In this document: one piece after another, positions 1 to 64,000 of the stretch
Position numbering within the stretch: position 1 is the first letter of the stretch
How the letters are laid out: each line of letters opens with the position of its first letter
Virus record (IMG/VR): IMGVR_UViG_3300047557_002951
Location: 1 to 64,000 of that record
Reading direction: 5' to 3' (one strand)
From: a virus
DNA length: 64,000 nt
Notes under the pieces: model-generated
Database searches by the model: none
What the model saw: the letters and a program-made list of their open reading frames with translations, nothing else
Told to the model about the DNA's origin: nothing
Translations under genes and position numbers: made by a program

Positions 1-121
1 TTTCTTGGGCAAACTTCACAAAGGCATCAAAGTTTCCAGAATACTCCCAACCATCATTTTCATCCCAATCTTCTTCAAAGTGTTCTTTTACAAGTTTGAG
101 GATTTCTTCATCTAAAATCAT
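1..121 (-). CDS. hypothetical protein, 3' end runs off the window
   Basis: ATG at 121 overlaps the stop of the upstream ORF; open frame MILDEEILKLVKKHFEEDW... to the edge; not in the ORF track. Confidence 0.7.
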   Translation of the reverse strand, partial: MILDEEILKLVKEHFEEDWDENDGWEYSGNFDAFVKFAQE

Positions 122-351
122 TAGAGTGCCTCCAATTCAGTAGCAATACTCAAAATTGCCTCACGAATTTCATCATTACGACCTTCCATTCCTGCGTCGT
201 ATTCTTTGTCCCCATAAAAACACCTATAATCATCAGGGGCAACATTATCAGCAAGAACACGAAGGGCAGAGGCAAATCCATCACGAATTCTTCCTCCGTT
301 AGAAAATACTTCATCAGCAGCATCTATGATTGCTTGTGCTCTGGTAGTCAT
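121..351 (-). CDS. small phage hypothetical protein
   Basis: 76-aa ORF with overlapping start/stop codons on both sides. Confidence 0.75.
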   Translation of the reverse strand: MTTRAQAIIDAADEVFSNGGRIRDGFASALRVLADNVAPDDYRCFYGDKEYDAGMEGRNDEIREAILSIATELEAL

Positions 352-587
352 TTGTAATCTTCTATGTAAGTTTGATAATCAAAATCTTCCTTATCAAATT
401 GTTTAATCTCCCCATCCAAACAAGCAATAAGTTTTACGATGTGGCAGTATTGTTTATAATGTTCCGAATTATTGAATTCGTCTTCAGCATCTTCTATTGT
501 AAGGTAAATGTGCTGATTGGTCTTATGTAAATCAGCATAGACCTTACCATCCTGCCTCTTTTGCATAATCACATAGAATTCAGTCAT
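348..587 (-). CDS. small phage hypothetical protein
   Basis: Start moved to MTEFYV (ATGA overlap with upstream stop). Confidence 0.75.
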   Translation of the reverse strand: MTEFYVIMQKRQDGKVYADLHKTNQHIYLTIEDAEDEFNNSEHYKQYCHIVKLIACLDGEIKQFDKEDFDYQTYIEDYK

Positions 588-844
588 TCTTCCCACCCAT
601 CAAAGTATTCTGTGAAAAAGTTAAAACTGAAACCAACCTTACCAAGTTGAAAATCTGCTCCAAATAAAGAAGTAGAAGTGAAAAATGAGAGCAGGATGTG
701 TAATCCACCATTACTATGAACTAAAGCACTGGGATTTTCATAATTCGCCCACAGGAATGAACGATTTTTGAGAATAACAAACTGCCAAGTATGAGAGGTT
801 TGACCATCATCCCAAACTTTTTTATCGTATTGAAAGAGTTTCAT
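584..844 (-). CDS. small phage hypothetical protein
   Basis: Start moved to MKLFQY because the track start (877) lies upstream of the -10 box at 866-871. Confidence 0.7.
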   Translation of the reverse strand: MKLFQYDKKVWDDGQTSHTWQFVILKNRSFLWANYENPSALVHSNGGLHILLSFFTSTSLFGADFQLGKVGFSFNFFTEYFDGWEE

Positions 845-865
845 CTGTTTGTTGTGTATAGAGTC

Positions 866-920
866 ATTATAGCACAAAGCACACTACCCACAAGGAGAAG
901 TGTGCCAGTTTATGAATTGG
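866..920 (-). promoter_or_regulatory. repeated early element copy 1: palindrome + stem-loop + extended -10
   Basis: TGTGCCAGTT-tatg-AATTGG at 901-920; stem gcacact/agtgtgc 879-905; minus-strand TGcTATAAT with hexamer at 866-871; 29-nt spacer. Confidence 0.75.
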
Positions 921-937
921 ATATTACAATAAAGTTC

Positions 938-1294
938 TTACCAAGGAAGTTCTTTGTTAATAATTTCTGGTTCAGGTGAAGGTGTTGGATATGCTCTAGA
1001 ATTAACCCTATCTATAATTCTTTTTTCCATATCTTCAATTCTTTGACTTTCAAGTATGTTCTGAATCCACCCAAAAACAATACCCTCAGTTAATTCATTA
1101 AAAGGAATAAAAGAATCTGAATTTGGATCGACCTCTTCTATTTCCAATGGGAAAGTTCTATCTACCCTCTCAAAATATTCTTCTGGTGCACTATCCGCAT
1201 AAGTATACCACTCAACCACAACATTAGAGACAGTATCAGTGCCGTTATTAATAACATTCAATGATTTTATTTTCTTTTCTTGTACAATCGCCAT
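938..1294 (-). CDS. small fibre-associated phage protein
   Basis: FIPFNELTEGIVFGWI motif and C-terminal LPW resemble small proteins found next to S74 fibres; own late promoter. Confidence 0.6.
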   Translation of the reverse strand: MAIVQEKKIKSLNVINNGTDTVSNVVVEWYTYADSAPEEYFERVDRTFPLEIEEVDPNSDSFIPFNELTEGIVFGWIQNILESQRIEDMEKRIIDRVNSRAYPTPSPEPEIINKELPW

Positions 1295-1316
1295 ATTACT
1301 AGATTAAATTTACTAT

Positions 1317-1324
1317 TATTTATA
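1317..1324 (-). promoter_or_regulatory. T4-type late promoter TATAAATA
   Basis: Exact consensus about 22 nt upstream of the ATG at 1294. Confidence 0.7.
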
Positions 1325-2279
1325 ATCCTATCATAGTTATTTCTTTTTCATTTTCAAAAAAATTGGAAGTATTTTCAGTTTCTTCAATTTTATAGTCGTC
1401 ACTTTCATCGTCATCATAAAGCATTCTCCAGAATTCAGTATTTTCACATTTTTTAAGAATATTATCAGATAAAATATCTTCTGGATTATTAGATGTTTTT
1501 TCAATAGTATCTCTTACTTCATGAATATCAACAAGTCCATATGCACGAGCATCATTCTCTTTATTATTATTCCCCAAACCATCAAATGAATGAGTATAAT
1601 ATTCTTCTCCAAGAAAATCATAAATTTTTTCTATTGTTTCCTGAGGATTAGAAACAAGGTCATTGTATTCCACAAAATGAATTGACTTTTCATTGCCTCT
1701 CATCAATGCTTCCCTAATTGATTCTACAGATTGACCCAAAATACCTTGTGAACTAGCAAGAAATTCACAACGATTATCATCAGTCAATGGAATATTCATT
1801 TTAATAAGCATTTCATCAATAAAATTAACTCTACCATTTACTTCAAATGGATTACGACGAATTAATGAAATAAATGAAGTTAAAATCTCAGAAGTATCTC
1901 TGACTGGACAAATGATTTTTGGTTCAATACCAAAGTATCCTTTAATATATTCAATTCTTGAGGTCCAGGAACGATTTTTATCAAATATAATTGATTCTTG
2001 GCGATCACTATAGTAAGTGGAAAGAACTGATCCAATAATCTCTCTTGCCTGTTCTGGTTTAGGATATGCATGATATAATTCATCATTTGACAATGACTGT
2101 TCAATTGCAACCATTGTAGGGACCACAGGAGAACTTGGTCCAGAATAAAATTTTGGATTTTGATTTAAAATTGTAGAAATTAAAGTGCTTCCTGATCGAG
2201 GAAGACCTGCCATAAAATAATATGTTTTATTCATTCTTCCCATCTCCTCACGGAGAATTTCTTTAATCATATCTTTCAT
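1320..2279 (-). CDS. PAPS-dependent sulfotransferase family protein
   Basis: 5'-PSB-like AGLPRSGSTL, DKNRSW, RD...SF, VEYNDLV..P; paralogue of 40742..41524. Confidence 0.85.
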   Translation of the reverse strand: MKDMIKEILREEMGRMNKTYYFMAGLPRSGSTLISTILNQNPKFYSGPSSPVVPTMVAIEQSLSNDELYHAYPKPEQAREIIGSVLSTYYSDRQESIIFDKNRSWTSRIEYIKGYFGIEPKIICPVRDTSEILTSFISLIRRNPFEVNGRVNFIDEMLIKMNIPLTDDNRCEFLASSQGILGQSVESIREALMRGNEKSIHFVEYNDLVSNPQETIEKIYDFLGEEYYTHSFDGLGNNNKENDARAYGLVDIHEVRDTIEKTSNNPEDILSDNILKKCENTEFWRMLYDDDESDDYKIEETENTSNFFENEKEITMIGL

Positions 2280-2291
2280 TTGTTTAATTTC

Positions 2292-3191
2292 CTATTGCTT
2301 ATCAATTGAGTTTACTATTTTATCAAAATCAAAAAGTTCTTCCTGTTCACCAAATGGATATTCAATTTCTGTCCCATTAAAATCAAAATCAAATAGATAA
2401 CTTCCGGGAAGTTTAAAATCATAAGGTATTTCCGTGCAAATATTATCATGAATATCATATCCAAATACTTTTGGACTTGTTCCATTCCACAATACTGTTG
2501 ACGGTAATTTTAATGCAGCAGCAGCATGTTGCATACAAGAATCAATTAAAACTCTTTTTTTACTATGCAGTAGTATACTAAAGAGTTCTATTAATGTCAA
2601 TGATTGTTCTGGTGTTGCAAAAATTGGTGTTGCATCTTTTAGTTTAAGAGAGTTTATTTTTGTGATCTGATAAATCTTATAATCATTTTTATAATGATCA
2701 ACAATTCTTTGTGCTAGATCTTCAGGCATATCCCTTGTCCAAGAATATGGTTTTGCATTGGTAGACATTAGACCACCATTCGTATGAATAACCATATAAG
2801 GTTTTTTATCTTTAGACCATACTTCTCTTGAAATATTTTTCTGAAGTTTATTAAATTTTATAATAGGTTTTTCATTTGCGTAATTAAGATTATATAACTT
2901 ACACCAATTTTGAATAAGTGGAAGTTTTTTGTGAATATGATCCGTTGTAAAATAAGGTTCATGATAAAAAATTAGGGAATCTTCATCTTGAATATAATTC
3001 TGATAGAAATAACTTGTATTTCCTAATTGATAAACTCTATCCACAAAAGGGAGATTTAAAAATATCTCAGAATACACACAAACTACTATTAACTTACGAT
3101 CTGGATAGTTATTTTTAATACATTTTGCAACTGCTGTTGCTGCAATATGTTTCCCAATTCCACCTTGAACATGAAAAATACTGTACTTCAT
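2292..3191 (-). CDS. glycosyltransferase, GT-B/GT9-like
   Basis: N-terminal GGIGKHI; C-terminal IDSCMQHAAAALKLPSTVLW...FGY. Confidence 0.75.
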   Translation of the reverse strand: MKYSIFHVQGGIGKHIAATAVAKCIKNNYPDRKLIVVCVYSEIFLNLPFVDRVYQLGNTSYFYQNYIQDEDSLIFYHEPYFTTDHIHKKLPLIQNWCKLYNLNYANEKPIIKFNKLQKNISREVWSKDKKPYMVIHTNGGLMSTNAKPYSWTRDMPEDLAQRIVDHYKNDYKIYQITKINSLKLKDATPIFATPEQSLTLIELFSILLHSKKRVLIDSCMQHAAAALKLPSTVLWNGTSPKVFGYDIHDNICTEIPYDFKLPGSYLFDFDFNGTEIEYPFGEQEELFDFDKIVNSIDKQ

Positions 3192-3952
3192 AGTCTATGT
3201 TTTTTATTAAAGGTTTCTCTTTTTTGTCTGTATAGTTTTACCATATTATGAGGAATGTCCCAATGTTTTCCATTGATAAAATGATCATATGCTATAAGAT
3301 TTTTGGAATCTAATTCAATTCTTTTTGAAATGTCACTGTTTGGATTATTAAACTTAGTAAGAGTTTCTGATATTGTTCCCTTGATTTTATTGGAGTTGAT
3401 AGCATAGATGTTCTTTGATTGCTGAGCAAAAAAATCATCTCCATACCATACTTGATATAATGAAGGTATAAGTTTATAAGATTCTTTTCTCATAAACATA
3501 CAAATTCCAAATGCCCATGCCTGAGAACCAATAGGTTTTTGAGGATCGTAATTTAGTTTTACAATCTCTTCTTTTGTATCAATAAAATCATCAATCTTAT
3601 AGTTATTCTGTCTTCCTTGAAGATTAACTCCAATTAAGTCTCCTTCTTGTAGATTGAAATCAAGAACCATATCAAATACTTCTGAATATACTTTAATATC
3701 ATCGTTCAAAATTCCAATAACATTAGAGTTTGAACGATAGTATCCTTCATTCCAAGCAGGATTTACAAAAATATTTCTTCCATATGAGACTAACTCAATC
3801 TTTGGATGATTTAATATCTCATATGATGGTCTTTTAGATTTGTTATTATCAATGATGATAACTTTTTTAATAGAGTTATGACTTACATAAGTTTGTAAAG
3901 ATTCTTCAAAATTACCAACAAACCACATTGTTGGAATAATAAGATCGATCAT
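3188..3952 (-). CDS. glycosyltransferase, GT2-like
   Basis: LIIPTM, IIIDN, VNPAWNEG, ILNDD, WYGDD. Confidence 0.8.
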   Translation of the reverse strand: MIDLIIPTMWFVGNFEESLQTYVSHNSIKKVIIIDNNKSKRPSYEILNHPKIELVSYGRNIFVNPAWNEGYYRSNSNVIGILNDDIKVYSEVFDMVLDFNLQEGDLIGVNLQGRQNNYKIDDFIDTKEEIVKLNYDPQKPIGSQAWAFGICMFMRKESYKLIPSLYQVWYGDDFFAQQSKNIYAINSNKIKGTISETLTKFNNPNSDISKRIELDSKNLIAYDHFINGKHWDIPHNMVKLYRQKRETFNKKHRL

Positions 3953-4599
3953 AAATTATTACTTTTTTCAAAGTTTCCTTTATACATTTTATTTCCAATA
4001 TGAGATACAGTATGCTTTGGATTCAACCAAATATCATAACCAAGTTCTTTTATCTTTTTAGTGAGTGTAATATCCTCTCCAATGAAAGAACCATTCTCAA
4101 AAGTATATTCGCAAATATTTTTTAGTTGCTTATTTCGAAAAAATAATTCTGTATTAGAATTCCACAAGTCTATGATTATTTTTCTGGATAGCTTGAGAAA
4201 TCCAGTTCCACATTTTTCTATTTTAATATAACCGTCAGTATCTTTTTCTTTGTCCTCACTCAACCAGACATTATATCCAATCTTTGTGTCTCCTTTATTA
4301 ACGACAGGAACTGTTATTACATCTTTTTCCGATTGGATAATTTCTATAAGTGCTTTTTCATCCCAGTATTCATCATCATCAATGAAAACCATTACATCAT
4401 AATTTTCATCATACGCAAGTTTAAAGAGTTCATTCCTTGCCATTGGCAAAATACTTTCATTAGCAAGAAAGACACATCGTATGTCTAGATTATTTTTAAT
4501 TCCTAGTTTGATAGATTCGCAAAGACTGTGAACAAAATATGCATCGACCTTTTGATCTAAACAAGGTGTTGCTATTAACACTTTTTTCATAAGTTTCAT
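3949..4599 (-). CDS. glycosyltransferase, GT-A fold
   Basis: VLIATP, ARNEL, FIDDD, GTGFLKL, GEDI, SHIG. Confidence 0.8.
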   Translation of the reverse strand: MKLMKKVLIATPCLDQKVDAYFVHSLCESIKLGIKNNLDIRCVFLANESILPMARNELFKLAYDENYDVMVFIDDDEYWDEKALIEIIQSEKDVITVPVVNKGDTKIGYNVWLSEDKEKDTDGYIKIEKCGTGFLKLSRKIIIDLWNSNTELFFRNKQLKNICEYTFENGSFIGEDITLTKKIKELGYDIWLNPKHTVSHIGNKMYKGNFEKSNNL

Positions 4600-4602
4600 G
4601 CA

Positions 4603-5382
4603 TTAAGGTAAAATAAATTTAAAAATACCACACGGATCCATCTCCCACCACTTGCCACTTAAATCTGAACCAAAATTAAATGACTCAGGATGTGCATGGT
4701 GATTATTATGATATCCTAATCCCCAACTTACTAAAGATAAAAATAAATTATTTTGTGTGTTGTCTGGAGTATCAAAATTACGATAGTTTCCTATAAATCC
4801 ACTATGCCCAAAAACATTTATAGAATTATCTACAACACAAGAAATCGCACCAGGCAAACAAATTGATGCTAAAGCAAATTTCCAATTTATAAAAGATACT
4901 GCGATTGGAACTAACCATAATAAATTTAATTGATTTTTGTGAAACCAAACATGATTTGGTTTCTTGAGTAAATCAGTCGCATATTTCATATTAACAACAA
5001 CATTAGATTCTGTTATTTCACTAGTCCATCCATAAAAAGCAAACCATTTACCCTTTGTAACTGGACTATGCAAATCATTTTCTGTATCTGAATACTTGTG
5101 ATGTTGTCTATGAGAAGCAGTCCAAGTAATTGAAGATCCTTGCCCAGATAATGCAGCAAAAAATAAAATGATATTCTCTTTCCACACTGGCAGTACAAAT
5201 TGTTTATGTGAAAAAATGCGGTGATATCCTACTTGAGCACCAAGACCAGCAATTAATATCCATCCAATAAATGTATAGATCAAATAATATGTGGGAATTA
5301 TCCCCGAAGCAAATAATGCAATCGTTATTGTACCAACAATAACTAAAGGAATAAAACTAAAAAAAGAATATTTACTAATCAT
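4603..5382 (-). CDS. desC: membrane fatty acid desaturase, delta-9/DesC-like
   Basis: Three His boxes HRIFSH, HRQHH, HNNHH; DLHSP; hydrophobic segments; KWWEMDP tail. Confidence 0.85.
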   Translation of the reverse strand: MISKYSFFSFIPLVIVGTITIALFASGIIPTYYLIYTFIGWILIAGLGAQVGYHRIFSHKQFVLPVWKENIILFFAALSGQGSSITWTASHRQHHKYSDTENDLHSPVTKGKWFAFYGWTSEITESNVVVNMKYATDLLKKPNHVWFHKNQLNLLWLVPIAVSFINWKFALASICLPGAISCVVDNSINVFGHSGFIGNYRNFDTPDNTQNNLFLSLVSWGLGYHNNHHAHPESFNFGSDLSGKWWEMDPCGIFKFILP

Positions 5383-5392
5383 ATATCACTTC

Positions 5393-5839
5393 TTAAAATT
5401 TTGATATCCACATTTTTTCATTTATTGGACTGTTTAGAGGTTCCCATCCTAACATCAACATAATTTTATCACTAATTTTTTTATTTTCTAATACTGCTAT
5501 AATACCTTTGGGTTTTTCATATTCTTGAAGATTTTTCAAATATTCTTTTGTTATTGTCGTCATATTATTTCCATTACGATTGATAATACGATTTCTATAT
5601 TTTGGATCAACATACATCCTATAAAAATAGAAAAGTTCGTTTTTAGGTTTGAATATATCTTTATATACTGTAGTTACTCCAACAATTTCGTTGTTTGAAT
5701 TTTTAGCAACTACTACTACTTGATCAATTCTCTTCAATTGTTCACTTTTAGGAAGAACATTATCCCACAGTTGTAGTATTTGTTTTTTATATGTGTGGGG
5801 TATGTTCTTATATACTACCTCAAAACTTAAATGATTCAT
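5393..5839 (-). CDS. putative GNAT-fold acyltransferase
   Basis: VVVAKN..EIVG and YRMYVDPKYRNR resemble GNAT beta-strands and motif A; LGW near the C-terminus. Confidence 0.55.
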   Translation of the reverse strand: MNHLSFEVVYKNIPHTYKKQILQLWDNVLPKSEQLKRIDQVVVVAKNSNNEIVGVTTVYKDIFKPKNELFYFYRMYVDPKYRNRIINRNGNNMTTITKEYLKNLQEYEKPKGIIAVLENKKISDKIMLMLGWEPLNSPINEKMWISKF

Positions 5840-5858
5840 CTCACTTTAAAATCTATTA

Positions 5859-6941
5859 CTAATTGGATTCTAACACTAATAGTCTAGATTTTAAAGTTTC
5901 TACTTCATCCGATAATTCTTTCACCGCATTAACTAAAACGGGAATCATATAATCTGAAGTGATCTTTAGATTCTCTGGGTCATTAGCATTTACAATGACT
6001 GGAGAATCACCTTCTGCCTCAAGAACATTTTGAGCACTGAAACCATATCTACGTTTACCTTCTTCATCTGTTAGACAACCAGTTTCACGATCCTTAAGTG
6101 CATATTCAATTGGGGTAATATTTTGAAGGAACCCTCTACCATGAGGAACATTGCCGAAAATGCATTTATCACGGCAGTCAGAAACTGTAGTCCAACCAAT
6201 CTGAATAAGAGCATTGGTGTGACTGCTATTACCCATAATGATGTGATTGGATTGTGTACTAACATTACAGAGACCCGATGCTCCATAACCAGAGCAACAA
6301 CCAAAGAATAGATTATTAGATCCAGTGGTGTTACAATATCCCGCAAAATAACCAATGAAGTTATTATTACTTCCAGTGGTGTTGCTGGATCCTGAATATG
6401 AGCCAATGAAGTTATTATCAAGTCCAGTGGTGTTATCGTATCCTGCAGTCATACCAAAAAAGTTATTACGACTTCCAGTGGTGTTATAGTATCCTGCTCT
6501 ATATCCAATGAAGTTGTTATTACTTCCAGTGGTGTTGCTGGATCCTGAATGATCACCAAAGAAGTTATTATCAGTTCCAGTGGTGTTCCTGGATCCTGCA
6601 CTTCTACTAAAGAAGTTGTTAAAACATCCATTGGTGTTGCAATGTCCCGCATATGTACCAAAGAAGTTATTATATTTTCCAGTGGTATTACAGTATCCTG
6701 CGTTATTCCCAAGGAAGTTGTTACCAGATCCAGTGGTATTACAGTATCCTGCGTTATTCCCAATGAAGTTATTATTACTTCCCGTGGTGTTACAGAATCC
6801 TGCATTTAAACCAATAAATGTATTATCAGTTCCAGTGGTTGATGTATTTCCTACACCAGCAGCAAAAAAATTATTGTTTCCTGGCCCAAAAAAATGTCGG
6901 TTATTATCTATAACAGTATTTCCGTTAATTTGAATTGCCAT
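5859..6941 (-). CDS. fibre/adhesin with 14-residue NTTG repeats and C-terminal peptidase S74 chaperone
   Basis: About 12 repeats of AGxxNTTGxxNNFxG (YadA-like beta-roll period); SDCRDK site, YGFSAQ, IPVLVNAVKEL coiled coil. Confidence 0.8.
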   Translation of the reverse strand: MAIQINGNTVIDNNRHFFGPGNNNFFAAGVGNTSTTGTDNTFIGLNAGFCNTTGSNNNFIGNNAGYCNTTGSGNNFLGNNAGYCNTTGKYNNFFGTYAGHCNTNGCFNNFFSRSAGSRNTTGTDNNFFGDHSGSSNTTGSNNNFIGYRAGYYNTTGSRNNFFGMTAGYDNTTGLDNNFIGSYSGSSNTTGSNNNFIGYFAGYCNTTGSNNLFFGCCSGYGASGLCNVSTQSNHIIMGNSSHTNALIQIGWTTVSDCRDKCIFGNVPHGRGFLQNITPIEYALKDRETGCLTDEEGKRRYGFSAQNVLEAEGDSPVIVNANDPENLKITSDYMIPVLVNAVKELSDEVETLKSRLLVLESN

Positions 6942-7015
6942 TTACTGCTCCCCCATAACGCAAAAGATGTCATGTTTTATCATCTTTGTGTGTATAATAG
7001 GTAATTTACTGCTAC

Positions 7016-7029
7016 TATTTATATAAATA
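7016..7029. promoter_or_regulatory. palindromic late promoter TATTTATATAAATA
   Basis: TATAAATA on minus at 7016-7023 (upstream of 6941) and on plus at 7022-7029. Confidence 0.7.
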
Positions 7030-7034
7030 TGATC

Positions 7035-7319
7035 TCATAGCAACTCCAATTTACAACCACCATTCACATCATAAACCACTTTGACTTGATAATCTACACA
7101 CATATTTGCCCTCCAAAAAGCATTTTTGAACTCTTCTGTTTCTTTCTCTGGGTATTTGGCAACAAGTTTGAAGTTCTCATCATACTCATTACAATTCACA
7201 TCATTAAGATAATGAAGATTTAGGAAACGATTGAGTTGTTGTTTTTGTTCGTGGTCAAGTTGAATTCTTACAAATGTGATGAATTCGTTTGATACTGTGA
7301 GTTCTTCGTGGTCAGTCAT
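7035..7319 (-). CDS. hypothetical protein
   Basis: 94-aa ORF, ATGA-coupled. Confidence 0.75.
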   Translation of the reverse strand: MTDHEELTVSNEFITFVRIQLDHEQKQQLNRFLNLHYLNDVNCNEYDENFKLVAKYPEKETEEFKNAFWRANMCVDYQVKVVYDVNGGCKLELL

Positions 7320-7555
7320 TTAAGTTTTTGTAGTTGGTAAATAAGATGTTCAATGTCTTCAACTTCTACACATTTAACAGAATTGCCCCAACCATTTACA
7401 TCATAATCAAAATTATAAGCAAAGTTATCCAGCAAATACTGAAGAGTAGCAATACATACACGAGCACGATCACCTATTTTGGGTCGTAAAGTATATTCTT
7501 CTGTGACCTTGATTAGTGTCTCTGCGTGGGTTTTTTGTGGTAATGATTTAGTCAA
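7316..7555 (-). CDS. hypothetical protein
   Basis: 79-aa ORF, coupled to both neighbours. Confidence 0.75.
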   Translation of the reverse strand: MTKSLPQKTHAETLIKVTEEYTLRPKIGDRARVCIATLQYLLDNFAYNFDYDVNGWGNSVKCVEVEDIEHLIYQLQKLK

Positions 7556-7839
7556 GGTTTCACCGTTTGAATGAGAATTCGTTCTTTGGTAGTATCACGC
7601 TTTTTTGCAAGATACTCAATCGCTTCTTGATTTCGTTTGGGCAACTGATTCCATTCTACATGCTTTTCAATATAAGGTGATGGAAGAAATTTATCAATCT
7701 TATGGCATACTTTGTCCAAAGAGTTAGAAATAAACTCTGCCGTTGCTTGTGCAATCGCAAACGGACCAAGCACAATCAACCGAATTGCAACAAAATGTGG
7801 AATGTATTTAAGATAGGGATAGGTTTTGGTTTCAGTCAT
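7552..7839 (-). CDS. hypothetical protein, possible membrane segment
   Basis: 95-aa ORF with hydrophobic FVAIRLIVLGPFAIA. Confidence 0.75.
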   Translation of the reverse strand: MTETKTYPYLKYIPHFVAIRLIVLGPFAIAQATAEFISNSLDKVCHKIDKFLPSPYIEKHVEWNQLPKRNQEAIEYLAKKRDTTKERILIQTVKP

Positions 7840-8009
7840 TTGCTTAAAAGTTGATTGAGATCTTTTACGATGCGTTGTGCTTCTTCTGGTGAGTTACATT
7901 CTTCTACGATGTAACTGAAACCGTTGGAGAATGTTCGGCGGATTTTGTTGCCCTCAACAGAATAAGACCCATACCCAACTGGAACTTGATTGAGAATTGT
8001 TCTGAACAT
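7836..8009 (-). CDS. hypothetical protein
   Basis: Start moved to MFRTILN, downstream of the -10 box at 8031-8036. Confidence 0.7.
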   Translation of the reverse strand: MFRTILNQVPVGYGSYSVEGNKIRRTFSNGFSYIVEECNSPEEAQRIVKDLNQLLSK

Positions 8010-8030
8010 CAATTTGTTTGAACTGAAGAC

Positions 8031-8088
8031 ATTATAGACCAAAAAGGCACCTGTGAAGATGCCCTGTGCCAGTTATTCAGGTGTCATA
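8031..8088 (-). promoter_or_regulatory. repeated early element copy 2
   Basis: TGTGCCAGTT-attc-AGGTGTCA from 8065; minus-strand stem ggcatc/ggtgcc plus T-tract; TATAAT at 8031-8036; 28-nt spacer. Confidence 0.75.
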
Positions 8089-8448
8089 TTCTGCTATTGC
8101 TTCTTGCATAGCATTTGCGATCCTTTCATTTAAGTTATCGTCAGGATCATTCAGAATCTGACGAATAGGATCATTATACTTTCTGTCTATTTGTTTGACC
8201 CTATCCATAAAACTGCAATCACCATGATCACCAGAATAAAGATAGTCAATCTCTTTCATAATTTCTGAAGTCTTTTGTAGTTGTGGGACATAAGAATTAA
8301 GAAAGTCAATAACTTCAGGTGAGTGTCCTTGGTGGTATCCCCATTCATCACTCATGAAATTGTTTTTAATTTCTTGGTTTAATTCATCAGCAAATTGCGA
8401 GACTTTATAGTAAACATAACCACAATCATTGAAATGTCCGCCGCTCAT
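8077..8448 (-). CDS. phage hypothetical protein
   Basis: 123 aa; MSGGHF N-terminus and YLYSGDHG motif. Confidence 0.75.
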   Translation of the reverse strand: MSGGHFNDCGYVYYKVSQFADELNQEIKNNFMSDEWGYHQGHSPEVIDFLNSYVPQLQKTSEIMKEIDYLYSGDHGDCSFMDRVKQIDRKYNDPIRQILNDPDDNLNERIANAMQEAIAEYDT

Positions 8449-8660
8449 TTTTTGTTCTCCAATTTATCAATTACTTGTGAAGCATATTCAGCAAGATCAA
8501 ACATGGTATCATCGCTACAGTAATTTTCTACATGATCAATTAAAAAATCGTCCATCGCCAGAAAAATGTGAGCTGCTCTTTTCTTGTCATGATCTAAAAT
8601 TGCAGTATGAGGATCTGCAATGATTTTTGTGGTGATGTCAAAAAGTTCGTTGAGTGTCAT
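8445..8660 (-). CDS. hypothetical protein
   Basis: 71-aa coupled ORF. Confidence 0.75.
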   Translation of the reverse strand: MTLNELFDITTKIIADPHTAILDHDKKRAAHIFLAMDDFLIDHVENYCSDDTMFDLAEYASQVIDKLENKK

Positions 8661-8851
8661 GAGTTTGCTTCAATGATTGTTTTGATTTGTTTGAGATTGT
8701 TCAGATGTAGTTCTTTTTCGTCATACTCTTCAGTCAAATAGTCAACACAATTATCTTCAAAATTTGTTTCTTCTCTAATCTCCCATGAAATCGATTCAAG
8801 ATCTGCCTCTAGATCATTAATGAAATGATTTAAAGTTTCAATTAAAGTCAT
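8657..8851 (-). CDS. acidic hypothetical protein
   Basis: 64-aa coupled ORF. Confidence 0.75.
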   Translation of the reverse strand: MTLIETLNHFINDLEADLESISWEIREETNFEDNCVDYLTEEYDEKELHLNNLKQIKTIIEANS

Positions 8852-9126
8852 TCAAATTCACCTGGTTTTGGTTCTGGAACTGGAGGGAGAGGAGGAAGAA
8901 CTTGTGGTTGTTGAATAATTACTGGCTCTTGCTTTGGTTGTTCTTTTACTTCGTTTAGTTGTTCTTCAAGTTGAGTTATTTTTTCTTCAAAGGCAGAAAC
9001 ATCTGGCTGTTGGATTTGTTCAACTGGTGGATTCTGGCTTTCTTGTGATAGCTTATATCCGGCAGCCGCCGCGCCAAAAATACTGGCAAGAGCAGCAACA
9101 ACAGAAACAGTCTTGGAAAAACTCAT
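8848..9126 (-). CDS. membrane-anchored protein with coiled coil and Pro-rich tail
   Basis: N-terminal VSVVAALASIFGAAAAGY; LPPLPPVPEP; start at MSFSK. Confidence 0.75.
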   Translation of the reverse strand: MSFSKTVSVVAALASIFGAAAAGYKLSQESQNPPVEQIQQPDVSAFEEKITQLEEQLNEVKEQPKQEPVIIQQPQVLPPLPPVPEPKPGEFE

Positions 9127-9128
9127 AG

Positions 9129-9284
9129 TCAATCTGCAAGTTTTACAGGCGGCTCGATGTCCGCAAGGTAATCATAAAGCATCCGAGCGAATCCGTAATG
9201 GGGTCTTGTGCCAGTTTCGATACTGGTCGAAGTGGCAACCGTCCACATAATATCCAGATCTCTTTTATCAGGCAAGGTCTTCAT
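9129..9284 (-). CDS. 51-aa hypothetical protein (not in ORF track)
   Basis: MKTLPDKRDLDIMWTVATSTSIETGTRPHYGFARMLYDYLADIEPPVKLAD; fills the gap between neighbours. Confidence 0.65.
   Translation of the reverse strand: MKTLPDKRDLDIMWTVATSTSIETGTRPHYGFARMLYDYLADIEPPVKLAD
9171..9228 (-). promoter_or_regulatory. repeated early element copy 3, inside a coding region
   Basis: TGTGCCAGTT-tcga-TACTGG from 9207; TATGAT at 9171-9176; 30-nt spacer. Confidence 0.55.
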
Positions 9285-9651
9285 CATTCAACTCCACATC
9301 TTTTACAAGTTCTTTCATTCTATCAAAAAAATCCTCATCAAGTGGGACTACTTTTTCTTTTCCGGTGTCAATATCATCAACCATTTGAAGTAAACTTTCT
9401 AAAAAATATTTGGGATAAATTTCGTCCTCTAAACTATCCCAGAAGTATAGAATACATTGCTCCAATGGATCATCAGATACAAGAAGAGCATATTCTTGAT
9501 AGTTGTCTCCCATCAAGTCGCCCCAATTCTTGAATGCATACCAACAATTATACCATCCTTGAATGATACAAGAGTGCCAGATATATTCAAACCAAGATAA
9601 TTTGGTTTTCTTTGTGTTTGTACCTAGAAGTGGTCTACTAAACATCAGCAT
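9268..9651 (-). CDS. hypothetical protein
   Basis: 127-aa Trp-rich, acidic ORF. Confidence 0.75.
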   Translation of the reverse strand: MLMFSRPLLGTNTKKTKLSWFEYIWHSCIIQGWYNCWYAFKNWGDLMGDNYQEYALLVSDDPLEQCILYFWDSLEDEIYPKYFLESLLQMVDDIDTGKEKVVPLDEDFFDRMKELVKDVELNDEDLA

Positions 9652-9935
9652 TCCTCCATTCGTAAGTGATCCGATTCTTCCTCCTCATCAATATCTTTCA
9701 GATAATCCCAACTCCAGGTTCGTCCCAGAATTGTTACATCAATTCCAAACTTATAAATCCAGAAAATAATATCAAGAACATCACCAGTCCCAGATTTAAT
9801 TTGAAGATATGGCCAGGATTTAAAATCATTCCAACTTACAGAGATTTGAAGTAATGAAATCCGTTTAATATTAATAATTTGAACATACCAGTCATCACCA
9901 AAATCTTTGCGGTGATTAAATTGAATTAGATTCAT
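9645..9935 (-). CDS. hypothetical protein
   Basis: Start moved to MNLIQF (ATG). Confidence 0.7.
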   Translation of the reverse strand: MNLIQFNHRKDFGDDWYVQIINIKRISLLQISVSWNDFKSWPYLQIKSGTGDVLDIIFWIYKFGIDVTILGRTWSWDYLKDIDEEEESDHLRMEEC

Positions 9936-10125
9936 TTTTGATTTCTTCTGCAAGTTGAATCAGGTCATTTTTATCTAATACAGTAATATTATTTTGTGCA
10001 GTATAGCTCTTAACATAATCGGCAGTAAGAGAAAGAATTGCTGCAACCAATTTTTCTTCTGTATCAGCACCTTGATTATTTCTTTGATCCCAAACTAAAT
10101 TAATAAACTCTTTTGCTCTACTCAT
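9916..10125 (-). CDS. hypothetical protein
   Basis: Start moved to MSRAKEF (TAATG overlap). Confidence 0.7.
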   Translation of the reverse strand: MSRAKEFINLVWDQRNNQGADTEEKLVAAILSLTADYVKSYTAQNNITVLDKNDLIQLAEEIKNESNSI

Positions 10126-10832
10126 TATTTCTTCCCATGAATTGGACAATCGCCATTGATCCACTTACGATCATCCGGCATTTCTGCGTTGTCCATGACT
10201 GGACATTTGCAGCCATGTAATACAGACTCTGAACTACCAGGTGTTAGTCCATTCCATGCTTTCATAGAATTTTTATTGTATTGTGCATCAATTTCTACTC
10301 TTTTATTATAATATTCTGCCTCTCGTAAATTATATTCTTGACATTTTTCTTTTTCTTGATCTGATGATGCTTTATCACACATTGCATCAAGTTCTTCGTC
10401 TGTATAATGTGAGTTGTAATTTTTATTTACGCTATGATACAATGCCCAGTAGCGTTTTTCCCAAGAATCTTCATGCTTTTCCACCCATTCAACATCTTGT
10501 TTAAGTTTATCTTGAACAATTTTACCAAGATCTTCTGCCATAATTAAATCGTGCTCTTCAGCAACCTTACGCATATCTTCTTCTTTGCGCATATCACTGA
10601 ATGCGAGTCCTACTGCACCTTGCATAATATTCAGTTCATTAAAACCAACTGCACGAAGAAATGAGTTGAAAAGATTAAAGTACTGATAAACATTCATTTC
10701 AATGGAAGGAACTTCCATTATGATTGTTTGATCATCGATCATGTCTGGATATAACTCATGATACTGAGGATATCCAACAGTTTTTGTTTCGTAGATGAAT
10801 TTAACTGAGCCTTCGATAGTCATGAGAATCAC
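10125..10832 (-). CDS. hypothetical protein with C-terminal Cys/His motif
   Basis: GCKCPVMDN...DCPIHG, a possible metal site. Confidence 0.75.
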   Translation of the reverse strand: MILMTIEGSVKFIYETKTVGYPQYHELYPDMIDDQTIIMEVPSIEMNVYQYFNLFNSFLRAVGFNELNIMQGAVGLAFSDMRKEEDMRKVAEEHDLIMAEDLGKIVQDKLKQDVEWVEKHEDSWEKRYWALYHSVNKNYNSHYTDEELDAMCDKASSDQEKEKCQEYNLREAEYYNKRVEIDAQYNKNSMKAWNGLTPGSSESVLHGCKCPVMDNAEMPDDRKWINGDCPIHGKK

Positions 10833-10845
10833 CGATTACAAGAAT

Positions 10846-10873
10846 ACTATAGCAAAAAAATTTGTGAGATCAA
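10846..10873 (-). promoter_or_regulatory. sigma70-like promoter
   Basis: TTGATC-16nt-TATAGT with extended TG. Confidence 0.55.
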
Positions 10874-11367
10874 TGAACATTGTGCCAATTTGAAGATTGG
10901 ACTGACTCAATCCACTCAAAACCTTCTTGTTTTGTTGGAATCTCGAACTGATGATGCATTCGTTTAATGATACTCTCAGGAATGAACTTCCCTTCACGAT
11001 GCTTGTTTCGTTCTAATGCATCCTCCAGTGAAATTTGAAAATAAACTGCTCCTTTATGATAATAAGAGGGAAAACCAGAAAGTTTTTTCTTTCTGGTTTT
11101 TATGCTAAGGTTTGTCTGATCCCAGATAATGTCCCTACCTTTGTCCTTTGCTGTAATCAAATCAGTTTCAAGTTGACAAGTGGCATCAGAAATTACATCA
11201 TCAAACACTTCATTATAAGTTTTGCCAACACTTTTTGCATATTTTTCGATATAAGTATCCGTAGATAAAATTACAGCATCTTTCCAATAAGAAAGCTTCT
11301 TAAGTTTTTCGACATATGTGGATTTTCCAGAAGTAGGAATTCCACAGAGCATAATGACTTCAGACAT
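10870..11367 (-). CDS. P-loop kinase, polynucleotide kinase/AAA_33-like
   Basis: Walker A CGIPTSGKST, LSTD, WDQTNL, ERNKHR lid, FEIPTKQEGF. Confidence 0.85.
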   Translation of the reverse strand: MSEVIMLCGIPTSGKSTYVEKLKKLSYWKDAVILSTDTYIEKYAKSVGKTYNEVFDDVISDATCQLETDLITAKDKGRDIIWDQTNLSIKTRKKKLSGFPSYYHKGAVYFQISLEDALERNKHREGKFIPESIIKRMHHQFEIPTKQEGFEWIESVQSSNWHNVH

Positions 11368-11390
11368 GAATTTGGGTCTTATGTTTGGTT

Positions 11391-11448
11391 ATTATATCAG
11401 AAAGGCACACCACTCACAAGAAGCAGTGTGCCAATTATCAAAGTGTTA
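11391..11448 (-). promoter_or_regulatory. repeated early element copy 4
   Basis: TGTGCCAATT-atca-AAGTGT from 11427; stem ggcacac/gtgtgcc; TATAAT at 11391-11396; 30-nt spacer. Confidence 0.75.
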
Positions 11449-11453
11449 TCAGT

Positions 11454-11870
11454 TTATTTTAGACGCTGACTTTCAGTAATAGGAATAGGAATACCTCGTT
11501 CAGTTGGAACATAGATTACAGTTTTTTCCTTACTATTATCAGAGTTTTCTAAATTCTGAATATAAAGATATTGCAAATACTCTGAATTTCCTTTCAGACT
11601 TTCTCCTAGAATTTTATTTGCAGCTGCAGCACCTTTTGCGCGTTCAACTTCCGCTTCAGCCTGAAGAGCAGCAGCATCCTTAAGTGCTTTTGCTTCAAGA
11701 ACTTTTACTTGGCGAACATACTCTTGTTCTTGTAAGAGCGCCTTGCCATTTAATGTTTTTGTCCACACATTATACTGTGGAAGACCAAATGCAAGTCCAC
11801 CAATTACTACAATTGCACTGACCACAAGAAATGCAGTCGTGACATTAATAAATCCGTCTTGTTGTTTCAT
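11454..11870 (-). CDS. membrane protein resembling a band-7/SPFH C-terminal region
   Basis: One TM helix, Ala-rich coiled coil AEAEVERAKGAAAAN, YLQYLYI, VIYVPTE. Confidence 0.7.
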   Translation of the reverse strand: MKQQDGFINVTTAFLVVSAIVVIGGLAFGLPQYNVWTKTLNGKALLQEQEYVRQVKVLEAKALKDAAALQAEAEVERAKGAAAANKILGESLKGNSEYLQYLYIQNLENSDNSKEKTVIYVPTERGIPIPITESQRLK

Positions 11871-11885
11871 AATTAAAAAATAAAA

Positions 11886-12155
11886 TTAAGTAAGAGCTTC
11901 AACTTGCATAAGAATTTCATCAACACCATCCTTAGACAGATAGCCAACTACATCTTCAGTAATTGGTGTGTCATAAACAATTTCCCATTCATCAGAATTG
12001 CCACGAAGAACAGCTACTTCATAAAGTCCGTCGCGTCCACCATAAGAATATTCACTTTTGATGACGCTTACGCCATAAGAATTATCGAAAAAATACACTG
12101 ATCGAATGCCATCAATGTTTGGATGTGGCTCAAAATTAAGATCAGTGAATTTCAT
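11886..12155 (-). CDS. phage hypothetical protein
   Basis: FDNSYGVSVI...SYGG..GLYEVAVL...YDTPITEDVVGYL. Confidence 0.75.
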   Translation of the reverse strand: MKFTDLNFEPHPNIDGIRSVYFFDNSYGVSVIKSEYSYGGRDGLYEVAVLRGNSDEWEIVYDTPITEDVVGYLSKDGVDEILMQVEALT

Positions 12156-12376
12156 GATTCAGAAAAAGGTTCAAAGCGATCAGCCCAAAGAATGTTGAAT
12201 CGTTCTTTGAGGTTATCAATCAAAGTGTAGCGTTGAATGATGGGATTGTCAAGAGGCAGATCCCAGATTCCACCTTCTGTAGCCAAATGAAATGACTCCA
12301 GTGCATGATTTAGAACATCGTTGATCATCTCATGTTCCACTTCAGTGAGTGTCACAGTAATGTCGTTTTCAATCAT
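12152..12376 (-). CDS. hypothetical protein
   Basis: Start moved to MIENDIT, downstream of the promoter. Confidence 0.7.
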   Translation of the reverse strand: MIENDITVTLTEVEHEMINDVLNHALESFHLATEGGIWDLPLDNPIIQRYTLIDNLKERFNILWADRFEPFSES

Positions 12377-12398
12377 AATGAATTTGTTGTGCGAGAAC

Positions 12399-12456
12399 AC
12401 TCTACCACATCAATAAGGAAAAGTCAACCAAGGAGTGGACAGTTTGAAAATTGGTT
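12399..12456 (-). promoter_or_regulatory. repeated early element copy 5 with full sigma70 promoter
   Basis: GTGGACAGTT-tgaa-AATTGG from 12435; TTGACT(12422-12427)-17nt-TAGAGT(12399-12404). Confidence 0.7.
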
Positions 12457-12457
12457 A

Positions 12458-12622
12458 TCAGTAGTTACCATTCTGATATTTTGTTTTAATTTCTTTAATT
12501 TCTTTTGCTTTATCAAGAAGTCGATCAAGATTTGCGATTAATAGATCCAGACTATCCTCAGTCTTTCCAATCAATGCCTCATCAATTCTCTCAAATGCTG
12601 CTTTAGTTTGTGTCGTCATCAT
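12458..12622 (-). CDS. 54-aa hypothetical protein (not in ORF track)
   Basis: MMTTQTKAAFERIDEALIGK...KYQNGNY; ATGA overlap with the def stop. Confidence 0.7.
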   Translation of the reverse strand: MMTTQTKAAFERIDEALIGKTEDSLDLLIANLDRLLDKAKEIKEIKTKYQNGNY

Positions 12623-13041
12623 ACTATGAGTTCCCCATACAAGTGTAAGATCTCATGTTGAATAATACGAGCAACAAGCCCATCATACTTTTCAAAATGT
12701 GGTTTGCCAGTGAGATCACGATACTTTACACTCAGACTTTCAGGGCGAGAAATCATCTTGAATACATCAGGACAAGACAAACAACCTTCTTCAATTCCCA
12801 CATGTTCTTCTGATACTTTAGTAATCTCTGGATTAATCATCACAATAGGTTCTCCCGAATCGTCAACAACAATGATCTGCTTTAAAACTCCAATCTGAAC
12901 TGCAGAAAGTCCGATACCATTAGAGCCATACATGGTCTCGATCATGGACTTTGCTAAAGTTCGAATACTATCATCAATTTTAGCAACTCTCTTTGATTTT
13001 TTGCGAAGAATACGATCTTCGGATGTGAGGATCTTTAACAT
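12619..13041 (-). CDS. def: peptide deformylase lacking the C-terminal helix
   Basis: GIGLSAVQIG, EGCLS, QHEILHLYG. Confidence 0.93.
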   Translation of the reverse strand: MLKILTSEDRILRKKSKRVAKIDDSIRTLAKSMIETMYGSNGIGLSAVQIGVLKQIIVVDDSGEPIVMINPEITKVSEEHVGIEEGCLSCPDVFKMISRPESLSVKYRDLTGKPHFEKYDGLVARIIQHEILHLYGELIV

Positions 13042-13065
13042 AACTTGTACCTCATAACTTATTAT

Positions 13066-14295
13066 TTATTTGTGAATCTCTGCAACAGCCAGTTCCCCAC
13101 GATCAAAAACAGTATCGACAATACTCTGGACATTACGAGAAGCAACATTAGTGTTCTTATCATAAACAGGACAGATCACAAGACCTTCAGGCTTCAGATA
13201 AGTAGAAAGATCGCCAGGAATCACAGTTCCGTTTCTCATGCCAGCAACATCATCAGGATGTAGTCGCAATGTACGACCAATATTCTGGAGCATTGAAACA
13301 GTATCCATTGAACGCATAAAGCACACCGCATCAAGACAAGAAACATTGATACCTTCACCAAGAATACTATGATTCATGACAATAAATTTCTTGGAATCCA
13401 TCTTACCCCATGTATTCAGTGTACGGAAAAACTTCTCTCGATTAACTGGCTTACCATCAATATAGGCACCATATTGAGAAGTGATGTGTAATAAAGAATA
13501 ACCACGCTCCTTGAGTTCTTCTTCGAAACTTGTCTCGGACAAAACAGCCATCATCGCCTTAGTTGACTTTACGGCAATCAGCATCTTATTAACATTTTCC
13601 TGATCGAGAATCTCAAGAATATGATTACAATCTCGTTCTGCAATATTATCATTGGCAGACTCAAGATACTTTGCAATCACCCGTGGTCTAAGAATATAGC
13701 CATTATTTACAAGTTCTGGTGCAGGAACATTAGAAATAATTTTACCATAAACATCCATATCATTCATTCCAGGCTTGGAAAGAACTGCACTTGTTTTTGG
13801 TGTTGCAGTAAAGAAATAGCAACGATCTGCTCGTTCTGATGCAGTCTTCACATGCTCATGGAAAGATTGCTTTACAGAATTGTGCGCTTCATCCATAATG
13901 TAAGTATTCACATGAATATTTGATTCTTGAATGCGACGCAATGAATTATAAGTACAGAAAATAAGTTTGTGGTGATTCTTATGAATCTCCATCCAGTCTT
14001 GAATATTCTTTGTCTTTGTGGTATGATAGTGCTGTACTTTACCAGAATGAACATGAAGTACACGAGCATTCTTAATGTGCTCAAGATACTCAGAACTTAG
14101 TTGGCAAGCAAGAAGAATTCTAGGAGCAACAACACAAACTGTCTGTGGAGTTGTTTTCTCAAATTCTCTCAATGTATCAGCTATACCAACCATAGTCTTA
14201 CCCCCACCTGTTGGGTAGGTAATAATTCCAAGATTATGATGCTTGAGATCTTGTACTGTTTGCTTTTGGTGAGGGCGAAGTTCCATGTGAATCAT
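13066..14295 (-). CDS. superfamily 2 DEAH helicase, ResIII-like
   Basis: PTGGGKT, DEAH, TAT, LGEGIN, QNIGRTLR. Confidence 0.9.
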   Translation of the reverse strand: MIHMELRPHQKQTVQDLKHHNLGIITYPTGGGKTMVGIADTLREFEKTTPQTVCVVAPRILLACQLSSEYLEHIKNARVLHVHSGKVQHYHTTKTKNIQDWMEIHKNHHKLIFCTYNSLRRIQESNIHVNTYIMDEAHNSVKQSFHEHVKTASERADRCYFFTATPKTSAVLSKPGMNDMDVYGKIISNVPAPELVNNGYILRPRVIAKYLESANDNIAERDCNHILEILDQENVNKMLIAVKSTKAMMAVLSETSFEEELKERGYSLLHITSQYGAYIDGKPVNREKFFRTLNTWGKMDSKKFIVMNHSILGEGINVSCLDAVCFMRSMDTVSMLQNIGRTLRLHPDDVAGMRNGTVIPGDLSTYLKPEGLVICPVYDKNTNVASRNVQSIVDTVFDRGELAVAEIHK

Positions 14296-14308
14296 TGACT
14301 ATAGAACT

Positions 14309-14365
14309 ACCATAGCATAAAAAAAGAACCATGGTTAGGTTCTTATGACAGTTAATGAATTGTCT
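14309..14365 (-). promoter_or_regulatory. repeated early element copy 6
   Basis: TATGACAGTT-aatg-AATTGTC from 14344; TGcTATGGT with hexamer at 14309-14314; 29-nt spacer. Confidence 0.65.
14319..14344 (-). terminator. intrinsic terminator
   Basis: aagaacc-7nt-ggttctt followed by a T-run on the minus strand. Confidence 0.65.
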
Positions 14366-14492
14366 ATAGTACTTAAGTTCCTTAATAGTTTCCTTCGGAA
14401 ACTTCTCTTCGAGAACTATCTAGATTTATTTTTTCTTTAAAGTTATTAAGTAATTATTAGATAAAACTTGTTTTTCATCCGTGACAAGGCTG

Positions 14493-14521
14493 ATTGTACA
14501 CACTTTTAAAGGTCTTGTCAA
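14493..14521 (-). promoter_or_regulatory. near-consensus sigma70 promoter
   Basis: TTGACA(14516-14521)-17nt-TACAAT(14493-14498); inverted repeat TGACAAG/CTTGTCA spanning 14482-14520. Confidence 0.8.
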
Positions 14522-14952
14522 GCCCCATCAAGAAATGTTACGAAATGATCATAAAGTATTGGTTCTTGTTGTTCTGCCTCGATCTCATGTGGTTGGTTGA
14601 CATAATCGAGATCATCTATTATAATGGTGTTCCAGTATCTCTTAGCATTCTTGATCTTCAGCCAACCTTGACAAAATTGATAAGCATGATATAATTCATG
14701 CAATAGTGTTTTGATATAATCGTCTGTTTTTAGAGTCTTCTCCAACTCAATCAAAAAACTCCTCGGATTTTCTCCATCTTCCTCATATGGAGAAATATTA
14801 CAATATCCATATACCTCATCTTTCTTTAAATTTTTATGTTCCACAATAATTTCTATCTCATAATTTTCCAAGTAGTTTTTACTAAACCATTCCACAATTG
14901 TGTAACATAAATCCTCACGCTTTTTTGCATTGATGATTTCAAGTTCCAACAT
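14518..14952 (-). CDS. putative zincin metallopeptidase
   Basis: TLLHELYHAYQ (HExxH) and PHEIEA. Confidence 0.75.
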   Translation of the reverse strand: MLELEIINAKKREDLCYTIVEWFSKNYLENYEIEIIVEHKNLKKDEVYGYCNISPYEEDGENPRSFLIELEKTLKTDDYIKTLLHELYHAYQFCQGWLKIKNAKRYWNTIIIDDLDYVNQPHEIEAEQQEPILYDHFVTFLDGA

Positions 14953-15043
14953 TAGAAATCAAAGTATAGGTAAGTCTAGTAACCCAGTTCATAAAGCACA
15001 AAAATGAAAAGATAAAAATGAATCTTTCTAAATTTGAGTACAA
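14939..15043 (-). CDS. small hydrophobic protein
   Basis: 3' part of track ORF 14939..15175; the 5' part overlaps a promoter element; TTG start is tentative. Confidence 0.45.
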   Translation of the reverse strand: MYSNLERFIFIFSFLCFMNWVTRLTYTLISNVGT

Positions 15044-15065
15044 TTGAAGTTTTACATCTTTTGAT

Positions 15066-15122
15066 AGAATAAGCTCCCCAGCGTTGATCTGGTGAGCTTT
15101 GAGGACACTTTTTGAAGTGTCT
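15066..15122 (-). promoter_or_regulatory. repeated early element copy 7
   Basis: Perfect GACACTT-tttg-AAGTGTC within 15101-15122; stem aagctc.ccag/ctgg.gagctt 15071-15099; TATTCT at 15066-15071; 29-nt spacer. Confidence 0.65.
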
Positions 15123-15242
15123 GCGAAAAATAAATTTTTATAGTTTAGAATCGGACTACCAAATCTCTTTAGCAAGTTTTAATTCCTCCACTTCAATTTC
15201 TTCTTTGAGATTAGAAATATGTTCTTTCGAATCAATTTTATT

Positions 15243-16481
15243 TTAAATCTCTACAGGACCAGGAAATCTTTCACCTTCCTTTAAAGCAACCAGATGAGTA
15301 TTCACCACAGCAATCTTGGTTCCAGTCCACCAGTTAGTTTCTAGTCTCAAACTCATAAAACGAATATCTTTGTTGCGAATAAACTGCGCCTTTGATTGCT
15401 TGGTGTAATAAGGAAAACTATCCTCATTCCAGAAAGATACATGAGTTGGGTCACACCATGCACCATTACCTTCAGTAGAGGGAACTTCAATAAATGCCCA
15501 ACCACCATGTGCAAGAACTCTATGAATCTCTCGCATAGTCTTAATTGGGTCTCTTAGGTGCTCAATCACATGAGAAGCATTTAGTACACCCACACTATTA
15601 TCTTCTAAAGGAATCCCATCATTTAGATCACAAGTAATATCTCCACCTTCTTGGTCTATGGTTGTGTAACCTTCTCTTGGAAATAGACCACCACCAATAT
15701 CAATTTTCAACAATCCTTTCAAATCAGCATCTCTTTCTGCGAGAACTTGTGCATACTGATTATGAAGTTCCTTTGTTTTAATTTGAATTGCTTCATTTCT
15801 CTCCAGGAAACTATTATCTCCAGTAATTCTGTAGATATAAAGAACCTTTGGAATGTGATAGAACTTTGTAATCAGATAAGTTCTTATCATCAGTTCATGG
15901 TCATCACACATAGAAAGTTCTACATTATGACCACCAACTTCTTCATAAGTTGATTTTCTCCATGCTCTTACATGGTCAGGAGCATACCAGATATAAGAAA
16001 CAGCATGACTGGATGGTTCAAAGGAATTCATGGCAACCAGTTTCTTTCCATTCCAATCATAATTTTTATAAGTCCAACCATAGACAGAACTATAAGGAAT
16101 GAACTTATCTTCCATATGATAAGTTGCATTATCACTATAAACAAACCCACAATCTGGGTTTTCTTCAAATGCCTTTGCAAGTTCTTCTAGGCAATCAGGA
16201 GTAAGAATATCGTCATGATCCATTTCCACAAGAACATCACCAGTTCCAAGTGAAAATGCTTTGTTCTTTACATAACCAATATTTGTATTACCTTCATAGT
16301 CGGTAAATATTTTTACTCGTTCGTCATTTAAAATTTCTTCAGACAATTGTTCTTTCTTAAATTTTCCATTCAAGTAAACAACCCATTCCCAATTATCATA
16401 GGTTTGTGCTACAATACTCGAATATAGTTCGTCAAAATAAGTCTGATACTTATGTGAAGGTGTGATAATACTAAATTTCAT
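15243..16481 (-). CDS. GT2 glycosyltransferase fused to class I SAM methyltransferase
   Basis: FSIITP, AQTYDNWEW, MDHDD, DDHEL; C-terminal IDIGGG, SHVIEHL, EIHRVLAHGG, DPTH. Confidence 0.85.
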   Translation of the reverse strand: MKFSIITPSHKYQTYFDELYSSIVAQTYDNWEWVVYLNGKFKKEQLSEEILNDERVKIFTDYEGNTNIGYVKNKAFSLGTGDVLVEMDHDDILTPDCLEELAKAFEENPDCGFVYSDNATYHMEDKFIPYSSVYGWTYKNYDWNGKKLVAMNSFEPSSHAVSYIWYAPDHVRAWRKSTYEEVGGHNVELSMCDDHELMIRTYLITKFYHIPKVLYIYRITGDNSFLERNEAIQIKTKELHNQYAQVLAERDADLKGLLKIDIGGGLFPREGYTTIDQEGGDITCDLNDGIPLEDNSVGVLNASHVIEHLRDPIKTMREIHRVLAHGGWAFIEVPSTEGNGAWCDPTHVSFWNEDSFPYYTKQSKAQFIRNKDIRFMSLRLETNWWTGTKIAVVNTHLVALKEGERFPGPVEI

Positions 16482-17176
16482 TTTTTTCTACAGGATGCAA
16501 TAAAATAACCATTGTGCCAATCACTTTGTTCATAAACAAGTTCTGGAGTTGAACCATCTATTGTAGTTCTAATTTCAAGAGAATATAGGATTTCTAAATT
16601 TAAATCAACAAATGCCCTTGTTGTTCCCGTTCTCACTTGATTCCAATTCCAATCATCACAGATAAAGATAAATTCATCTTCTAATGCTGGTTGCGCATAA
16701 ACAACTCCATCATACTGGTCTTGTTCTTCGTGTGGACCATCAAAGAAGTAGACATTATATTTACCAATATTATTATAGTCTACTGAACGAAAATCATTTT
16801 CTTGGAATTGATAAGATGCTTGTGGACTATCTTTTTTGATTTCCTCAGTATTTTTAAAGAACAAAGACTTTACATTCCCCATTGGATTAAACTGGTCCCA
16901 GTTGTCTACAAAGTAAGCGTTTACTTTGTTATTATACAGAGCAGAACAAGCAGTAGAACCAGTCCAGGTTCCAACCTCAAGATATCTTACATCATCCACT
17001 TGAGAAATCAACTGGTTAATAAAGTGCTTATACTTTTTACCAGACATAGATTCCATGGTCATCAACCAATTTGGAAGATAATTTAATTCATTTGCAGCGA
17101 CATAAGATTTGAATATTTCATTAGAATATTTTGATGGTCCAATATCAGTAATCGTAATTTTAGTTTTCATTATCAA
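16478..17176 (-). CDS. class I SAM methyltransferase, Methyltransf_24-like
   Basis: YLEVGTWTGST, FFDGPH, ICDDWNW. Confidence 0.85.
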   Translation of the reverse strand: MIMKTKITITDIGPSKYSNEIFKSYVAANELNYLPNWLMTMESMSGKKYKHFINQLISQVDDVRYLEVGTWTGSTACSALYNNKVNAYFVDNWDQFNPMGNVKSLFFKNTEEIKKDSPQASYQFQENDFRSVDYNNIGKYNVYFFDGPHEEQDQYDGVVYAQPALEDEFIFICDDWNWNQVRTGTTRAFVDLNLEILYSLEIRTTIDGSTPELVYEQSDWHNGYFIASCRKK

Positions 17177-20139
17177 TCAAAGAAGAACAAGTGGAATAAT
17201 CTTGAGTTAGTTATATGAGTTCCAAAGTACTCATTTGCAGAATGAATACACTTTGCATCAAAGAGTACAAGGCGATTGAAGACATTACCTGCAGTATCTA
17301 CAAGTTCAAATTTTGTTCTATCATAGAAACCAGTTTCTCCAAATACATCAACATCTCCAAAGTCATTTTCATTTCTTAGACCAGTTCTCTTATGAGCAAA
17401 GAGTGAGGTTCCACAAGAAACAGGAGCATCGGGAGTAAGATAAACCATTCCAGCAAGAGTTTGTCCATCGCAATGATAAACCAAATCATCCTGTGCAGTA
17501 CAGTACTGAAATCTACCACACATTCCGTGAGTTTCAGTCCAGTTTGTAATCTTCTTACCAATAATCTTTTCAAATGCTTCCTTGGTTCCAGGAACAATAA
17601 ACTGATTTTTAGAACGATTGCCCTTGTAGTAATCTAAGTTTTCTTCAAACTCTTGATTGAGTGCAAACTCACGAACTGCATAAGGGTCAGCATAGAAATC
17701 ATCAACTATCCAGAATCTTGGTTTTTCATTTGCATTCACGCCAAGTTCTTCAATAGAATTTGCTGGACTTGCAAATTGCTTTGGTTCTTGTGAAGTGAGT
17801 TCAAGTGCAAGATTATGAAGTTGCTCTGGTACAGGACCACTATCATAATATAGATTAGTATCAATAAGGAAATAATAATCTGGAAAAGGAAGTTTTCTTT
17901 CTGGTTGCATCAATCTTGTGGTCTGCTCAAGCATCTTAGTATACTGTCCAAGTTGATGATAGATGCGAGCAAGGCAAACAATATGCTCATTTCTTATGGG
18001 ACAGAAACTTTCTGCATCTTTATAATAGAAGATTGCTTTTTCTGTATCTCCAAGAAACTTATAGCATTCTCCAATAGAAAATGTTGCATAATAGCACATT
18101 TCATTAATGCCTCTTTGAAGATTGCCTCTCTGGTGAAGAACATCAATATACTGCTCAAAATAAAAGATTGCGCGTCTTGCAAATTCCTTTGAGTGATGTT
18201 CTGCAAGTGGATAAAAGTCTCCACCGAAACAATCCATATAACTCTTACCAGTATACCAGAAGTGGTACATATCCGTGAGCATCGTATCTTCACGAATCAA
18301 TTTTTCTTCTAGTTTTAGAGCATCACTTATGTACTTAGTTCTTACTGTATAACTTTCTCCATCTGGAGTTCCAATCATCCTTAAACCTCTTGGGAGGTCA
18401 GTCACTTGGAAGTTTTCTCCAGTCACTCCATCATTCAGATAGATACACTCATGCGCCACATCATGCTTAAATTTCCAAGGTAGTTTTGCATTCCAAATCC
18501 AAGCACGATAATACATGCATCCTGGACTTTGGGCAGTAACATGAAAACTTTGGATATTTGTATCATAAAAATAAGACCAATCAAAGTTTTCATCAACTTC
18601 TAGATATTCATCGCAATCCATTTTCATGATCCAATCACAACCATGATCATTGCGAAGTGTAGTTTGGAGAAGGTGATCACGGTTCCAACCAAATCCTACC
18701 CAACCTTCTTCCACTTCATAAATGAATCCTGGAATGTTCTTGTCTGCAAAAAATTCACGAACAATATCTGGAGTTCCATCAGTTGAACCATTATCTTGGA
18801 ACACATAAAAATCAATATGTCTCCAAACAGACTCAAGCATTCGGCGCATACCTTTTGCTTCGTTCTTAAACATAGAAATCATACAAATGTTTGTACGAAT
18901 TTCTTGTCCAGTCTTATGAGCACGGAGGAAGTTATAGTATCCTAGATATTGATCTAATTTTTTAACAGAACCTTGTTTTGCTGCTTCTTCTGCATAAATT
19001 CCGTCTGCTTCATAGATATGTTCAAAGCGAAGATTCTTTGCGACACTCCAACGAACCATATACTGTGAAGTGTCAATGGTTGCAATTTTTGGAGTATCTG
19101 TTGGTTCTGTTCTTGGTTCTTCATTTGCCCAAACCTGACCCCAAGTAATTACGGCATCCTGAGAATTTAAATGAGATTGAATTGTATTCCACCAGTTTGG
19201 GTGAATAACATTATCGTCGTCTAGAATATAAATCCAATCATTATCACTTGGATTGAGATTATTTTTAATGTATTCTAGACCAATATTGCGGTTTGGATTA
19301 CCCCAAAGTCCAGTTTCATTGGATTTGATAACCGTTGCATTTGGGATATTATGCTCATTTTTTACTGTCTTATCAAATACAACAACCCATTCACATTCTT
19401 GTGGGACAGTCTTTGAAATAAACTCTAGGTTAAAAGGTCTCCGAGAAGGAGTTACAATAAAGATTTTTGATTGGCCACTTCGTTGAACTTTTACTTCATT
19501 TCTTTTCAATACTAAAAGTTTATCATTATCCCAACCAGGAGAATATTTATTTTCATGTTCTGTAGTAACAAATGCAATTTCGCTGAAATATTTTTCAAAA
19601 TCTTTTAATTCTTGTTTATAATCTTCTTCATCTCTATTTCTAAAAATATCTTCAATTACAAGAATAGCACCTGGATTTAAGTAATCTATACTATTTTTTA
19701 TGAATCTTATTTGATCTTCGAAAATATGTGTCGAATCTTCAATAATGATATCATATTTTACATTTGATTTTTTGAGAACATTAGCAATAGAACTTTCGTC
19801 CTGAATATTCATGCTCTCATAAACAACATCTGTTAAATTTTGACTTCTTGCATTTTGAATGTATTCTTCATTATATTCGTATCCATAAATTTTTGCTAAT
19901 GGAAAATATCTTCTCCAGATATTAATGGAATCATTTTTTTCAATACCAATCTCAGCAATATTAATTACTTCATCTCTTAAATGAGAAAATAACTGATCAT
20001 AGACTGGTGTGTATGGGTGTCTATGTCCGCTTGTAGTATTCTGGGAATATGGACATTTATCACTATTAAATGCCATTCCAATTTTGCAAAGATTTGATAC
20101 TTTTCCAGTAGTATCAAGAGTAATAGATTCAAATGTCAT
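17173..20139 (-). CDS. multidomain protein: methyltransferase + GT-A (GT43-like) + GT2 + TPR + 2OG-Fe(II) oxygenase-like
   Basis: AEIGI..DIIIEDSTH..LNPGAILVIED; IVTPS..NRNIGL..YILDDDN; FKNE..DNGSTDGT..MDCDE; TPR-like helices; VDDFY..YHCD..GTSL..FNRLVLF..HSA..R. Confidence 0.8.
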   Translation of the reverse strand: MTFESITLDTTGKVSNLCKIGMAFNSDKCPYSQNTTSGHRHPYTPVYDQLFSHLRDEVINIAEIGIEKNDSINIWRRYFPLAKIYGYEYNEEYIQNARSQNLTDVVYESMNIQDESSIANVLKKSNVKYDIIIEDSTHIFEDQIRFIKNSIDYLNPGAILVIEDIFRNRDEEDYKQELKDFEKYFSEIAFVTTEHENKYSPGWDNDKLLVLKRNEVKVQRSGQSKIFIVTPSRRPFNLEFISKTVPQECEWVVVFDKTVKNEHNIPNATVIKSNETGLWGNPNRNIGLEYIKNNLNPSDNDWIYILDDDNVIHPNWWNTIQSHLNSQDAVITWGQVWANEEPRTEPTDTPKIATIDTSQYMVRWSVAKNLRFEHIYEADGIYAEEAAKQGSVKKLDQYLGYYNFLRAHKTGQEIRTNICMISMFKNEAKGMRRMLESVWRHIDFYVFQDNGSTDGTPDIVREFFADKNIPGFIYEVEEGWVGFGWNRDHLLQTTLRNDHGCDWIMKMDCDEYLEVDENFDWSYFYDTNIQSFHVTAQSPGCMYYRAWIWNAKLPWKFKHDVAHECIYLNDGVTGENFQVTDLPRGLRMIGTPDGESYTVRTKYISDALKLEEKLIREDTMLTDMYHFWYTGKSYMDCFGGDFYPLAEHHSKEFARRAIFYFEQYIDVLHQRGNLQRGINEMCYYATFSIGECYKFLGDTEKAIFYYKDAESFCPIRNEHIVCLARIYHQLGQYTKMLEQTTRLMQPERKLPFPDYYFLIDTNLYYDSGPVPEQLHNLALELTSQEPKQFASPANSIEELGVNANEKPRFWIVDDFYADPYAVREFALNQEFEENLDYYKGNRSKNQFIVPGTKEAFEKIIGKKITNWTETHGMCGRFQYCTAQDDLVYHCDGQTLAGMVYLTPDAPVSCGTSLFAHKRTGLRNENDFGDVDVFGETGFYDRTKFELVDTAGNVFNRLVLFDAKCIHSANEYFGTHITNSRLFHLFFFD

Positions 20140-20846
20140 AGTTTCACTCTCTCTTCAATCAGTCTTAAAATTTCAGGATTGTTTTCTTGTTCTTTTGTGG
20201 GAGCATAAAGTGCTCTGAGTCTTGTGTCAGTTTTTTCTGGGGGATCCGTAAGATAATAAACTGCCAAACTTCTTCTATATGTATTCTCTGGGCAAGTGAT
20301 TGGTTCTGGAAACCCATGCCATGAGTTTTGAGTTGTGTCAAATAATACTGCACGGTTAAAAATATTATCTACCGTGACTATTTTTTTATTAGGTTTTTTT
20401 GTTTGTGAGTTGTGAGACCATAATTCTAAATTACCTCCCCACTTACTGTCCCAGTCTTCTGTTAGATATAAAATAAGATTTAATTTTCTTTGAAGTTTAA
20501 GTTTTGGGTGAAGTGAATAATCTAAATGTATATTTAATTTCCCCCCTGTTCCCATCATATGTAGACCACCGCCATGGAGACCAATATCTGGATATAAATT
20601 TTTTATTCCAGTAATTTTTTTAAGATACTCAATATAGATTGGCGAATTTAAATAAGAAAATAATCTATAAGTTTCTATCCCAAAATAATACCAATTATTG
20701 CAAGTTCTTTTGACTTCTAATGGATTATTATACTCAAACCAAACTGGAGAGTGATAATCTGGAAATTCTTTGGAAATTATTTTTGCTTTTTCTATATCCA
20801 AAAAATTATCAAGGATATGATGATAAAAAGGAAAATTTGACTCCAT
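20136..20846 (-). CDS. 2OG-Fe(II) oxygenase, prolyl-hydroxylase-like family
   Basis: LNIHLD (HxD), LNLILYL, WGGNLELW, FNRAVLF, SWHG, RRSLAVYY. Confidence 0.88.
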   Translation of the reverse strand: MESNFPFYHHILDNFLDIEKAKIISKEFPDYHSPVWFEYNNPLEVKRTCNNWYYFGIETYRLFSYLNSPIYIEYLKKITGIKNLYPDIGLHGGGLHMMGTGGKLNIHLDYSLHPKLKLQRKLNLILYLTEDWDSKWGGNLELWSHNSQTKKPNKKIVTVDNIFNRAVLFDTTQNSWHGFPEPITCPENTYRRSLAVYYLTDPPEKTDTRLRALYAPTKEQENNPEILRLIEERVKL

Positions 20847-20960
20847 TCAGTCGTTCTCAAATCATAATACTGTATGTTTATTTATTTTGGTTTTTAAAAA
20901 CATATTTCTGTGAGAGATTCTCCAATAATACCATTTAAAGTTGACACTTATAATATTATT

Positions 20961-21833
20961 TTATAAATTTAGGTTATCTTTTAAATTTTTGATTTCTTCC
21001 TTGAGAATATGTATCTTTTTATCTTGTTCTTTAATTGCTTCAATTAAGACAGCAACAATGTTTCCATAAGAAACTGTTTTTAATCCTTTAGCATTTGTAG
21101 TTACAACTTCTGGTAATACTTTTTCAATTTCTTGTGCAATTACACCGATTGATGACTTATTATGTTTATCAATCCAATCATAACGAACTCCTTTAAGTTG
21201 ATTTATAAGATCTAATGCATTTTCAATTGATCTTATATTTTCTTTTTGTGTTTGGTCAGAGAGTGATGTAAATACAGTAGCATAAAGAGTTCCAGAACTT
21301 GGTTGAAATTCTAATTTGTTATCTGCTGCATATGTTGCCGTAGGAGTTCCACTTGCAACATCAGTGAATGTCGGAAAGAAAATATTAGATGATGATATTT
21401 CTGCAGTAATTGTTGAAGAGCCGCCACCCGAAGCACCTTGAACTCCTTGTGCACCTTGAACTCCTTGTGCACCTTGCGTTCCGGCACCTTGTGCCCCCTG
21501 AGCACCTTGAGCACCTTGAACACCTTGTGCACCTTGAACACCTTGTGCACCTTGAACACCTTGTGCACCTTGAACACCTTGTGCACCTTGAACACCTTGT
21601 GCACCTTGAACACCTTGTGCACCTTGGACTCCTTGTGCACCTTGAACACCTTGTGCACCTTGAACACCTTGTGCACCTTGGACTCCTTGAGCTCCTTGGA
21701 CTCCCTGGGCACCTTGAGCACCTTGGCGACCTTGGGCTCCTTGTGCACCTTGAGCACCAATAGCACCTTGGACACCTTGAGGTCCTGTAGATCCTACAAA
21801 ATTTCCGCCAATAATAGAACTTAAGGTTGCCAT
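20961..21833 (-). CDS. short Gly-X-Gln collagen-like protein with peptidase S74 chaperone
   Basis: About 40 GXQ triplets after a very short N-terminus; LSDQTQK, GVIAQE, LIEAIKE. Confidence 0.88.
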
Positions 21834-21835
21834 AT

Positions 21836-24800
21836 TTAGTCTTTTATCTTTTTACTTAACTCTTTAATCGCTTCAATTAAAATTGCAGTAATACCGTTGT
21901 AGTTCACGGTTTTTTCTCCATTTACTTCTGAAACAAGTTCTGGGAATATTTTTTCCAAATCTTGAGCAATAATTCCCACGGATGGTTTATCATTACTCTT
22001 CCACTTAAACGAAACTCCTTTAAGTTGCTGTACTTTATTTATAGAATTATCAATAACTTTAATATCTTTTTTTAGTTTTAAATCTGATGTTGAATTAAAA
22101 TCTGTTGCCGTAAGAGTTCCTGTGCTAGGGACAAAACTAAATGCAGTTGCAGTAGTTCTTATTTTTGCTGTATTTGAACCTGTTCCCGCAACAAATACTG
22201 GATAATGTGTAGATGCTGTCGTATCATTTGTTGCATTTATGTTAATTGCGGCATTTCCTGCGGCGGATGAAGTAAATATTTCCCATGTTGTTCCATCATA
22301 TATGACATCTACTGATATATTTCCAATATCTAAGACTAAATCTTCCGCAAGACCCTCGATAGTTGAAAGATTTCTTCCTACTGTTAAGTTTGTTGTAGTC
22401 CAATTAGCACCATCTGCAATAGTGACACTGTGTCCTGTTGAAGGACTTGCTGGTAAGGTAATAGTAAATGTACCTCCAGATGTATCCGCAATTAATCTAT
22501 CACCATTAACTGCGGTATAGTTTGCAGTTTTTCTTGACCAAGCATTTATTCCTGTGGCACCTTGAACACCTTGTGCACCTTGAACACCTTGTGCACCTTG
22601 GACTCCTTGAGCTCCTTGGACTCCCTGGGCACCTTGTACTCCTTGAGCACCTTGAGCACCTAATGCACCTTGAACACCTTGTGCACCTTGGACTCCTTGT
22701 GCACCTTGGACTCCTTGTGCACCTTGAACACCTTGTGCACCTTGGACTCCTTGTGCACCTTGTGCACCCTGTGCTCCTCTATCGCCAGTTCTTGAGAATT
22801 GAACTGTTAATGTAGCACCATTTGCAGGTAATGAACCAGAAATATGAGAGACTGTAATTTTATAGTATCCTACTGCAGCAGCAATGGCAGTAACACTCCA
22901 GGTATTTACTACCGTACTTGCTGCTGTTGCTCCAGTAATTGTTAAGTAACCCTTTTGTATATTGGTTGAGTCATCCCAAGTATCATACCAAGTGGTTTGA
23001 ACATTTGAATTAGAATCATTATTATCAATAAAGATTGTATTTACTGAACCTATTGTTGCATTATTATATGCGATAACTCCATTACCTGGATCTGCATCAG
23101 TTGTAGTCGTACTGAATGTATATGGGGTTCCTCCTTTATTTCCATTAGCACCTTGAACGCCTTGAGCACCTTGAACGCCTTGAGCACCTTGAACACCTTG
23201 TGCCCCCTGAACACCTTGTGCTCCTTGTGCACCTTGGGCACCTTGGGCTCCTTGGGCTCCTTGAGCTCCTTGACGACCTTGTGCGCCTTGAGCCCCCACA
23301 GCACCCTGGACTCCTTGGGCACCTTGAACACCTTGAGCTCCTTGGACTCCTTGAGCTCCTTGGACTCCCTGGGCACCTTGTACTCCTTGAGCACCTTGAG
23401 CTCCTTGAACTCCTTGTGCTCCTTGTGCGCCTTGAGCACCTTGTGCGCCTTGAGCACCTTGTGCGCCTTGAGCCCCCACAGCACCCTGGACTCCTTGGGC
23501 ACCTTGAACACCTTGAGCTCCTTGGACTCCTTGTGCACCTTGAACACCTTGAGCTCCTTGGACTCCTTGTGCACCTTGAACACCTTGTAACGCTGCAGTA
23601 GAAATTGCCTCCCATTTGATTCCAGTTCCAGTAGAAATGAGAACTGATGTAGCAGCACCTACATTATTAAAAGTATCATAGAGTGCTCCTCTTAATCTTA
23701 AGTTTCCGCTAATGTCAACTTTTTGTGTTGGATTTGTTGTTCCAAATCCAGTATTTCCACCAAAAGGTGCTATCTCTACAGTTCCATCGGCATCTACATC
23801 AATGCTGGGAATACCAGAAACATCATTAACACTAAAAATAGAACCACTAGTAAGATTATTTGTAATACTGAATAACTGACCAGCAGAACCTTCCCAAGAA
23901 AGAGTTCCATTATTTAAAATATCATAGTGAACAATATCAATGACAGTTCCAATACCAACAGTTCCTACACCAGATACTGGACTTGTGTAGGTGAGACTTG
24001 TGGAACCAGTTGGATTATTAGATGCATCTTTATATACAATTTGATTTGCAGAACCTGCTACTGGTCCTGTAGCACCCTGGACTCCTTGAGCACCTTGAAC
24101 ACCTTGTGCACCTTGAACTCCTTGAGCTCCTTGAACACCTTGTGCGCCTTGGGCACCCTGTGCTCCTTGTGCACCTTGACGACCTTGTGCTCCTTGAGCA
24201 CCCACAGAACCTTGAACTCCTTGTGCGCCCTGGACTCCTTGTGCGCCCTGGACTCCTTGAGAACCAACAGCACCTTGAATTCCTTGAGCACCCTGTACTC
24301 CTTGTGCACCTTGAATGCCTTGTGCGCCTTGGACTCCCTGGGCACCTTGAACTCCTTGAGCACCCTGGACCCCTTGTGCACCTTGGACCCCTTGAGCTCC
24401 TTGAACACCTTGAGCACCTTGAACTCCTTGAGCACCTTGAACTCCTTGAGCACCTTGAACTCCTTGAGCACCTTGAACTCCTTGAGCACCAACTGCCCCC
24501 TGAACTCCTTGTGCACCTTGTACTCCTTGTGCACCTTGTACTCCTTGTGCTCCTTGAGCGCCAGTATCTCCTTTATCACCAGTTCTTGCGAAAGTGATTA
24601 TAATATCTTCTAAATTGGTAAATGATGTTGCGCTACCAGAAACATAAGAACAATTGACATCGAAATATCCAGTTTGTTCTGTTATAGATGAAATAGTAAA
24701 TAGAGCAAAATCTGCTGCATTAAGACGATTGGATATTCTAAAGTGACCTTTAATGGTGGAAGTAGAATCGTCAATTGTTCTTAAGAAGGTTTGAATATCT

Positions 24801-27800
24801 GTAGTTCCATCATTCTGATCATCAATATACATTAAAGTTGCTAATGAAATATTAGCATTATTAAATCTAAGTTTTCCTACTCCTGGGTCCCCTGCTGTGG
24901 TTGTAGTGTCAAAAGTATAATCAAATGTAGCACCACCAAAGTTTCCATCATTACCTTGAGCGCCTTGTACTCCTTGAGCACCCTGGACACCTTGTGCCCC
25001 CTGAACACCTTGAGCACCTTGAGCACCTTGAACACCTTGAGCACCTTGAGCGCCTTGTGCACCCTGAGCACCCACAGAACCTTGAACACCTTGAGCACCT
25101 TGGACTCCTTGTGCTCCTTGGACACCCTGTGCTCCTTGGACACCCTGTGCTCCTTGTGCACCTTGAGCACCCTGGACTCCTTGAGGTCCAGTGGCACCTT
25201 GTACTCCTTGTGCACCTTGAATTCCTTGAGCACCTTGAACTCCTTGAGGTCCTGTAGCACCCTGGACACCTTGAGCGCCTTGAATTCCTTGTGCACCCTG
25301 GACACCTTGAGCACCTTGAACTCCTTGAGCACCCTGGACTCCTTGTGCTCCTTGAACACCTTGAGCACCTTGAGCACCTTGGGCACCTTGGGCTCCTTGG
25401 GCTCCTTGAGCACCTTGGGCACCTATATTGCCAGTTCTTGTGAATTGAACGGATAATAAAGCACTATTAGTTGGCAAAATTCCAGATACATATGCTACTG
25501 GAATTTTATAATACCCTGCAGCAACAGTAACTACTCCAGTTACGCTAAAAACATTGACCGTTGTTCCAGAAGAAGTGCCAGAAGTTATATAAAGATATCC
25601 TCTTTGAGTAGCATTAGTGGAATCATCCCAAGTATCGTACCAAGTAGTTTGTGTATTCCCTAATTGATCAAGGTTATCAATAAAAATATTAGTTACAGAT
25701 GCTATTGTAGCATTATTATATTGAAGAACACCATTCCCAGGATCAGCATCAGTAACTGTGGTACTAAAGGTATAAGGAACTCCACCTCTGTTACCTAGTG
25801 CTCCTTGAACCCCTTGTGCACCCTGGACACCTTGAGCACCTTGAACTCCTTGAGCACCTTGAACTCCTTGAGCACCTTGAACTCCTTGTGCTCCTTGAAC
25901 ACCTTGGGCACCTTGAGCTCCTTGAACTCCTTGAGCACCTTGGGCACCTTGAGCTCCTTGAACTCCTTGAGCACCCTGGACCCCTTGTGCACCTTGAACA
26001 CCTTGAGCCCCCTGGACCCCTTGTGCACCCTGGACACCTTGAGCTCCCTGTGCACCTTGAGCTCCCTGTGCACCTTGAGCACCTTGAGCACCTTGAGCAC
26101 CAACAGCACCCTGGACTCCCTGGGAACCTTGAACACCTTGAGCACCTTGAACTCCTTGTGCACCTTGAACTCCTTGAGCACCCTGGACACCTTGTGCTCC
26201 TTGTACTCCTTGAGCACCTTGAGCGCCTACAGCACCTTGAACTCCTTGTGCTCCTTGTGCACCTTGGACTCCTTGAGCACCTTGGACTCCTTGAGCACCC
26301 TGAACACCTTGAGCTCCTTGGACTCCTTGAGCACCCTGTGCTCCTTGTGCTCCTTGAGCGCCTTGTGCTCCTTGTCTACCTTGTGCGCCTTGAGCACCAA
26401 CAGCACCCTGGACTCCCTGGGCACCTTGTGCACCTTGGACACCTTGAGCACCCTGAGGTCCTTGGAGAGCAGCCTGTTGAATATTAGCCCAAGAAACACC
26501 AACACCAGTGGAAATGAGAACTGAAGAGGCAGTGCCTACTTGTCCATAAAAATCTTTTAAAGAACTATCAAGTTCTAAAGTTCCTCCAAAAGTGGAAACT
26601 CCAGTTACATTAATAGTTGGAACAATGAGATTTGTATCGGTAACTTGCATACCACCAGCAGCAAGTCTTACTCCTAGTGGAATTTGAGTAGAACCAATAC
26701 CAACACCATAATTAAATATCCAAGCATCAGTATTCAATCCAGCAAAAGATCCAGACTTAAACCACATTAACTGCTTGTAAGTATCTGGTGTTATTTCTCC
26801 TGCAGTAGATAACTTAACTAATGGACTACCCTCAGTAGAAGCAATCGCAATACCTCCAGTATTTGCTGTGGTATCTGTGGAAACATCATTACCTAGAGCA
26901 TTGGTAACAATGCCAACTACTAGGTCCTTATCCTTGATTCTTAGTTCGTTAGATATAATATACGATGATGTACCACCGATTGTAATGTTTCCACCGACAT
27001 AAAGGTTAGAACCATCAAAAGTTAAATTAACAGATCCAGTGGGATTATTGGATCCATCTTTATAAACAATTTGATTTGCAGATCCTGCTACTGGTCCTGT
27101 AGCACCCTGAACTCCTTGAGCACCTTGAACACCTTGAGCTCCTTGGACTCCCTGTGCACCTTGTGCTCCTTGTGCTCCTTGTGCACCTTGACGACCTTGT
27201 GCTCCTTGAGCACCCACAGAACCTTGAACTCCTTGTGCGCCCTGGACTCCTTGTGCGCCCTGGACTCCTTGAGCACCTTGAACTCCTTGAGCACCTTGAA
27301 CTCCTTGAGCACCTTGAACACCTTGAGCTCCTTGAGCACCCTGGACCCCTTGTGCACCTTGGACTCCTTGTGCACCTTGGACTCCTTGTGCACCTTGAAC
27401 TCCTTGAGCACCCTGGACCCCTTGTGCACCTTGAACTCCTTGAGCACCCTGGACCCCTTGTGCACCTTGGACCCCTTGAGCTCCTTGAACACCTTGAGCA
27501 CCTTGAACTCCTTGAGCACCTTGAACTCCTTGAGCACCTTGAACTCCTTGAGCACCAACTGCCCCCTGAACTCCTTGTGCACCTTGAACTCCTTGTGCTC
27601 CTTGAACTCCTTGTGCTCCTTGAGCGCCAACTGCTCCCTGAACTCCTTGCGCACCCTGAGTACCTTGTGCTCCAACATTACCAGTTCTCGTAAATTGAAC
27701 GGATAATAAAGCACTATTAGTTGGTAAAATTCCAGATACATATGCTACTGGAATTTTATAGTAAGTGGTTGCATTAACTACTGCGCCTGTAACACTAAAA

Positions 27801-30193
27801 ACATTAACTGTTGTTCCAGAAGAAGTGCCAGAAGTTATATAAAGATATCCTCTTTGAGTAGTATTAGTAGAATCATCCCAAGTATCATACCAAGTAGTTT
27901 GATTATTACTTAATTGGTCTAAATTATCGATGAAGATATTAGTTACAGAAGCAATAGTAGCATTATTATATTGAAGAACACCATTGCCAGGGTCGGTATC
28001 AGTAACAGTTGTACTGAAAGTGTAAGGAACTCCACCTCTGTTACCTAGAGCACCTTGTGCACCTTGAGCACCCTGGACACCTTGTGCCCCCTGAACACCT
28101 TGAGCTCCTTGTGCACCTTGAGCACCTTGGACACCTTGAGCACCTTGAGCACCTTGTGCCCCCTGAACACCTTGTGCTCCTTGTGCACCTTGTGCACCTT
28201 GAGCACCTTGGACACCTTGTGCCCCCTGAACACCTTGTGCTCCTTGTGCACCTTGAGCACCTTGAACACCTTGAGCACCTTGAACACCTTGAGCACCTTG
28301 AATACCTTGTGCACCTTGAATACCTTGTGCACCTTGTGCACCTTGAACTCCTTGAGCACCTTGAACACCTTGTGCCCCCTGAACACCTTGTGCTCCTTGT
28401 GCACCTTGAGCACCTTGGACACCTTGAGCACCTTGAACGCCTTGAGATCCTACAGCGCCTTGAATACCTTGTGCACCTTGAATGCCTTGTGCTCCTTGAG
28501 CGCCAACTGCCCCCTGAACTCCTTGAGCACCTTGAGCACCTTGTCTACCTTGTGCTCCTTGAGCACCAACAGCACCCTGGACTCCCTGGGAACCTTGAAC
28601 TCCTTGAGCACCTTGAACCCCTTGAGCACCCTGGACACCCTGAGCACCTTGTACTCCTTGAGCACCTTGTACTCCTTGAGCTCCTTGTACTCCTTGAGCA
28701 CCTTGTACTCCTTGAGCTCCTTGTACTCCTTGAGCTCCTTGGGCACCTACATCTCCCTTATCACCAGTTCTTGCGAAAGTGATTATAATATCTTCTAAAT
28801 TGGTAAATGATGTTGCGCTACCAGAAACATAAGCACAATTTACATCAAAGTATCCAGTTTGTTCTGTAATAGATGAAATCGTAAAAAGAGCAAAATCTGA
28901 TGCATCAAACTTATTTGAAACTCTAAAGTGACCCTTAATTGTTGATGTTGAATCATCAATTGTCCTTAAGAAAGACTGAATATCAGTTGTTCCATCATTC
29001 TGATCATCAATATACATCACAGTTGCAATTGTGATGTTGGCATTATTAAATCTAAGTTTTCCTACTCCTGGGTCCCCTGCTGTGGTTGTAGCATCAAAGG
29101 TATAGTCAAAAGTAGCACCACCAAAGTTTCCATCATTACCTTGAGCGCCTTGTACTCCTTGTGCACCTTGGACTCCTTGAGCACCTTGAACACCTTGAGC
29201 ACCTTGAGCACCTTGAGCACCTTGAGCACCTTGAGCACCTTGAGCGCCTTGTGCACCTTGACGACCTTGTGCTCCCTGAGCACCCACAGAACCTTGAACA
29301 CCTTGAGCACCTTGAACACCTTGTGCACCTTGTACTCCTTGAGCACCCTGGACTCCTTGAGCACCTTGAACGCCTTGAGGTCCTACAGCACCCTGAATAC
29401 CTTGAGCACCCTGAATACCTTGTGCTCCTTGAGCGCCAACTGCTCCCTGAACTCCTTGTGCACCTTGTACTCCTTGTGCTCCTTGAACACCTTGTGCACC
29501 TTGTGCACCTTGAGCACCAACAGCACCTTGAGCACCAACAGCACCTTGGACACCTTGAGCACCTTGAACACCTTGAGAACCTTGAACTCCTTGTGCTCCC
29601 TGCGCACCTTGAGGGCCAACAGCACCTTGAATACCTTGAGTTCCTTGAACTCCTTGGGCACCCTGGACACCTTGTGCTCCTTGGGCACCTTGACGACCTT
29701 GAGCGCCTTGAGCACCTACAGCACCTTGGACTCCTTGGGCACCTTGAGCACCTTGAACACCTTGTGCACCTTGAGGACCAGATTGTTGAGTGAAAGTAAT
29801 ATTCGCAGTAGTTCCATCTGCAGTTGCAGTTACGCCAATACCAATAAAATTAATTGAAGTAAATGTCGTACCAACACTAACACCTTCTTCTTCAACTTCA
29901 ATTCCAGTTAAAGATGTAGCAATAATTTCTTGTATTGTTGAAAGACTGTCAATACTCGTCCAAGTTATTCCACTACCTACAGTAACTAAAATCTGCCCAG
30001 AAGAACCTGAACTATTATTTACATCATATACTGCACCCCTTAATCTCACATCACCAGCAACATCTAAATCTCTGGTTGCGTTGGTAGTTCCAATACCAAC
30101 ATTTCCAACGACCTGCAATACAGTATCGTTCTCTGTATAAGAACTGATACCAATTCTAAGATTTTTTTGACGATTGCTGATATATTTTGCCAT
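21836..30193 (-). CDS. giant collagen-like fibre protein (2785 aa) with repeated globular domains and S74 chaperone
   Basis: Eight (GAQ/GVQ)n tracts separated by seven globular domains; C-terminal [21 protein letters not shown]. Confidence 0.92.
22555..29780. repeat. eight tracts of 9-bp-period coding tandem repeat plus duplicated domains of about 380 bp
   Basis: ccttgagca/ccttgaact-type units; domain A about 28750-29140 and 24565-24955; domain B about 27675-28050, 25425-25797 and a divergent copy at 22775-23148. Confidence 0.95.
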
Positions 30194-30207
30194 TGTTCTT
30201 TGTAGTA

Positions 30208-30537
30208 TTAGTTAAGTGTTTCTAGAATACTTGCGATAAATTTTAAATTTGTTCCGTTGCTTCCTGATAATACCAACTTATCACCACTTTCTAATACCAA
30301 TTTTCCAGCAAGAAGATTTGCAGTGTCGTTAGATGAAATTGGAAATTGTTTTAACATTTCGGTATCAGTAACACTTCTGCGGTGAATTAGTGTTACATCA
30401 GCAGAATTTGCTCCAATATTTGCTACTTGAGCCAAAAGAACAACTCCTGTATATCCAACTGGTGCTGTATAAATCACAGTAGGAGATGTATTAACAACTG
30501 CTGTAACTGTTTGAAATACATTAAGTGCGAGTGCCAT
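30208..30537 (-). CDS. small virion structural protein; paralogue of 52556..52906
   Basis: ALNVFQTV..IYTAPVG..VLLAQVAN..KLVLESGD..SILETLN. Confidence 0.8.
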   Translation of the reverse strand: MALALNVFQTVTAVVNTSPTVIYTAPVGYTGVVLLAQVANIGANSADVTLIHRRSVTDTEMLKQFPISSNDTANLLAGKLVLESGDKLVLSGSNGTNLKFIASILETLN

Positions 30538-30540
30538 TCT

Positions 30541-32403
30541 TTAATCTCCTCCTAGTGCTAGAATGAATGGTGTCATCGTAGAGAACAAACTCTTAGAATA
30601 GAATGTTCCACTAATTGTTCCTGTTTGTTGGTTGATCACAACACCGTCACCAATTCGAAAGTTTCCTGCCTGATCTGTTGATGTAAACACCACCAGCCCA
30701 CCATTACGAGCATCAGTTTCATTTTCTTGAATTGGAACTCCCCCATTTTGTGGAAGAGCACCTGCAATATTTGTACCAGAACCAATATATTCAAGTGAAT
30801 GTCCTGATGCTAAAACGCGACTTTGCTTAAAAAATGGAACTGTTGTACCAACTCCAACAGCATAAGGAACATTATCTGTAATAGTTATGGTACAAATTCC
30901 AGCAGAAATTGGAGTTGAACTGTCAATTACATAATAAGTTGGAATTAAGTTTGCTATTCCGGTTGCAGTATTGGTACCAACATCAGGTGAAGCAAAGGTT
31001 ACTGTTGGTGTAGATGTATAACCTCTACCATTAGATACCATTTCAACTTTGGTTACAACACCATCTTTGACTTCACCTACAGCAGTTGCAGGAATTCCCC
31101 AAGGTTCGCTTGGGTCCTCAAAAGTAATATCAACATTCTGCGTATATCCAGTTCCACCAGAACTTACTGTTACTTTACCAACTGTATAATATAAAGAATC
31201 AAAGTAAATTACCTGACCATCAAAAGGACGAACGACATTAATCTTTGCAGTTCCGCCCGAATTATATGTGTGCGGTAGTGTAGAAGTACCAACATAAACC
31301 TCAAAAGAAGTTGATGATGGAACACTTTGAACTTCAAAAATATATCCTTTATTTCCTGATGGGTAAGTTACAATTCCGGGACCCGATGGACAAGTAAATC
31401 CAAGTCCAACAATTGAAACTCCCATCCCAACATTAAAGTTGTGATTGGTACTTGTAGTAATAGTTGTAAGACCTGTGGTGTTATCATAAAGTGCGTTTGT
31501 TACATTCAATGTTGGAACATTTAAGTCTAATACAAACTCAAATGCATTTGCTGCCGCCGATGCTGTAATAATTCCAGTGTATTTGTGTGGTCCAATACCA
31601 TCAGCAACTAATCCATAGTTACCAAATGATGAGTTGGAGTTTGTAAGATCGCAAGCAGCACCACTACCACAGTAGATGGCAGTATCATTACAAATCGTAA
31701 AGATAGAAACTAACTGCGCATAACCTTCATTTATGATAGAAACACCAATACCACCTTGATTGTATTGAGTATAACTATCGACAACCATTGATTTTAATGG
31801 ACCAATTGCCTTCAGACCATCAATTCTCATTCCAATACTATTTGGAATAAAGTTTGTGCAGTTTTGAATATAAGGAGATTGGTCAAAATATCCTATTTCG
31901 TCTGGGTTAAATGCAAATATTGCTTTTCCGTTGTTCAGAGTGCCAGTATAAGACATCTCTGCGACATAATTTCCATTAGAAACATAGAACAAGTCTTGGT
32001 CTGCGTTCTGTGGAGATACTGATACTTCTCTTAAACTATCTCCAACAATTGATACTTGACTTGGAATTGTGAGAGGGTTATTTTCTAGATAAGATCCAGC
32101 ACTAACTTTAATAATTGTTCCTGTTGTTGCTGATGTGAGTGCTGCTCCGATTGTTCTTTTTGCGTCTCCAAGTTTTTTTCCTGTGTTGGAGTCGCTTCCG
32201 TCTTGTGTAACATAAAGAATATTAGTAACTGTTGCTCCAGCACCAAGTCTTACAACATCGGTACCAATTCCTGCTCTTTCTCTGCGGGCAAATAATTCGG
32301 CATCATAAGTATTTAAAGCTAGTTCCCCCAAAGGTAGTTGTTCTGCCGTTGGTCTTTTACCGGGAACCGAAGATCTTTTTATCCTGATATTTGGATCAGC
32401 CAT
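30541..32403 (-). CDS. tail fibre/spike-like protein with beta-helix region; paralogue of 52908..56282
   Basis: N-terminal IRIKRSSVPGKRP..GELALNTYD; YVTQDGSDSNTG; PYIQNCTNF; DSYTQYNQGG; STDQAGNFRIG. Confidence 0.8.
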   Translation of the reverse strand: MADPNIRIKRSSVPGKRPTAEQLPLGELALNTYDAELFARRERAGIGTDVVRLGAGATVTNILYVTQDGSDSNTGKKLGDAKRTIGAALTSATTGTIIKVSAGSYLENNPLTIPSQVSIVGDSLREVSVSPQNADQDLFYVSNGNYVAEMSYTGTLNNGKAIFAFNPDEIGYFDQSPYIQNCTNFIPNSIGMRIDGLKAIGPLKSMVVDSYTQYNQGGIGVSIINEGYAQLVSIFTICNDTAIYCGSGAACDLTNSNSSFGNYGLVADGIGPHKYTGIITASAAANAFEFVLDLNVPTLNVTNALYDNTTGLTTITTSTNHNFNVGMGVSIVGLGFTCPSGPGIVTYPSGNKGYIFEVQSVPSSTSFEVYVGTSTLPHTYNSGGTAKINVVRPFDGQVIYFDSLYYTVGKVTVSSGGTGYTQNVDITFEDPSEPWGIPATAVGEVKDGVVTKVEMVSNGRGYTSTPTVTFASPDVGTNTATGIANLIPTYYVIDSSTPISAGICTITITDNVPYAVGVGTTVPFFKQSRVLASGHSLEYIGSGTNIAGALPQNGGVPIQENETDARNGGLVVFTSTDQAGNFRIGDGVVINQQTGTISGTFYSKSLFSTMTPFILALGGD

Positions 32404-32456
32404 TCAACCTCATGGTGGTATTTACCGCACAACTCTTATGTAAGAGTTTTTATTAT

Positions 32457-32645
32457 TTATGAAAAATCATCTTCTGTTTTTACTATTCTTTTTGATTTTC
32501 TTAACTTCTCTATTTCAACAGTAAGTGCATTGACTTGCTTTTGCAATGCACTTACTTGAGTTTCTAATACAATATTAGAGTTAAATAGTTCAAATGCTTT
32601 TTGTTGGTATTTTGAAAGGATTTCTTTTAAATCTTCTTCGGACAT
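32457..32645 (-). CDS. small coiled-coil protein
   Basis: 62-aa ORF with heptad pattern. Confidence 0.7.
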   Translation of the reverse strand: MSEEDLKEILSKYQQKAFELFNSNIVLETQVSALQKQVNALTVEIEKLRKSKRIVKTEDDFS

Positions 32646-32647
32646 AA

Positions 32648-32676
32648 AAATAGAGGAAGATAAACTTCCTCTATTT
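32648..32676 (-). terminator. 12-bp hairpin terminator overlapping a CTAAATA late-promoter variant
   Basis: aaatagaggaag-5nt-cttcctctattt followed by a T-run. Confidence 0.7.
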
Positions 32677-32693
32677 AGAATATAGTTTGATTA

Positions 32694-35342
32694 TTAAAAA
32701 GTTCCAGCGTCAACAGTGATATTCTCAAGGAATCTTTCAGTTCCAGTGCAAGAAATAACCTGGGAAGTTCCAGCACAGTCAGTTACCCAAAGTTGTCCAA
32801 TTTCAATGGGAGCAAAGTTTGCCACAGTGAATGATGGTAGATTTGTTTGAGAGTCTGATCCATCAGATCCAGGATCAACATCAGTTGTAAATTGGAATCT
32901 CTTAGTTGCCCCACTTGCCTCCCAGACAAGACCTGCTTTCTTAGCACCACTATCTCCATAGTTAAATAGAACTGCAAGATCCCAAGTTGTAGTAGTTGGT
33001 TGAGTTCCTGAGGTAATTCTACCAAGTTCAATTGTACGATCTTCAATTGCTAAAGTAGTTGTATCAATTTGAGTCGTACTTCCCTGAACATAGAGATTAC
33101 CTTGAACCGTTAAGTCATCTGCAAATGTGGCATCATTACCAGTAAGAGTAAGTACAGTTGAGCCAGTATTTTGCGATTGGATAATATTCGTTTTAATTGT
33201 TGGAGCACTTAGCGAAGTTCCAACAATTACGGCATCAGGAAGTCCAACTGTAATTGTCTGACCAGAAGCTGATGTATTGACTTCATTTGCAGTACCAGCA
33301 ATTGTGAATGTCTGAGATGTGTTGACTGAACCAGTCCCGGTATCTCCAGCAATACTTAGTGTTAAGTCAACATTTCCAATCTGCGATCCAACATAATTAA
33401 TAATAGCAGATGAAGTTGGTACAGAAGATGTTGAAGTTCCTGTAGATACTGAACTAGAGAATTGAGTAATTCCTACGCCAGTTCCAACCTTAAATGTATT
33501 TGTATTTGGATTGTAAACTAATTCGGAATCAACACCCAATGCTTTTGAGTTTCCAGAACCATCGGAAAAAACAAGATTATAATTCTGATTAGATGCTACA
33601 CCAGCAACATCAACATTCTGTGCTCTGGTTGCAGTTGTTGCAGTACCTGTTAATGTACCTTGAACTTCTACATTACCCGTAAAGAGTGCGTTTTGAGTCG
33701 TAAAGGTATTTGTACCTGGATTATAGTAAATACCATCATCAGTATAAACAGTTTCTGCAGAAGCAGTTCCATTATGTGAATTAACAAAAGTAATATAATG
33801 AGTTGATGCTGCATCTGCTGCAGTTACAGTATCAACAGTAGTTGCTCTAGTTGCAGTAGAAATAGTACCAGTAAGTGAACCAGTAATATTAGTTGCATTT
33901 AAATTAGTAAAGTTTGCACTCGTAGCATTAATAGTATCATCAGTCATTGTGATACTAGAACCAACGGCAAGACGAACACCGTCAGCCATTGTTGTGGTTC
34001 CAATCGCAACACCATAGTTAAAAGCAAATGCATCTGTTGCAAATCCAAGAGTTCCACTTCGGAACCACATCATTTGCTTATAGGTATCTGGAAGTGTATT
34101 GATACCAGATGCTTGGAATGATACTAATGGAGTTCCTTCTTCAGATGCAATCGCAACACCTGCGTGATTTGCGGTTGTATCACTTGGAGTTACTGAAGTG
34201 GTATATCCAAGAACAATATCTTTGTTCTCAATAAAAACATCTTCACCACGAAGAGTAATTGTTGTCCCACCAATGAAGACATTTCCCGATACATCAATAT
34301 CACCTAAAACATCAAGTCTGCCTGGAATTTCAACAACTCCAATCGCAGAATTGAGAGTTAATTTTCCAGTTGAAGTAGTAACGGTGTTTGCATCGCCAAT
34401 ACCTATATTGATATTATTTGCATCAACTCCACTTTCAAAGGTTCCAATTCCAGAGAAGTGTGCATTTCTCCAATTTAAAGTTGAAATACCAACATCATAA
34501 GTGGCATCAATTGTTGGAATTACATTGGAGTTAATCGAACCATCAATATTAATAACATCTCCACCATTACCAAGATTAATCTGTCCACCATAAAAGGTTG
34601 CAGTTCCAATGAAGTATGATTGTCCACCAACAGAAAGTCCAGCACCAATGGTTACATTCTTTTCGACACCTAAACCGCCGTCAATTTGAACAGCACCTGT
34701 ATTTACATTACCTAAAGTATTGTCTGTTGTATTTGAAAATGTAGTGATACCTGAGAAATCCGCACCACCACCACCACTAAATGATACGGTTCCAGTTACA
34801 TTTAAATCTCCACCTACATTTAAATCTGAACCAAAATATGAAGTGCCAGAAACTCCTAATCCACCTGCGATTGTTACTGCGCCAGTTGTGGAACTTGTAG
34901 AAACTGTGGTTGTAGTAAATGCAACATTATTGGTAAAGGTTCCAATTCCAATAACAATTTCTTCAACACCTAAAGTGTTAACTTGGTCTACCCAAGATAG
35001 TTGTCCATCTCCATTTGTTGATAATACTTTTCCACTATAACCAATCGCGGTTGCTGGGAGTGTATAGGTAAATGTTGCACCAAGACTTACTGGTGCTCTT
35101 AAATTAATTGATTGTGATCCGTTATCTGAAACAAGTTTTAATTTAAGTGATTTGACGCCATTTTCTTCTCTTTCCCAATAACGATGGGAACCGAAGAATT
35201 TGTTGCTTACTACTGAGGTATCAATACCAATAAAAAAGTCAAAGTTGTTTAATGAAATCGCTGGTTCACCTGGACGGAGAGCAGGAACTGTTCCTGCTAT
35301 CCCTGCATTACCTCTCTTAAACTGAAGTACTGGTGCAGGCAT
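32694..35342 (-). CDS. tail fibre-like structural protein
   Basis: N-terminal LQFKRG..LRPGEPA; G/T/S-rich repeats; C-terminal VDAGTF. Confidence 0.78.
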   Translation of the reverse strand: MPAPVLQFKRGNAGIAGTVPALRPGEPAISLNNFDFFIGIDTSVVSNKFFGSHRYWEREENGVKSLKLKLVSDNGSQSINLRAPVSLGATFTYTLPATAIGYSGKVLSTNGDGQLSWVDQVNTLGVEEIVIGIGTFTNNVAFTTTTVSTSSTTGAVTIAGGLGVSGTSYFGSDLNVGGDLNVTGTVSFSGGGGADFSGITTFSNTTDNTLGNVNTGAVQIDGGLGVEKNVTIGAGLSVGGQSYFIGTATFYGGQINLGNGGDVINIDGSINSNVIPTIDATYDVGISTLNWRNAHFSGIGTFESGVDANNINIGIGDANTVTTSTGKLTLNSAIGVVEIPGRLDVLGDIDVSGNVFIGGTTITLRGEDVFIENKDIVLGYTTSVTPSDTTANHAGVAIASEEGTPLVSFQASGINTLPDTYKQMMWFRSGTLGFATDAFAFNYGVAIGTTTMADGVRLAVGSSITMTDDTINATSANFTNLNATNITGSLTGTISTATRATTVDTVTAADAASTHYITFVNSHNGTASAETVYTDDGIYYNPGTNTFTTQNALFTGNVEVQGTLTGTATTATRAQNVDVAGVASNQNYNLVFSDGSGNSKALGVDSELVYNPNTNTFKVGTGVGITQFSSSVSTGTSTSSVPTSSAIINYVGSQIGNVDLTLSIAGDTGTGSVNTSQTFTIAGTANEVNTSASGQTITVGLPDAVIVGTSLSAPTIKTNIIQSQNTGSTVLTLTGNDATFADDLTVQGNLYVQGSTTQIDTTTLAIEDRTIELGRITSGTQPTTTTWDLAVLFNYGDSGAKKAGLVWEASGATKRFQFTTDVDPGSDGSDSQTNLPSFTVANFAPIEIGQLWVTDCAGTSQVISCTGTERFLENITVDAGTF

Positions 35343-35379
35343 TTCTATTACTTTATTTACTTTTAGTTATTTAGTTTAA

Positions 35380-35685
35380 TTAAAATGTGCCCGCATCAAG
35401 ATCAATACGATCATCAAGATCAATATCCAATTGATTTTGGAAGTCTGCAGGGAGACCTGGTTGAATAGGTTCATTTGTTGCTGCAGAAAGAACATCATCA
35501 GGATTAACCAACTTATACTTGTTCAAGTTAACATCATACATCAAAACATACTTATCTTTTTTGTTAGTTGTATCAACAGAAACATCGATAAGATCTTCTA
35601 GTCTTGCTGGCACTTGAAGTCCTCCTTGCAAACTAATAATTTTATAATGTTGCTTTTGTTGAAGTCGAATGTTAAAGTCTGTCAT
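35380..35685 (-). CDS. small structural protein
   Basis: LEDLIDV..VLMYD motif; C-terminal LDAGTF shared with the next gene. Confidence 0.7.
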   Translation of the reverse strand: MTDFNIRLQQKQHYKIISLQGGLQVPARLEDLIDVSVDTTNKKDKYVLMYDVNLNKYKLVNPDDVLSAATNEPIQPGLPADFQNQLDIDLDDRIDLDAGTF

Positions 35686-36044
35686 CTTGATGCTGTATCA
35701 GAAACTATGATGGAACCTTCAACTGCTTTTTTAGTAAGATAAGTAATCCCTATTCCATTTGGACTTTGGGTAGGTCCAGTAATAAGAATATCAAAATAAT
35801 TTCTACCAGAATCTAAAAGTTCTGTAGTTGTTTTGGCCATAGAGATTACAATCTCACCAGTAGCCCCTAAGATATCAACTTTAAATTCTTTATAATTTGG
35901 GGAAGAAGGATACTTTCTTATTCTTGACTTAGCACTATAGTACGCACTAAAAGAATAATTACTGGAATCAGACTGTAGAACTTTAAATTTGGCATCAAAA
36001 TCAGTTCCTTTTTCAAGAGTTAAATTGACTACAGCAACTGCCAT
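35682..36044 (-). CDS. small structural protein
   Basis: NLTLEKGTDF..GRNYFDILI..VEGSIIVS; late promoter upstream. Confidence 0.7.
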   Translation of the reverse strand: MAVAVVNLTLEKGTDFDAKFKVLQSDSSNYSFSAYYSAKSRIRKYPSSPNYKEFKVDILGATGEIVISMAKTTTELLDSGRNYFDILITGPTQSPNGIGITYLTKKAVEGSIIVSDTASR

Positions 36045-36064
36045 TGATTTTAAGTGGTTTTAAT

Positions 36065-36072
36065 TATTTATA
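36065..36072 (-). promoter_or_regulatory. T4-type late promoter TATAAATA
   Basis: Exact consensus about 20 nt upstream of the ATG at 36044. Confidence 0.7.
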
Positions 36073-36075
36073 TTT

Positions 36076-36432
36076 CTAATACAACTTAATTTCCTTATAA
36101 TCAGAATCACATCTCTCATTGATCTCTCTTTTTATTTCTGCTCTGTAGTCATTTAATTTATAAACACTTCTAGCAAGTTCAATAAACTCATTATCAAATC
36201 TTTGCTCATTTTCAAATTTTCTAATTTTATCTTCTATTTTCCAAAGTTGCTCATTTACTTTCTTAAGATTAATCTCGCAGTCTAAAGTATATTGAGTTAG
36301 AGTGCTTTTGATTAAATTGAGTTCTTCCAATTCTTTCAAAACATATTCACTATCAGTAAACATAGATTTGATTTCAAGAATTGTAATCTTATCAATTAAT
36401 TCTCCAACTGATATTGGTATAGTTATTTTCAT
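36076..36432 (-). CDS. DUF6165-like protein
   Basis: PISVGELIDKITILEIK..LWKIEDKIR..ARSVY..ND.RA.IK. Confidence 0.75.
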   Translation of the reverse strand: MKITIPISVGELIDKITILEIKSMFTDSEYVLKELEELNLIKSTLTQYTLDCEINLKKVNEQLWKIEDKIRKFENEQRFDNEFIELARSVYKLNDYRAEIKREINERCDSDYKEIKLY

Positions 36433-37961
36433 AGATTAAATTGCGTTTTAATAGTTTTAATTAACTGTGAGTTTTTAGAAACCACTCCAAGACCATAGCA
36501 GTGAGTAAAAGTTACTTTGGGAAGATTAATTTCTTCAAAAAATCTCTTTACTCCATATTCATTGCCGTTATGAGTTTCTACGCAAGTATCATGGAGTAAA
36601 ATTACTCCATCATTATTTAAAAACTTACTCCAGGTTTCAAAATCTTTCTTCACATCTTCATAGTGGTGACTACCATCAATATGAAGAATATCAATCTTCT
36701 TATCCCAAGTTTGAGCAACCTCATTAAAATCACCTTTAATGAAAGTTAGATTATCCTGAAGATGAAGTTTCTCTCGTTTCATCATAACAAAATCATATTT
36801 TAATCCCAAATCTTCTGTTCCTATAAAATCATCTCCGACAAAGTTATCAATTCCATAAACATGTCCTACCCTAGGAAGAGCAAATGAGAATGATGAATAT
36901 CCATGATCAACACCAAGGTCAACTACAACTTCAGGTTTCATATAAGATACTAACCATTCCGCAAACTGACGATGCCCAGACCAAGCAGTTGCTGGAGTAT
37001 CATCAAGATTGGTCAGGAATAATTTATCAATCGCAGCAGTTCTTTCTTTTGAACTTATAGTTTCCGGAGAAAATCCAGAGGCAAATACGATAATATTTGG
37101 GTTCTGCGTAAGTTTGCCGATATTAAGTAGATGAGTAAATGCTTTACCCATAGCATTACCCCCAATATTCATGGACTCACTTAGAGCATGGAAAGCATAG
37201 TTCGATGCTCTTTGAATATCTTTAGTATTAATAAGAACAATACTGCACATAATGAACACATCAACTCTGGTAGGGTCAAAGTATGCCTTAGAAAGATTTA
37301 GATATTCTTGACCAAGTTCAAGTGCCTTATTGAAGTTTTTGACTTCAAAATAGTGCTTGAAAATAAACCAAAGATAATAAGTATTTGACTTATCCTTTTC
37401 AAACTCCCTTTCACAAATAGAAAGATATAAAAATTGTTTGTCTATAGTATTATGAATATTCTTAATAATCTTAATTGTAGTATCGACTGCAGATTCATTC
37501 AAATGTTCTTCAGTTGGAATAAAGACTAGACTTTCATGAACAGCATTTGTCCAAGTATAGTTTTTTGTTCTATGAAAACGAGTGTGAGCAGTTTGACCTA
37601 AAGTTGGTTCTTCATCTCCAACCTTATCATATCGTTCGTGTCTAAATGCTGTGAACTCCCCAGCAATCACATCAAGACCTTCTGGAAAGAACTCATCTAA
37701 GTCTTCATTAAAATCTAAAGAAAATGCCCAATCAGTTTTTATGTAAGATAGTGCCTGATTTCTTGCGACTGAAAAATCAAACTCTTCTCTTGTTTGTGGA
37801 TGTTCGTAAACTTCAATACCAGCATCACGAAGTAGTTGAATAGTATTATCTGTGCTTCCAGTATCTACTACAATAGTATGTGAAAACTTCTTTGAGTTGT
37901 TAATGAACTTCTCAATATTCTTCTCTTCGTTCTTTGCGATTGCATATAGTGTAATGTTCAT
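36429..37961 (-). CDS. GT2-TPR glycosyltransferase fused to class I methyltransferase
   Basis: IAKNEE..VDTGSTD..FSVARN..LDFNE (degenerate DxD)..VHE; TPR; DLGVDHGYS..HIDGSH..LLHD. Confidence 0.85.
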   Translation of the reverse strand: MNITLYAIAKNEEKNIEKFINNSKKFSHTIVVDTGSTDNTIQLLRDAGIEVYEHPQTREEFDFSVARNQALSYIKTDWAFSLDFNEDLDEFFPEGLDVIAGEFTAFRHERYDKVGDEEPTLGQTAHTRFHRTKNYTWTNAVHESLVFIPTEEHLNESAVDTTIKIIKNIHNTIDKQFLYLSICEREFEKDKSNTYYLWFIFKHYFEVKNFNKALELGQEYLNLSKAYFDPTRVDVFIMCSIVLINTKDIQRASNYAFHALSESMNIGGNAMGKAFTHLLNIGKLTQNPNIIVFASGFSPETISSKERTAAIDKLFLTNLDDTPATAWSGHRQFAEWLVSYMKPEVVVDLGVDHGYSSFSFALPRVGHVYGIDNFVGDDFIGTEDLGLKYDFVMMKREKLHLQDNLTFIKGDFNEVAQTWDKKIDILHIDGSHHYEDVKKDFETWSKFLNNDGVILLHDTCVETHNGNEYGVKRFFEEINLPKVTFTHCYGLGVVSKNSQLIKTIKTQFNL

Positions 37962-37965
37962 GATG

Positions 37966-38652
37966 TTACTTGTTTGGTGCTATAAAGGTTTTATTGGGAC
38001 CCCAATTATTAGTCTTGTTAATATAAGTTTGATAGAAGTCATAAGAACCTCTGATAAAATTCAAAGAAGAAACTGATAATGCTATAATAACCAATTTTTG
38101 AATCACTTCAATTTGTTTTTGAATTTGATTGTCCAGTTTGATTCTATCTAAGATACTTCTTTGATGAAGTTTTGGAAGTTCAACTTCAGTTTCAGGTTTT
38201 CTTGTATAAGTCCAAGTGCTTGTTTCAAAGTCATATTCAGCAAGATTGGCGTGGTCATAATTTCTCATAATTGGAGAGCAAATATAAGGAATGTCCTTAT
38301 CAATATGTCCAATACTCAAATCAATCAAAATAGGAATTTCAGTCTCAGTTACACAAACTACATGAGTGGATAACATTTTATCCTTGGTATAATTATTTTG
38401 ATTAAAACCAGGATATCCCATCAAAAATAGTCCTGGAGGGTCTTTCAAAGTCACCATAAGACTACACTCAACGATTTGAGATTTAATACCCTGTTTGTGT
38501 AAGAGCTTGTGAATAATATCACTCATACTCACACAATAACCTGAACCTGCTTCAAGCATTCCAGAATTTTTCAAGTTGTCTATGAGACCCTTAATAGTCT
38601 TAAAGTATTCAGTTTCAGTTGCTGGATGATTTTTCATAAGTATGTGCTCCAA
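37966..38652 (-). CDS. putative transglutaminase/papain-fold protein with C-terminal hydrophobic helix
   Basis: GYCVSMS..GIKSQIV..THVVCV..ILIDLS gives Cys-His-Asp order; LVIIALSVSSLNFI. Confidence 0.55.
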   Translation of the reverse strand: MEHILMKNHPATETEYFKTIKGLIDNLKNSGMLEAGSGYCVSMSDIIHKLLHKQGIKSQIVECSLMVTLKDPPGLFLMGYPGFNQNNYTKDKMLSTHVVCVTETEIPILIDLSIGHIDKDIPYICSPIMRNYDHANLAEYDFETSTWTYTRKPETEVELPKLHQRSILDRIKLDNQIQKQIEVIQKLVIIALSVSSLNFIRGSYDFYQTYINKTNNWGPNKTFIAPNK

Positions 38653-38666
38653 TCAATGCGAGAGAA

Positions 38667-39263
38667 TTACAAATCTTGCTGGTAGAAATCTATAGTTTTT
38701 TCCCAAGCAACATCATATTTTTTATCTAGAGATTGAACTTGGGTATAACCAAGTTGTTTAAATAAGTTTTTAATTTCTTCTTCGTGAGAACCTAAATGAA
38801 GTTTCTCATATTCTATTTTTTTGATATTGTATTTAGACCAATCCGTAGTTAGTAGTATTTCAGCATCAATCCCTTCAATATCAAGAAGTAACCAATCTAA
38901 TGATATAATATTATGTTTATCAAATAATTGTTCAATAGTTATACAAGGAATATCAAAACTTCGTAATCCTTCTGGTGAATAATACACTAATATGTGTTCT
39001 TTAACTAGTGATGCAACATGATACATTGGACCATCATTTTCATGATAATATAGTTTTACCATATCATTAGAATATGATGGAACTTTTATCGCAATATTTT
39101 CTATGGTTGCATTCTTATAACAAGAGTAGCAGTTTATTAGATTTCCAATATGAAGAGGATTTGCTTCTACAAATAAACCAAAATCTAGTTCTTTATAGTT
39201 GTCTTTAAGATATTTTGATAGATGGTCGTCACCTTTGTTAGCCCCTATCTGCACCACTTTCAT
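38667..39263 (-). CDS. FkbM-family methyltransferase
   Basis: QIGANKG, FVEANP, LLDIEGID, IEYE; start moved to MKVVQIG. Confidence 0.85.
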   Translation of the reverse strand: MKVVQIGANKGDDHLSKYLKDNYKELDFGLFVEANPLHIGNLINCYSCYKNATIENIAIKVPSYSNDMVKLYYHENDGPMYHVASLVKEHILVYYSPEGLRSFDIPCITIEQLFDKHNIISLDWLLLDIEGIDAEILLTTDWSKYNIKKIEYEKLHLGSHEEEIKNLFKQLGYTQVQSLDKKYDVAWEKTIDFYQQDL

Positions 39264-39955
39264 AAAAATTCTTTCCAATCAATACAAGGTGATAATAAAT
39301 CTGCATGAGAATGTGTAGAATAACCAGGAATAGAAGATATGAGAACTCTTCCTTTTTGAGATAATTCTAAAAACTTTTGGTGGTCTGCTGAGGGTTCCAC
39401 ACCTGTAGAATATTTAGTGTGAGTATAAAAATCCTCTATGAGAGTTGAATACTTAACTGCAAAAGTATTTGTGGTAGAAGGTGTCGCCATCCAGTGAGAA
39501 GAATGTGTATGTAAGACCTTGGTTCTAAACTCACTATAAAACTCCATGTACTTATCTGCATGGTCATAAAGAGTTACATAATCGACACCAAGTTCAAAAC
39601 CTTCCATCAAAATCTTATCCCAGTTTGGTTTGTGAACATAATCATCTTCCAAAAAATAAATGATGTCTTCTGCTGAATGATTTTGAGTTTGAATATACTT
39701 TAGAGTTTCAATAAAACTCTTTGCTTCTCCACCACAATTAATAGTATGAACATTATTTTCTTGTACTAGAAAAGTATCTTCTATCTTTCCATAATGTTCA
39801 TCATAGATGATTGTATAATTTGTTGTTTCTGGATTAAGTGTATTCTTAAAGTTATGAAATACCTTTTCTTTATCCCACCAAGAAGGTCTTTGTTTTCCTG
39901 GAGACTCTTGAATTTTTGAGTAATAGCAGTGTCTTAAATATACATTAATTTTCAT
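39260..39955 (-). CDS. GT-A fold glycosyltransferase-like protein
   Basis: YFLEDDYVH, PGYSTH. Confidence 0.7.
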   Translation of the reverse strand: MKINVYLRHCYYSKIQESPGKQRPSWWDKEKVFHNFKNTLNPETTNYTIIYDEHYGKIEDTFLVQENNVHTINCGGEAKSFIETLKYIQTQNHSAEDIIYFLEDDYVHKPNWDKILMEGFELGVDYVTLYDHADKYMEFYSEFRTKVLHTHSSHWMATPSTTNTFAVKYSTLIEDFYTHTKYSTGVEPSADHQKFLELSQKGRVLISSIPGYSTHSHADLLSPCIDWKEFL

Positions 39956-40745
39956 TTAATTTCTCCAAGTCGTATTCATTCCACCAGGACTTCCAATCAA
40001 TGAAGAAGTCCTTGTCCCATTCTGTTTGCATATGAAGTGCTAATGAAGGAATGGGAGTGAAGCAATAATATCCTCTTTCATAATAAATCTTACAAATACT
40101 CTCCATTTCCATCGTTGAAGATATTTCACTGGTTCCCATCTTATAAAATAAATCCCAGTTTTGTTTAATGATACTACTATGAGTCATTAAAGTTACTGCT
40201 GGGTGAATGTTGGTTCTCCAGTAACGGTCTTTTCCAACAACAAGATTGCAAAGAACAGCAGTATTTTCTGGTAAATGATACTCTGCTGGTTTATTGAATG
40301 GAAAAATACTTGCTGGTTTTCCTAGATTACAACTAAACTGATTAATAGCATCTATCATTAACTCAACAGAGTTTTGTTGATGAAGAAAGTCATCCTGAAT
40401 AAAATAGACCCAATCCTTTCCACAATCTCTGCCGTGCTCATAGCAACGAAGAATTGAAGGCATTATTCCATAAGTCCCAATATGAGTTAGATTAACTTTG
40501 AACTTTGCTGTAGCAATAAGTGCCTGAAGAATATCTAAGAACTCTTGGTCTGAGTGGTCATCAAAGATTTGGAGTTCTATTTCATAATCAGGATACTGTT
40601 CCTGTGCATAGTTAAGACTATCAATCACAGAAAAAATACATCTTGATGATACTTCTATCTTTGGAGCATTACAATACCTTGTGTGACTATCATCTCGATT
40701 TCCTTTTGAGTGAGACTGAAGAACAACTAATAAATGAGTTTTCAT
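39945..40745 (-). CDS. GT2-like glycosyltransferase
   Basis: IFDDHS, YFIQDDFLH, PSLALH. Confidence 0.75.
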   Translation of the reverse strand: MKTHLLVVLQSHSKGNRDDSHTRYCNAPKIEVSSRCIFSVIDSLNYAQEQYPDYEIELQIFDDHSDQEFLDILQALIATAKFKVNLTHIGTYGIMPSILRCYEHGRDCGKDWVYFIQDDFLHQQNSVELMIDAINQFSCNLGKPASIFPFNKPAEYHLPENTAVLCNLVVGKDRYWRTNIHPAVTLMTHSSIIKQNWDLFYKMGTSEISSTMEMESICKIYYERGYYCFTPIPSLALHMQTEWDKDFFIDWKSWWNEYDLEKLNEN

Positions 40746-41524
40746 AAGTCAAACTTTGAATAAAGTTTTACATTCTCTTCTCCTATTACATCAATAGGAT
40801 TTTGTGAGATTTTGGATAGATTTGGACGAATATCGTGAAGACCTTTTAATCCCCAAGCTTCATCTTTTTGTTCTCCACAAGCATTATCAATATTATTAAA
40901 GGTATTTGTATGAGAAGGAACTTCTAAAAACTCATAGATTTTATTCAACTCTGCTTCTGGATTTTCTACAAGACTATTATATTCTACCAGATGAACCCAG
41001 TCTGAATATTTTGTGAGACCATAAACCATACTCTCATAAGATGGAGCAACATAATATCTCCAAATATATTCAGCACGATTATTATTTGTGATTGGAAGAT
41101 TGTCTTGTCTTAAATGATTATCAATAAAATTATTTTCGTGCTTTGTTCTTTCTATGAGTGAAATATAAGATGTAAGAACTTCTGGAATAGAACGATATGT
41201 AGCAACAATCTTTGGTTTATTAGAAAGAAACATTTGAACAGTATCAAGGTTCTTACCCCAAAATCTGTGCTTGTCTAGGATTGTTGACTTTGGAATATGA
41301 TTATAAAAGTTAGCAAGAACTGCCTTATAAACATTATAAGATATTGCTTTGCGGTCAAAGGTAAACTGCTGGTCTACTTTGTTGAATGATTGCTCAATAT
41401 CAGTCACCACATCACCTAATGGAGATGTTGGAGATACATAAATGTCTGGATGTTGATTGAGAAGTGAACCCAATAATGTAGAACCACTTCTTGGAAGTCC
41501 TCCAAGAAAATATAATGTCTTCAT
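40742..41524 (-). CDS. PAPS-dependent sulfotransferase family protein
   Basis: GGLPRSGSTLL..NQHP, DKHR, R....SY, VEYNSLV..P. Confidence 0.85.
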   Translation of the reverse strand: MKTLYFLGGLPRSGSTLLGSLLNQHPDIYVSPTSPLGDVVTDIEQSFNKVDQQFTFDRKAISYNVYKAVLANFYNHIPKSTILDKHRFWGKNLDTVQMFLSNKPKIVATYRSIPEVLTSYISLIERTKHENNFIDNHLRQDNLPITNNNRAEYIWRYYVAPSYESMVYGLTKYSDWVHLVEYNSLVENPEAELNKIYEFLEVPSHTNTFNNIDNACGEQKDEAWGLKGLHDIRPNLSKISQNPIDVIGEENVKLYSKFDL

Positions 41525-41547
41525 AATGTTTTGATTGTTATGAGTAT

Positions 41548-42732
41548 TTAGATTACTGGGTCAATGTAGGTGAGTGCTGCTGTATAAAAAGTTCTACCAC
41601 TTACTTGCTTCCAGTTGGTTCCACCAGCAAATGTAGTGACTGGAGTTGATACATTGGTTATTTGTGCATTTCCAAGTTGTCCATTATTATTACGACCCCA
41701 AGTCCATAAAGTTCCATTGGTCTTGATTGCAGATGTATGTTCACTTCCACTATTACTATTCACTTGTTTCCAATCGGTTCCTCCAGCAAATGTTGTAACT
41801 GGAGTGGATACATCAGTTGTTGATGCATTTCCAAGTCTTCCAAAATATCCATAACCCCAAGTCCATAGAGTTCCATCGGTTTTAATTGCTACTGTATGAC
41901 CATATCCACTATGCACCTGTTTCCAGTTCGTTCCGCCGGAAAAGGTGGTGATTGGAGTGGATATACTAAATGTTGTTACTACTGCATTTCCAATTCGTCC
42001 ATTAGCACTATTACCCCAAGTCCATAGAGTTCCATCAGTTTTGATTGCTGATGTATGTGAATTTTGAGAACTTACTTGTTTCCAGTTATTTCCTCCAGCA
42101 AATGTAGTAACTGGAGTAGATCTATTGTTTACTTGCGCGTTTCCAAGTTGTCCAAGATTCCCTCGACCCCAAGTCCATAGAGTTCCATCAGTTTTGATTG
42201 CTGATGTATAAGCATATCCACAACTTACTTGTTTCCAGTTGGTTCCTCCAGCAAATGTAGTGACCGGAGTTGATACATTGGTTATTGTTGCATTTCCAAG
42301 TTGTCCAAAATTCCCTCTACCCCAAGTCCATAGAGTTCCATCAGTTTTGATTGCTGATGTATATTGACCTCCACTACTCACTTGCTTCCAGTTGGTTCCT
42401 CCAGCAAATGTAGTGACCGGAGTGGATATACTACCTGTTGTTACTGCATTTCCAAGTCGTCCATAACCTCCATTACCCCAAATCCATAAGGTTCCATCAG
42501 TTTTGATTGCTGCTGTATGATTATCTCCACTACTCACTTGTTTCCAGTTGGTTCCTCCAGTAGAGGTAGTGACTGGAGTGGACCTATTGGTTGTTTGTGC
42601 GTTTCCAAGTCTTCCATAAGTTCCACCACCCCAAGTCCATAAGTTCCCATCACTGAACATATCAGCAGGTACAAAGATATCATCAAAACTATAATCAAGT
42701 CCGTTTTCTCTAAAGTTATAGAATGTAGGCAT
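41548..42732 (-). CDS. RCC1/BLIP-II beta-propeller protein, 7 repeats
   Basis: About 51-aa repeats [19 protein letters not shown]..[17 protein letters not shown]. Confidence 0.9.
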   Translation of the reverse strand: MPTFYNFRENGLDYSFDDIFVPADMFSDGNLWTWGGGTYGRLGNAQTTNRSTPVTTSTGGTNWKQVSSGDNHTAAIKTDGTLWIWGNGGYGRLGNAVTTGSISTPVTTFAGGTNWKQVSSGGQYTSAIKTDGTLWTWGRGNFGQLGNATITNVSTPVTTFAGGTNWKQVSCGYAYTSAIKTDGTLWTWGRGNLGQLGNAQVNNRSTPVTTFAGGNNWKQVSSQNSHTSAIKTDGTLWTWGNSANGRIGNAVVTTFSISTPITTFSGGTNWKQVHSGYGHTVAIKTDGTLWTWGYGYFGRLGNASTTDVSTPVTTFAGGTDWKQVNSNSGSEHTSAIKTNGTLWTWGRNNNGQLGNAQITNVSTPVTTFAGGTNWKQVSGRTFYTAALTYIDPVI

Positions 42733-42753
42733 TTGGAGTTCTTGGAAAAGACT

Positions 42754-43107
42754 TTATTCTACGAAAATCACAGGAGTGTTCATACTTTCACTCCACTTTT
42801 GAAGATATTGTTTAACTTCACTTTTTACTTCTTTATTATTTATTGCTAGTGCTTTTAGATATTGACCATTCTCATTAGTTTCCACAGAGACTAATACATT
42901 ACACTTATCAGGTCTCATTTCTTCTGGAAGTAAATGTTGAGACCAAGCACACTGATAATCTCTACAAACTTCTGGTCGTGCTTTATGAACTCCGCAACCA
43001 TTACACTCTAAAAACTTACAAGATTTTCCTGCTCCAAACTTCCATCCAAAAGCATCACCAATCAACCAAGAACAGCAAGCAGTGCATTCTCCACACTCAC
43101 GAAACAT
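42754..43107 (-). CDS. CxxCxxCC (YkgJ-like) cysteine-cluster protein
   Basis: CGECTACC..CKFL..CGVH..RPEVCRDYQC; start moved to MFRECG. Confidence 0.8.
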   Translation of the reverse strand: MFRECGECTACCSWLIGDAFGWKFGAGKSCKFLECNGCGVHKARPEVCRDYQCAWSQHLLPEEMRPDKCNVLVSVETNENGQYLKALAINNKEVKSEVKQYLQKWSESMNTPVIFVE

Positions 43108-43753
43108 AATCTTCCTCCCTATAATAATGGGTATAAGAATCAAAAATACCCGGTTGATGAATAGATTTTGGATTGGAGTTTGGATTACTTCCTATCCATA
43201 GTTCTCTATCTATACGATAATCACTATAAAGAAATTTATGGTCTAATGTTTGTATGTGTTTTGAAGTTGCCCACCAAAAGTTTCCAGTAAAATTATATGT
43301 ACCTTCTACTGGTTTTGTTGTTGTTCCGTCACTCCATAAAGTTTCTCCAACTGGATTTAAATTTGCACCAACACAATCATAATCATTCAAGTATTCTACA
43401 CACTCTTTCCACTTATCAATCACAAAGTGTTCCATCATTAATCTCCAAGCATTAGCAGTCAAAGTTCCTTTACTTGCTCCCTTCATATGAAAATATAAAA
43501 TCTTATAATCGGGATTTTCATATGCAAAATCTTTAAGAGCAATTAGAGTTTCTGTTTCTTCTTTCCAATTTTTATTGTATAAAACTTTTGCCTTTGACGG
43601 AACATAAAACATTTCTTCATTTCCATTTACACCAATATGAAAATGATTTACTTCATTTAAAAGACCCGATACAAATAATCTATTAATTTGTTGTTGGTAA
43701 ATGAAAGCAGAAATATTATTTTGAAATGTATGATAAAAGACTGCGATTTTCAT
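43097..43753 (-). CDS. hypothetical protein, possibly glycosyltransferase-like
   Basis: LYFHMKG, YDCVG, FTGNFWW, RIDRELWIG; lies within the GT cluster. Confidence 0.55.
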   Translation of the reverse strand: MKIAVFYHTFQNNISAFIYQQQINRLFVSGLLNEVNHFHIGVNGNEEMFYVPSKAKVLYNKNWKEETETLIALKDFAYENPDYKILYFHMKGASKGTLTANAWRLMMEHFVIDKWKECVEYLNDYDCVGANLNPVGETLWSDGTTTKPVEGTYNFTGNFWWATSKHIQTLDHKFLYSDYRIDRELWIGSNPNSNPKSIHQPGIFDSYTHYYREEDYVS

Positions 43754-44529
43754 ATATTATATTGGACTCCTTCCATTCCTTTAATTACATTCAACCCAAG
43801 ATTTGGAATGCTAATGATATTCTTTTTATTTAAGAAACGATAAAGAGAATGTTCGACATCAGTTCCAGCAGTAAATTGAATCATTTTTTCCATATAAACA
43901 AATGCTCTTTCAAGTGCTTCAACTGCTTCATTAAATAACATTCTATCAAAAGACCACAAACCAGTAATCATCATACCCTTTGCTCCATAAAGATAGGCAT
44001 AGACATTCTCAAGTTCCTTATCATTAAAGTTTTCTGCTTCTTGTGGAAGATACTCATAACTTTTAATCACATACTTGTTCTCAAGAAACTTACTTTGATA
44101 ATCTTGAATATTAAAATCGTCATTAAGTAAATATCTTCCAGTAAGTTTGAATACTCTTTGACTATCACTAAAAAGATTATGTTTTTTGATTACATAAAGA
44201 CTATTCAATAATCCTCTGGTTTCCAATAAGGATTTTCCATAAGTAATCAGTTCAGGTCTTTTTTCAAGATTTTCATAGATTTGCTGAAGAACTAGTTCAT
44301 TATAAAACTCCAAAAACAAATCTGCTTTTTCTTTGAATATCTCTTTTTGCTTTTCATCAATAGGTTTTGATGAGCACTCAAATAAAACTACATATGAGTC
44401 TGGAACTTTTTTACGAATACATTCAATTGTTTCTAAAGTCTGTTCAAATCTTTGTTGCTCATCATATGCACTAAACTTATCTTCTTGAAAGTGTTTGAGT
44501 GCTGAACCTACTAAAAATAAAAACTTCAT
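43750..44529 (-). CDS. hypothetical protein, possibly GT-A-like
   Basis: RFEQTLETI..IRKKVP..ECS, GKSLLE, FKLTGRY, DVEH. Confidence 0.55.
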   Translation of the reverse strand: MKFLFLVGSALKHFQEDKFSAYDEQQRFEQTLETIECIRKKVPDSYVVLFECSSKPIDEKQKEIFKEKADLFLEFYNELVLQQIYENLEKRPELITYGKSLLETRGLLNSLYVIKKHNLFSDSQRVFKLTGRYLLNDDFNIQDYQSKFLENKYVIKSYEYLPQEAENFNDKELENVYAYLYGAKGMMITGLWSFDRMLFNEAVEALERAFVYMEKMIQFTAGTDVEHSLYRFLNKKNIISIPNLGLNVIKGMEGVQYNI

Positions 44530-44984
44530 AAGTAATCTGTGTTAAAACTAATAATAATCCGTTCTTCAGTTTCTTCTTCAGTATAATGAACTAAATCACT
44601 TGAAAAGATAGTCAAAAGACCTGGATATGGTTGTACTTGTGTGTCTGGAAATATCAAAGGAGTGCTACCAGAAATATAAAATGCTCCACTTATAATACTT
44701 TCTTCGTGCTTATGTGCCTTGAGTTTATTTCCTGCTTGTGAGATATTGAACCAACTGTTGATAAACTTGAGTGGTGGAATCTCATACTTATTACAATATA
44801 ATCTAACATATTGCTTAAGAATATTTCGCAATCCAGTCAATTCTGGATACATTAGAACAGGCATTCCGTGATTGTAAGTAGAAACACCTTTAGTTACAAG
44901 ACCATGAGAACTGGTTTCTATTTCAAGAAGTTTGGTCTTAATGATATTTAGATTGAGAAAAGAAAGGTTATACTCCTCTATCAT
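44526..44984 (-). CDS. putative 2OG-Fe(II) oxygenase, TIGR02466-like
   Basis: SWFN..HKH..SGAFYI..IFSSDLVH..RIIISFN. Confidence 0.8.
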   Translation of the reverse strand: MIEEYNLSFLNLNIIKTKLLEIETSSHGLVTKGVSTYNHGMPVLMYPELTGLRNILKQYVRLYCNKYEIPPLKFINSWFNISQAGNKLKAHKHEESIISGAFYISGSTPLIFPDTQVQPYPGLLTIFSSDLVHYTEEETEERIIISFNTDYL

Positions 44985-46308
44985 TGAGAAACTCTCCCAG
45001 TTGTTTCAAAGGTTCGTCCCAGTTTCTTGGTTTCTTTTGCTTGAAGAGATGAACATTGTCTCCATACCACCAAGACTTTCCTGTAGAACTTGTCCATACA
45101 TAATATTCCATAATCGGTACAAACACGCAGACTTCTTTGCCTTGTGCTGCTGCGATATGAGCAATAGAAGTGCAAGAAGTAATCACCAAGTCCATTTGAG
45201 ATACAAGTGAAAATGTATCTGTAAAATCACGATTTGGAATATCAAAAGTCTTTACATTATATCCTTCTGGTGGTTGTTGGTCTGGTAGTTGTAGAGAATA
45301 TAAAGATGCTTTTGTCTTTGAGAGAATATCAAAGAGTGGTTCTGGTTGAATAGAACGGAAATGTGCTTGCTCAAATCCAGAACCAGAATTCCAGAATGCT
45401 CCAATCTTATACTTTTTGTCTTCCTTTAGGTATGAATATTGTTCTTCTTTTTCTGGTAGTGGGTTTAGATAAGGAGTTTGACCTAAATCTTCTACTTTGA
45501 GATTGAGATAATAAGGTAGAGCAAGAGCATAAACCCAACAAGCATCCTCTGGAAACTCTGGTTCATCGTAAATACAAACAGAATGAAACCCATTATAGTT
45601 GAAGAGTTTCACCAGTTCTTTTCTTGTAGAAGTCCAAATTGGGTTCATACCAAGTTCTTTGAGGTGCTTCATAAAACGAATATGAATAACCTCATCACCA
45701 GCACCACACTGACTATCAATTAAAATCGTTCTTTCTGGTTCTGGTGTTCCATCCCACTTTGGAAATGGTGGAAGTTGTCGGTTCTTATATGCCTCTACTT
45801 CTCCTGCCTTAAGAAAGTGTTGAAGTCCTGTATGAATATCATCTTTCCTAAAGTAATGACCTGATAAGTTGTGATATGCCTTTCTTTCTATTTCTTCTGG
45901 TAATGGTTTTTTGATGAGGTCAAATAAAAGTTTTTCTGATTTTTCTTTTTGGTTAAGAGCAGAATATGAAAATGTTTCCTCTAAAAGAAGTTCAGTATCT
46001 TGAGGATTTTGCGATTTGATTTTTGAGATTTGAGTGATTGCTTTTTCTGGATAGTTGTTTTGATTATATGCGTTGATTAGATTTTTTGTGGTTGTATATT
46101 TTTCTTCTTTTGATTTAGCAAGTTTGAGTGCCTTCTCACCATAAGTAATCGCATTTGAGAAATCTTTAATCTCAAAGAAAATCTTTGCTACATCATCATA
46201 TTGCTGAAAAGTTTCTGCTCTCTTTCCAAATGCTTGAAGAACTTGTGTCGTCAGTTCTTTTTCATCAAAGGAATATAGAGTCTTTGTGACCAACTCAAGA
46301 GGGTTCAT
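44968..46308 (-). CDS. TPR-containing GT-B/GT9-like glycosyltransferase
   Basis: N-terminal TPR helices; WDG..QCGAGD..IRF; FTDT..MDLVITSCTSIAHIAAA..WY..LFKQ. Confidence 0.85.
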   Translation of the reverse strand: MNPLELVTKTLYSFDEKELTTQVLQAFGKRAETFQQYDDVAKIFFEIKDFSNAITYGEKALKLAKSKEEKYTTTKNLINAYNQNNYPEKAITQISKIKSQNPQDTELLLEETFSYSALNQKEKSEKLLFDLIKKPLPEEIERKAYHNLSGHYFRKDDIHTGLQHFLKAGEVEAYKNRQLPPFPKWDGTPEPERTILIDSQCGAGDEVIHIRFMKHLKELGMNPIWTSTRKELVKLFNYNGFHSVCIYDEPEFPEDACWVYALALPYYLNLKVEDLGQTPYLNPLPEKEEQYSYLKEDKKYKIGAFWNSGSGFEQAHFRSIQPEPLFDILSKTKASLYSLQLPDQQPPEGYNVKTFDIPNRDFTDTFSLVSQMDLVITSCTSIAHIAAAQGKEVCVFVPIMEYYVWTSSTGKSWWYGDNVHLFKQKKPRNWDEPLKQLGEFLNDRGV

Positions 46309-46336
46309 AAAGAATATTATGTGTTTTCAGTATTTA

Positions 46337-47581
46337 TTAGAAACTTGCGAAGTCTACTGATTTGATTGCTACTGTGTGATTACCTCCAATAGCACTTACT
46401 TGTTTCCAGTTGGTTCCGCCGGCAAAGGTGGTGACTGGAGTGGATTTACTGTTTGTTTCTGCATTTCCAAGTTGTCCACTAGATCCACCACCCCAAGTCC
46501 AAAGAGTTCCATCAGTTTTGATTGCAGATGTATTACGATATCCAGCACCCACTTGTTTCCAGTTGGTTCCTCCAGCGAATGTGGTGACTGGAGTGCTTAT
46601 ATTACCTGTTATTACTGCATTTCCAAGTTGTCCATTAGCACCAAAACCCCAAGTCCATAAAGTTCCATCGGTCTTGATTGCAGATGTATATTCACCTCCA
46701 CTACTCACTTGTTTCCAGTTAGTTCCACCAGCAAATGTTGTTACTGGAGTGGATATACTACCTGTTGTTACTGCGTTTCCAAGTCGTCCATTAGCACTAT
46801 TACCCCAAGACCAAAGAGTTCCATCGGTTTTGATTGCTGACATATGTTGACTTCCACAACTCACTTGTTTCCAGTTGGTTCCTCCAGCAAATGTAGTAAC
46901 TGGAGTTGATACATTGGTTGTTACTGCGTTTCCAAGTCTTCCAAAAGATCCAACACCCCAGGTCCATAAAGTTCCATCGGTCTTGATTGCTGCTGTATGA
47001 TTACCTCCACTACTCACTTGTTTCCAGTTATTTCCTCCAGCAAATGTGGTGACTGGAGTTGATATATTACCTGTTGTTACTGCGTTTCCAAGTTTTCCAC
47101 CAGATCCACTACCCCAAGTCCATAGGGTTCCGTCAGTTTTGATTGCTGCTATAAAATCACCTCCAATAGACGGTGGTGGACCAGCACTGACTTGTTTCCA
47201 GTTAGTTCCTCCAGCGAATGTTGTAACTGGAGTGGACCTATTGGTTGTTTGTGCGTTTCCAAGTCTCCCATAAGTTCCAAAACCCCAAGTCCATAAAGTT
47301 CCATCAGTTTTGATTGCTGCATTAAAACCATTTCCACCACTCACTTGTTTCCAATTGGTTCCTCCAGCAAAAGTAGTGATTGGAGTGGACCTATTACCTG
47401 TTGTTGTTCCATTTCCAAGAATTGAAACATTTCCAAGACCCCAAATCCACAACTCAGGAGGAATACCAATCTGCTGACCAATCTCAGGATAAACACTAAT
47501 TAAATAATCTTTAGTGACCAGTTTATTCCCTAAATCAACACCATTACTATCTTTAAAGTTAGTAGTTGGTTCTATGCTCAT
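46337..47581 (-). CDS. RCC1/BLIP-II beta-propeller protein, 7 repeats
   Basis: Same repeat scaffold as 41548..42732. Confidence 0.9.
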   Translation of the reverse strand: MSIEPTTNFKDSNGVDLGNKLVTKDYLISVYPEIGQQIGIPPELWIWGLGNVSILGNGTTTGNRSTPITTFAGGTNWKQVSGGNGFNAAIKTDGTLWTWGFGTYGRLGNAQTTNRSTPVTTFAGGTNWKQVSAGPPPSIGGDFIAAIKTDGTLWTWGSGSGGKLGNAVTTGNISTPVTTFAGGNNWKQVSSGGNHTAAIKTDGTLWTWGVGSFGRLGNAVTTNVSTPVTTFAGGTNWKQVSCGSQHMSAIKTDGTLWSWGNSANGRLGNAVTTGSISTPVTTFAGGTNWKQVSSGGEYTSAIKTDGTLWTWGFGANGQLGNAVITGNISTPVTTFAGGTNWKQVGAGYRNTSAIKTDGTLWTWGGGSSGQLGNAETNSKSTPVTTFAGGTNWKQVSAIGGNHTVAIKSVDFASF

Positions 47582-47582
47582 T

Positions 47583-48242
47583 TTATCCCTCTACTGGTTC
47601 TGGTTGTTCTTTAATCACAACAGCATAAACAGCATCAATTTCCACACAAGCATCAATTTCTTGAAGTTTTGCTAACTCCCAGTCAAATGCTGCCTGAACA
47701 ACGGCATCAATCTCACTTATAATCGTTTGAAGTTCTTCTGTAGTAATCTCCAACCAAGTATTCTGGAACTTAAAGTTATGAGGTCCTGGAGATGCTGCTA
47801 ACTTGCTTGCTAAAAGAAGTCTCTCTTCTCTTGAAGTTGATACTTCTACTTCCGTATTATTGACTATGAGAGTGATGATAGTATTTTCTTTTTCTCTTCT
47901 TGCTGGAGCAACCTCTTGCTTTCTAATATTTTTAACTTCTTCTAAGGTCTTATCTGTGATTGGATAAGTGAATACAACCTTTACTGGAACCTCATTTTCT
48001 TTTACAATTTCCCAAGTGAAGTTTCCAACATTATGATACTTTGGGTCGTGTTCTGGTATTACTCTTTCAGTTGGAACAAGATGAGTAAGACCATCACTAA
48101 AATGAATAGGAAGTGAAGAAAAACTTTGTGATGATATTCTTTCTTCTACTTCAAGTTCTTCTAACTCTTCATTGATATAACGAACATTCAATCCAAAAGG
48201 ACCAAGTTCTAATGAGTTATTATGAATAAGTGCGATTTCCAT
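47583..48242 (-). CDS. DUF4376-like tail-associated protein
   Basis: Start moved to MEIALIH after CATAAATA (48256-48263); V...R...E..NFKF..W..VQAAFDWE pattern. Confidence 0.65.
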   Translation of the reverse strand: MEIALIHNNSLELGPFGLNVRYINEELEELEVEERISSQSFSSLPIHFSDGLTHLVPTERVIPEHDPKYHNVGNFTWEIVKENEVPVKVVFTYPITDKTLEEVKNIRKQEVAPARREKENTIITLIVNNTEVEVSTSREERLLLASKLAASPGPHNFKFQNTWLEITTEELQTIISEIDAVVQAAFDWELAKLQEIDACVEIDAVYAVVIKEQPEPVEG

Positions 48243-48264
48243 TGGTCTTTTTAGGTATTTATGT

Positions 48265-49149
48265 TTATGAGAATGGGTATTCTGCTGAGATTCCTGCTTG
48301 GACTGCTGCTGTATGAGAAGATATACTAGCACTAACTTGTTTCCAGTTGGTTCCACCAGCAAATGTGGTGATTGGAGTGGATCTATTACCTACTATTACT
48401 GCATTTCCAAGTCTTCCATAAGACCCAAGACCCCAAGTCCATAAGGTTCCATCAGTTTTGATTGCTGCTGTATGAAAATATCCACTACTTACTTGTTTCC
48501 AGTTGGTTCCTCCAGCAAATGTAGTGACTGGAGTTGATACATTGGTTGTTACTGCGTTTCCAAGTTGTCCAGTATTTCCACGACCCCAAGTCCATAGAGT
48601 TCCATCGGTTTTAATTGCTACTGTATATTGGTATCCACTACTCACTTGTTTCCAGTTGGTTCCTCCAGCAAATGTGGTGACTGGAGTGGATCTACTGGTT
48701 ATTGCTGCATTTCCAAGTTGTCCATTAGTTCCACCACCCCAAGTCCATAAGGTTCCATCAGTCTTGATTGCTGCTGTATGATTACCTCCAACACTTACTT
48801 GTTTCCAGTTGTTCCCTCCAGCAAATGTGGTGACTGGAGTGGATATAGTACCTGTTGTTACTCCATTTCCAAGTTGTCCACTAGTTCCAATTCCCCAAGT
48901 CCATAAAGTTCCATCAGTTTTGATTGCTGCTGTGCAATTACTAGCACCACTAACTTGTTTCCAGTTGGTTCCTCCAGCAAATGTGGTGACTGGAGTGGAT
49001 ATATTGGTTATTGCTGCATTTCCAAGTTGTCCACTAGGTCCAGAACCCCAAGTCCATAAAGTATCTCCAACATATTGGTCAATCAACCAATAATCAGTTA
49101 CAAAATAGTTTTCTAAGTCACCTTCTGGCGAGAAAAACTGATTAGGCAT
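48265..49149 (-). CDS. RCC1/BLIP-II repeat protein, 5 repeats
   Basis: Same scaffold, five LWTWG units. Confidence 0.9.
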
Positions 49150-51655
49150 CTAACTTATTTTCCAGATTTTCAATTCTAATTTGCTGTTCTTTAATTGCTT
49201 CAATCAAAAGGCCAACCATATTAGAGTAATTTACTGACTTAATGCCATTACTATTTGTTTCGACAAGTTCTGGGAGTATATTTTCTACTTCTTGCGCAAT
49301 CAAACCAAGTGAAGGTTTGTTATTATTTACCCAATTGAATGTAACTCCTTGGAGTTTTTTTATAGTTTGAATTGGGGATTCAATTGGTTTTATGTTAGTT
49401 TTATGTGTTGCGTCTGATAATGAATTAAAGATATTAGCGAATAGAGTTCCAGTTAGTGGGTTAAATTGTAAGTTAGTTGATGAAACATTTACACTAGTTA
49501 CGGTTCCGCTAATCGCATCATCAAATATGGGATATCTGATTGCATCACTTGTCGTATCATCAGTGATAGTAAATCCACCATTATTTGCACCTTGGACACC
49601 TTGTGCTCCCTGGACACCTTGTGTACCTGTTGCTCCTTGTGCACCTTGTGTACCTGTTGCTCCTTGTGCACCTGTTGCTCCCTGGACACCTTGTGTACCT
49701 GTTGCTCCTTGTGCTCCTTGTGCACCTTGTGTACCTGTTGCTCCTTGTGCTCCTTGTGCACCTTGTGTACCTGTTGCTCCTTGTGCTCCTTGTGCACCTT
49801 GTGTACCTGTTGCTCCTTGTGCACCTGTTGCTCCCTGGACACCTTGTGTACCTGTTGCTCCTTGTGCTCCTTGTGCACCTTGTGTACCTGTTGCTCCTTG
49901 TGCTCCTTGTGCACCTTGTGTACCTGTTGCTCCTTGTGCTCCTTGTGCACCTTGTGTACCTGTTGCTCCTTGTGCACCTGTTGCTCCCTGGACACCTTGT
50001 GTACCTGTTGCTCCTTGTGCTCCCTGGACACCTTGTGTACCTGTTGCTCCTTGTGCACCTGTTGCTCCCTGGACACCTTGTGTACCTGTTGCTCCTTGTG
50101 CTCCCTGGACACCTTGAGCACCTTGAACTCCTTGTGCGCCTTGAACTCCTTGAGCACCTTGGACACCTTGAAGAGCTTGAGGTCCTTCTGGACCTTGAGC
50201 ACCTTGGACACCTTGAGCACCTTGGGCACCCTGACGGCCCTGAGCGCCTGTTGCGCCTTGAACTCCTTGTGCTCCTTGTGCTCCTTGAACACCTTGTGCT
50301 CCTTGTGGACCTTCAATTCCCTGTGGACCTGTAGCACCTTGAACACCTTGTGCTCCTTGTGGCCCTTGGACTCCTTGAAGAGCTTGAGGTCCTGTAGCAC
50401 CTTGAACTCCTTGAGCTCCTTGAGCTCCTTGAGCTCCTTGACGACCTTGTGCGCCTTGAGCCCCCACAGCACCCTGGACTCCCTGGGCACCTTGAACTCC
50501 TTGAGCACCTGTTGCTCCTTGAATACCTTGAGCACCCTGTACTCCCTGAGCTCCTTGAACACCTTGAGCACCTTGAGCACCTTGTGCGCCTTGAGTCCCC
50601 ACAGCACCCTGGACTCCCTGGGCACCTTGTGCACCTTGTGCACCTTGGGCACCTTGAACTCCTTGTGCTCCCTGCTCTCCTTGAGGACCAACAATAGTTC
50701 CAACATCATTCCAATTAGATCCAGTATATATCCACAAATTTCCAGTATCTGCCGCAATTACACCGTCTCCAATTGATGGAGGATACCAAGAAAAAAGAGT
50801 ATCATCTGAAGTTAATGTAGTATTTGGACTTGAAGTAGTAACCGATGGGACAGAACCAACTATTGTTACTGAAGTTCCATTTTGTCCTTGTGCTCCTTGA
50901 GCACCTTGAGCACCTTGAACTCCTTGGGCACCTTGAACTCCTTGGGCACCTTGAACTCCTTGGGCACCTTGGGCACCTTGGGCACCTTGGGCACCTTGGG
51001 CACCTACAGAACCTTGAACTCCTTGGGCACCTTGAACTCCTTGAGAACCCTGGACACCTTGAGAACCCTGGACACCTTGAGGTCCAGTACCACCCTGGAC
51101 ACCTTGAGGTCCAGTAGCACCCTGGATACCTTGGGATCCTTGAATACCTTCAACTCCTTGTGAACCTATGGCACCTTGAACACCTTGTAGACCTGTGGCA
51201 CCTTGAATTCCTTGAAATCCTTGGATACCTTGAAATCCTTGAGCACCAACAGCACCCTGGACTCCTTGTGCTCCTTGTGGACCTTGAATTCCTTGTGGGC
51301 CTGTGGAACCTTGAACTCCTTGAGCACCTTGAAATCCCTGAAGACCTTGACTGCCTAGCGGTTCACCCCAATATGCTGAATTTATACCATTTGATATTAA
51401 AACTTGTCCAGCAGACCCAGAACCGCTTTCTGTATATAAAGCCCCACTGAATCTGATATCACCAAGAACATCTAACTCTGATGTAGTTAAGATTCCGCTA
51501 ATCGATACATTCCCAAGAATATCTAATTTTTCTTTTGGCTGGGTAGATCCAATCCCAACATTAAACCCTGCGTCAGAATTTATAATTATATTTTGTGTAG
51601 AGTCATCAACTTGAATAAAATTTGCAAATTGAGATAGTTCTCTATTTATAGACAT
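49142..51655 (-). CDS. collagen-like fibre protein with peptidase S74 chaperone
   Basis: Two GXQ/GAT tracts around a small domain; [21 protein letters not shown]. Confidence 0.9.
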
Positions 51656-51684
51656 CTTTACATTGCTTTTATATTTTTATTTAG

Positions 51685-52551
51685 TTATACTGCAGTAGTG
51701 CTTAGATTTCCGGAGTCATCAACGATTAATCTGTATGCAGTTCCATTTGGAGAAGTTAAAATAACTCCATGTGATGTATTTAATCCTACAGATACATCAC
51801 CACCAATAATAGTCAATTTTGATGTTGCATTTGTTGTTCCTATTCCAACATTAGATGTTGTGTGAATTCCCGAATTATTTGAACTCCAATATGAATAATA
51901 ATTTATTGTGGATCCCTCACTAGATCCGGATCCAGTGCTAACTGTAGCATATGATAAAATATCAATAACTTCTCCACCAAAACAAGAATTATTTAATATA
52001 ATGCTTGTTCCATTTGATGCAACATAATCCGACTCAGTTAGTCTGATGCCATTTATATAAACATCCACAAATCCAACATTATAAGATGTAGTAAATTCAG
52101 TTTGTCCAACTGTTGCTACTGTTGATATACCAGTTCTTAATGTTGGAAGTTGAAGACTTATGTCAATGGAACTTGATCCAGCTCCAACCCAAGAAGATGG
52201 ATTTGTCAGAACAAACTCATTGCTGACAAAATTAATATCAGTGACTTGGTTTACACCACCAACAATTACTCCCGCATCACGAACTGTAATAGATCCAGGT
52301 ATAAAAACTCCATTAGAAATGATATCGGTTTGTTTTGCCCAATATCTATTTCCAGACCCAGTATTATCGGAGACTAAAAAATAAAGATCTGAAATATTTC
52401 CAATATATGGGTTTATCCCAACAGAAGAAACCCCAATAATAGGATCTCCTAAATCTGGTTCTGCTTGCTCCAGTCCTAAAAATTGATAACGATCGCTATT
52501 AATTCCTGATTGTGGAGTTTTTTTAACTCTACCTGAGACTATTTTTGCCAT
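51685..52551 (-). CDS. virion structural protein
   Basis: GQTEF..VDVYINGIRL..DY repeat domain; NVGIGTT; LTSPNG..YRL.VDDSG.L tail. Confidence 0.75.
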   Translation of the reverse strand: MAKIVSGRVKKTPQSGINSDRYQFLGLEQAEPDLGDPIIGVSSVGINPYIGNISDLYFLVSDNTGSGNRYWAKQTDIISNGVFIPGSITVRDAGVIVGGVNQVTDINFVSNEFVLTNPSSWVGAGSSSIDISLQLPTLRTGISTVATVGQTEFTTSYNVGFVDVYINGIRLTESDYVASNGTSIILNNSCFGGEVIDILSYATVSTGSGSSEGSTINYYSYWSSNNSGIHTTSNVGIGTTNATSKLTIIGGDVSVGLNTSHGVILTSPNGTAYRLIVDDSGNLSTTAV

Positions 52552-52555
52552 TTAC

Positions 52556-52906
52556 TTATTGTTTTGCAGTTTCGAGGATACTTAATACAATATTTAATTT
52601 ACTATCTTCTGTTGCTTGAACTTTGATTACATCATTAGTCTCAAGTGCCAATCTCCCATCTGGAACTAAATTTACACTATCATTAGGTGGGACATAAGCA
52701 CCATTTGCAAATTTATAATCTTCCGGATTTTCACTTAAACGAGAATGCCAAGCAGTAACTTGTACAGTGCTGTCAGATGTTAAATTTGTAACATGAGCTA
52801 GAATGACAATAGCTGCTACACCAACAGGACAAGTATAAATTCCAACTTGACTTGATGTTATGTCTTTGCGAATTGTTTTAAATCTGTTAAGTGCTACTGC
52901 TGCCAT
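52556..52906 (-). CDS. small virion structural protein; paralogue of 30208..30537
   Basis: ALNRFKTI..IYTCPVG..ILAHVTN..RLALETND..SILETAK. Confidence 0.8.
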   Translation of the reverse strand: MAAVALNRFKTIRKDITSSQVGIYTCPVGVAAIVILAHVTNLTSDSTVQVTAWHSRLSENPEDYKFANGAYVPPNDSVNLVPDGRLALETNDVIKVQATEDSKLNIVLSILETAKQ

Positions 52907-52907
52907 T

Positions 52908-55900
52908 TTAATTACCTAATGCGATGATGAGTGGTGTTATTGTGTTTGTTATGCTTTGATCAAATGATCTTCCAGTCAATGTTCCAGTTAATTGATTTAC
53001 TACTAGACCATCACCAATTCTAAAATTACCTGCTTGATCTGTGCTGGTGTAAACGACCTCTCCTCCATTTAATTTCACAACTTCATTTTCTGGTATTACA
53101 ACTCCACCAAGAGCAGGTTTTGCAGTATTAATATTATTTCCAGATCCAACCCACTCAAAAGAATGAGAAGATGTAATCTGAAGACTCAATCGATTTAAAT
53201 AAACAGTGGTTCCAGCACTTACTGTATTATTTAGATTTGTATTGAGAGTAACTGTTGAAATTCCTGCAAAAGGTAAAGTTGCAGATTCAATTGTGTAATA
53301 TATTGGATATAAATTCAATGATGCCGTTGCAGTTACTCCAGTACCTATAGGTCCTGCAATTGCAATTTGTGGGTTATCGATAAATCTATATTGATTGCCA
53401 GTACTAATAATATCAATAGAAGTTACAGACCCATTTTCAATATTTGCAATTGCTTCAGCGCGAATACCATTTGGGCCAGTTGGTTCATCGATTACTACTA
53501 ATGGAGATTGAGTATAACCAGATCCACCATTAGTTACCTCTATACTTTGTACAGTATAATAAATTTCTCCAAAATGAACAGTTTGCCCATCATAAGGTCT
53601 TAGATTTCCGATGCCAGAAACCTCAACAATTGCTTGCTCCAATTCTGCATCAGTGTTTGCAATTCCAGTATAACGATAAATTGACTTAGTATTATAATCA
53701 CCAACACCATCACTAACTAAACCTTTTGTACCGAAGGAAGAGTTGGAGTTTGTAATATCACATTGACCACCAGAACCAGTAAAGATTGCAATATCGTCAC
53801 AGATCGTAAAGATAGAAACTAACTGAGAGTAAGCACCATTAGTGATTGAAACACCAATACCACCTTGATTGTATTGAGTGTAAGAGTCAACACTCATTGT
53901 ACCAGTTACACCAATATCATCTTTATCTCCTGGTTCTGCATCAAATCCATCAACCTTCATTCCAATTGATTTTGGAATGAAGTTGGTGCAGTTTCTAATG
54001 TATGGACCTTGTGTAATAGGTCCAACACCAGGAGAATATGGTGGGAATACAACACCACCAGAAACATAAGTATGTGGAATTGTAGAAACTCCAGTATTGA
54101 CTACAAAAGTAGTTCCTGTTCCAATAACCTGAAGAACTTTAAAATCATATCCAAGATTTCCTGTTGGATAAAGTGTTGTTGTACCTGCTCCACTTGTACA
54201 AGAGAATTTTAGATCGTGGAGTTTTACAAACTGACCAACCTTTACAGTAGCACCAGGAGCAGTGATAGTTGTAATGCCTGTTACATTATCATAAGAAGCA
54301 GTTGTAACTCCAATTGCACGGTTAACAACAAAACCACCACCAATATAATTATGTGCAATTGTTGAAATTCCAGTATTGATTACAAACGAACCGTCGCTAT
54401 TAACGGATGTTACATCAAACTCATAACCATAAGCACCTGATGGATATTTTTGAGTTCCAATAGAACCACCAGAAGTACAATTGAATAAAAGATCTCTTAC
54501 TTCAACAATATCTCCAGCTTTGACTGAGAGTGTTGGGGCAAGAATTGTTGTTGTCCCTGAAGTGTGATCATAAACAGCACTTGTAACACCAATTATAGAA
54601 TCAGTTCCAAGACCTGCATTTGCGGGGAATGAAGTATTAATTCCAGCACCAAGAACTGTAAGACCATTATCAAGGATGGATGTTACAACACCTACGCAAG
54701 AATAGATTGCAGAAACAACATTTGCACAAGATCCAATATCTTCATTAGATCCAGTGGCATCATCTGCCTGCATTGCTAGATCTTTAACCTGACTATAGGT
54801 TGACTGATAGTTTCCAGTCCAAGAAACATTATTGATGCAAGATCTTGCGATTCCTGCAGCATAGTTCAGTGCATCAATCGTTGCTGTTTTAACACTATAT
54901 CCATTTGGATCAGTGCCAGTAATGTGTAATAATGCGCCAGAATCACTATAGTAAGACTTACCTGCACCAACACACTTGAGATTTCCACCTCTTGTAATGT
55001 CGTGGATGATTGCCTTCAGTACATCTTTAATATCATCGCTACAATTTACAGGTGCTGTTGGAGTTCCTGATCCATCAACAACAACAAATGCAGGACTCTT
55101 ATAGTCGGTACTAGTTAAGTATCCAACTGTCTCTGCTGCGATAAAGTCAAGATTATAACGAATCATTCTTGCCGCATCAAAGAAGCGATCTGTTGCAACA
55201 CCAGCAAGTGGTTGTAGTGAAACAATCGCAGCACCATCACTCATATCAGGACCAATGAAACTCAAGTCCGTGATATGACAACTATTGTTTACATAGAATA
55301 AGTCTCTATTTGTATATTTTGGAGTAACTACACAGTTACGAAGTTCTGTACCTTCAACCGCAACTCTCTTGGAAAGATAGATTGGATTTTCCTCAATATA
55401 AACACCAGGGAATACCTTAATTGTATCACCAGGAAAAGCAATGGCGGCAGCTGCTTTAATTGTTCTTTTAGAATCATTTTCAGTTAAACCACTATTTGTA
55501 TCATTGCCATTTTGTGTTACAAAAATTGTCTTACCAATCGGGAAATAAGAATCAATGTTGACAACACCTTTACCTGGATTTTCTGTTGTGGTTAATCGAA
55601 CTCCAATCCCTGCGGTAATTTGGGTTACAATTCCAGATAATACTTCCCCATTCCCCAAATATGTAAGAGCATTAACGGTATTAGTAGTGACAGTTTCTGC
55701 TACTGACACATTTGTAGCGGTAACAAATCCTAAAGTGCTGATTCCAGAAACATTCAATTGAGTTACTGATGCAATTCCACCAACAACATTGATTGCTGTG
55801 GTTGAAGTGCCAACAGTGATTTCAGTGCTATTATTCCACGCTGGGGATGATCCTGGACCTCCTGATAATAAAACTTGACCCAATTCTCCGGAAAACTTGT

Positions 55901-56282
55901 ATCTTTGAAAACTAAAAGTTACTGTTGTAAGTCCAGAGTTGGTATGATTTGGAACAATTCCAAGAGAACTTGCACCAATACTAACAATTCTTGTATTATT
56001 TTGTATGAATGTTCCTGTTACATAATCACCAACTAAAAGTCCAGAAGTATTAATTCCAGAAATAAAGTCTAGAGATGTTGCTGAAGCGATACCAGTAGTA
56101 GATCCAATACTGGTATTGGAAGTTGGGACATAAATTCCACCACTTATTGATAAGTCACCATTAACGGATAAAATATAGTCCGGAGTAGTTGTGCCGATAC
56201 CAACTTTCTGACCTTCGGTGAAGATCAAATTGTCTGCTACTTCCAGACCATTCTTTACGACAAACGACTTGTTGACACTCAT
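52908..56282 (-). CDS. tail fibre/spike-like protein with beta-helix region
   Basis: KSFVVKNGL N-terminus; FVTQNGNDTNSG; PYIRNCTNF; DSYTQYNQGG; STDQAGNFRIG. Confidence 0.82.
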   Translation of the reverse strand: MSVNKSFVVKNGLEVADNLIFTEGQKVGIGTTTPDYILSVNGDLSISGGIYVPTSNTSIGSTTGIASATSLDFISGINTSGLLVGDYVTGTFIQNNTRIVSIGASSLGIVPNHTNSGLTTVTFSFQRYKFSGELGQVLLSGGPGSSPAWNNSTEITVGTSTTAINVVGGIASVTQLNVSGISTLGFVTATNVSVAETVTTNTVNALTYLGNGEVLSGIVTQITAGIGVRLTTTENPGKGVVNIDSYFPIGKTIFVTQNGNDTNSGLTENDSKRTIKAAAAIAFPGDTIKVFPGVYIEENPIYLSKRVAVEGTELRNCVVTPKYTNRDLFYVNNSCHITDLSFIGPDMSDGAAIVSLQPLAGVATDRFFDAARMIRYNLDFIAAETVGYLTSTDYKSPAFVVVDGSGTPTAPVNCSDDIKDVLKAIIHDITRGGNLKCVGAGKSYYSDSGALLHITGTDPNGYSVKTATIDALNYAAGIARSCINNVSWTGNYQSTYSQVKDLAMQADDATGSNEDIGSCANVVSAIYSCVGVVTSILDNGLTVLGAGINTSFPANAGLGTDSIIGVTSAVYDHTSGTTTILAPTLSVKAGDIVEVRDLLFNCTSGGSIGTQKYPSGAYGYEFDVTSVNSDGSFVINTGISTIAHNYIGGGFVVNRAIGVTTASYDNVTGITTITAPGATVKVGQFVKLHDLKFSCTSGAGTTTLYPTGNLGYDFKVLQVIGTGTTFVVNTGVSTIPHTYVSGGVVFPPYSPGVGPITQGPYIRNCTNFIPKSIGMKVDGFDAEPGDKDDIGVTGTMSVDSYTQYNQGGIGVSITNGAYSQLVSIFTICDDIAIFTGSGGQCDITNSNSSFGTKGLVSDGVGDYNTKSIYRYTGIANTDAELEQAIVEVSGIGNLRPYDGQTVHFGEIYYTVQSIEVTNGGSGYTQSPLVVIDEPTGPNGIRAEAIANIENGSVTSIDIISTGNQYRFIDNPQIAIAGPIGTGVTATASLNLYPIYYTIESATLPFAGISTVTLNTNLNNTVSAGTTVYLNRLSLQITSSHSFEWVGSGNNINTAKPALGGVVIPENEVVKLNGGEVVYTSTDQAGNFRIGDGLVVNQLTGTLTGRSFDQSITNTITPLIIALGN

Positions 56283-56320
56283 TTGTTCTCCCTAGAGGTT
56301 CACTATCCCCTCTTTTTATT

Positions 56321-56328
56321 TATTTATA
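56321..56328 (-). promoter_or_regulatory. T4-type late promoter TATAAATA
   Basis: Exact consensus upstream of 56282; NTAAATA variants also precede genes at about 13063, 20879, 32454, 35368, 41545, 46331, 48256, 51678 and 57814. Confidence 0.7.
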
Positions 56329-56330
56329 AT

Positions 56331-57299
56331 TTAATATACTGTGGTTGTGTGTACAATTGAATTTGTTCCAGGATACACATAAATTGATCCGGCACCATTT
56401 CCAGAAAAAGATGCACTTCTAACTGTTATACTAGAACAGTCGAAGGCATATGCTCCATATGCTCCGGTATCACGAATATGTGCTCCATCACCCAATCTTA
56501 TGCAACCATTGTTAAATGCAAGTAAACCATGCTCATTGATGTTTGTTATAATATCTCTATCGGAATCAATGTTTGCGCTATAGCTAGAAAAACTACCTCC
56601 AGTGGATGCTTGTATTCCTCTACCACAATCTGAAACAATAATACTGTAAGCACTAATTAAACTACTATCTGCGAGTATTCCAGTACTATTTCCAGATGGA
56701 CCATTAAATCCATGAAATGCACAGTTTTCAAGTCTAGCAGATCCTGCCAAACCTCTACTGTCTACAGTAGGACTTGCCACCTGATTTCCCGGAGAACCAT
56801 TCCAAGTTCCAAAAAATACAATATTAGAAAATCCACCTACACCACCAGTTGCTCCGCCTAAAGCAGATTTCATGTAAAATCCATTATATGAAAAATGAAA
56901 TCTTGTGGGGTAGTGATTTGCTAGTGTTGTGTAATTTTGTGCTTTTGTTTGTGATGCCAGTGTAGTAGAAGTTGGTCTAGTTCCTACTCTACTTGCACCT
57001 ACTATTTTAATTTGTCCACCTTGTGGAGGATTTAAAATAAGATATTGATTAATATCACTAGATCCTCTAAAGTAATAGTCTCCAGCAGGAACATTTAGTT
57101 CTATAATCACATTTGGATCATATACTCTATTAACTACATCACTATATACTCTTTTAAACAAATCCCCATTTGCTTCATAATCAGTAGTTGATATTGTACC
57201 ATAACTTGATAAATTAAATGTTACGGTGCTCGCAAAAGTATCATCCGCAATTCTTTCTCTGCTAATATTATTCCTAAAAGAAGAAGTATATTGTGGCAT
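56331..57299 (-). CDS. putative right-handed beta-helix protein
   Basis: VPAGDY, IKIVG, repeated G-x-x-A..G coils. Confidence 0.6.
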   Translation of the reverse strand: MPQYTSSFRNNISRERIADDTFASTVTFNLSSYGTISTTDYEANGDLFKRVYSDVVNRVYDPNVIIELNVPAGDYYFRGSSDINQYLILNPPQGGQIKIVGASRVGTRPTSTTLASQTKAQNYTTLANHYPTRFHFSYNGFYMKSALGGATGGVGGFSNIVFFGTWNGSPGNQVASPTVDSRGLAGSARLENCAFHGFNGPSGNSTGILADSSLISAYSIIVSDCGRGIQASTGGSFSSYSANIDSDRDIITNINEHGLLAFNNGCIRLGDGAHIRDTGAYGAYAFDCSSITVRSASFSGNGAGSIYVYPGTNSIVHTTTVY

Positions 57300-57314
57300 T
57301 TTAGGTCTCCTGGA

Positions 57315-57797
57315 TTAGTTTACGATGCGCCAATCATAAGTAGAACCACACCACATCAAAGTAATTGCTTGGCTATCAACATCCATAATAAGTGTATCTC
57401 CAGCAGCTCCACCTTGAATTCTATCTACATTATTTGGATCTATTATTATATTATTTTTAAACGCATTTCCAGTATTAGTCTCGCCAGTTCCTATATCAAC
57501 AATACGAACCCAATCTCCAAGTTGCACTGAAGAACCAATAGGAAGAACTACTGTTCTTACATTGGAAGTATTTAATAATAAAACTTTATTCATATCATTT
57601 GCAGTCAAAGTAACATCTGTTGATATTACGGTATCATTATATACAGAAAATCTAGTCCTTCCAGTAATTACACCTTCACATTCAATAGAAGGAACATTAA
57701 TAATAGGACTATTATTTAAATTGAGATTATCACCAGAAGGTAGTTCTTTGAACCTATTGTCTGTAGAATCAAATATTAATGGATATCTATCAGCCAT
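57315..57797 (-). CDS. small tail structural protein
   Basis: MADRYPLI..ELPSGD; VVLP..GDWVRIVD..W domain. Confidence 0.7.
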   Translation of the reverse strand: MADRYPLIFDSTDNRFKELPSGDNLNLNNSPIINVPSIECEGVITGRTRFSVYNDTVISTDVTLTANDMNKVLLLNTSNVRTVVLPIGSSVQLGDWVRIVDIGTGETNTGNAFKNNIIIDPNNVDRIQGGAAGDTLIMDVDSQAITLMWCGSTYDWRIVN

Positions 57798-57822
57798 TTT
57801 TAGAGTTTTCTTTTATTTATGT

Positions 57823-60381
57823 TTAGAAGTCCGGAACACCTGGAGGTAGTATCCACCAGTTTGCGCTAAAATTATTAATACTTGTTGGCGAGAAGAATGA
57901 ATTTGAAGATTGCCCATAGTACCCAAATCCATATGCACTTGTTGGGGACCAAGAAAGAACAGAATAATCTACACCAAGTCCTATGCCATCAGAAATATTA
58001 TTTTCATCCCAAGCCAAAGCTAAGAGTTGATATGAATAATTTATATTTTGCCACGCAGTTAAACTATTTTTAAGAGTAATATTATTTGCATTCAGCATTT
58101 TGTAAATATTATAATCCGTTGCATTAACAATCCTACTTGTGCTGTTATCAAGAGTTGCGGTTAGTCTATAATTTTGAATTCCACTTGCTGCGAGACTTAA
58201 GAAATTCTGCCATCTTGCATCATCAATGCAATTGTTAGTTCCGGGAAGAACTTTTCCAGGTACCTTAGATAGAGTTCTTGGATCCCTATTATCAGTATTT
58301 GATAATATGAGGATTCTCCCAGCACTATCAACATAAAAATCTCCACTTATTAGTGGATTATATGGTTCCATGATAGGAGTTACATTTAAAGTATTAAAAC
58401 TTGTTGTGTATTTTACTAGTCCTTTATAAAGTCTCAAGTCTTGAATATAAAAATCATCTGGGGTAAGTCTTTGGAAATTTGGTATTGCAAAATTATAACC
58501 ACTGGAGGTCAAATCCATAGCTCTAGTGCCACTCGCCCAATTGATTCCATTGACCCAAATTCTAAAAGTACTTCCAGTTCTTGTCAGTGCGATATGATTC
58601 CAAGTATTATTTGATAAAACTTGTGATGAAGTTTCGCATATTGTCTGAACAACTCCATTTGCATCAGGATATCCAAGTAAAAGACCACGCCTAAATTGTG
58701 AGATATTAGGCCAATTATCACCTTTTACAAATAGTTGGAAAAAGTAATCGTTTGCATTTCTACTATCAATATATGAAGGATAGAATACTGACATTCCAAC
58801 CTCGCCCCCAAAATTAAGTCCACTAAACCACATCCACATTTCTACAGTAAAATCATCAAATCCAAGAACTTGAGTTTGATTGGTATTAATTCTGAGTTGA
58901 GTTACTTCAAAAGTTCTAGTAGTTGTTCCTTTTGCTAATTTATAAGATCCAATATTGCCATAAGATCTACTTCTTTCTATTGATATTGCTGGACTAGTTC
59001 TCCCCGGAATAGTTCCAATAACCGTTGATGCACGAAGTCCTCCATTTAAAGAATTTTTAATTCTCACCTCAGGACTCATATCCTGTACTTGATTTATAGT
59101 GTTGAATGGAATTGAGTATATTAGTTGACCTGCATTTGGATCATTGTTTGCTGATATAGTTCTAGTTTTAACCTTCCAATTTGCTAAAGTATCTTCTAAT
59201 TTTACCGTTATAGTTTTTTCTTCAAGCCAATTTGAAGTGGTATTCAATTTTAGTTGAAGAGTATCTCCATTTCTTATTGTAGTAGATGTTACAAACGCAC
59301 CTCCATTAACTGACAATAATCCATCAATAGAAGTTATAGAAATATTAAAATCAATATTGTTAGAAAGACCTCCAATTGTTAAAACTTCGCTTAAAATTTC
59401 TGCATTCAATTCAGAACTTGGTAGATCTGTAAATGATAAATTGGATGGAACATTGTCTACAGTTCTAACATTCCAAGAAGTAGTACTTTGGATATCAGGT
59501 GACACATCAAGAGATATTCTTATTACTACAGTTTTTTGCGTGAAACTTAAATTAGATGAAGTCACTTTTAATCTTAAAATATCTCCATTTTTTACTATTG
59601 TAGAATTTACAAATTCTCCATAATTTACGCTAAGTAATCCTTCATTTGAAGTTATTTCTGCGGTGTAACTAAACGCATCAGTAAGTCCCTGTACTGTATA
59701 TGTGTCACTTATTACTTCAGTAGAAAATCTTACATCAGTCACATCAGTGAAGAGCAAATTCTCCGCTTTTCCACCTTTTTTAGTTTTTACTATCCAAGTA
59801 AAATCTTTTTTGCCTATTGTAATTGTTGTAGAATATGTTTTATCATAATATTCAAGTCCAACTTCAGATCCCTGAAAAGTTCTATTGTCAAATTGAGAAG
59901 ATCCCTGCGGATTAAAAGTTATATCACCATCACGCGATCCAACTGTAATATTACTACTTAATGAAATGTTATATGAAGTGGGAGATCTATCAACTACAGT
60001 TAAATTAGTTTCTAAAATATTAGGAGGAACACCGAATATACGAAGACCTACAGTATTTCCATTTCTTACATAAGAAGGTAATGTGCTGTAATCGAGTTCT
60101 GGAAATGTTGTATCAAATGTAGTGGCAGTTTGATCTAATGTAATTTTGTCATTATCGAATGTCTTAAAAAAACTCACATTACCAACAAAGTATTCGCCAT
60201 CACCTGTGATTGAAATTGGAACTTTGTAGTTTATATCTTCAACAAATTTTAATAGAGTTGTGTAAGTTTGACCTGGTTCCGCATCAATCAAATCTCCAAA
60301 ATTTATATCAAATGGATAATTATCATAAGTACCTCTAAAAGAGTACTCAGATGCGTTACCAATTGCTCCTAGTAATGGCAT
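57823..60381 (-). CDS. structural protein with repeated beta-sandwich units and a LamG/ConA-like domain
   Basis: Repeated LSVN.G.FV..T.I.NGD.L.L units; DFTVEMW..WNHIALTR..IWVNG..YIQDLRLYKG. Confidence 0.78.
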   Translation of the reverse strand: MPLLGAIGNASEYSFRGTYDNYPFDINFGDLIDAEPGQTYTTLLKFVEDINYKVPISITGDGEYFVGNVSFFKTFDNDKITLDQTATTFDTTFPELDYSTLPSYVRNGNTVGLRIFGVPPNILETNLTVVDRSPTSYNISLSSNITVGSRDGDITFNPQGSSQFDNRTFQGSEVGLEYYDKTYSTTITIGKKDFTWIVKTKKGGKAENLLFTDVTDVRFSTEVISDTYTVQGLTDAFSYTAEITSNEGLLSVNYGEFVNSTIVKNGDILRLKVTSSNLSFTQKTVVIRISLDVSPDIQSTTSWNVRTVDNVPSNLSFTDLPSSELNAEILSEVLTIGGLSNNIDFNISITSIDGLLSVNGGAFVTSTTIRNGDTLQLKLNTTSNWLEEKTITVKLEDTLANWKVKTRTISANNDPNAGQLIYSIPFNTINQVQDMSPEVRIKNSLNGGLRASTVIGTIPGRTSPAISIERSRSYGNIGSYKLAKGTTTRTFEVTQLRINTNQTQVLGFDDFTVEMWMWFSGLNFGGEVGMSVFYPSYIDSRNANDYFFQLFVKGDNWPNISQFRRGLLLGYPDANGVVQTICETSSQVLSNNTWNHIALTRTGSTFRIWVNGINWASGTRAMDLTSSGYNFAIPNFQRLTPDDFYIQDLRLYKGLVKYTTSFNTLNVTPIMEPYNPLISGDFYVDSAGRILILSNTDNRDPRTLSKVPGKVLPGTNNCIDDARWQNFLSLAASGIQNYRLTATLDNSTSRIVNATDYNIYKMLNANNITLKNSLTAWQNINYSYQLLALAWDENNISDGIGLGVDYSVLSWSPTSAYGFGYYGQSSNSFFSPTSINNFSANWWILPPGVPDF

Positions 60382-60387
60382 TTTACT

Positions 60388-63300
60388 TTATTGCTGTGTA
60401 TACTGAGACAATGATCTTAGAACTGTAAATCTATCATTAATAGTTCCTGCATTTGATTTTTTCACAATGACATAAGTATACATATCAATTCCACTTGAGT
60501 TTCCTTCAGTAATTGCAAGATCTCCATATTCAAATATATTTACTGGCGAACTGTCAATTTGAACAGTTGTATTGTAGAATGCAGTTCCACCTTGTGTTGT
60601 CATAACTGCAACAGTTAGTGTTTCGCCCACATTCATGAATGAATCAAGAGATTCTACATTACTGGATCTAAAATTAATAGTCCAATTTCCTGTTGCAGAA
60701 GAAGTGTAATAATAAACATTATTATCACTCAAGTCTATATTTACTGTAGAGACAGTACCCAAAACAGTGGTAGAATCTACTGTAATTCTTTCAATAATTT
60801 CACCAACATTAAGAATTCCTTTAATATTAGTAGATCCAGTAACTTCTAGTTTGAAGTCTGCACTTGCCTGAGTTGTTCCAATACCAACATTGACTGAAGT
60901 ATGAATACCTGTTGGTGAAGTTTTCCACACAGGATCCAAACCGCTCAGTCCAGATCCATCGCCAAAGTATGTTCCATAATGAGTGCCAGTCCAAACCCCA
61001 ACATAGTGTCCATCATTATTCTGAATCGGTCCAAACTTTCTCCATTGATTATTTGAAGTGTAAACCCAACCAAGATAACCACCATCGTCTGGACTTGAAT
61101 AATATTCAACATCCCCATTATTACCGAAATCAGTTGGTGTAGAAATTCCTACAGTATACTTTCTAGAAATTACTGCATCACCTTGAAGATATAAAGAGTT
61201 TGCTTCAACGCCACGAGATGAATTAGAAGTGATCTTATCATTAAAGATTACTGGACCATTGAATTCGGAAACATTATTGCCGCCCTTACCACCTTCAACT
61301 TTAATTGATCTAGTTACACTTACATTTTCGGTATTGACAATATTGATTGCAGCTGCAGTTCCAGTTTCAACAAAAATCTCTTCACCCCGAATAGATGGAA
61401 CTGGAGCATCAAATACATCCTCTTGGCCTGTTGCAGAACTTACTCTCTTATTGCCAATATAGAAATCTCCATCATTATTCATTCCAGTGTAGACATTTAT
61501 ACCACCATCAGATTTAAATGATTGTGATAGTAGTTCTTCTTGCTCGGTGATTTGTCTGTCTTGACGATCAGGGAATGCATTAGAATAGTTACCTGGACCG
61601 AATCCAACATATTCAAAAGTATGTCCAGATGCACGAAGAATAGAGTGTCTACGGAATTCAACAGGATATGCATGTACTTTTCTTACTACGGATCCAGATG
61701 TATGAGCAGAACTACGAGTTCCTAGCAATCCTCTGAAGACAGAAACTGGATTGCCATTAACAGTTTCACGAATTCTCATAATTTCATCATCAATTTGAAT
61801 ATAATCACCGATCTTAAGACCAGTCGAATCAATTGATGAAATTGAGATCGTAGTACCAGTAGTCGTAATGCCAGCAGTTATTGTAGAACTAACTCCACCA
61901 TACTGCTCTACCAATCTTTGTTCCTCTCTTCCTGTATTCTCTCCCTCCTTAGAAGTATATCCATAAGGATGAACAATAATAGTTCCTGTTGTTGCGGGAG
62001 AGGAATTTGAAATCCCAATATTTAGATTGATTGAAGTAATTGAATTAACTTTCGATACCAAGAAATTTCCATTATATAAGGAACTATTTGCTCCTGATAC
62101 TTTTACTTTATCTTGGGCGGAAAAACCGTGAGCAGAACCAAAAGTTACTGTTGCAATTCCAGAGATATTATTGTAAGTGAATGATGTTGCAGTAACAGAT
62201 TTACCAGTTAAATATGCATTAGAATTTGATGTTATGGTTGCGCCAACTCCACTTGTCGATGGAGATGTAATTGAACCTGCGGAAGCAACTTGGATAGATC
62301 TAGTGCTAGAAATACCAGTTATTCTATACAAATCATTATATTGTTTGTAATTGTCACCCGAAATGCCAGTTAGTTCAATAACTTCATTAGTATGATTATA
62401 AATTGAGGTAACAGTCACTGTAGCAACAGTATGTCCAGATGTTGTCGCAACTCCCACAACTGATAATACATTGCCAACTTGGTATGCGCTACCACCATCC
62501 ATTACCTCAATATTGGTAATTTGACCTGATGAGTTAATCTTAATAACTGCAGATGCACCTCGACCAGAACCACCGATTAACTGCGCATTATATAAAGTTT
62601 CTATTGCACCAGTTGTTCCATATGCAGATCCTGCATTGGTAATAGAAAGGTCAGTAATTGGATTCAATCCGTGATCTATATTAGTGTGGAAAGTATGTGC
62701 AGTTCCAGCAGAATTACTAACAATATTAGTTAAACCAAATCCAACTTTGTTTTCAAATAAGAAGTTTTCAAGAGTCTCTTTAGTGATACTCTTTTGGGGG
62801 TCATTTATAACAACTTGACCTATTGGATCAGGAAGCGCATATGATTGAGATGCCTCTGGATCAGAAATTACATTATCTCTATCAAGTTGTGGATAAAGAT
62901 ATTGAACTGGTTGCGATAGTCTTAAGTGATCAAACGGTGCTATTGTTGGATTATTTGAGGAATTAATTACTGAAACATGATAAATTCCATCTTGTTGATT
63001 TTGAAGATACTCCTGAACTTGTTCTGTTCTGTATACAACATAAGTTCCAGGAAGTTTCTTTCGATTGAAATAAGGAAGTGAAGTATTTCTAACAGAAGTA
63101 TTATCCAAGAAAGTTCCTGGATTATTTGTTAAAGAATATGAAAACTCTCTTCTACTTGGAATTGAAGTTACTACATAAGTTCCATTGTAACCAGAGGTAG
63201 AAAGTCCAGAGACATTGTTTGAGCTTAGGATATTTACAATTTCAACTTGTGAACCAACAGAAAGATTATGTGGAAGCTCAGTTTGAATTGTAGCAACAGA

Positions 63301-64000
63301 ACCTACCCAAGAAGCATTAGAAATAAATCTCGTCTTCTTAAGTTCTGTTGAGTTTGAAAGTGTTTTTGTTGTATTATCTGGGCTATATTGATAATTGATT
63401 TCAGTATCATCTAATGGTAGAGATGTAGAATCTTGAATGATAAATCCATCAAGAGGTGGTCTTGCCTTAATTGTAGTATCTCTTGGAATAACATATCTAA
63501 ACTTGTATAAAGTATCTTCATAATTTCTATTATCTGGAGTTCGAGTAATATAAGTTCTAGAACTTACTCTAATTCCAGATGCCAGAATAGCATTATAAAT
63601 CCCATTACCTTGATTAACCTTCAAATACCACTGACCATTAGCAGAGTCATATTGAATTGGATGGCCAATATCACCAGGAGACTTGTCCGAAACTCTACTT
63701 ACAACTTTAAGATTTGAAGTTTTTGCTGTGAGAATGTTAATCGCATAAGAAGAAAGACTACCATTCTCCGCATCATTTAATGAAGATGCAAGGCGAACTT
63801 GAGTGCTTCCAATTCCTGTTGCAGTAGCATTAGTAATTACATAATAAACTGAATTGTGATCGAGACCATCAGGAATTTCTCCAGTATCACTAATAATTCT
63901 TACAGTCTCACCATTAATAAAATTGTGAGGTGCAGTAAGAGTAATTGTATTTGCCGATATATTATTAGTTACTCCATTTGCAAGTTTTGCGACATCATAT
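60388..64000 (-). CDS. large tail fibre/baseplate-associated protein, 5' end outside the window
   Basis: Frame stays open from the track start (63624) to the edge (YDVAKLANG..APHNFINGETVRI); RASGHTFEYVG..GDFYIG domain related to 30541 and 52908. Confidence 0.85.
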   Translation of the reverse strand, partial: YDVAKLANGVTNNISANTITLTAPHNFINGETVRIISDTGEIPDGLDHNSVYYVITNATATGIGSTQVRLASSLNDAENGSLSSYAINILTAKTSNLKVVSRVSDKSPGDIGHPIQYDSANGQWYLKVNQGNGIYNAILASGIRVSSRTYITRTPDNRNYEDTLYKFRYVIPRDTTIKARPPLDGFIIQDSTSLPLDDTEINYQYSPDNTTKTLSNSTELKKTRFISNASWVGSVATIQTELPHNLSVGSQVEIVNILSSNNVSGLSTSGYNGTYVVTSIPSRREFSYSLTNNPGTFLDNTSVRNTSLPYFNRKKLPGTYVVYRTEQVQEYLQNQQDGIYHVSVINSSNNPTIAPFDHLRLSQPVQYLYPQLDRDNVISDPEASQSYALPDPIGQVVINDPQKSITKETLENFLFENKVGFGLTNIVSNSAGTAHTFHTNIDHGLNPITDLSITNAGSAYGTTGAIETLYNAQLIGGSGRGASAVIKINSSGQITNIEVMDGGSAYQVGNVLSVVGVATTSGHTVATVTVTSIYNHTNEVIELTGISGDNYKQYNDLYRITGISSTRSIQVASAGSITSPSTSGVGATITSNSNAYLTGKSVTATSFTYNNISGIATVTFGSAHGFSAQDKVKVSGANSSLYNGNFLVSKVNSITSINLNIGISNSSPATTGTIIVHPYGYTSKEGENTGREEQRLVEQYGGVSSTITAGITTTGTTISISSIDSTGLKIGDYIQIDDEIMRIRETVNGNPVSVFRGLLGTRSSAHTSGSVVRKVHAYPVEFRRHSILRASGHTFEYVGFGPGNYSNAFPDRQDRQITEQEELLSQSFKSDGGINVYTGMNNDGDFYIGNKRVSSATGQEDVFDAPVPSIRGEEIFVETGTAAAINIVNTENVSVTRSIKVEGGKGGNNVSEFNGPVIFNDKITSNSSRGVEANSLYLQGDAVISRKYTVGISTPTDFGNNGDVEYYSSPDDGGYLGWVYTSNNQWRKFGPIQNNDGHYVGVWTGTHYGTYFGDGSGLSGLDPVWKTSPTGIHTSVNVGIGTTQASADFKLEVTGSTNIKGILNVGEIIERITVDSTTVLGTVSTVNIDLSDNNVYYYTSSATGNWTINFRSSNVESLDSFMNVGETLTVAVMTTQGGTAFYNTTVQIDSSPVNIFEYGDLAITEGNSSGIDMYTYVIVKKSNAGTINDRFTVLRSLSQYTQQ

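Follow-up and report, generated by a model that had tools for sequence, protein, structure and literature searches.

The freshwater T4-like cyanomyovirus analysed here may well coat its own fibres with sugar, a reading to which we assign a probability of about one half and which is suggested by the retention of the same cassette arrangement in related viruses. Its observed basis is gene content, folds, operon polarity and conservation. The contig is 159.6 kb long, with S-SRM01 as its nearest isolate; its first 64 kb make up the window, that is, the whole stretch of DNA studied, in which every real gene lies on the minus strand. The habitat of this cyanobacterial virus is a lake. Four genes for S74-tailed fibres form three units, and all four (4/4) have genes for soluble enzymes grouped in blocks behind them, on the same strand as the fibre, as had been claimed in an earlier account based on the nucleotide sequence (hereafter the sequence-only reading), nearly all of whose domain calls were borne out by Pfam or predicted structure. 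Each of the three cassettes is a module that recurs in diverged uncultured relatives. Upstream of the first, at 51685..56282 (-), lie fibre-module genes for products of 1124 aa, 116 aa (with a TM helix) and 288 aa, none of them enzymes; a Pfam search matched them to no known family, their homologues are found in the fibre regions of relatives, and the late-promoter motif TATAAATA stands 46 nt upstream of 56282.

Cassette i (51655-36076) opens with an 837-aa collagen-like fibre bearing an S74 intramolecular-chaperone tail (49142..51655, -; Pfam Collagen 1.3e-81, Peptidase_S74 4.5e-14), whose triplet composition features G-[AV]-Q and G-A-T-G-T-Q. An RCC1 propeller (294 aa), a DUF4376 protein (259 aa) and a second propeller (414 aa) follow at 46337..49149 (-; Pfam RCC1/WD40_RLD, DUF4376); these are non-enzymatic, fibre-associated proteins within the cassette, and their gene order is fixed in most TPR-anchored loci. 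A further propeller of 394 aa (41548..42732, -; Pfam 4.8e-77) brings the RCC1 proteins of the cassette to three. The 446-aa protein encoded at 44968..46308 (-; AF2 pLDDT 88), with NATAAATA 29 nt upstream of its gene, joins a TPR region (residues 1-170) to a glycosyltransferase domain (186-446). Foldseek places SPY/OGT as the best matches of its model (E 4e-9), and VIA aligns the C-terminal domain with 3tov (Z 16.9) and TibC (Z 15.2), which upholds the GT9 fold originally called; in the predicted model, the whole architecture resembles OGT/SPINDLY. Between this gene and the third propeller (42754..44984, -) lie a 2OG_Oxy5 oxygenase (152 aa, Pfam), a 259-aa ORF, a DUF8361-like 218-aa ORF (Atlas features) and a 129-aa protein in which the reported CxxCxxCC motif is indeed present; in relatives, DUF8361 is fused to a GT2/DUF6445/MT enzyme. 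The cassette ends at 36076..41524 (-; Pfam) with a sulfotransferase, a GT2, a 231-aa ORF, an FkbM methyltransferase, a 228-aa ORF, a GT2-Methyltransf_24 fusion and a DUF6165 protein. Core genes of this block are kept in 26-30 of 30 representatives, with GT2_266, FkbM and the 228-aa ORF as optional members. Pfam agrees with the earlier sulfotransferase, FkbM, 2OG (2OG_Oxy5) and GT2-Methyltransf_24 assignments; the "transglutaminase-like" candidate (37966-38652, -) carries a weak label, as does the putative TPR within the 510-aa GT2-MT protein.

Cassette ii (30193-15243) is headed, at 20961..30193 (-), by two G-[AV]-Q collagens of 2785 aa (21836-30193) and 290 aa (20961-21833), each with a Peptidase_S74 tail (Pfam, S74 matches, composition). 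Across their 531 triplets, Pro occurs just 9 times and Lys about 3 times, so that classic collagen hydroxylation is unlikely in this cassette; these collagens, the nearest to the GT2-TPR enzyme, are Thr-poor. A PF13640 (P4H/OGFOD1-like) 2OG-Fe(II) oxygenase with HxD...H...R residues comes next (20136..20846, -; Pfam 6e-17; PDB OGFOD1 1.3e-4), its gene preceded by NATAAATA at 39 nt, and is succeeded by a 988-aa MT/GT2/GT2/TPR/DUF6445 (2OG) fusion, a Methyltransf_24 protein and a GT2-Methyltransf_11 fusion (15243..20139, -; Pfam; HCD...H triad), the genes being joined throughout by 4-nt overlaps. All the components listed for this cassette by the sequence-only reading (two collagens, 2OG, five-domain fusion, MTase and GT2-MTase) were recovered by Pfam, and the 2OG, fusion and GT2-MT11 genes are found together elsewhere (65 and 59 of 80 loci).

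Cassette iii (6941-938) begins with a 360-aa fibre built of approximately 18-aa NNFxG..AG..NTTG repeats and ending in an S74-like tail (5859..6941, -). Its PF13884 (S74) score of 19.6 bits lies below the 22-bit cut-off; the SDxRxK motif and C-terminal helix are present, the protein matches PHROG tail-spike and virion-protein families, and TATAAATA occurs 82 nt upstream of the gene. The conserved enzyme block, at 938..4599 (-; Pfam, PDB profile, AF2 + VIA), comprises two GT-A candidates (216 and 254 aa), a GT9-fold glycosyltransferase (299 aa), a sulfotransferase (319 aa) and a DUF7936 protein (118 aa). Both the 299-aa ORF (AF2 model, VIA Z 21.0) and the C-terminal domain of the 446-aa TPR protein, previously unannotated, fold as GT9-type glycosyltransferases. 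The intervening genes at 4603..5839 (-) encode a GNAT-like ORF and a membrane fatty-acid desaturase with TM helices and three His boxes. The desaturase, the sulfotransferase and the 299-aa enzyme originally listed in this cassette stand, while the GNAT (Pfam E 0.0016) and the two GT-A candidates (E 0.0018 and, from a PDB profile, 0.075) are weak matches. The GNAT and desaturase genes are missing from the cassettes of relatives; they are inserts specific to this genome, outside the conserved cassette.

Consecutive cassette genes overlap by 4-98 nt at 13 of 27 junctions, seven of these overlaps being of the 4-nt ATGA type. The proposed late promoters fared unevenly: strict TATAAATA is no commoner in the window than chance would give (7 observed against 4.9 expected), whereas NATAAATA is enriched between genes, 7 of its 15 sites falling in intergenic DNA, which makes up 8.8% of the window. 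This motif is found 27-81 nt upstream of the genes for the beta-roll fibre (fib3), the TPR-glycosyltransferase and the PF13640 oxygenase.

The arrangement was followed through IMG/VR loci dereplicated at 95%, walking upstream from enzyme anchors. Walks ended at an S74/collagen fibre in 20/21 cases from the TPR-glycosyltransferase, in 9/10 from sulfotransferase a and in 14 of 28 resolved cases from the PF13640 oxygenase, one more ending at an RCC1 gene. S74/collagen genes lay upstream rather than downstream of the anchor at ratios of 33:1 and 13:0 (46:1 in total). In the reverse test, the GT/GT/GT9/sulfotransferase block stood directly behind the fibre in 18/18 loci anchored on the beta-roll fibre. 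Fibre-enzyme linkage across relatives is therefore non-random, with modules that recur fibre first. In a 100%-complete relative (G001), neither the fib3-type beta-roll fibre nor the GT9-fold glycosyltransferase, the one block member searched for, was found. The sulfotransferase block occurs behind beta-roll and collagen fibres alike. The claim that each fibre travels with its own enzymes proved too strong, since this block is shared between fibre types and since, among the 11 S74 fibres of four relatives, only about 5-6 have recognisable enzymes behind them.

Adjacency of this kind could also reflect mere tolerance of insertion. In T4-like cyanophage genomes, hyperplasticity resides in the fibre region, where auxiliary metabolic genes and leftovers of transferred clusters collect, and enzyme genes of mixed function might gather at operon ends without a common target. 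The desaturase and GNAT are clearly such inserts, the optional FkbM, GT2_266 and 228-aa ORF are gained and lost, and LPS genes have been regarded as possible "stuffer DNA" (Sullivan et al., PMC3037559). We nevertheless consider such accretion improbable as a general account, given that module-core order is held at anchor identities of ~45-93%, that polarity and the fibre-anchored test are so one-sided, and that domain fusions bind the members to each other, e.g., DUF8361 with GT2/2OG/MT.

If the fibres are instead the common target, the window would hold three late-expressed "fibre plus glycan-tailoring" operons; their late expression, the acceptor role of the fibre and each step of the chemistry are inferences. 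At the head of each operon would be one or two trimeric fibres whose S74 chaperone tail is self-cleaving; the fibres are collagen-like in the first two cassettes and beta-roll-like in the third. Soluble cytoplasmic enzymes would follow, and in cassette i RCC1 propellers are interleaved. In the likeliest mechanism, TPR-bearing glycosyltransferases would recognise the fibre proteins no later than during assembly and initiate O-glycosylation, the putative starters being the GT2-TPR fusion (C. difficile SgtA architecture) and the TPR-GT9-fold enzyme (OGT/SPY architecture, TibC fold). Further GT-A and GT9-fold enzymes would extend the glycan, to be tailored by methyltransferases (FkbM, CmcI-like), PAPS-dependent sulfotransferases and 2OG oxygenases, while sugar donors would come from the host and from the GDP-sugar cluster that the phage itself carries outside the window. 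Judging by composition, candidate acceptor sites are the Thr-rich triplets of the 837-aa collagen and the GPT/GxT triplets that are common in the collagens of relatives. With glycosyltransferases in the majority and Pro and Lys lacking from the collagens, the glycan is the likelier site of sulfation and oxidation.

Precedents exist for several of these elements. C. difficile SgtA puts O-GlcNAc on Thr of the BclA3 collagen repeats, as established by experiment (PMC7157674). There, as with Bacillus BclA, a collagen-like filament gene adjoins the gene of a soluble GT-A (GT2) enzyme that ends in a TPR domain; similarly, the GT2+TPR segment of the 988-aa fusion immediately follows two collagen genes, and G-A-T-G-T-Q blocks occur in the 837-aa collagen. 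The likeness is one of architecture; the present system concerns a phage virion fibre rather than a spore coat and has a far larger enzyme set (2OG, MT, sulfotransferase, GT9-fold). Bacterial operons of 2OG, sulfotransferase and methyltransferase genes have been predicted to modify co-encoded collagen-like/tail-collar proteins (Iyer, Abhiman, de Souza, Aravind 2010, PMC2938197); the same enzyme classes are co-operonic with a proposed fibre substrate, but there protein hydroxylation followed by sulfation was envisaged, whereas glycosyltransferases dominate the window cassettes. In mycobacteriophages, phage-encoded glycosyltransferase and methyltransferase operons reportedly decorate virion proteins (Freeman et al. 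2023, as cited in PMC12619734 and PMC12801897). Streptomyces phages carry a homologous 2OG oxygenase followed by GT-MT-GT. In the mycobacteriophage case, capsid and tail-tube proteins of actinophages are modified at their C-termini, whereas the candidates in the window are fibres of a T4-like cyanophage; the window also differs in its enzyme families and in its added sulfotransferases. The collagen lysyl hydroxylase-glycosyltransferase of Mimivirus (L230) and animals (LH3) offers a parallel in the pairing of a virus-encoded collagen-like protein with a 2OG oxygenase-glycosyltransferase fusion, but no PLOD-type domain was detected and the chemistry cannot be the same because Lys is essentially absent from these collagens.

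Linkage by itself does not separate fibre decoration from receptor masking, since masking enzymes would also be expected beside their cognate fibre. The enzymes might assemble or modify a glycan of the host surface, be it an LPS O-chain, EPS or an S-layer/pilin glycan, through the host carrier lipid and export, thus hiding the receptor of the linked fibre, with superinfection exclusion or protection of progeny against adhering to debris as the outcome. Such linkage of blocker and binder is precedented in phage T5, where receptor-blocking llp adjoins receptor-binding oad. LPS heptosyltransferases are the archetype of GT9-fold enzymes, islands made up of enzymes alone occur in some relatives, and action on LPS or the host surface is the standard published reading of such genes in cyanophages and pelagimyophages (PMC1079782, PMC7029224, PMC12801897). 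Nucleotide-sugar genes, said to be lacking along with flippase, polymerase and ligase, are indeed absent from the window but occur elsewhere on the contig: at 114-127 kb, ~60 kb from the cassettes, Gmd, an epimerase/reductase, a DegT aminotransferase and ~8 more glycosyltransferases, including GT10/GT11/GT25, form a GDP-sugar/fucosyltransferase cluster beside an OprB-SLH porin gene. This cluster is the counterpart of the glycosyltransferase-rich "LPS gene clusters" of the T4-like cyanophages P-SSM2, S-SM2, S-SSM7 and S-SCSM2R, which are found close to hli/phoH/tRNA genes, contain nucleotide-sugar synthesis genes and have no fibre gene at their head; the three window cassettes, by contrast, are fibre-led, lack sugar-synthesis genes and contain TPR fusions.

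We regard host envelope remodelling as possible but rather unlikely. The window yielded no membrane GT, Wzx, Wzy or WaaL; the cassettes lack membrane-embedded enzymes, priming transferases, flippases, polymerases and ligases, and predicted membrane helices among cassette proteins are confined to the inserted desaturase. A strictly fibre-first order and translational coupling to late structural genes have the look of protein-glycosylation islands, the TPR fusions suggest protein substrates, and envelope remodelling gives no role to the interleaved RCC1 propellers of fixed order. Soluble TPR-fused glycosyltransferases without membrane machinery would fit a protein target. The glycosylated, methylated and sulfated fibre coat originally proposed is consistent with these features and with the linkage, which stop short of supporting the target itself and the notion of fibre-specific enzymes.

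A role in small-molecule metabolism, either the making or modification of a secondary metabolite or peptide or the consumption of 2-oxoglutarate to manipulate NtcA signalling, seems very improbable. Metabolite synthesis was proposed for the dioxygenase arrays of cyanophage Syn9, to whose gp52 family the DUF6445 domain of the 988-aa fusion belongs (Iyer et al., PMC2938197), and modulation of 2OG levels was proposed by Sullivan et al. (PMC3037559). However, most cassette genes are glycosyltransferases, NRPS, halogenase and ATP-grasp enzymes are all absent from the window, and the 2OG domains are fused to GT2/TPR domains and coupled to fibre genes.

Within the fibre-decoration reading, the PF13640 oxygenase may tailor glycan rather than protein, because its family also occurs in long enzyme-only runs without a fibre (one such island fragment has no S74 match in 103 kb) and in bacteria, where homologues are 45-55% identical and one lies inside a Wza/Wzz/Wzx/GT2/Wzy/GT4 polysaccharide cluster. 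By this genomic context, which also speaks for host envelope remodelling, the family may act on envelope-bound glycans. Counting towards protein-directed action, the same oxygenase family is accompanied on a Prochlorococcus chromosome by two TPR-GT41 enzymes, a TPR-2OG_Oxy5 fusion and DUF6165.

The source virus is a freshwater T4-like cyanomyovirus represented by a 159.6-kb contig (completeness ~75% by CheckV); the isolates closest to it are Synechococcus phage S-SRM01 (fragments ~74% identical at the nucleotide level), P-SSM2 and P-SSM5. The window is the first 64 kb of this contig. All real genes of the 64-kb window lie on the minus strand, and domain content together with gene order confirms that a fibre unit followed by a run of enzymes occurs there three times. 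Cassette i (51655 to 36076, minus strand) comprises an 837-aa collagen-like fibre, RCC1, DUF4376, RCC1, a TPR-bearing glycosyltransferase (TPR-GT), 2OG_Oxy5, two unknown ORFs, a CxxCxxCC protein, RCC1, a sulfotransferase, GT2, an unknown ORF, FkbM, another unknown ORF, GT2-MT24 and DUF6165. In cassette ii (30193 to 15243, minus strand), two collagens of 2785 and 290 aa precede a PF13640 2OG oxygenase, a 988-aa MT/GT2/GT2/TPR/DUF6445 fusion, MT24 and GT2-MT11. Cassette iii (6941 to 938, minus strand) begins with a 360-aa beta-roll fibre and continues with a weak GNAT, a desaturase, two weak GT-A candidates, a 299-aa ORF, a sulfotransferase and DUF7936.

The sequence-only reading had described these genes as mostly joined by coupled stop and start codons and preceded by late promoters. 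Neighbouring cassette genes overlap at 13 of 27 junctions, seven of the overlaps being of the 4-nt ATGA type. The count of strict TATAAATA in the window is not above chance, so that only motif placement was used; NATAAATA motifs are enriched between genes and stand ahead of the beta-roll fibre, TPR-GT and PF13640 oxygenase genes. A perfect TATAAATA at 51643-51650 falls within codons 2-4 of the 837-aa collagen gene as its start is annotated; this is either a coincidence or a sign that the gene begins, or its promoter lies, elsewhere than the ORF call implies. The peptide deformylase gene (12619-13041) has a late-type NATAAATA motif 28 nt upstream, as structural genes do.

Membership of the S74-tailed fibres was defined by a C-terminal PF13884 (Peptidase_S74) match above the gathering score (cut-off 22 bits), and the three collagens lie well within it at 67.3, 62.1 and 58.4 bits. 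The 360-aa fibre, built of ~18-residue NNFxG..AG..NTTG repeats and matching PHROG tail-spike and virion-protein families, scores 19.6 bits, just below the cut-off, but carries the SDxRxK motif, and its membership is therefore probable rather than established. Threonine occupies 25 Y and 15 X positions in the triplets of the 837-aa collagen and seven Y positions among the 490 triplets of the 2785-aa collagen; in the collagens of relatives it averages 18% at Y. The two collagens beside the PF13640 oxygenase are of the G-[AV]-Q type and almost devoid of proline and lysine. Pro is absent at Y from the listed residues of both and occurs nine times at X in 531 triplets, and Lys is listed only at Y of the 2785-aa protein (three in 490 triplets); relatives' collagens have 0-3 Lys per ORF among the 40 listed of 47 found. 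Lysine or proline hydroxylation of the animal and mimivirus kind is ruled out by this composition. The oxygenase (20136-20846; Pfam 6e-17) does resemble collagen prolyl 4-hydroxylase in having a 2OG domain of the P4H type, whose HxD...H...R residues (H107-x-D109, H177 and R191) are conserved in 14 homologues, but the X-Pro-Gly sites that the hydroxylase uses do not appear among the listed triplet residues of the cassette ii collagens, and, unlike in the Mimivirus L230 / LH3 system, Lys at collagen Y positions is nearly absent.

Small ORFs at 30208-30537 (109 aa) and 52556-52906 (116 aa, one TM helix predicted) come immediately after the genes of two large fibre-module proteins, of 620 and 1124 aa, that are paralogous to each other, a pairing that recurs in relatives (loci L140, L142 and L143). 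DUF7936 (938-1294 here; 4121-4456 of locus L001; also L089-L091) is a small gene that several relatives and phage DSL-LC02 also have, either between their fibre genes or behind them, and may be a fibre-assembly factor.

Whether fibres and enzymes travel together was addressed by IMG/VR searches anchored on three enzymes and one fibre, with loci dereplicated at 95% for the upstream walks. The PF13640 oxygenase has 323 viral relatives; among its 80 best loci, 65 have the fusion enzyme behind it and 59 have GT2-MT11. Of its 28 resolved upstream walks, 14 lead to an S74/collagen gene, one to an RCC1 gene and 13 to an operon boundary. The walk reaches an S74 fibre in 9/10 resolved loci of the cassette iii sulfotransferase, across which the GT-A/GT-A/GT9-fold/sulfotransferase block is conserved, and an S74/collagen fibre in 20/21 resolved loci of TPR-GT. 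The order of cassette i, interleaved RCC1 genes included, is kept almost wholly down to 52% anchor identity, and in cultured phage S-SRM01 the cassette corresponds to gp334-gp348; cultured phage DSL-LC02 carries a collagen-plus-enzyme block. A peptide deformylase control anchor returned three loci, too few for a base rate, and polarity served as the internal control instead: S74/collagen genes upstream and downstream of the anchors number 33 to 1 and 13 to 0. In the reverse direction, the four-enzyme block stands directly behind the beta-roll fibre in 18/18 loci. A 258-kb relative (100% complete) has cassette i and, in place of cassette ii, a shorter collagen with other enzymes; neither the beta-roll fibre nor its GT9-fold enzyme was found in it.

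The proposed linkage of fibre and enzyme set is supported by the fibre-first polarity, the reverse test and the joint absence from the complete relative, but it is not universal. A scan with one S74 tail, from the 290-aa collagen, yielded four loci and was replaced by PF13884 searches of five long relatives; recognisable enzymes follow about 5-6 of the 11 S74 fibres in four long relatives. The sulfotransferase block lies behind beta-roll fibres in most loci and behind collagen fibres in some. The PF13640 oxygenase also occurs inside long enzyme-only runs, one of them on a 103-kb fragment throughout which a PF13884 search found no S74 domain. The linkage is non-random, and an accretion of genes with no common target appears improbable.

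The structure-prediction check suggested earlier gave a GT9 fold for two enzymes. TPR-GT (446 aa, 44968-46308; AF2-type prediction, pLDDT 88) consists of a TPR array and a domain with the GT9 fold. Foldseek ranks it closest to SPINDLY and OGT, TPR-bearing protein glycosyltransferases (E 4e-9, with TM-scores of only ~0.3), and residues 186-446 match GT9 at Z 16.9, the adhesin heptosyltransferase TibC being among the best domain matches. The Foldseek rank favours GT41 (OGT/SPY); by Z-score the catalytic domain is nearer GT9, and Pfam gives no PF13844 (GT41) match in this protein. For the predicted structure of the 299-aa ORF, GT9 matches have Z-scores of 21.0, 19.0, 17.3 and 16.8, and the family that comes next reaches 10.3. 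Both domains are accordingly modelled as GT9 (heptosyltransferase-fold GT-B), an assignment at the level of fold. Profile searches against PDB sequences returned no match for the 299-aa ORF or for the 218-aa ORF (43097-43753), the latter being DUF8361-like only. Many metagenomic relatives carry a DUF8361-like protein and the GT2/DUF6445/methyltransferase enzyme as a single fusion of 1200-1480 aa (P0133, P0149, P0191-P0200), which indicates a functional tie between them.

The 988-aa fusion (GT2 3.8e-14, TPR_8 1.5e-5 by Pfam), which has no TM segment and lies in the same operon behind two collagen genes, recalls SgtA-BclA3, in which a GT2+TPR enzyme is encoded beside a collagen-like gene and O-GlcNAc on Thr of the repeats is experimentally proven (PMC7157674); the likeness is one of architecture. 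Cassette i unites a 2OG oxygenase, a sulfotransferase, a methyltransferase and a collagen-like fibre, all four classes of the bacterial operons predicted to modify co-encoded collagen-like or tail-collar proteins (PMC2938197). The only cassette enzyme with predicted TM helices is the desaturase, which retains the three intact His boxes of membrane desaturases, is 33% identical to its nearest phage homologue, from Pelagibacter phage Mosig, and belongs with lipid AMGs (PMC5776448). Together with the small GNAT-like ORF it sits between fibre and enzyme block (4603-5839) in this genome only; no relative's cassette iii has either gene.

Such genes are read as LPS or host-surface modification in cyanophages (PMC1079782, PMC12801897) and likewise in pelagimyophages (PMC7029224). 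A glycan bound for the host envelope would suit the GT9 fold, which is that of LPS heptosyltransferases, the G-[AV]-Q collagens nearly free of Pro and Lys, and a ~50% identical oxygenase homologue in a Belliella Wzx/Wzy cluster. O-antigen conversion and Wzx-Wzy pathways, however, need membrane components, and no Pfam match to GtrA/B/C, a priming GT, Wzx, Wzy or WaaL exists among the 50 window proteins, which agrees with the earlier statement that flippase, polymerase and ligase are lacking; host machinery could substitute for them. On balance host-glycan remodelling seems unlikely, with the caveat that receptor masking also predicts fibre-enzyme linkage, and comparative genomics alone therefore does not separate the two targets. 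Published readings of cyanophage genes of this kind also include metabolite pathways (PMC2938197) and possible 'stuffer DNA' or 2OG-level modulators (PMC3037559). A small-molecule role is highly improbable. DNA glycosylation was set aside as a poor fit to TPR fusions, sulfotransferases and coupling to fibre genes.

The interpretation that the cassette enzymes decorate the fibres is partly supported and has a probability of roughly one half. The non-random, fibre-first linkage, the TPR fusions, the lack of membrane steps, the SgtA-BclA3 precedent and the Thr-rich triplets of one collagen here and of relatives' collagens count towards a protein target, and the Wzx/Wzy-cluster homologue and the fibre-less runs count against it. 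On this evidence the oxygenases, methyltransferases and sulfotransferases would tailor a glycan, and the TPR-bearing GTs would be the likely initiators on protein.

Virion glycosylation is established in mycobacteriophages, according to citing papers. What is distinctive here is a fibre-led, multi-enzyme arrangement that a single T4-like cyanophage carries in three instances and many uncultured relatives retain. It may tentatively be proposed that T4-like cyanophages, along with numerous other phages of aquatic habitats, have exchangeable cassettes of fibre and tailoring enzymes, which coat the collagen-like, beta-roll and RCC1-propeller fibre proteins with methylated and sulfated glycans. Much of what the cyanophage literature terms 'LPS genes' and '2OG oxygenase AMGs' would then serve to glycosylate the virion, and Prochlorococcus itself would have a counterpart system. 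If the fibres are glycosylated and sulfated, virion glycosylation would reach beyond actinophages to T4-like phages that infect Gram-negative phototrophs, and in a virus group that ranks among the most abundant of lakes and oceans, host recognition, particle stability and evasion of grazing or defence would depend on a layer of chemistry now annotated as host LPS or metabolism. The question is directly testable with the cultured phages S-SRM01 and DSL-LC02.

Related loci occur on the same contig and in other genomes. The view that nucleotide-sugar genes are missing holds within the window and fails for the whole contig: a fourth glycan cluster at ~112.9-126.9 kb (the genes named here at 114-127 kb) encodes Gmd (GDP-mannose 4,6-dehydratase), an epimerase/reductase, a DegT aminotransferase, a ManC-type cupin and DUF4254, with GT10, three GT11, GT25, GT2 and FUT8-like glycosyltransferases, and ends beside a host-like OprB porin gene with an SLH domain. 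On the Prochlorococcus sp. MIT 0916 chromosome (158-175 kb), an island holds a PF13640 oxygenase homologue, two TPR-GT41 enzymes, a large TPR protein, a TPR-2OG_Oxy5 fusion, a B12/radical-SAM enzyme, a methyltransferase and DUF6165. This island, possibly a cellular equivalent of the phage enzyme sets, was counted for a protein target. So were Streptomyces phages far from the cyanophage lineage that carry a 2OG-GT-MT-GT series: in KimJongPhill (genes 110-107) and Zuko, an oxygenase homologue (~32% identical) is followed by overlapping GT, MT and GT genes. In Belliella buryatensis (1465-14270 of locus L277), GT2 and Wzy flank the oxygenase homologue within a Wza/Wzz/Wzx/GT4 polysaccharide cluster, whose gene sizes and order are resembled by loci of Algoriphagus and Cognataquiflexum.

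Follow-up and report, generated by a model that had tools for sequence, protein, structure and literature searches.

Collagen-like proteins are described among the tail-fibre proteins of phages and prophages ('Bacteriophage collagen', Smith et al. 1998, as cited in PMC1079782). The E. coli O157 protein EPclA was found by experiment to form trimers that contain a genuine triple helix, with a C-terminal domain that trimerises (PMC3368898), and in the T4-like cyanophage P-SSM2, 49% of orf028 consists of Gly-X-Y triplets (PMC1079782). Two further modules of phage fibres bear on the present study, namely the intramolecular chaperone Peptidase_S74, which carries an SDxxxK catalytic motif (PMC10769870), and the XD1 domain of CBA120 TSP4 and T4 gp9/gp10, an in-line trimeric module whose two termini emerge on opposite faces (PMC8825819).

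Here we report the analysis of a beaded collagen-like gene from a viral metagenomic record, IMGVR_UViG_3300047557_002951, of which positions 1 to 64,000 were analysed (the window; all coordinates refer to it, and all features described lie on the minus strand). The record represents a 159.6-kb T4-like freshwater cyanophage genome, whose nearest isolate is Synechococcus phage S-SRM01. The gene (21836..30193) has a stop-free translation of 2,785 aa (~270 kDa, pI 4.5) with the domain order N-A-B-C-B-A-C'-B'-tip; an open frame of 8.4 kb in a genome of 36% G+C is, together with its Collagen score, far beyond chance. The gene product is probably a very long and unusual member of a class of fibres already known to seize hosts for phages. 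We propose, with a probability of about 0.75, that three identical chains of it form a segmented collagen-like fibre of the virion, which most likely sits on the baseplate or tail.

A scan for runs of at least five G-x-x triplets identified exactly eight tracts, which contain 74 (aa 139-360, 29114..29779), 82 (the longest; aa 477-722, 28028..28765), 66 (aa 838-1035, 27089..27682), 76 (aa 1245-1472, 25778..26461), 56 (aa 1588-1755, 24929..25432), 58 (aa 1872-2045, 24059..24580), 51 (aa 2204-2356, 23126..23584), and 27 triplets (aa 2470-2550, 22544..22786). Their total of 490 triplets, or 1,470 aa, corresponds to 4.41 kb and 53% of the protein, and Gly occupies each third residue without a break within any of the runs. 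Gln is found at the Y position in 437 of the 490 triplets (89%), and Ala (280) or Val (153) at the X position in 433, the most frequent triplets being GAQ (253) and GVQ (153). Pro accounts for only 8 tract residues (0.5%), Asp, Lys, and Arg together for 20 (1.4%), and Thr for 0.6%, compared with 29.7% for Gln. These counts agree well with an initial annotation made from the letters alone, which had described eight tracts of ~470 triplets and ~4.2 kb encoding a collagen of ~1400 residues, with Gln at Y, Ala/Val at X, and nearly no Pro or charge pairs. Thus imino acids, charge pairs, and Thr for glycosylation are all scarce in the tracts; a composition rich in these stabilisers is typical of the collagen-like family, not defining for it. 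The Pfam Collagen model (PF01391) matches the protein in 23 stretches with 683.9 bits against a gathering score of 27.2, a score that is strongly composition-driven, and the whole-protein scores against 'tail fibre' PHROGs are likewise driven largely by the collagen composition.

Since the two best-studied stabilisers of non-hydroxylated collagens are absent, the stability of the triple helix is assumed here, and the same scarcity of Pro and charge pairs would suit flexible or disordered linkers, or another polyproline-II-type assembly, between trimeric beads, that is, an entropic tether and not a rod-like rope. We regard this alternative as improbable. Experiments on Gly-Ala/Val-Gln repeats were not found in the searchable literature, and the Collagen matches reflect composition, both of which speak for linkers; however, the glycine periodicity is strict over uninterrupted runs of up to 82 triplets, and a protein repeat that is kept under heavy synonymous variation (GAQ is encoded by 16 codon versions) argues for selection on the exact Gly-X-Gln periodicity. 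Each tract is also bounded at both ends by trimerising modules, and contacts between the collagen flanks are predicted across all three chains in the bead model described below. On the host-guest scales of Persikov and Brodsky, Ala at X and Gln at Y reportedly rank among the more favourable non-imino residues, which also counts against linkers. For the triple-helical fibre, the tracts would span ~420-426 nm if every one were helical (1,470 residues x 0.286-0.29 nm), close to the ~400 nm given previously. The helix is not continuous, however, the longest tract being 82 triplets (~70 nm), and the earlier comparison with type I collagen, whose helix is unbroken, is therefore a loose one. Conceivably, although we would rate it at somewhat below even odds, Gly-(Ala/Val)-Gln represents a distinct, proline-independent way to very long collagen triple helices, stabilised by Gln side chains and hydration and kept in register by a hitherto undescribed trimeric beta bead.

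Genes of such repetitive structure are difficult for assemblers, as suggested by two related metagenomic contigs (L004 and L011) that end inside genes of this type, and the unusual order A-B-C-B-A-C'-B' could conceivably be chimeric. That tract lengths or domain order are partly an artefact of this kind is nevertheless very improbable, as exact repeats, k-mer uniqueness, and codon variation revealed no sign of mis-assembly in the fibre gene. The longest exact repeat inside the gene is 131 nt; all of its 150-mers are unique in the 159.6-kb genome, while 72 of 8,259 100-mers are not; at the DNA level the duplicated beads share only 86-88% identity, and most of their differences are synonymous; and the frame stays open across 8.4 kb.

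Seven globular domains interrupt the collagen, and the tract scan and alignments bear out the order A-B-C-B-A-C'-B' proposed at the outset. Beads A1 (aa 359-477, 28763..29119) and A2 (aa 1754-1872, 24578..24934) are 91% identical in aa and 88.5% in nt sequence, and their codon differences are synonymous in 24 cases and non-synonymous in 11. For beads B1 (aa 722-838, 27680..28030) and B2 (aa 1472-1588, 25430..25780), identity is 92% in aa and 86% in nt sequence, 31 codon differences being synonymous and 9 non-synonymous, and the third copy, B3 or B' (aa 2356-2470, 22784..23128), is 66% identical to both. A and B align with 34-37% identity and E-values of 1e-18 to 1e-25 and therefore constitute one family, as had been suspected, and the previously noted pattern YTF..T..DPG.G...NNA..ID...DDST..G..F.RTG corresponds to the invariant columns of the A1 alignment. 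Domains C (aa 1036-1244, 26462..27088) and C' (aa 2046-2203, 23585..24058) are related to each other (36% identity, E 3e-26). The end of C repeats the N-terminal pre-collagen motif, and the last 54 aa of C' are 46% identical to the N-terminal module of the fibre. The core of C is common to non-collagen cyanophage fibre proteins of S-SKS1, DSL-LC03, and S-SRM01 (gp333), at 52-61% identity in tblastn, and C is 46% identical to a neighbouring 882-aa protein.

AlphaFold2 (AF2) folds the A/B bead with high confidence as an all-beta domain (pLDDT 95.8 for B1), and more than 6,400 protein clusters contain this domain, often in several copies per protein. We considered C1q/TNF-like heads, carbohydrate-binding modules, and adenovirus or reovirus fibre heads as candidate folds. 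The bead matched no Pfam family (only DUF5077 at E 0.008, under its cut-off), no sequence in the PDB, and nothing in Foldseek at E 1e-3 or better, and structure comparison with VIA reached a best Z of 6.0 with generic small beta domains and no clear relative. When B1 was modelled in three copies, each flanked by six collagen triplets per side, a trimer was predicted with an ipSAE of 0.65 (runs 0.65, 0.77, and 0.59) against 0.01 for the best control; the model includes collagen flanks, a structure type known to the predictor, so the score may be partly memory. Of 30 proteins solved as pairs of one chain, 20 reach this mark, compared with 1 among 23 solved as single chains. The runs share at least 90% of their contacts, partner pLDDT is at least 85, and the predicted contacts involve both collagen flanks as well as neighbouring beads (residues 56-71 against 74-97 and 115-119). 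The bead with its collagen flanks is thus predicted to trimerise, and the model supports the earlier idea of beads as trimerisation clamps; nothing pointed to the branch points or to the flotation role that had been suggested along with it.

The C-terminal end of the protein carries a tip of three parts. Peptidase_S74 (aa 2703-2785, 21839..22087) was recognised by Pfam PF13884 over aa 2703-2754 of 2785 with 55 bits (E 1e-14; the cut-off is 22), or with 59 bits when the C-terminus was searched alone, and its SDxxxK motif is present as S2703-D-L-K-L-K2708. The domain at aa 2551-2645 (22259..22543) has the XD1-type beta fold of T4 gp9/gp10, as established from an AF2 model (pLDDT above 90) and its structure matches. 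VIA superimposed it on residues 82-179 of CBA120 TSP4 with Z 15.0 and rmsd 1.5 A (93 of 95 residues aligned, 29% identity), the next unrelated folds falling below Z 4, and Foldseek retrieved TSP4 (E 9e-8) and T4 gp9 (E 6e-4). Between the two lies a beta-strand segment (aa 2646-2702, 22088..22258) of low confidence in the AF2 monomer model; among the 120 homologues listed, 48 conserve it jointly with the XD1 part and S74. This segment is probably intertwined within the trimer and probably forms the distal tip once the chaperone is cleaved. At least 499 proteins are homologous to the tip-plus-S74 cassette, and the chaperone is the likeliest trimerisation and folding device of the fibre.

At the opposite end, the N-terminal domain (aa 1-138, 29780..30193) begins with 50-90 conserved residues, presumably the virion-attachment module, and contains a 19-residue motif. 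The initial annotation had correctly recognised a viral collagen-like fibre; this conserved module, the S74 chaperone, and the XD1-type domain were absent from its account. The gene directly follows a conserved pair (30208..32403) that marks the fibre slot in relatives and consists of p620 (30541-32403), which matches a tail fibre/baseplate wedge PHROG, and its partner p109 (30208-30537), with gp329 and gp330 as their counterparts in S-SRM01. Genes in the same slot of related loci (L005, L006/L007, and L078) encode N-termini 45-68% identical to that of the fibre, S-SRM01 gp331 is 56% identical over 54 aa, and the module also occurs in an 837-aa fibre. The slot genes of relatives share this N-terminus and have unrelated distal parts, with lengths of 1,088, 1,465, and 1,479 aa, and in some relatives they lack collagen (158 and 219 aa). 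Receptor-binding proteins, and tail or baseplate fibres, typically combine an N-terminus that is conserved with distal parts that are exchanged, and here this pattern is found inside a tail gene cluster, whose members match tail-fibre and baseplate PHROGs.

These observations, together with the S74 cassette, which is typical of tail fibres and spikes, favour the baseplate or tail over other sites on the virion. Less probable, and in our estimate unlikely, is a head, neck, or whisker-type decoration docked elsewhere through its N-terminus, which might sense the environment, coat the particle against aggregation, or tether it over a long range. The proposed length of roughly 0.45 µm, several times that of a typical long tail fibre, would fit such a decoration, as would the presence of several further fibre genes in the genome that could take the classical fibre roles. 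The N-terminal homologues owe their names ('baseplate wedge subunit') to similarity alone, and XD1 modules are described as spacers, not receptor binders (PMC8825819).

Downstream of the fibre gene lies a gene for a 290-aa mini-fibre (20961..21833), which has 35 Gly-X-Gln triplets and S74 without a globular N-terminal domain. It is followed by two enzyme genes in the same orientation (17173..20846), identified with Pfam as a 236-aa 2OG-Fe(II) oxygenase (20136-20846) and a 988-aa methyltransferase-GT-GT2-TPR-DUF6445 fusion (17173-20139). The order fibre-oxygenase-enzyme recurs in L040/L041, and both products are candidate fibre-modifying enzymes that may act on the adjacent fibre.

For the tail or baseplate fibre, we propose the following assembly scenario. 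The three C-terminal S74 domains would associate and template the folding of the adjoining beta segment and XD1-type domain, after which the Gly-X-Gln tracts could zip up as collagen triple helices. Each of the seven interspersed nodes (A/B beads, C, and C') would form one three-fold in-line knot that resets the chain register and caps each helix at no more than 82 triplets (~70 nm); the nodes are probably hinges, and perhaps additional glycan-binding sites. Self-excision of the chaperone at Ser2703 of the SDxxxK motif would leave a mature fibre of ~2,703 residues, docked on the particle by its conserved N-terminal 50-90 residues beside the conserved p620 and p109 proteins. The expected product is a flexible beaded line, ~420 nm of helix plus nodes, with which a particle in dilute water would have a larger capture radius and would first touch the host surface in a reversible manner; the distal parts of the line are exchangeable among phages. 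If the tracts are moreover a proline-independent collagen of the kind considered above, aquatic phages would own sub-micron beaded fishing lines that rank among the longest phage appendages, and these would offer a scaffold for biomaterials and a new model in which to study how collagen folds without imino acids.

Comparison with the described systems places this fibre among known families and sets it apart from each. EPclA and EPclB resemble it in the arrangement of Gly-X-Y tracts between globular trimerising phage-fibre domains and in their modular, mosaic make-up (PMC3368898), whereas Pro fills about half of their X positions, charge pairs (GPK, GPQ, GER) are numerous, the proteins hold one or two tracts within a few hundred residues, and PfN, PfC, and PCoil domains take the place of S74, XD1, and the A/B bead. 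P-SSM2 orf028 comes from the same virus group and has the same inferred role, being a candidate tail fibre spotted by its triplet repeats; its X and Y residues are often Pro, Ser, or Thr (PMC1079782), in contrast to the predominance of Ala/Val and Gln observed here, and it differs from the 2,785-aa protein with its seven interspersed domains. The S74 fibres and spikes, such as K1F endosialidase, the T5 L-shaped fibre, and the Bdellovibrio MAT fibres, share the C-terminal S74 with SDxxxK directly after a beta-rich tip, as well as mosaic distal parts, but their shafts are beta-helical, not collagen, and the MAT fibres belong to the surface of bacteria and carry signal peptides (PMC10769870). XD1 has the same fold and in-line trimeric character in T4 gp9/gp10 and CBA120 TSP4 (PMC8825819), where it sits near the N-terminal, baseplate-proximal end; here it is distal, between the last tract and the chaperone. 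The closest relatives carry the A/B bead, at up to 87% identity, and include IMG/VR loci L004-L082, a tail protein of Pelagibacter phage HTVC010P with tandem beads without collagen, and a collagen protein of Actinomycetia phage DSL-LC01 with Gly-Pro-Thr repeats. These relatives vary in X residues (Thr/Ile, Glu/Phe, or Leu, unlike the Ala/Val of this fibre), bead numbers, tips, and N-termini. Those from aquatic viral contigs often string collagen, bead, and collagen together, Gln occupying Y and Pro staying below 2%, and some are equally large, such as L011 with at least 2,365 aa and 560 triplets. Judged from these sequences, the proline-poor Gly-X-Gln beaded architecture is common in aquatic viral contigs and not unique to this fibre.

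The unbroken ORF at 21836-30193 (-) encodes a giant fibre protein (P0001) of 2,785 amino acids. When five or more consecutive G-x-x triplets were counted as a tract, exactly eight collagen-like tracts were identified, of 74, 82, 66, 76, 56, 58, 51, and 27 triplets. Together they make up 53% of the protein, with 490 triplets and 1,470 residues, and the eight Gly-X-Gln tracts proposed in the initial annotation are thus borne out, its figure of about 470 triplets being slightly low. The Y position is occupied by Gln in 437 of the 490 triplets and the X position by Ala in 280 and Val in 153, with GAQ (253) and GVQ (153) making up 83% of the tract triplets. The tracts contain only eight Pro residues (0.5%), all at the X position of GPQ or GPV triplets, and 20 Asp, Lys, and Arg residues together, only three of which are Lys. 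The Persikov/Brodsky host-guest scales reportedly place Ala at X and Gln at Y among the more favourable non-imino residues, so Gly-Ala-Gln would be a sensible proline-free design; that these proline-poor tracts form no true triple helix is quite improbable. A conserved eight-triplet landmark, which begins with GVQ-G(A/S) and after a further 17 residues ends in (A/V)Q, is present in seven copies in the giant fibre (residues 166, 310, 549, 1000, 1272, 2004, and 2306; window positions ~23273-29698, minus strand), and the two other collagen fibres (20961-21833 and 49142-51655) contain close variants of it. The landmark is the source of nearly the only charged residue within the tracts, and its copies are frequently placed 9 triplets from where a tract starts or 11-16 triplets from where one ends. 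It may mark the chain register, serve as a binding site, or be a trace of recombination.

Genes encoding giant beaded fibres are prone to break short-read assemblies, as shown by two contigs from IMG/VR sample 3300020048 (L011 and L004), each of which stops inside a giant Gly-(Thr/Ile)-Gln beaded fibre gene; the two may be halves of a single gene of well over 2,400 aa. The genome studied here is one contig of 159,556 bp with 35.8% G+C. The longest exact repeat within the giant fibre gene is 131 nt; every one of its 150-mers occurs just once in the genome, as do all but 72 of its 8,259 100-mers. GAQ is written in 16 ways and GVQ in 14, and the duplicated beads are only 86-88% identical at the DNA level, with 24-31 synonymous versus 9-11 non-synonymous codon differences. 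These many synonymous spellings and diverged bead copies fit old repeats that appear to be selected at the protein level. As judged from the sequence, such a pattern does not match a slippage array of recent origin or an assembly in which repeats have collapsed, and a partial mis-assembly of the gene is very improbable.

The non-collagen segments follow the order A-B-C-B-A-C'-B', as originally described, and the homology of the A and B beads, previously regarded as probably one family, is clear (34-37% identity, E 1e-18 to 1e-25). The identity is 91-92% for the pairs A1/A2 and B1/B2, 66% for B3 versus B1 and B2, and 36% for C versus C'. No known family was assigned to the A/B bead after searches of Pfam (E up to 1; only DUF5077, sub-threshold), PDB sequence profiles (no meaningful match), Foldseek (nothing at E 1e-3 or better), and a wide VIA-align search, where the best hits were generic, unrelated small beta domains (best Z 6.0). 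A profile built from the five copies and compared with 1.84 billion cluster representatives matched 6,436 of these proteins at an E-value threshold of 1e-3 and 3,952 at one of 1e-10; the top 150 of the 6,436 matches carry two to eight copies each. Pelagibacter phage HTVC010P has a tail protein with tandem beads and no collagen, and in Actinomycetia phage DSL-LC01 the bead lies within Gly-Pro-Thr collagen.

The bead is predicted to be an all-beta domain with a pLDDT of 95.8 (AlphaFold2, 113-sequence alignment). A model of three B1 beads, each flanked on both sides by six collagen triplets, gave an ipSAE of 0.65 (runs 0.65, 0.77, and 0.59) versus 0.01 for the best of three controls; part of this score may merely reproduce structures familiar to the model, since collagen triple helices are well represented in solved structures. 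Among proteins of solved structure, this ipSAE mark is reached by 20 of the 30 pairs of one chain and by 1 of the 23 single chains. The B1 runs have at least 90% contact agreement and a partner pLDDT of at least 85, with all three chains in contact along both collagen flanks and residues 56-71 placed against residues 74-97 and 115-119 of neighbouring beads. This model supports, short of proof, a role of the beads as three-fold in-line knots, and lends some weight to the trimerisation clamps that the initial annotation had suggested, with the same reservation about the score.

The C-terminal part of the protein contains a Peptidase_S74 domain at residues 2703-2754 (Pfam; E 1e-14, 55 bits versus a cut-off of 22), which is absent from the initial annotation and opens with the SDxxxK catalytic motif (S2703-D-L-K-L-K2708). 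S74 domains chaperone trimer folding and then self-cleave, with SDxxxK as the catalytic motif (PMC10769870). The 95 residues after the last tract (2551-2645), also previously unnoticed, have a pLDDT above 90, and their predicted fold matches residues 82-179 of TSP4 from phage CBA120 (Z 15.0, rmsd 1.5 A, 93 aligned residues, 29% identity); Foldseek gave E 9e-8 and matched T4 gp9 and gp10 too. On this model the region is assigned as an XD1-type domain. In TSP4, XD1 is an in-line trimeric module with termini on opposite faces and a fold common to the glycan-binding domains of StcE and CpaA, and it is described as a spacer that cannot bind trimeric partners on its axis (PMC8825819). A gp10-like docking platform forming a branch point at the C-terminus was rejected, because the match is to XD1, a spacer unable to hold on-axis trimeric partners. 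The cassette of XD1, the following beta segment, and S74 has at least 499 homologues, most of which share the S74 end.

The gene pair upstream of the giant fibre, p620 (30541-32403, -) and p109 (30208-30537, -), is conserved at 80-88% identity in the viral contigs L005, L006/L007, and L078, and has counterparts in gp329 and gp330 of Synechococcus phage S-SRM01. The gene after this pair in the three contigs has an N-terminus 45-68% identical to that of the giant fibre over 80-95 aa (a 17-residue stretch leading on to GIGTTNAT), and the N-terminus of S-SRM01 gp331 is 56% identical over 54 aa. The remainder of the slot genes is different in each locus or phage: the proteins of L078 (1,088 aa), L005 (1,465 aa), and L006/L007 (1,479 aa) have shorter, interrupted collagen and another tip, and those of L026 (158 aa) and S-SRM01 (gp331, 219 aa) have no collagen. 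Of the versions seen at this slot, the giant fibre is the most expanded. In phages, a receptor-binding fibre is typically recognised by a fixed proximal attachment module combined with freely swapped distal parts, and the slot after p620-p109 appears to be a variable fibre locus of this kind; swapped distal parts at a conserved slot are the mark of a host-range locus. The N-terminal module also recurs inside the chain, a feature missed by the initial annotation. The terminal part of C' shares 46% identity with residues 30-83, and C terminates in the same motif, G..vLiStG.G..W, directly before a collagen tract. With this module repeated at the ends of C and C', the chain looks like three concatenated fibre units, each starting with a pre-collagen module.

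The DNA adjoining the gene is most similar to S-SRM01 (Kyanoviridae) and to T4-like phages of Prochlorococcus and Synechococcus, and the neighbouring genes match tail-fibre and baseplate-wedge PHROGs; beside these neighbours, a head or neck fibre instead of a tail fibre is unlikely. In the proposed mechanism of tail fibre assembly, S74 would trimerise and template the distal beta segment and the XD1 domain, and the collagen tracts would zip between successive trimeric nodes, which would hold three chains in register across the 1,470 helical residues and split the rope into segments of ~25-70 nm. S74 would cleave at Ser2703, and the N-terminus would dock onto the particle beside p620 and p109. 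If fully helical, the collagen would extend over ~420-426 nm (1,470 x 0.286-0.29 nm), in agreement with an earlier estimate of about 400 nm, and roughly 0.45 µm with the seven nodes and the ends. The likeliest role of such a fibre is long-range, reversible host capture, the specificity of which would be set by the exchangeable distal parts.

Two further Gly-X-Gln fibres with S74 ends, of 290 and 837 aa, are encoded in the genome. The 290-aa mini-fibre (20961-21833, -), located directly downstream of the giant fibre, consists of a 14-aa N-terminus, 35 Gly-X-Gln triplets, a short beta segment, and S74 (SDQTQK), without a globular attachment domain; one possibility is that it joins the virion by binding the giant fibre. 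The 837-aa fibre (49142-51655, -) shares the N-terminal motif family of the giant fibre and contains a globular insert; its Gly-X-Gln tracts pass into a periodic block rich in GATGTQ. Non-collagen fibre proteins also carry the core of domain C (residues ~1083-1215 of the giant fibre), this core being 46% identical to residues 356-487 of an 882-aa neighbour (32694-35342, -) and 52% identical to S-SRM01 gp333 (L001, 7609-12231), which on sequence grounds indicates an exchange of modules between collagen and beta-helical fibres. The T4-type late promoter TATAAATA occurs 7 times in the window versus 4.9 expected, which is not significant (17 of 100 shuffles reach 7), so the individual boxes at 22036-22043 (-), which falls within the 3' end of the giant gene ~200 nt upstream of the mini-fibre start, and at 36065-36072 (-), upstream of the 882-aa gene at the head of the fibre operon, are leads only.

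Directly downstream of the fibre genes, the region 17173-20846 (-) encodes a 236-aa 2OG-Fe(II) oxygenase (PF13640) and a 988-aa methyltransferase-GT-GT2-TPR-DUF6445 fusion (Pfam). In L040/L041 (3917-7089), one sequence from two metagenome samples, homologues of both (62% and 53% identity) likewise follow a 1,086-aa Gly-X-Gln S74 fibre. This arrangement hints at modification of the fibre by these enzymes, though the tracts are almost without Pro or Lys. Prolyl hydroxylation by the adjacent oxygenase is unlikely to matter as a stabiliser, with only eight tract Pro, all at X. A link of the Gln-rich fibre to a transglutaminase encoded at 37966-38652 was not supported: no transglutaminase family was found for this gene in Pfam (E up to 1), which gave only a weak Peptidase_S66C match, and the tracts hold only three Lys. 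Phage tRNAs serving the Gly, Ala, Val, and Gln demand of the fibre genes were also dropped, since the genome's only four tRNA genes (C1:127841-131017; Pro-TGG, Arg-TCT, Ile-TAT, and Leu-CAA) fit none of these codons.

In the 79 IMG/VR loci most similar to bead A, we found 94 distinct bead-bearing ORFs, of which 90 contain 50 triplets or more; the Y position is most often Gln in 61 of the 94, and Gln exceeds 50% of Y in 47, 31 of which have less than 2% Pro, although these proportions are not an unbiased census because the loci were picked by bead A similarity. The residue at X differs by lineage (Thr/Ile, Glu/Phe, Leu, or Ala/Val), and Gln at Y is constant. Single tracts reach up to 229 triplets, and some of these fibres are as large as the giant fibre or larger: that of L011 has at least 2,365 aa and 560 triplets, the gene being cut by the contig end, that of L004 has at least 2,184 aa, and that of L071 is complete with 1,782 aa and 423 triplets. 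A word-indexed search with the N-terminal 138 aa against proteins of 1,531-4,874 aa found no full-length orthologue of similar architecture (best partial match 50% identity over 36% of the query).

The giant fibre matters more to collagen biophysics than to phage genomics, an importance tempered by the recurrence of its architecture in metagenomes. Should the tracts be true triple helices, long collagen would be possible without imino acids, and a simple, recombinantly accessible repeat would become available for studies of triple-helix stability and for biomaterials. The confident fold of the bead and its predicted in-line trimer would explain how register is kept in very long homotrimeric fibres, and a cyanophage tether of roughly 0.45 µm would be relevant to the search of viruses for scarce hosts in dilute water.

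A collagen-like, S74-chaperoned phage fibre is of a kind already known; what is new here is the composition, the size, the segmentation by an unannotated bead domain, and the distal XD1 module. Characterised collagen-like phage fibres are short and dependent on proline or charge pairs, in contrast to the ~1,470 residues of near-pure Gly-Ala/Val-Gln described here, which are in frame and uniform as protein despite heavy synonymous drift, in a style found again in dozens of uncultured aquatic viruses. A search of the accessible literature for Gly-X-Gln, GAQ, or Gln-rich collagen found no relevant paper, and in reviews Gln is named only among several enriched residues. The cyanophage Gly-X-Y ORFs in print are rich in Pro, Ser, and Thr and were noted only as candidate fibres (PMC1079782), whereas the giant fibre carries Gln at Y.
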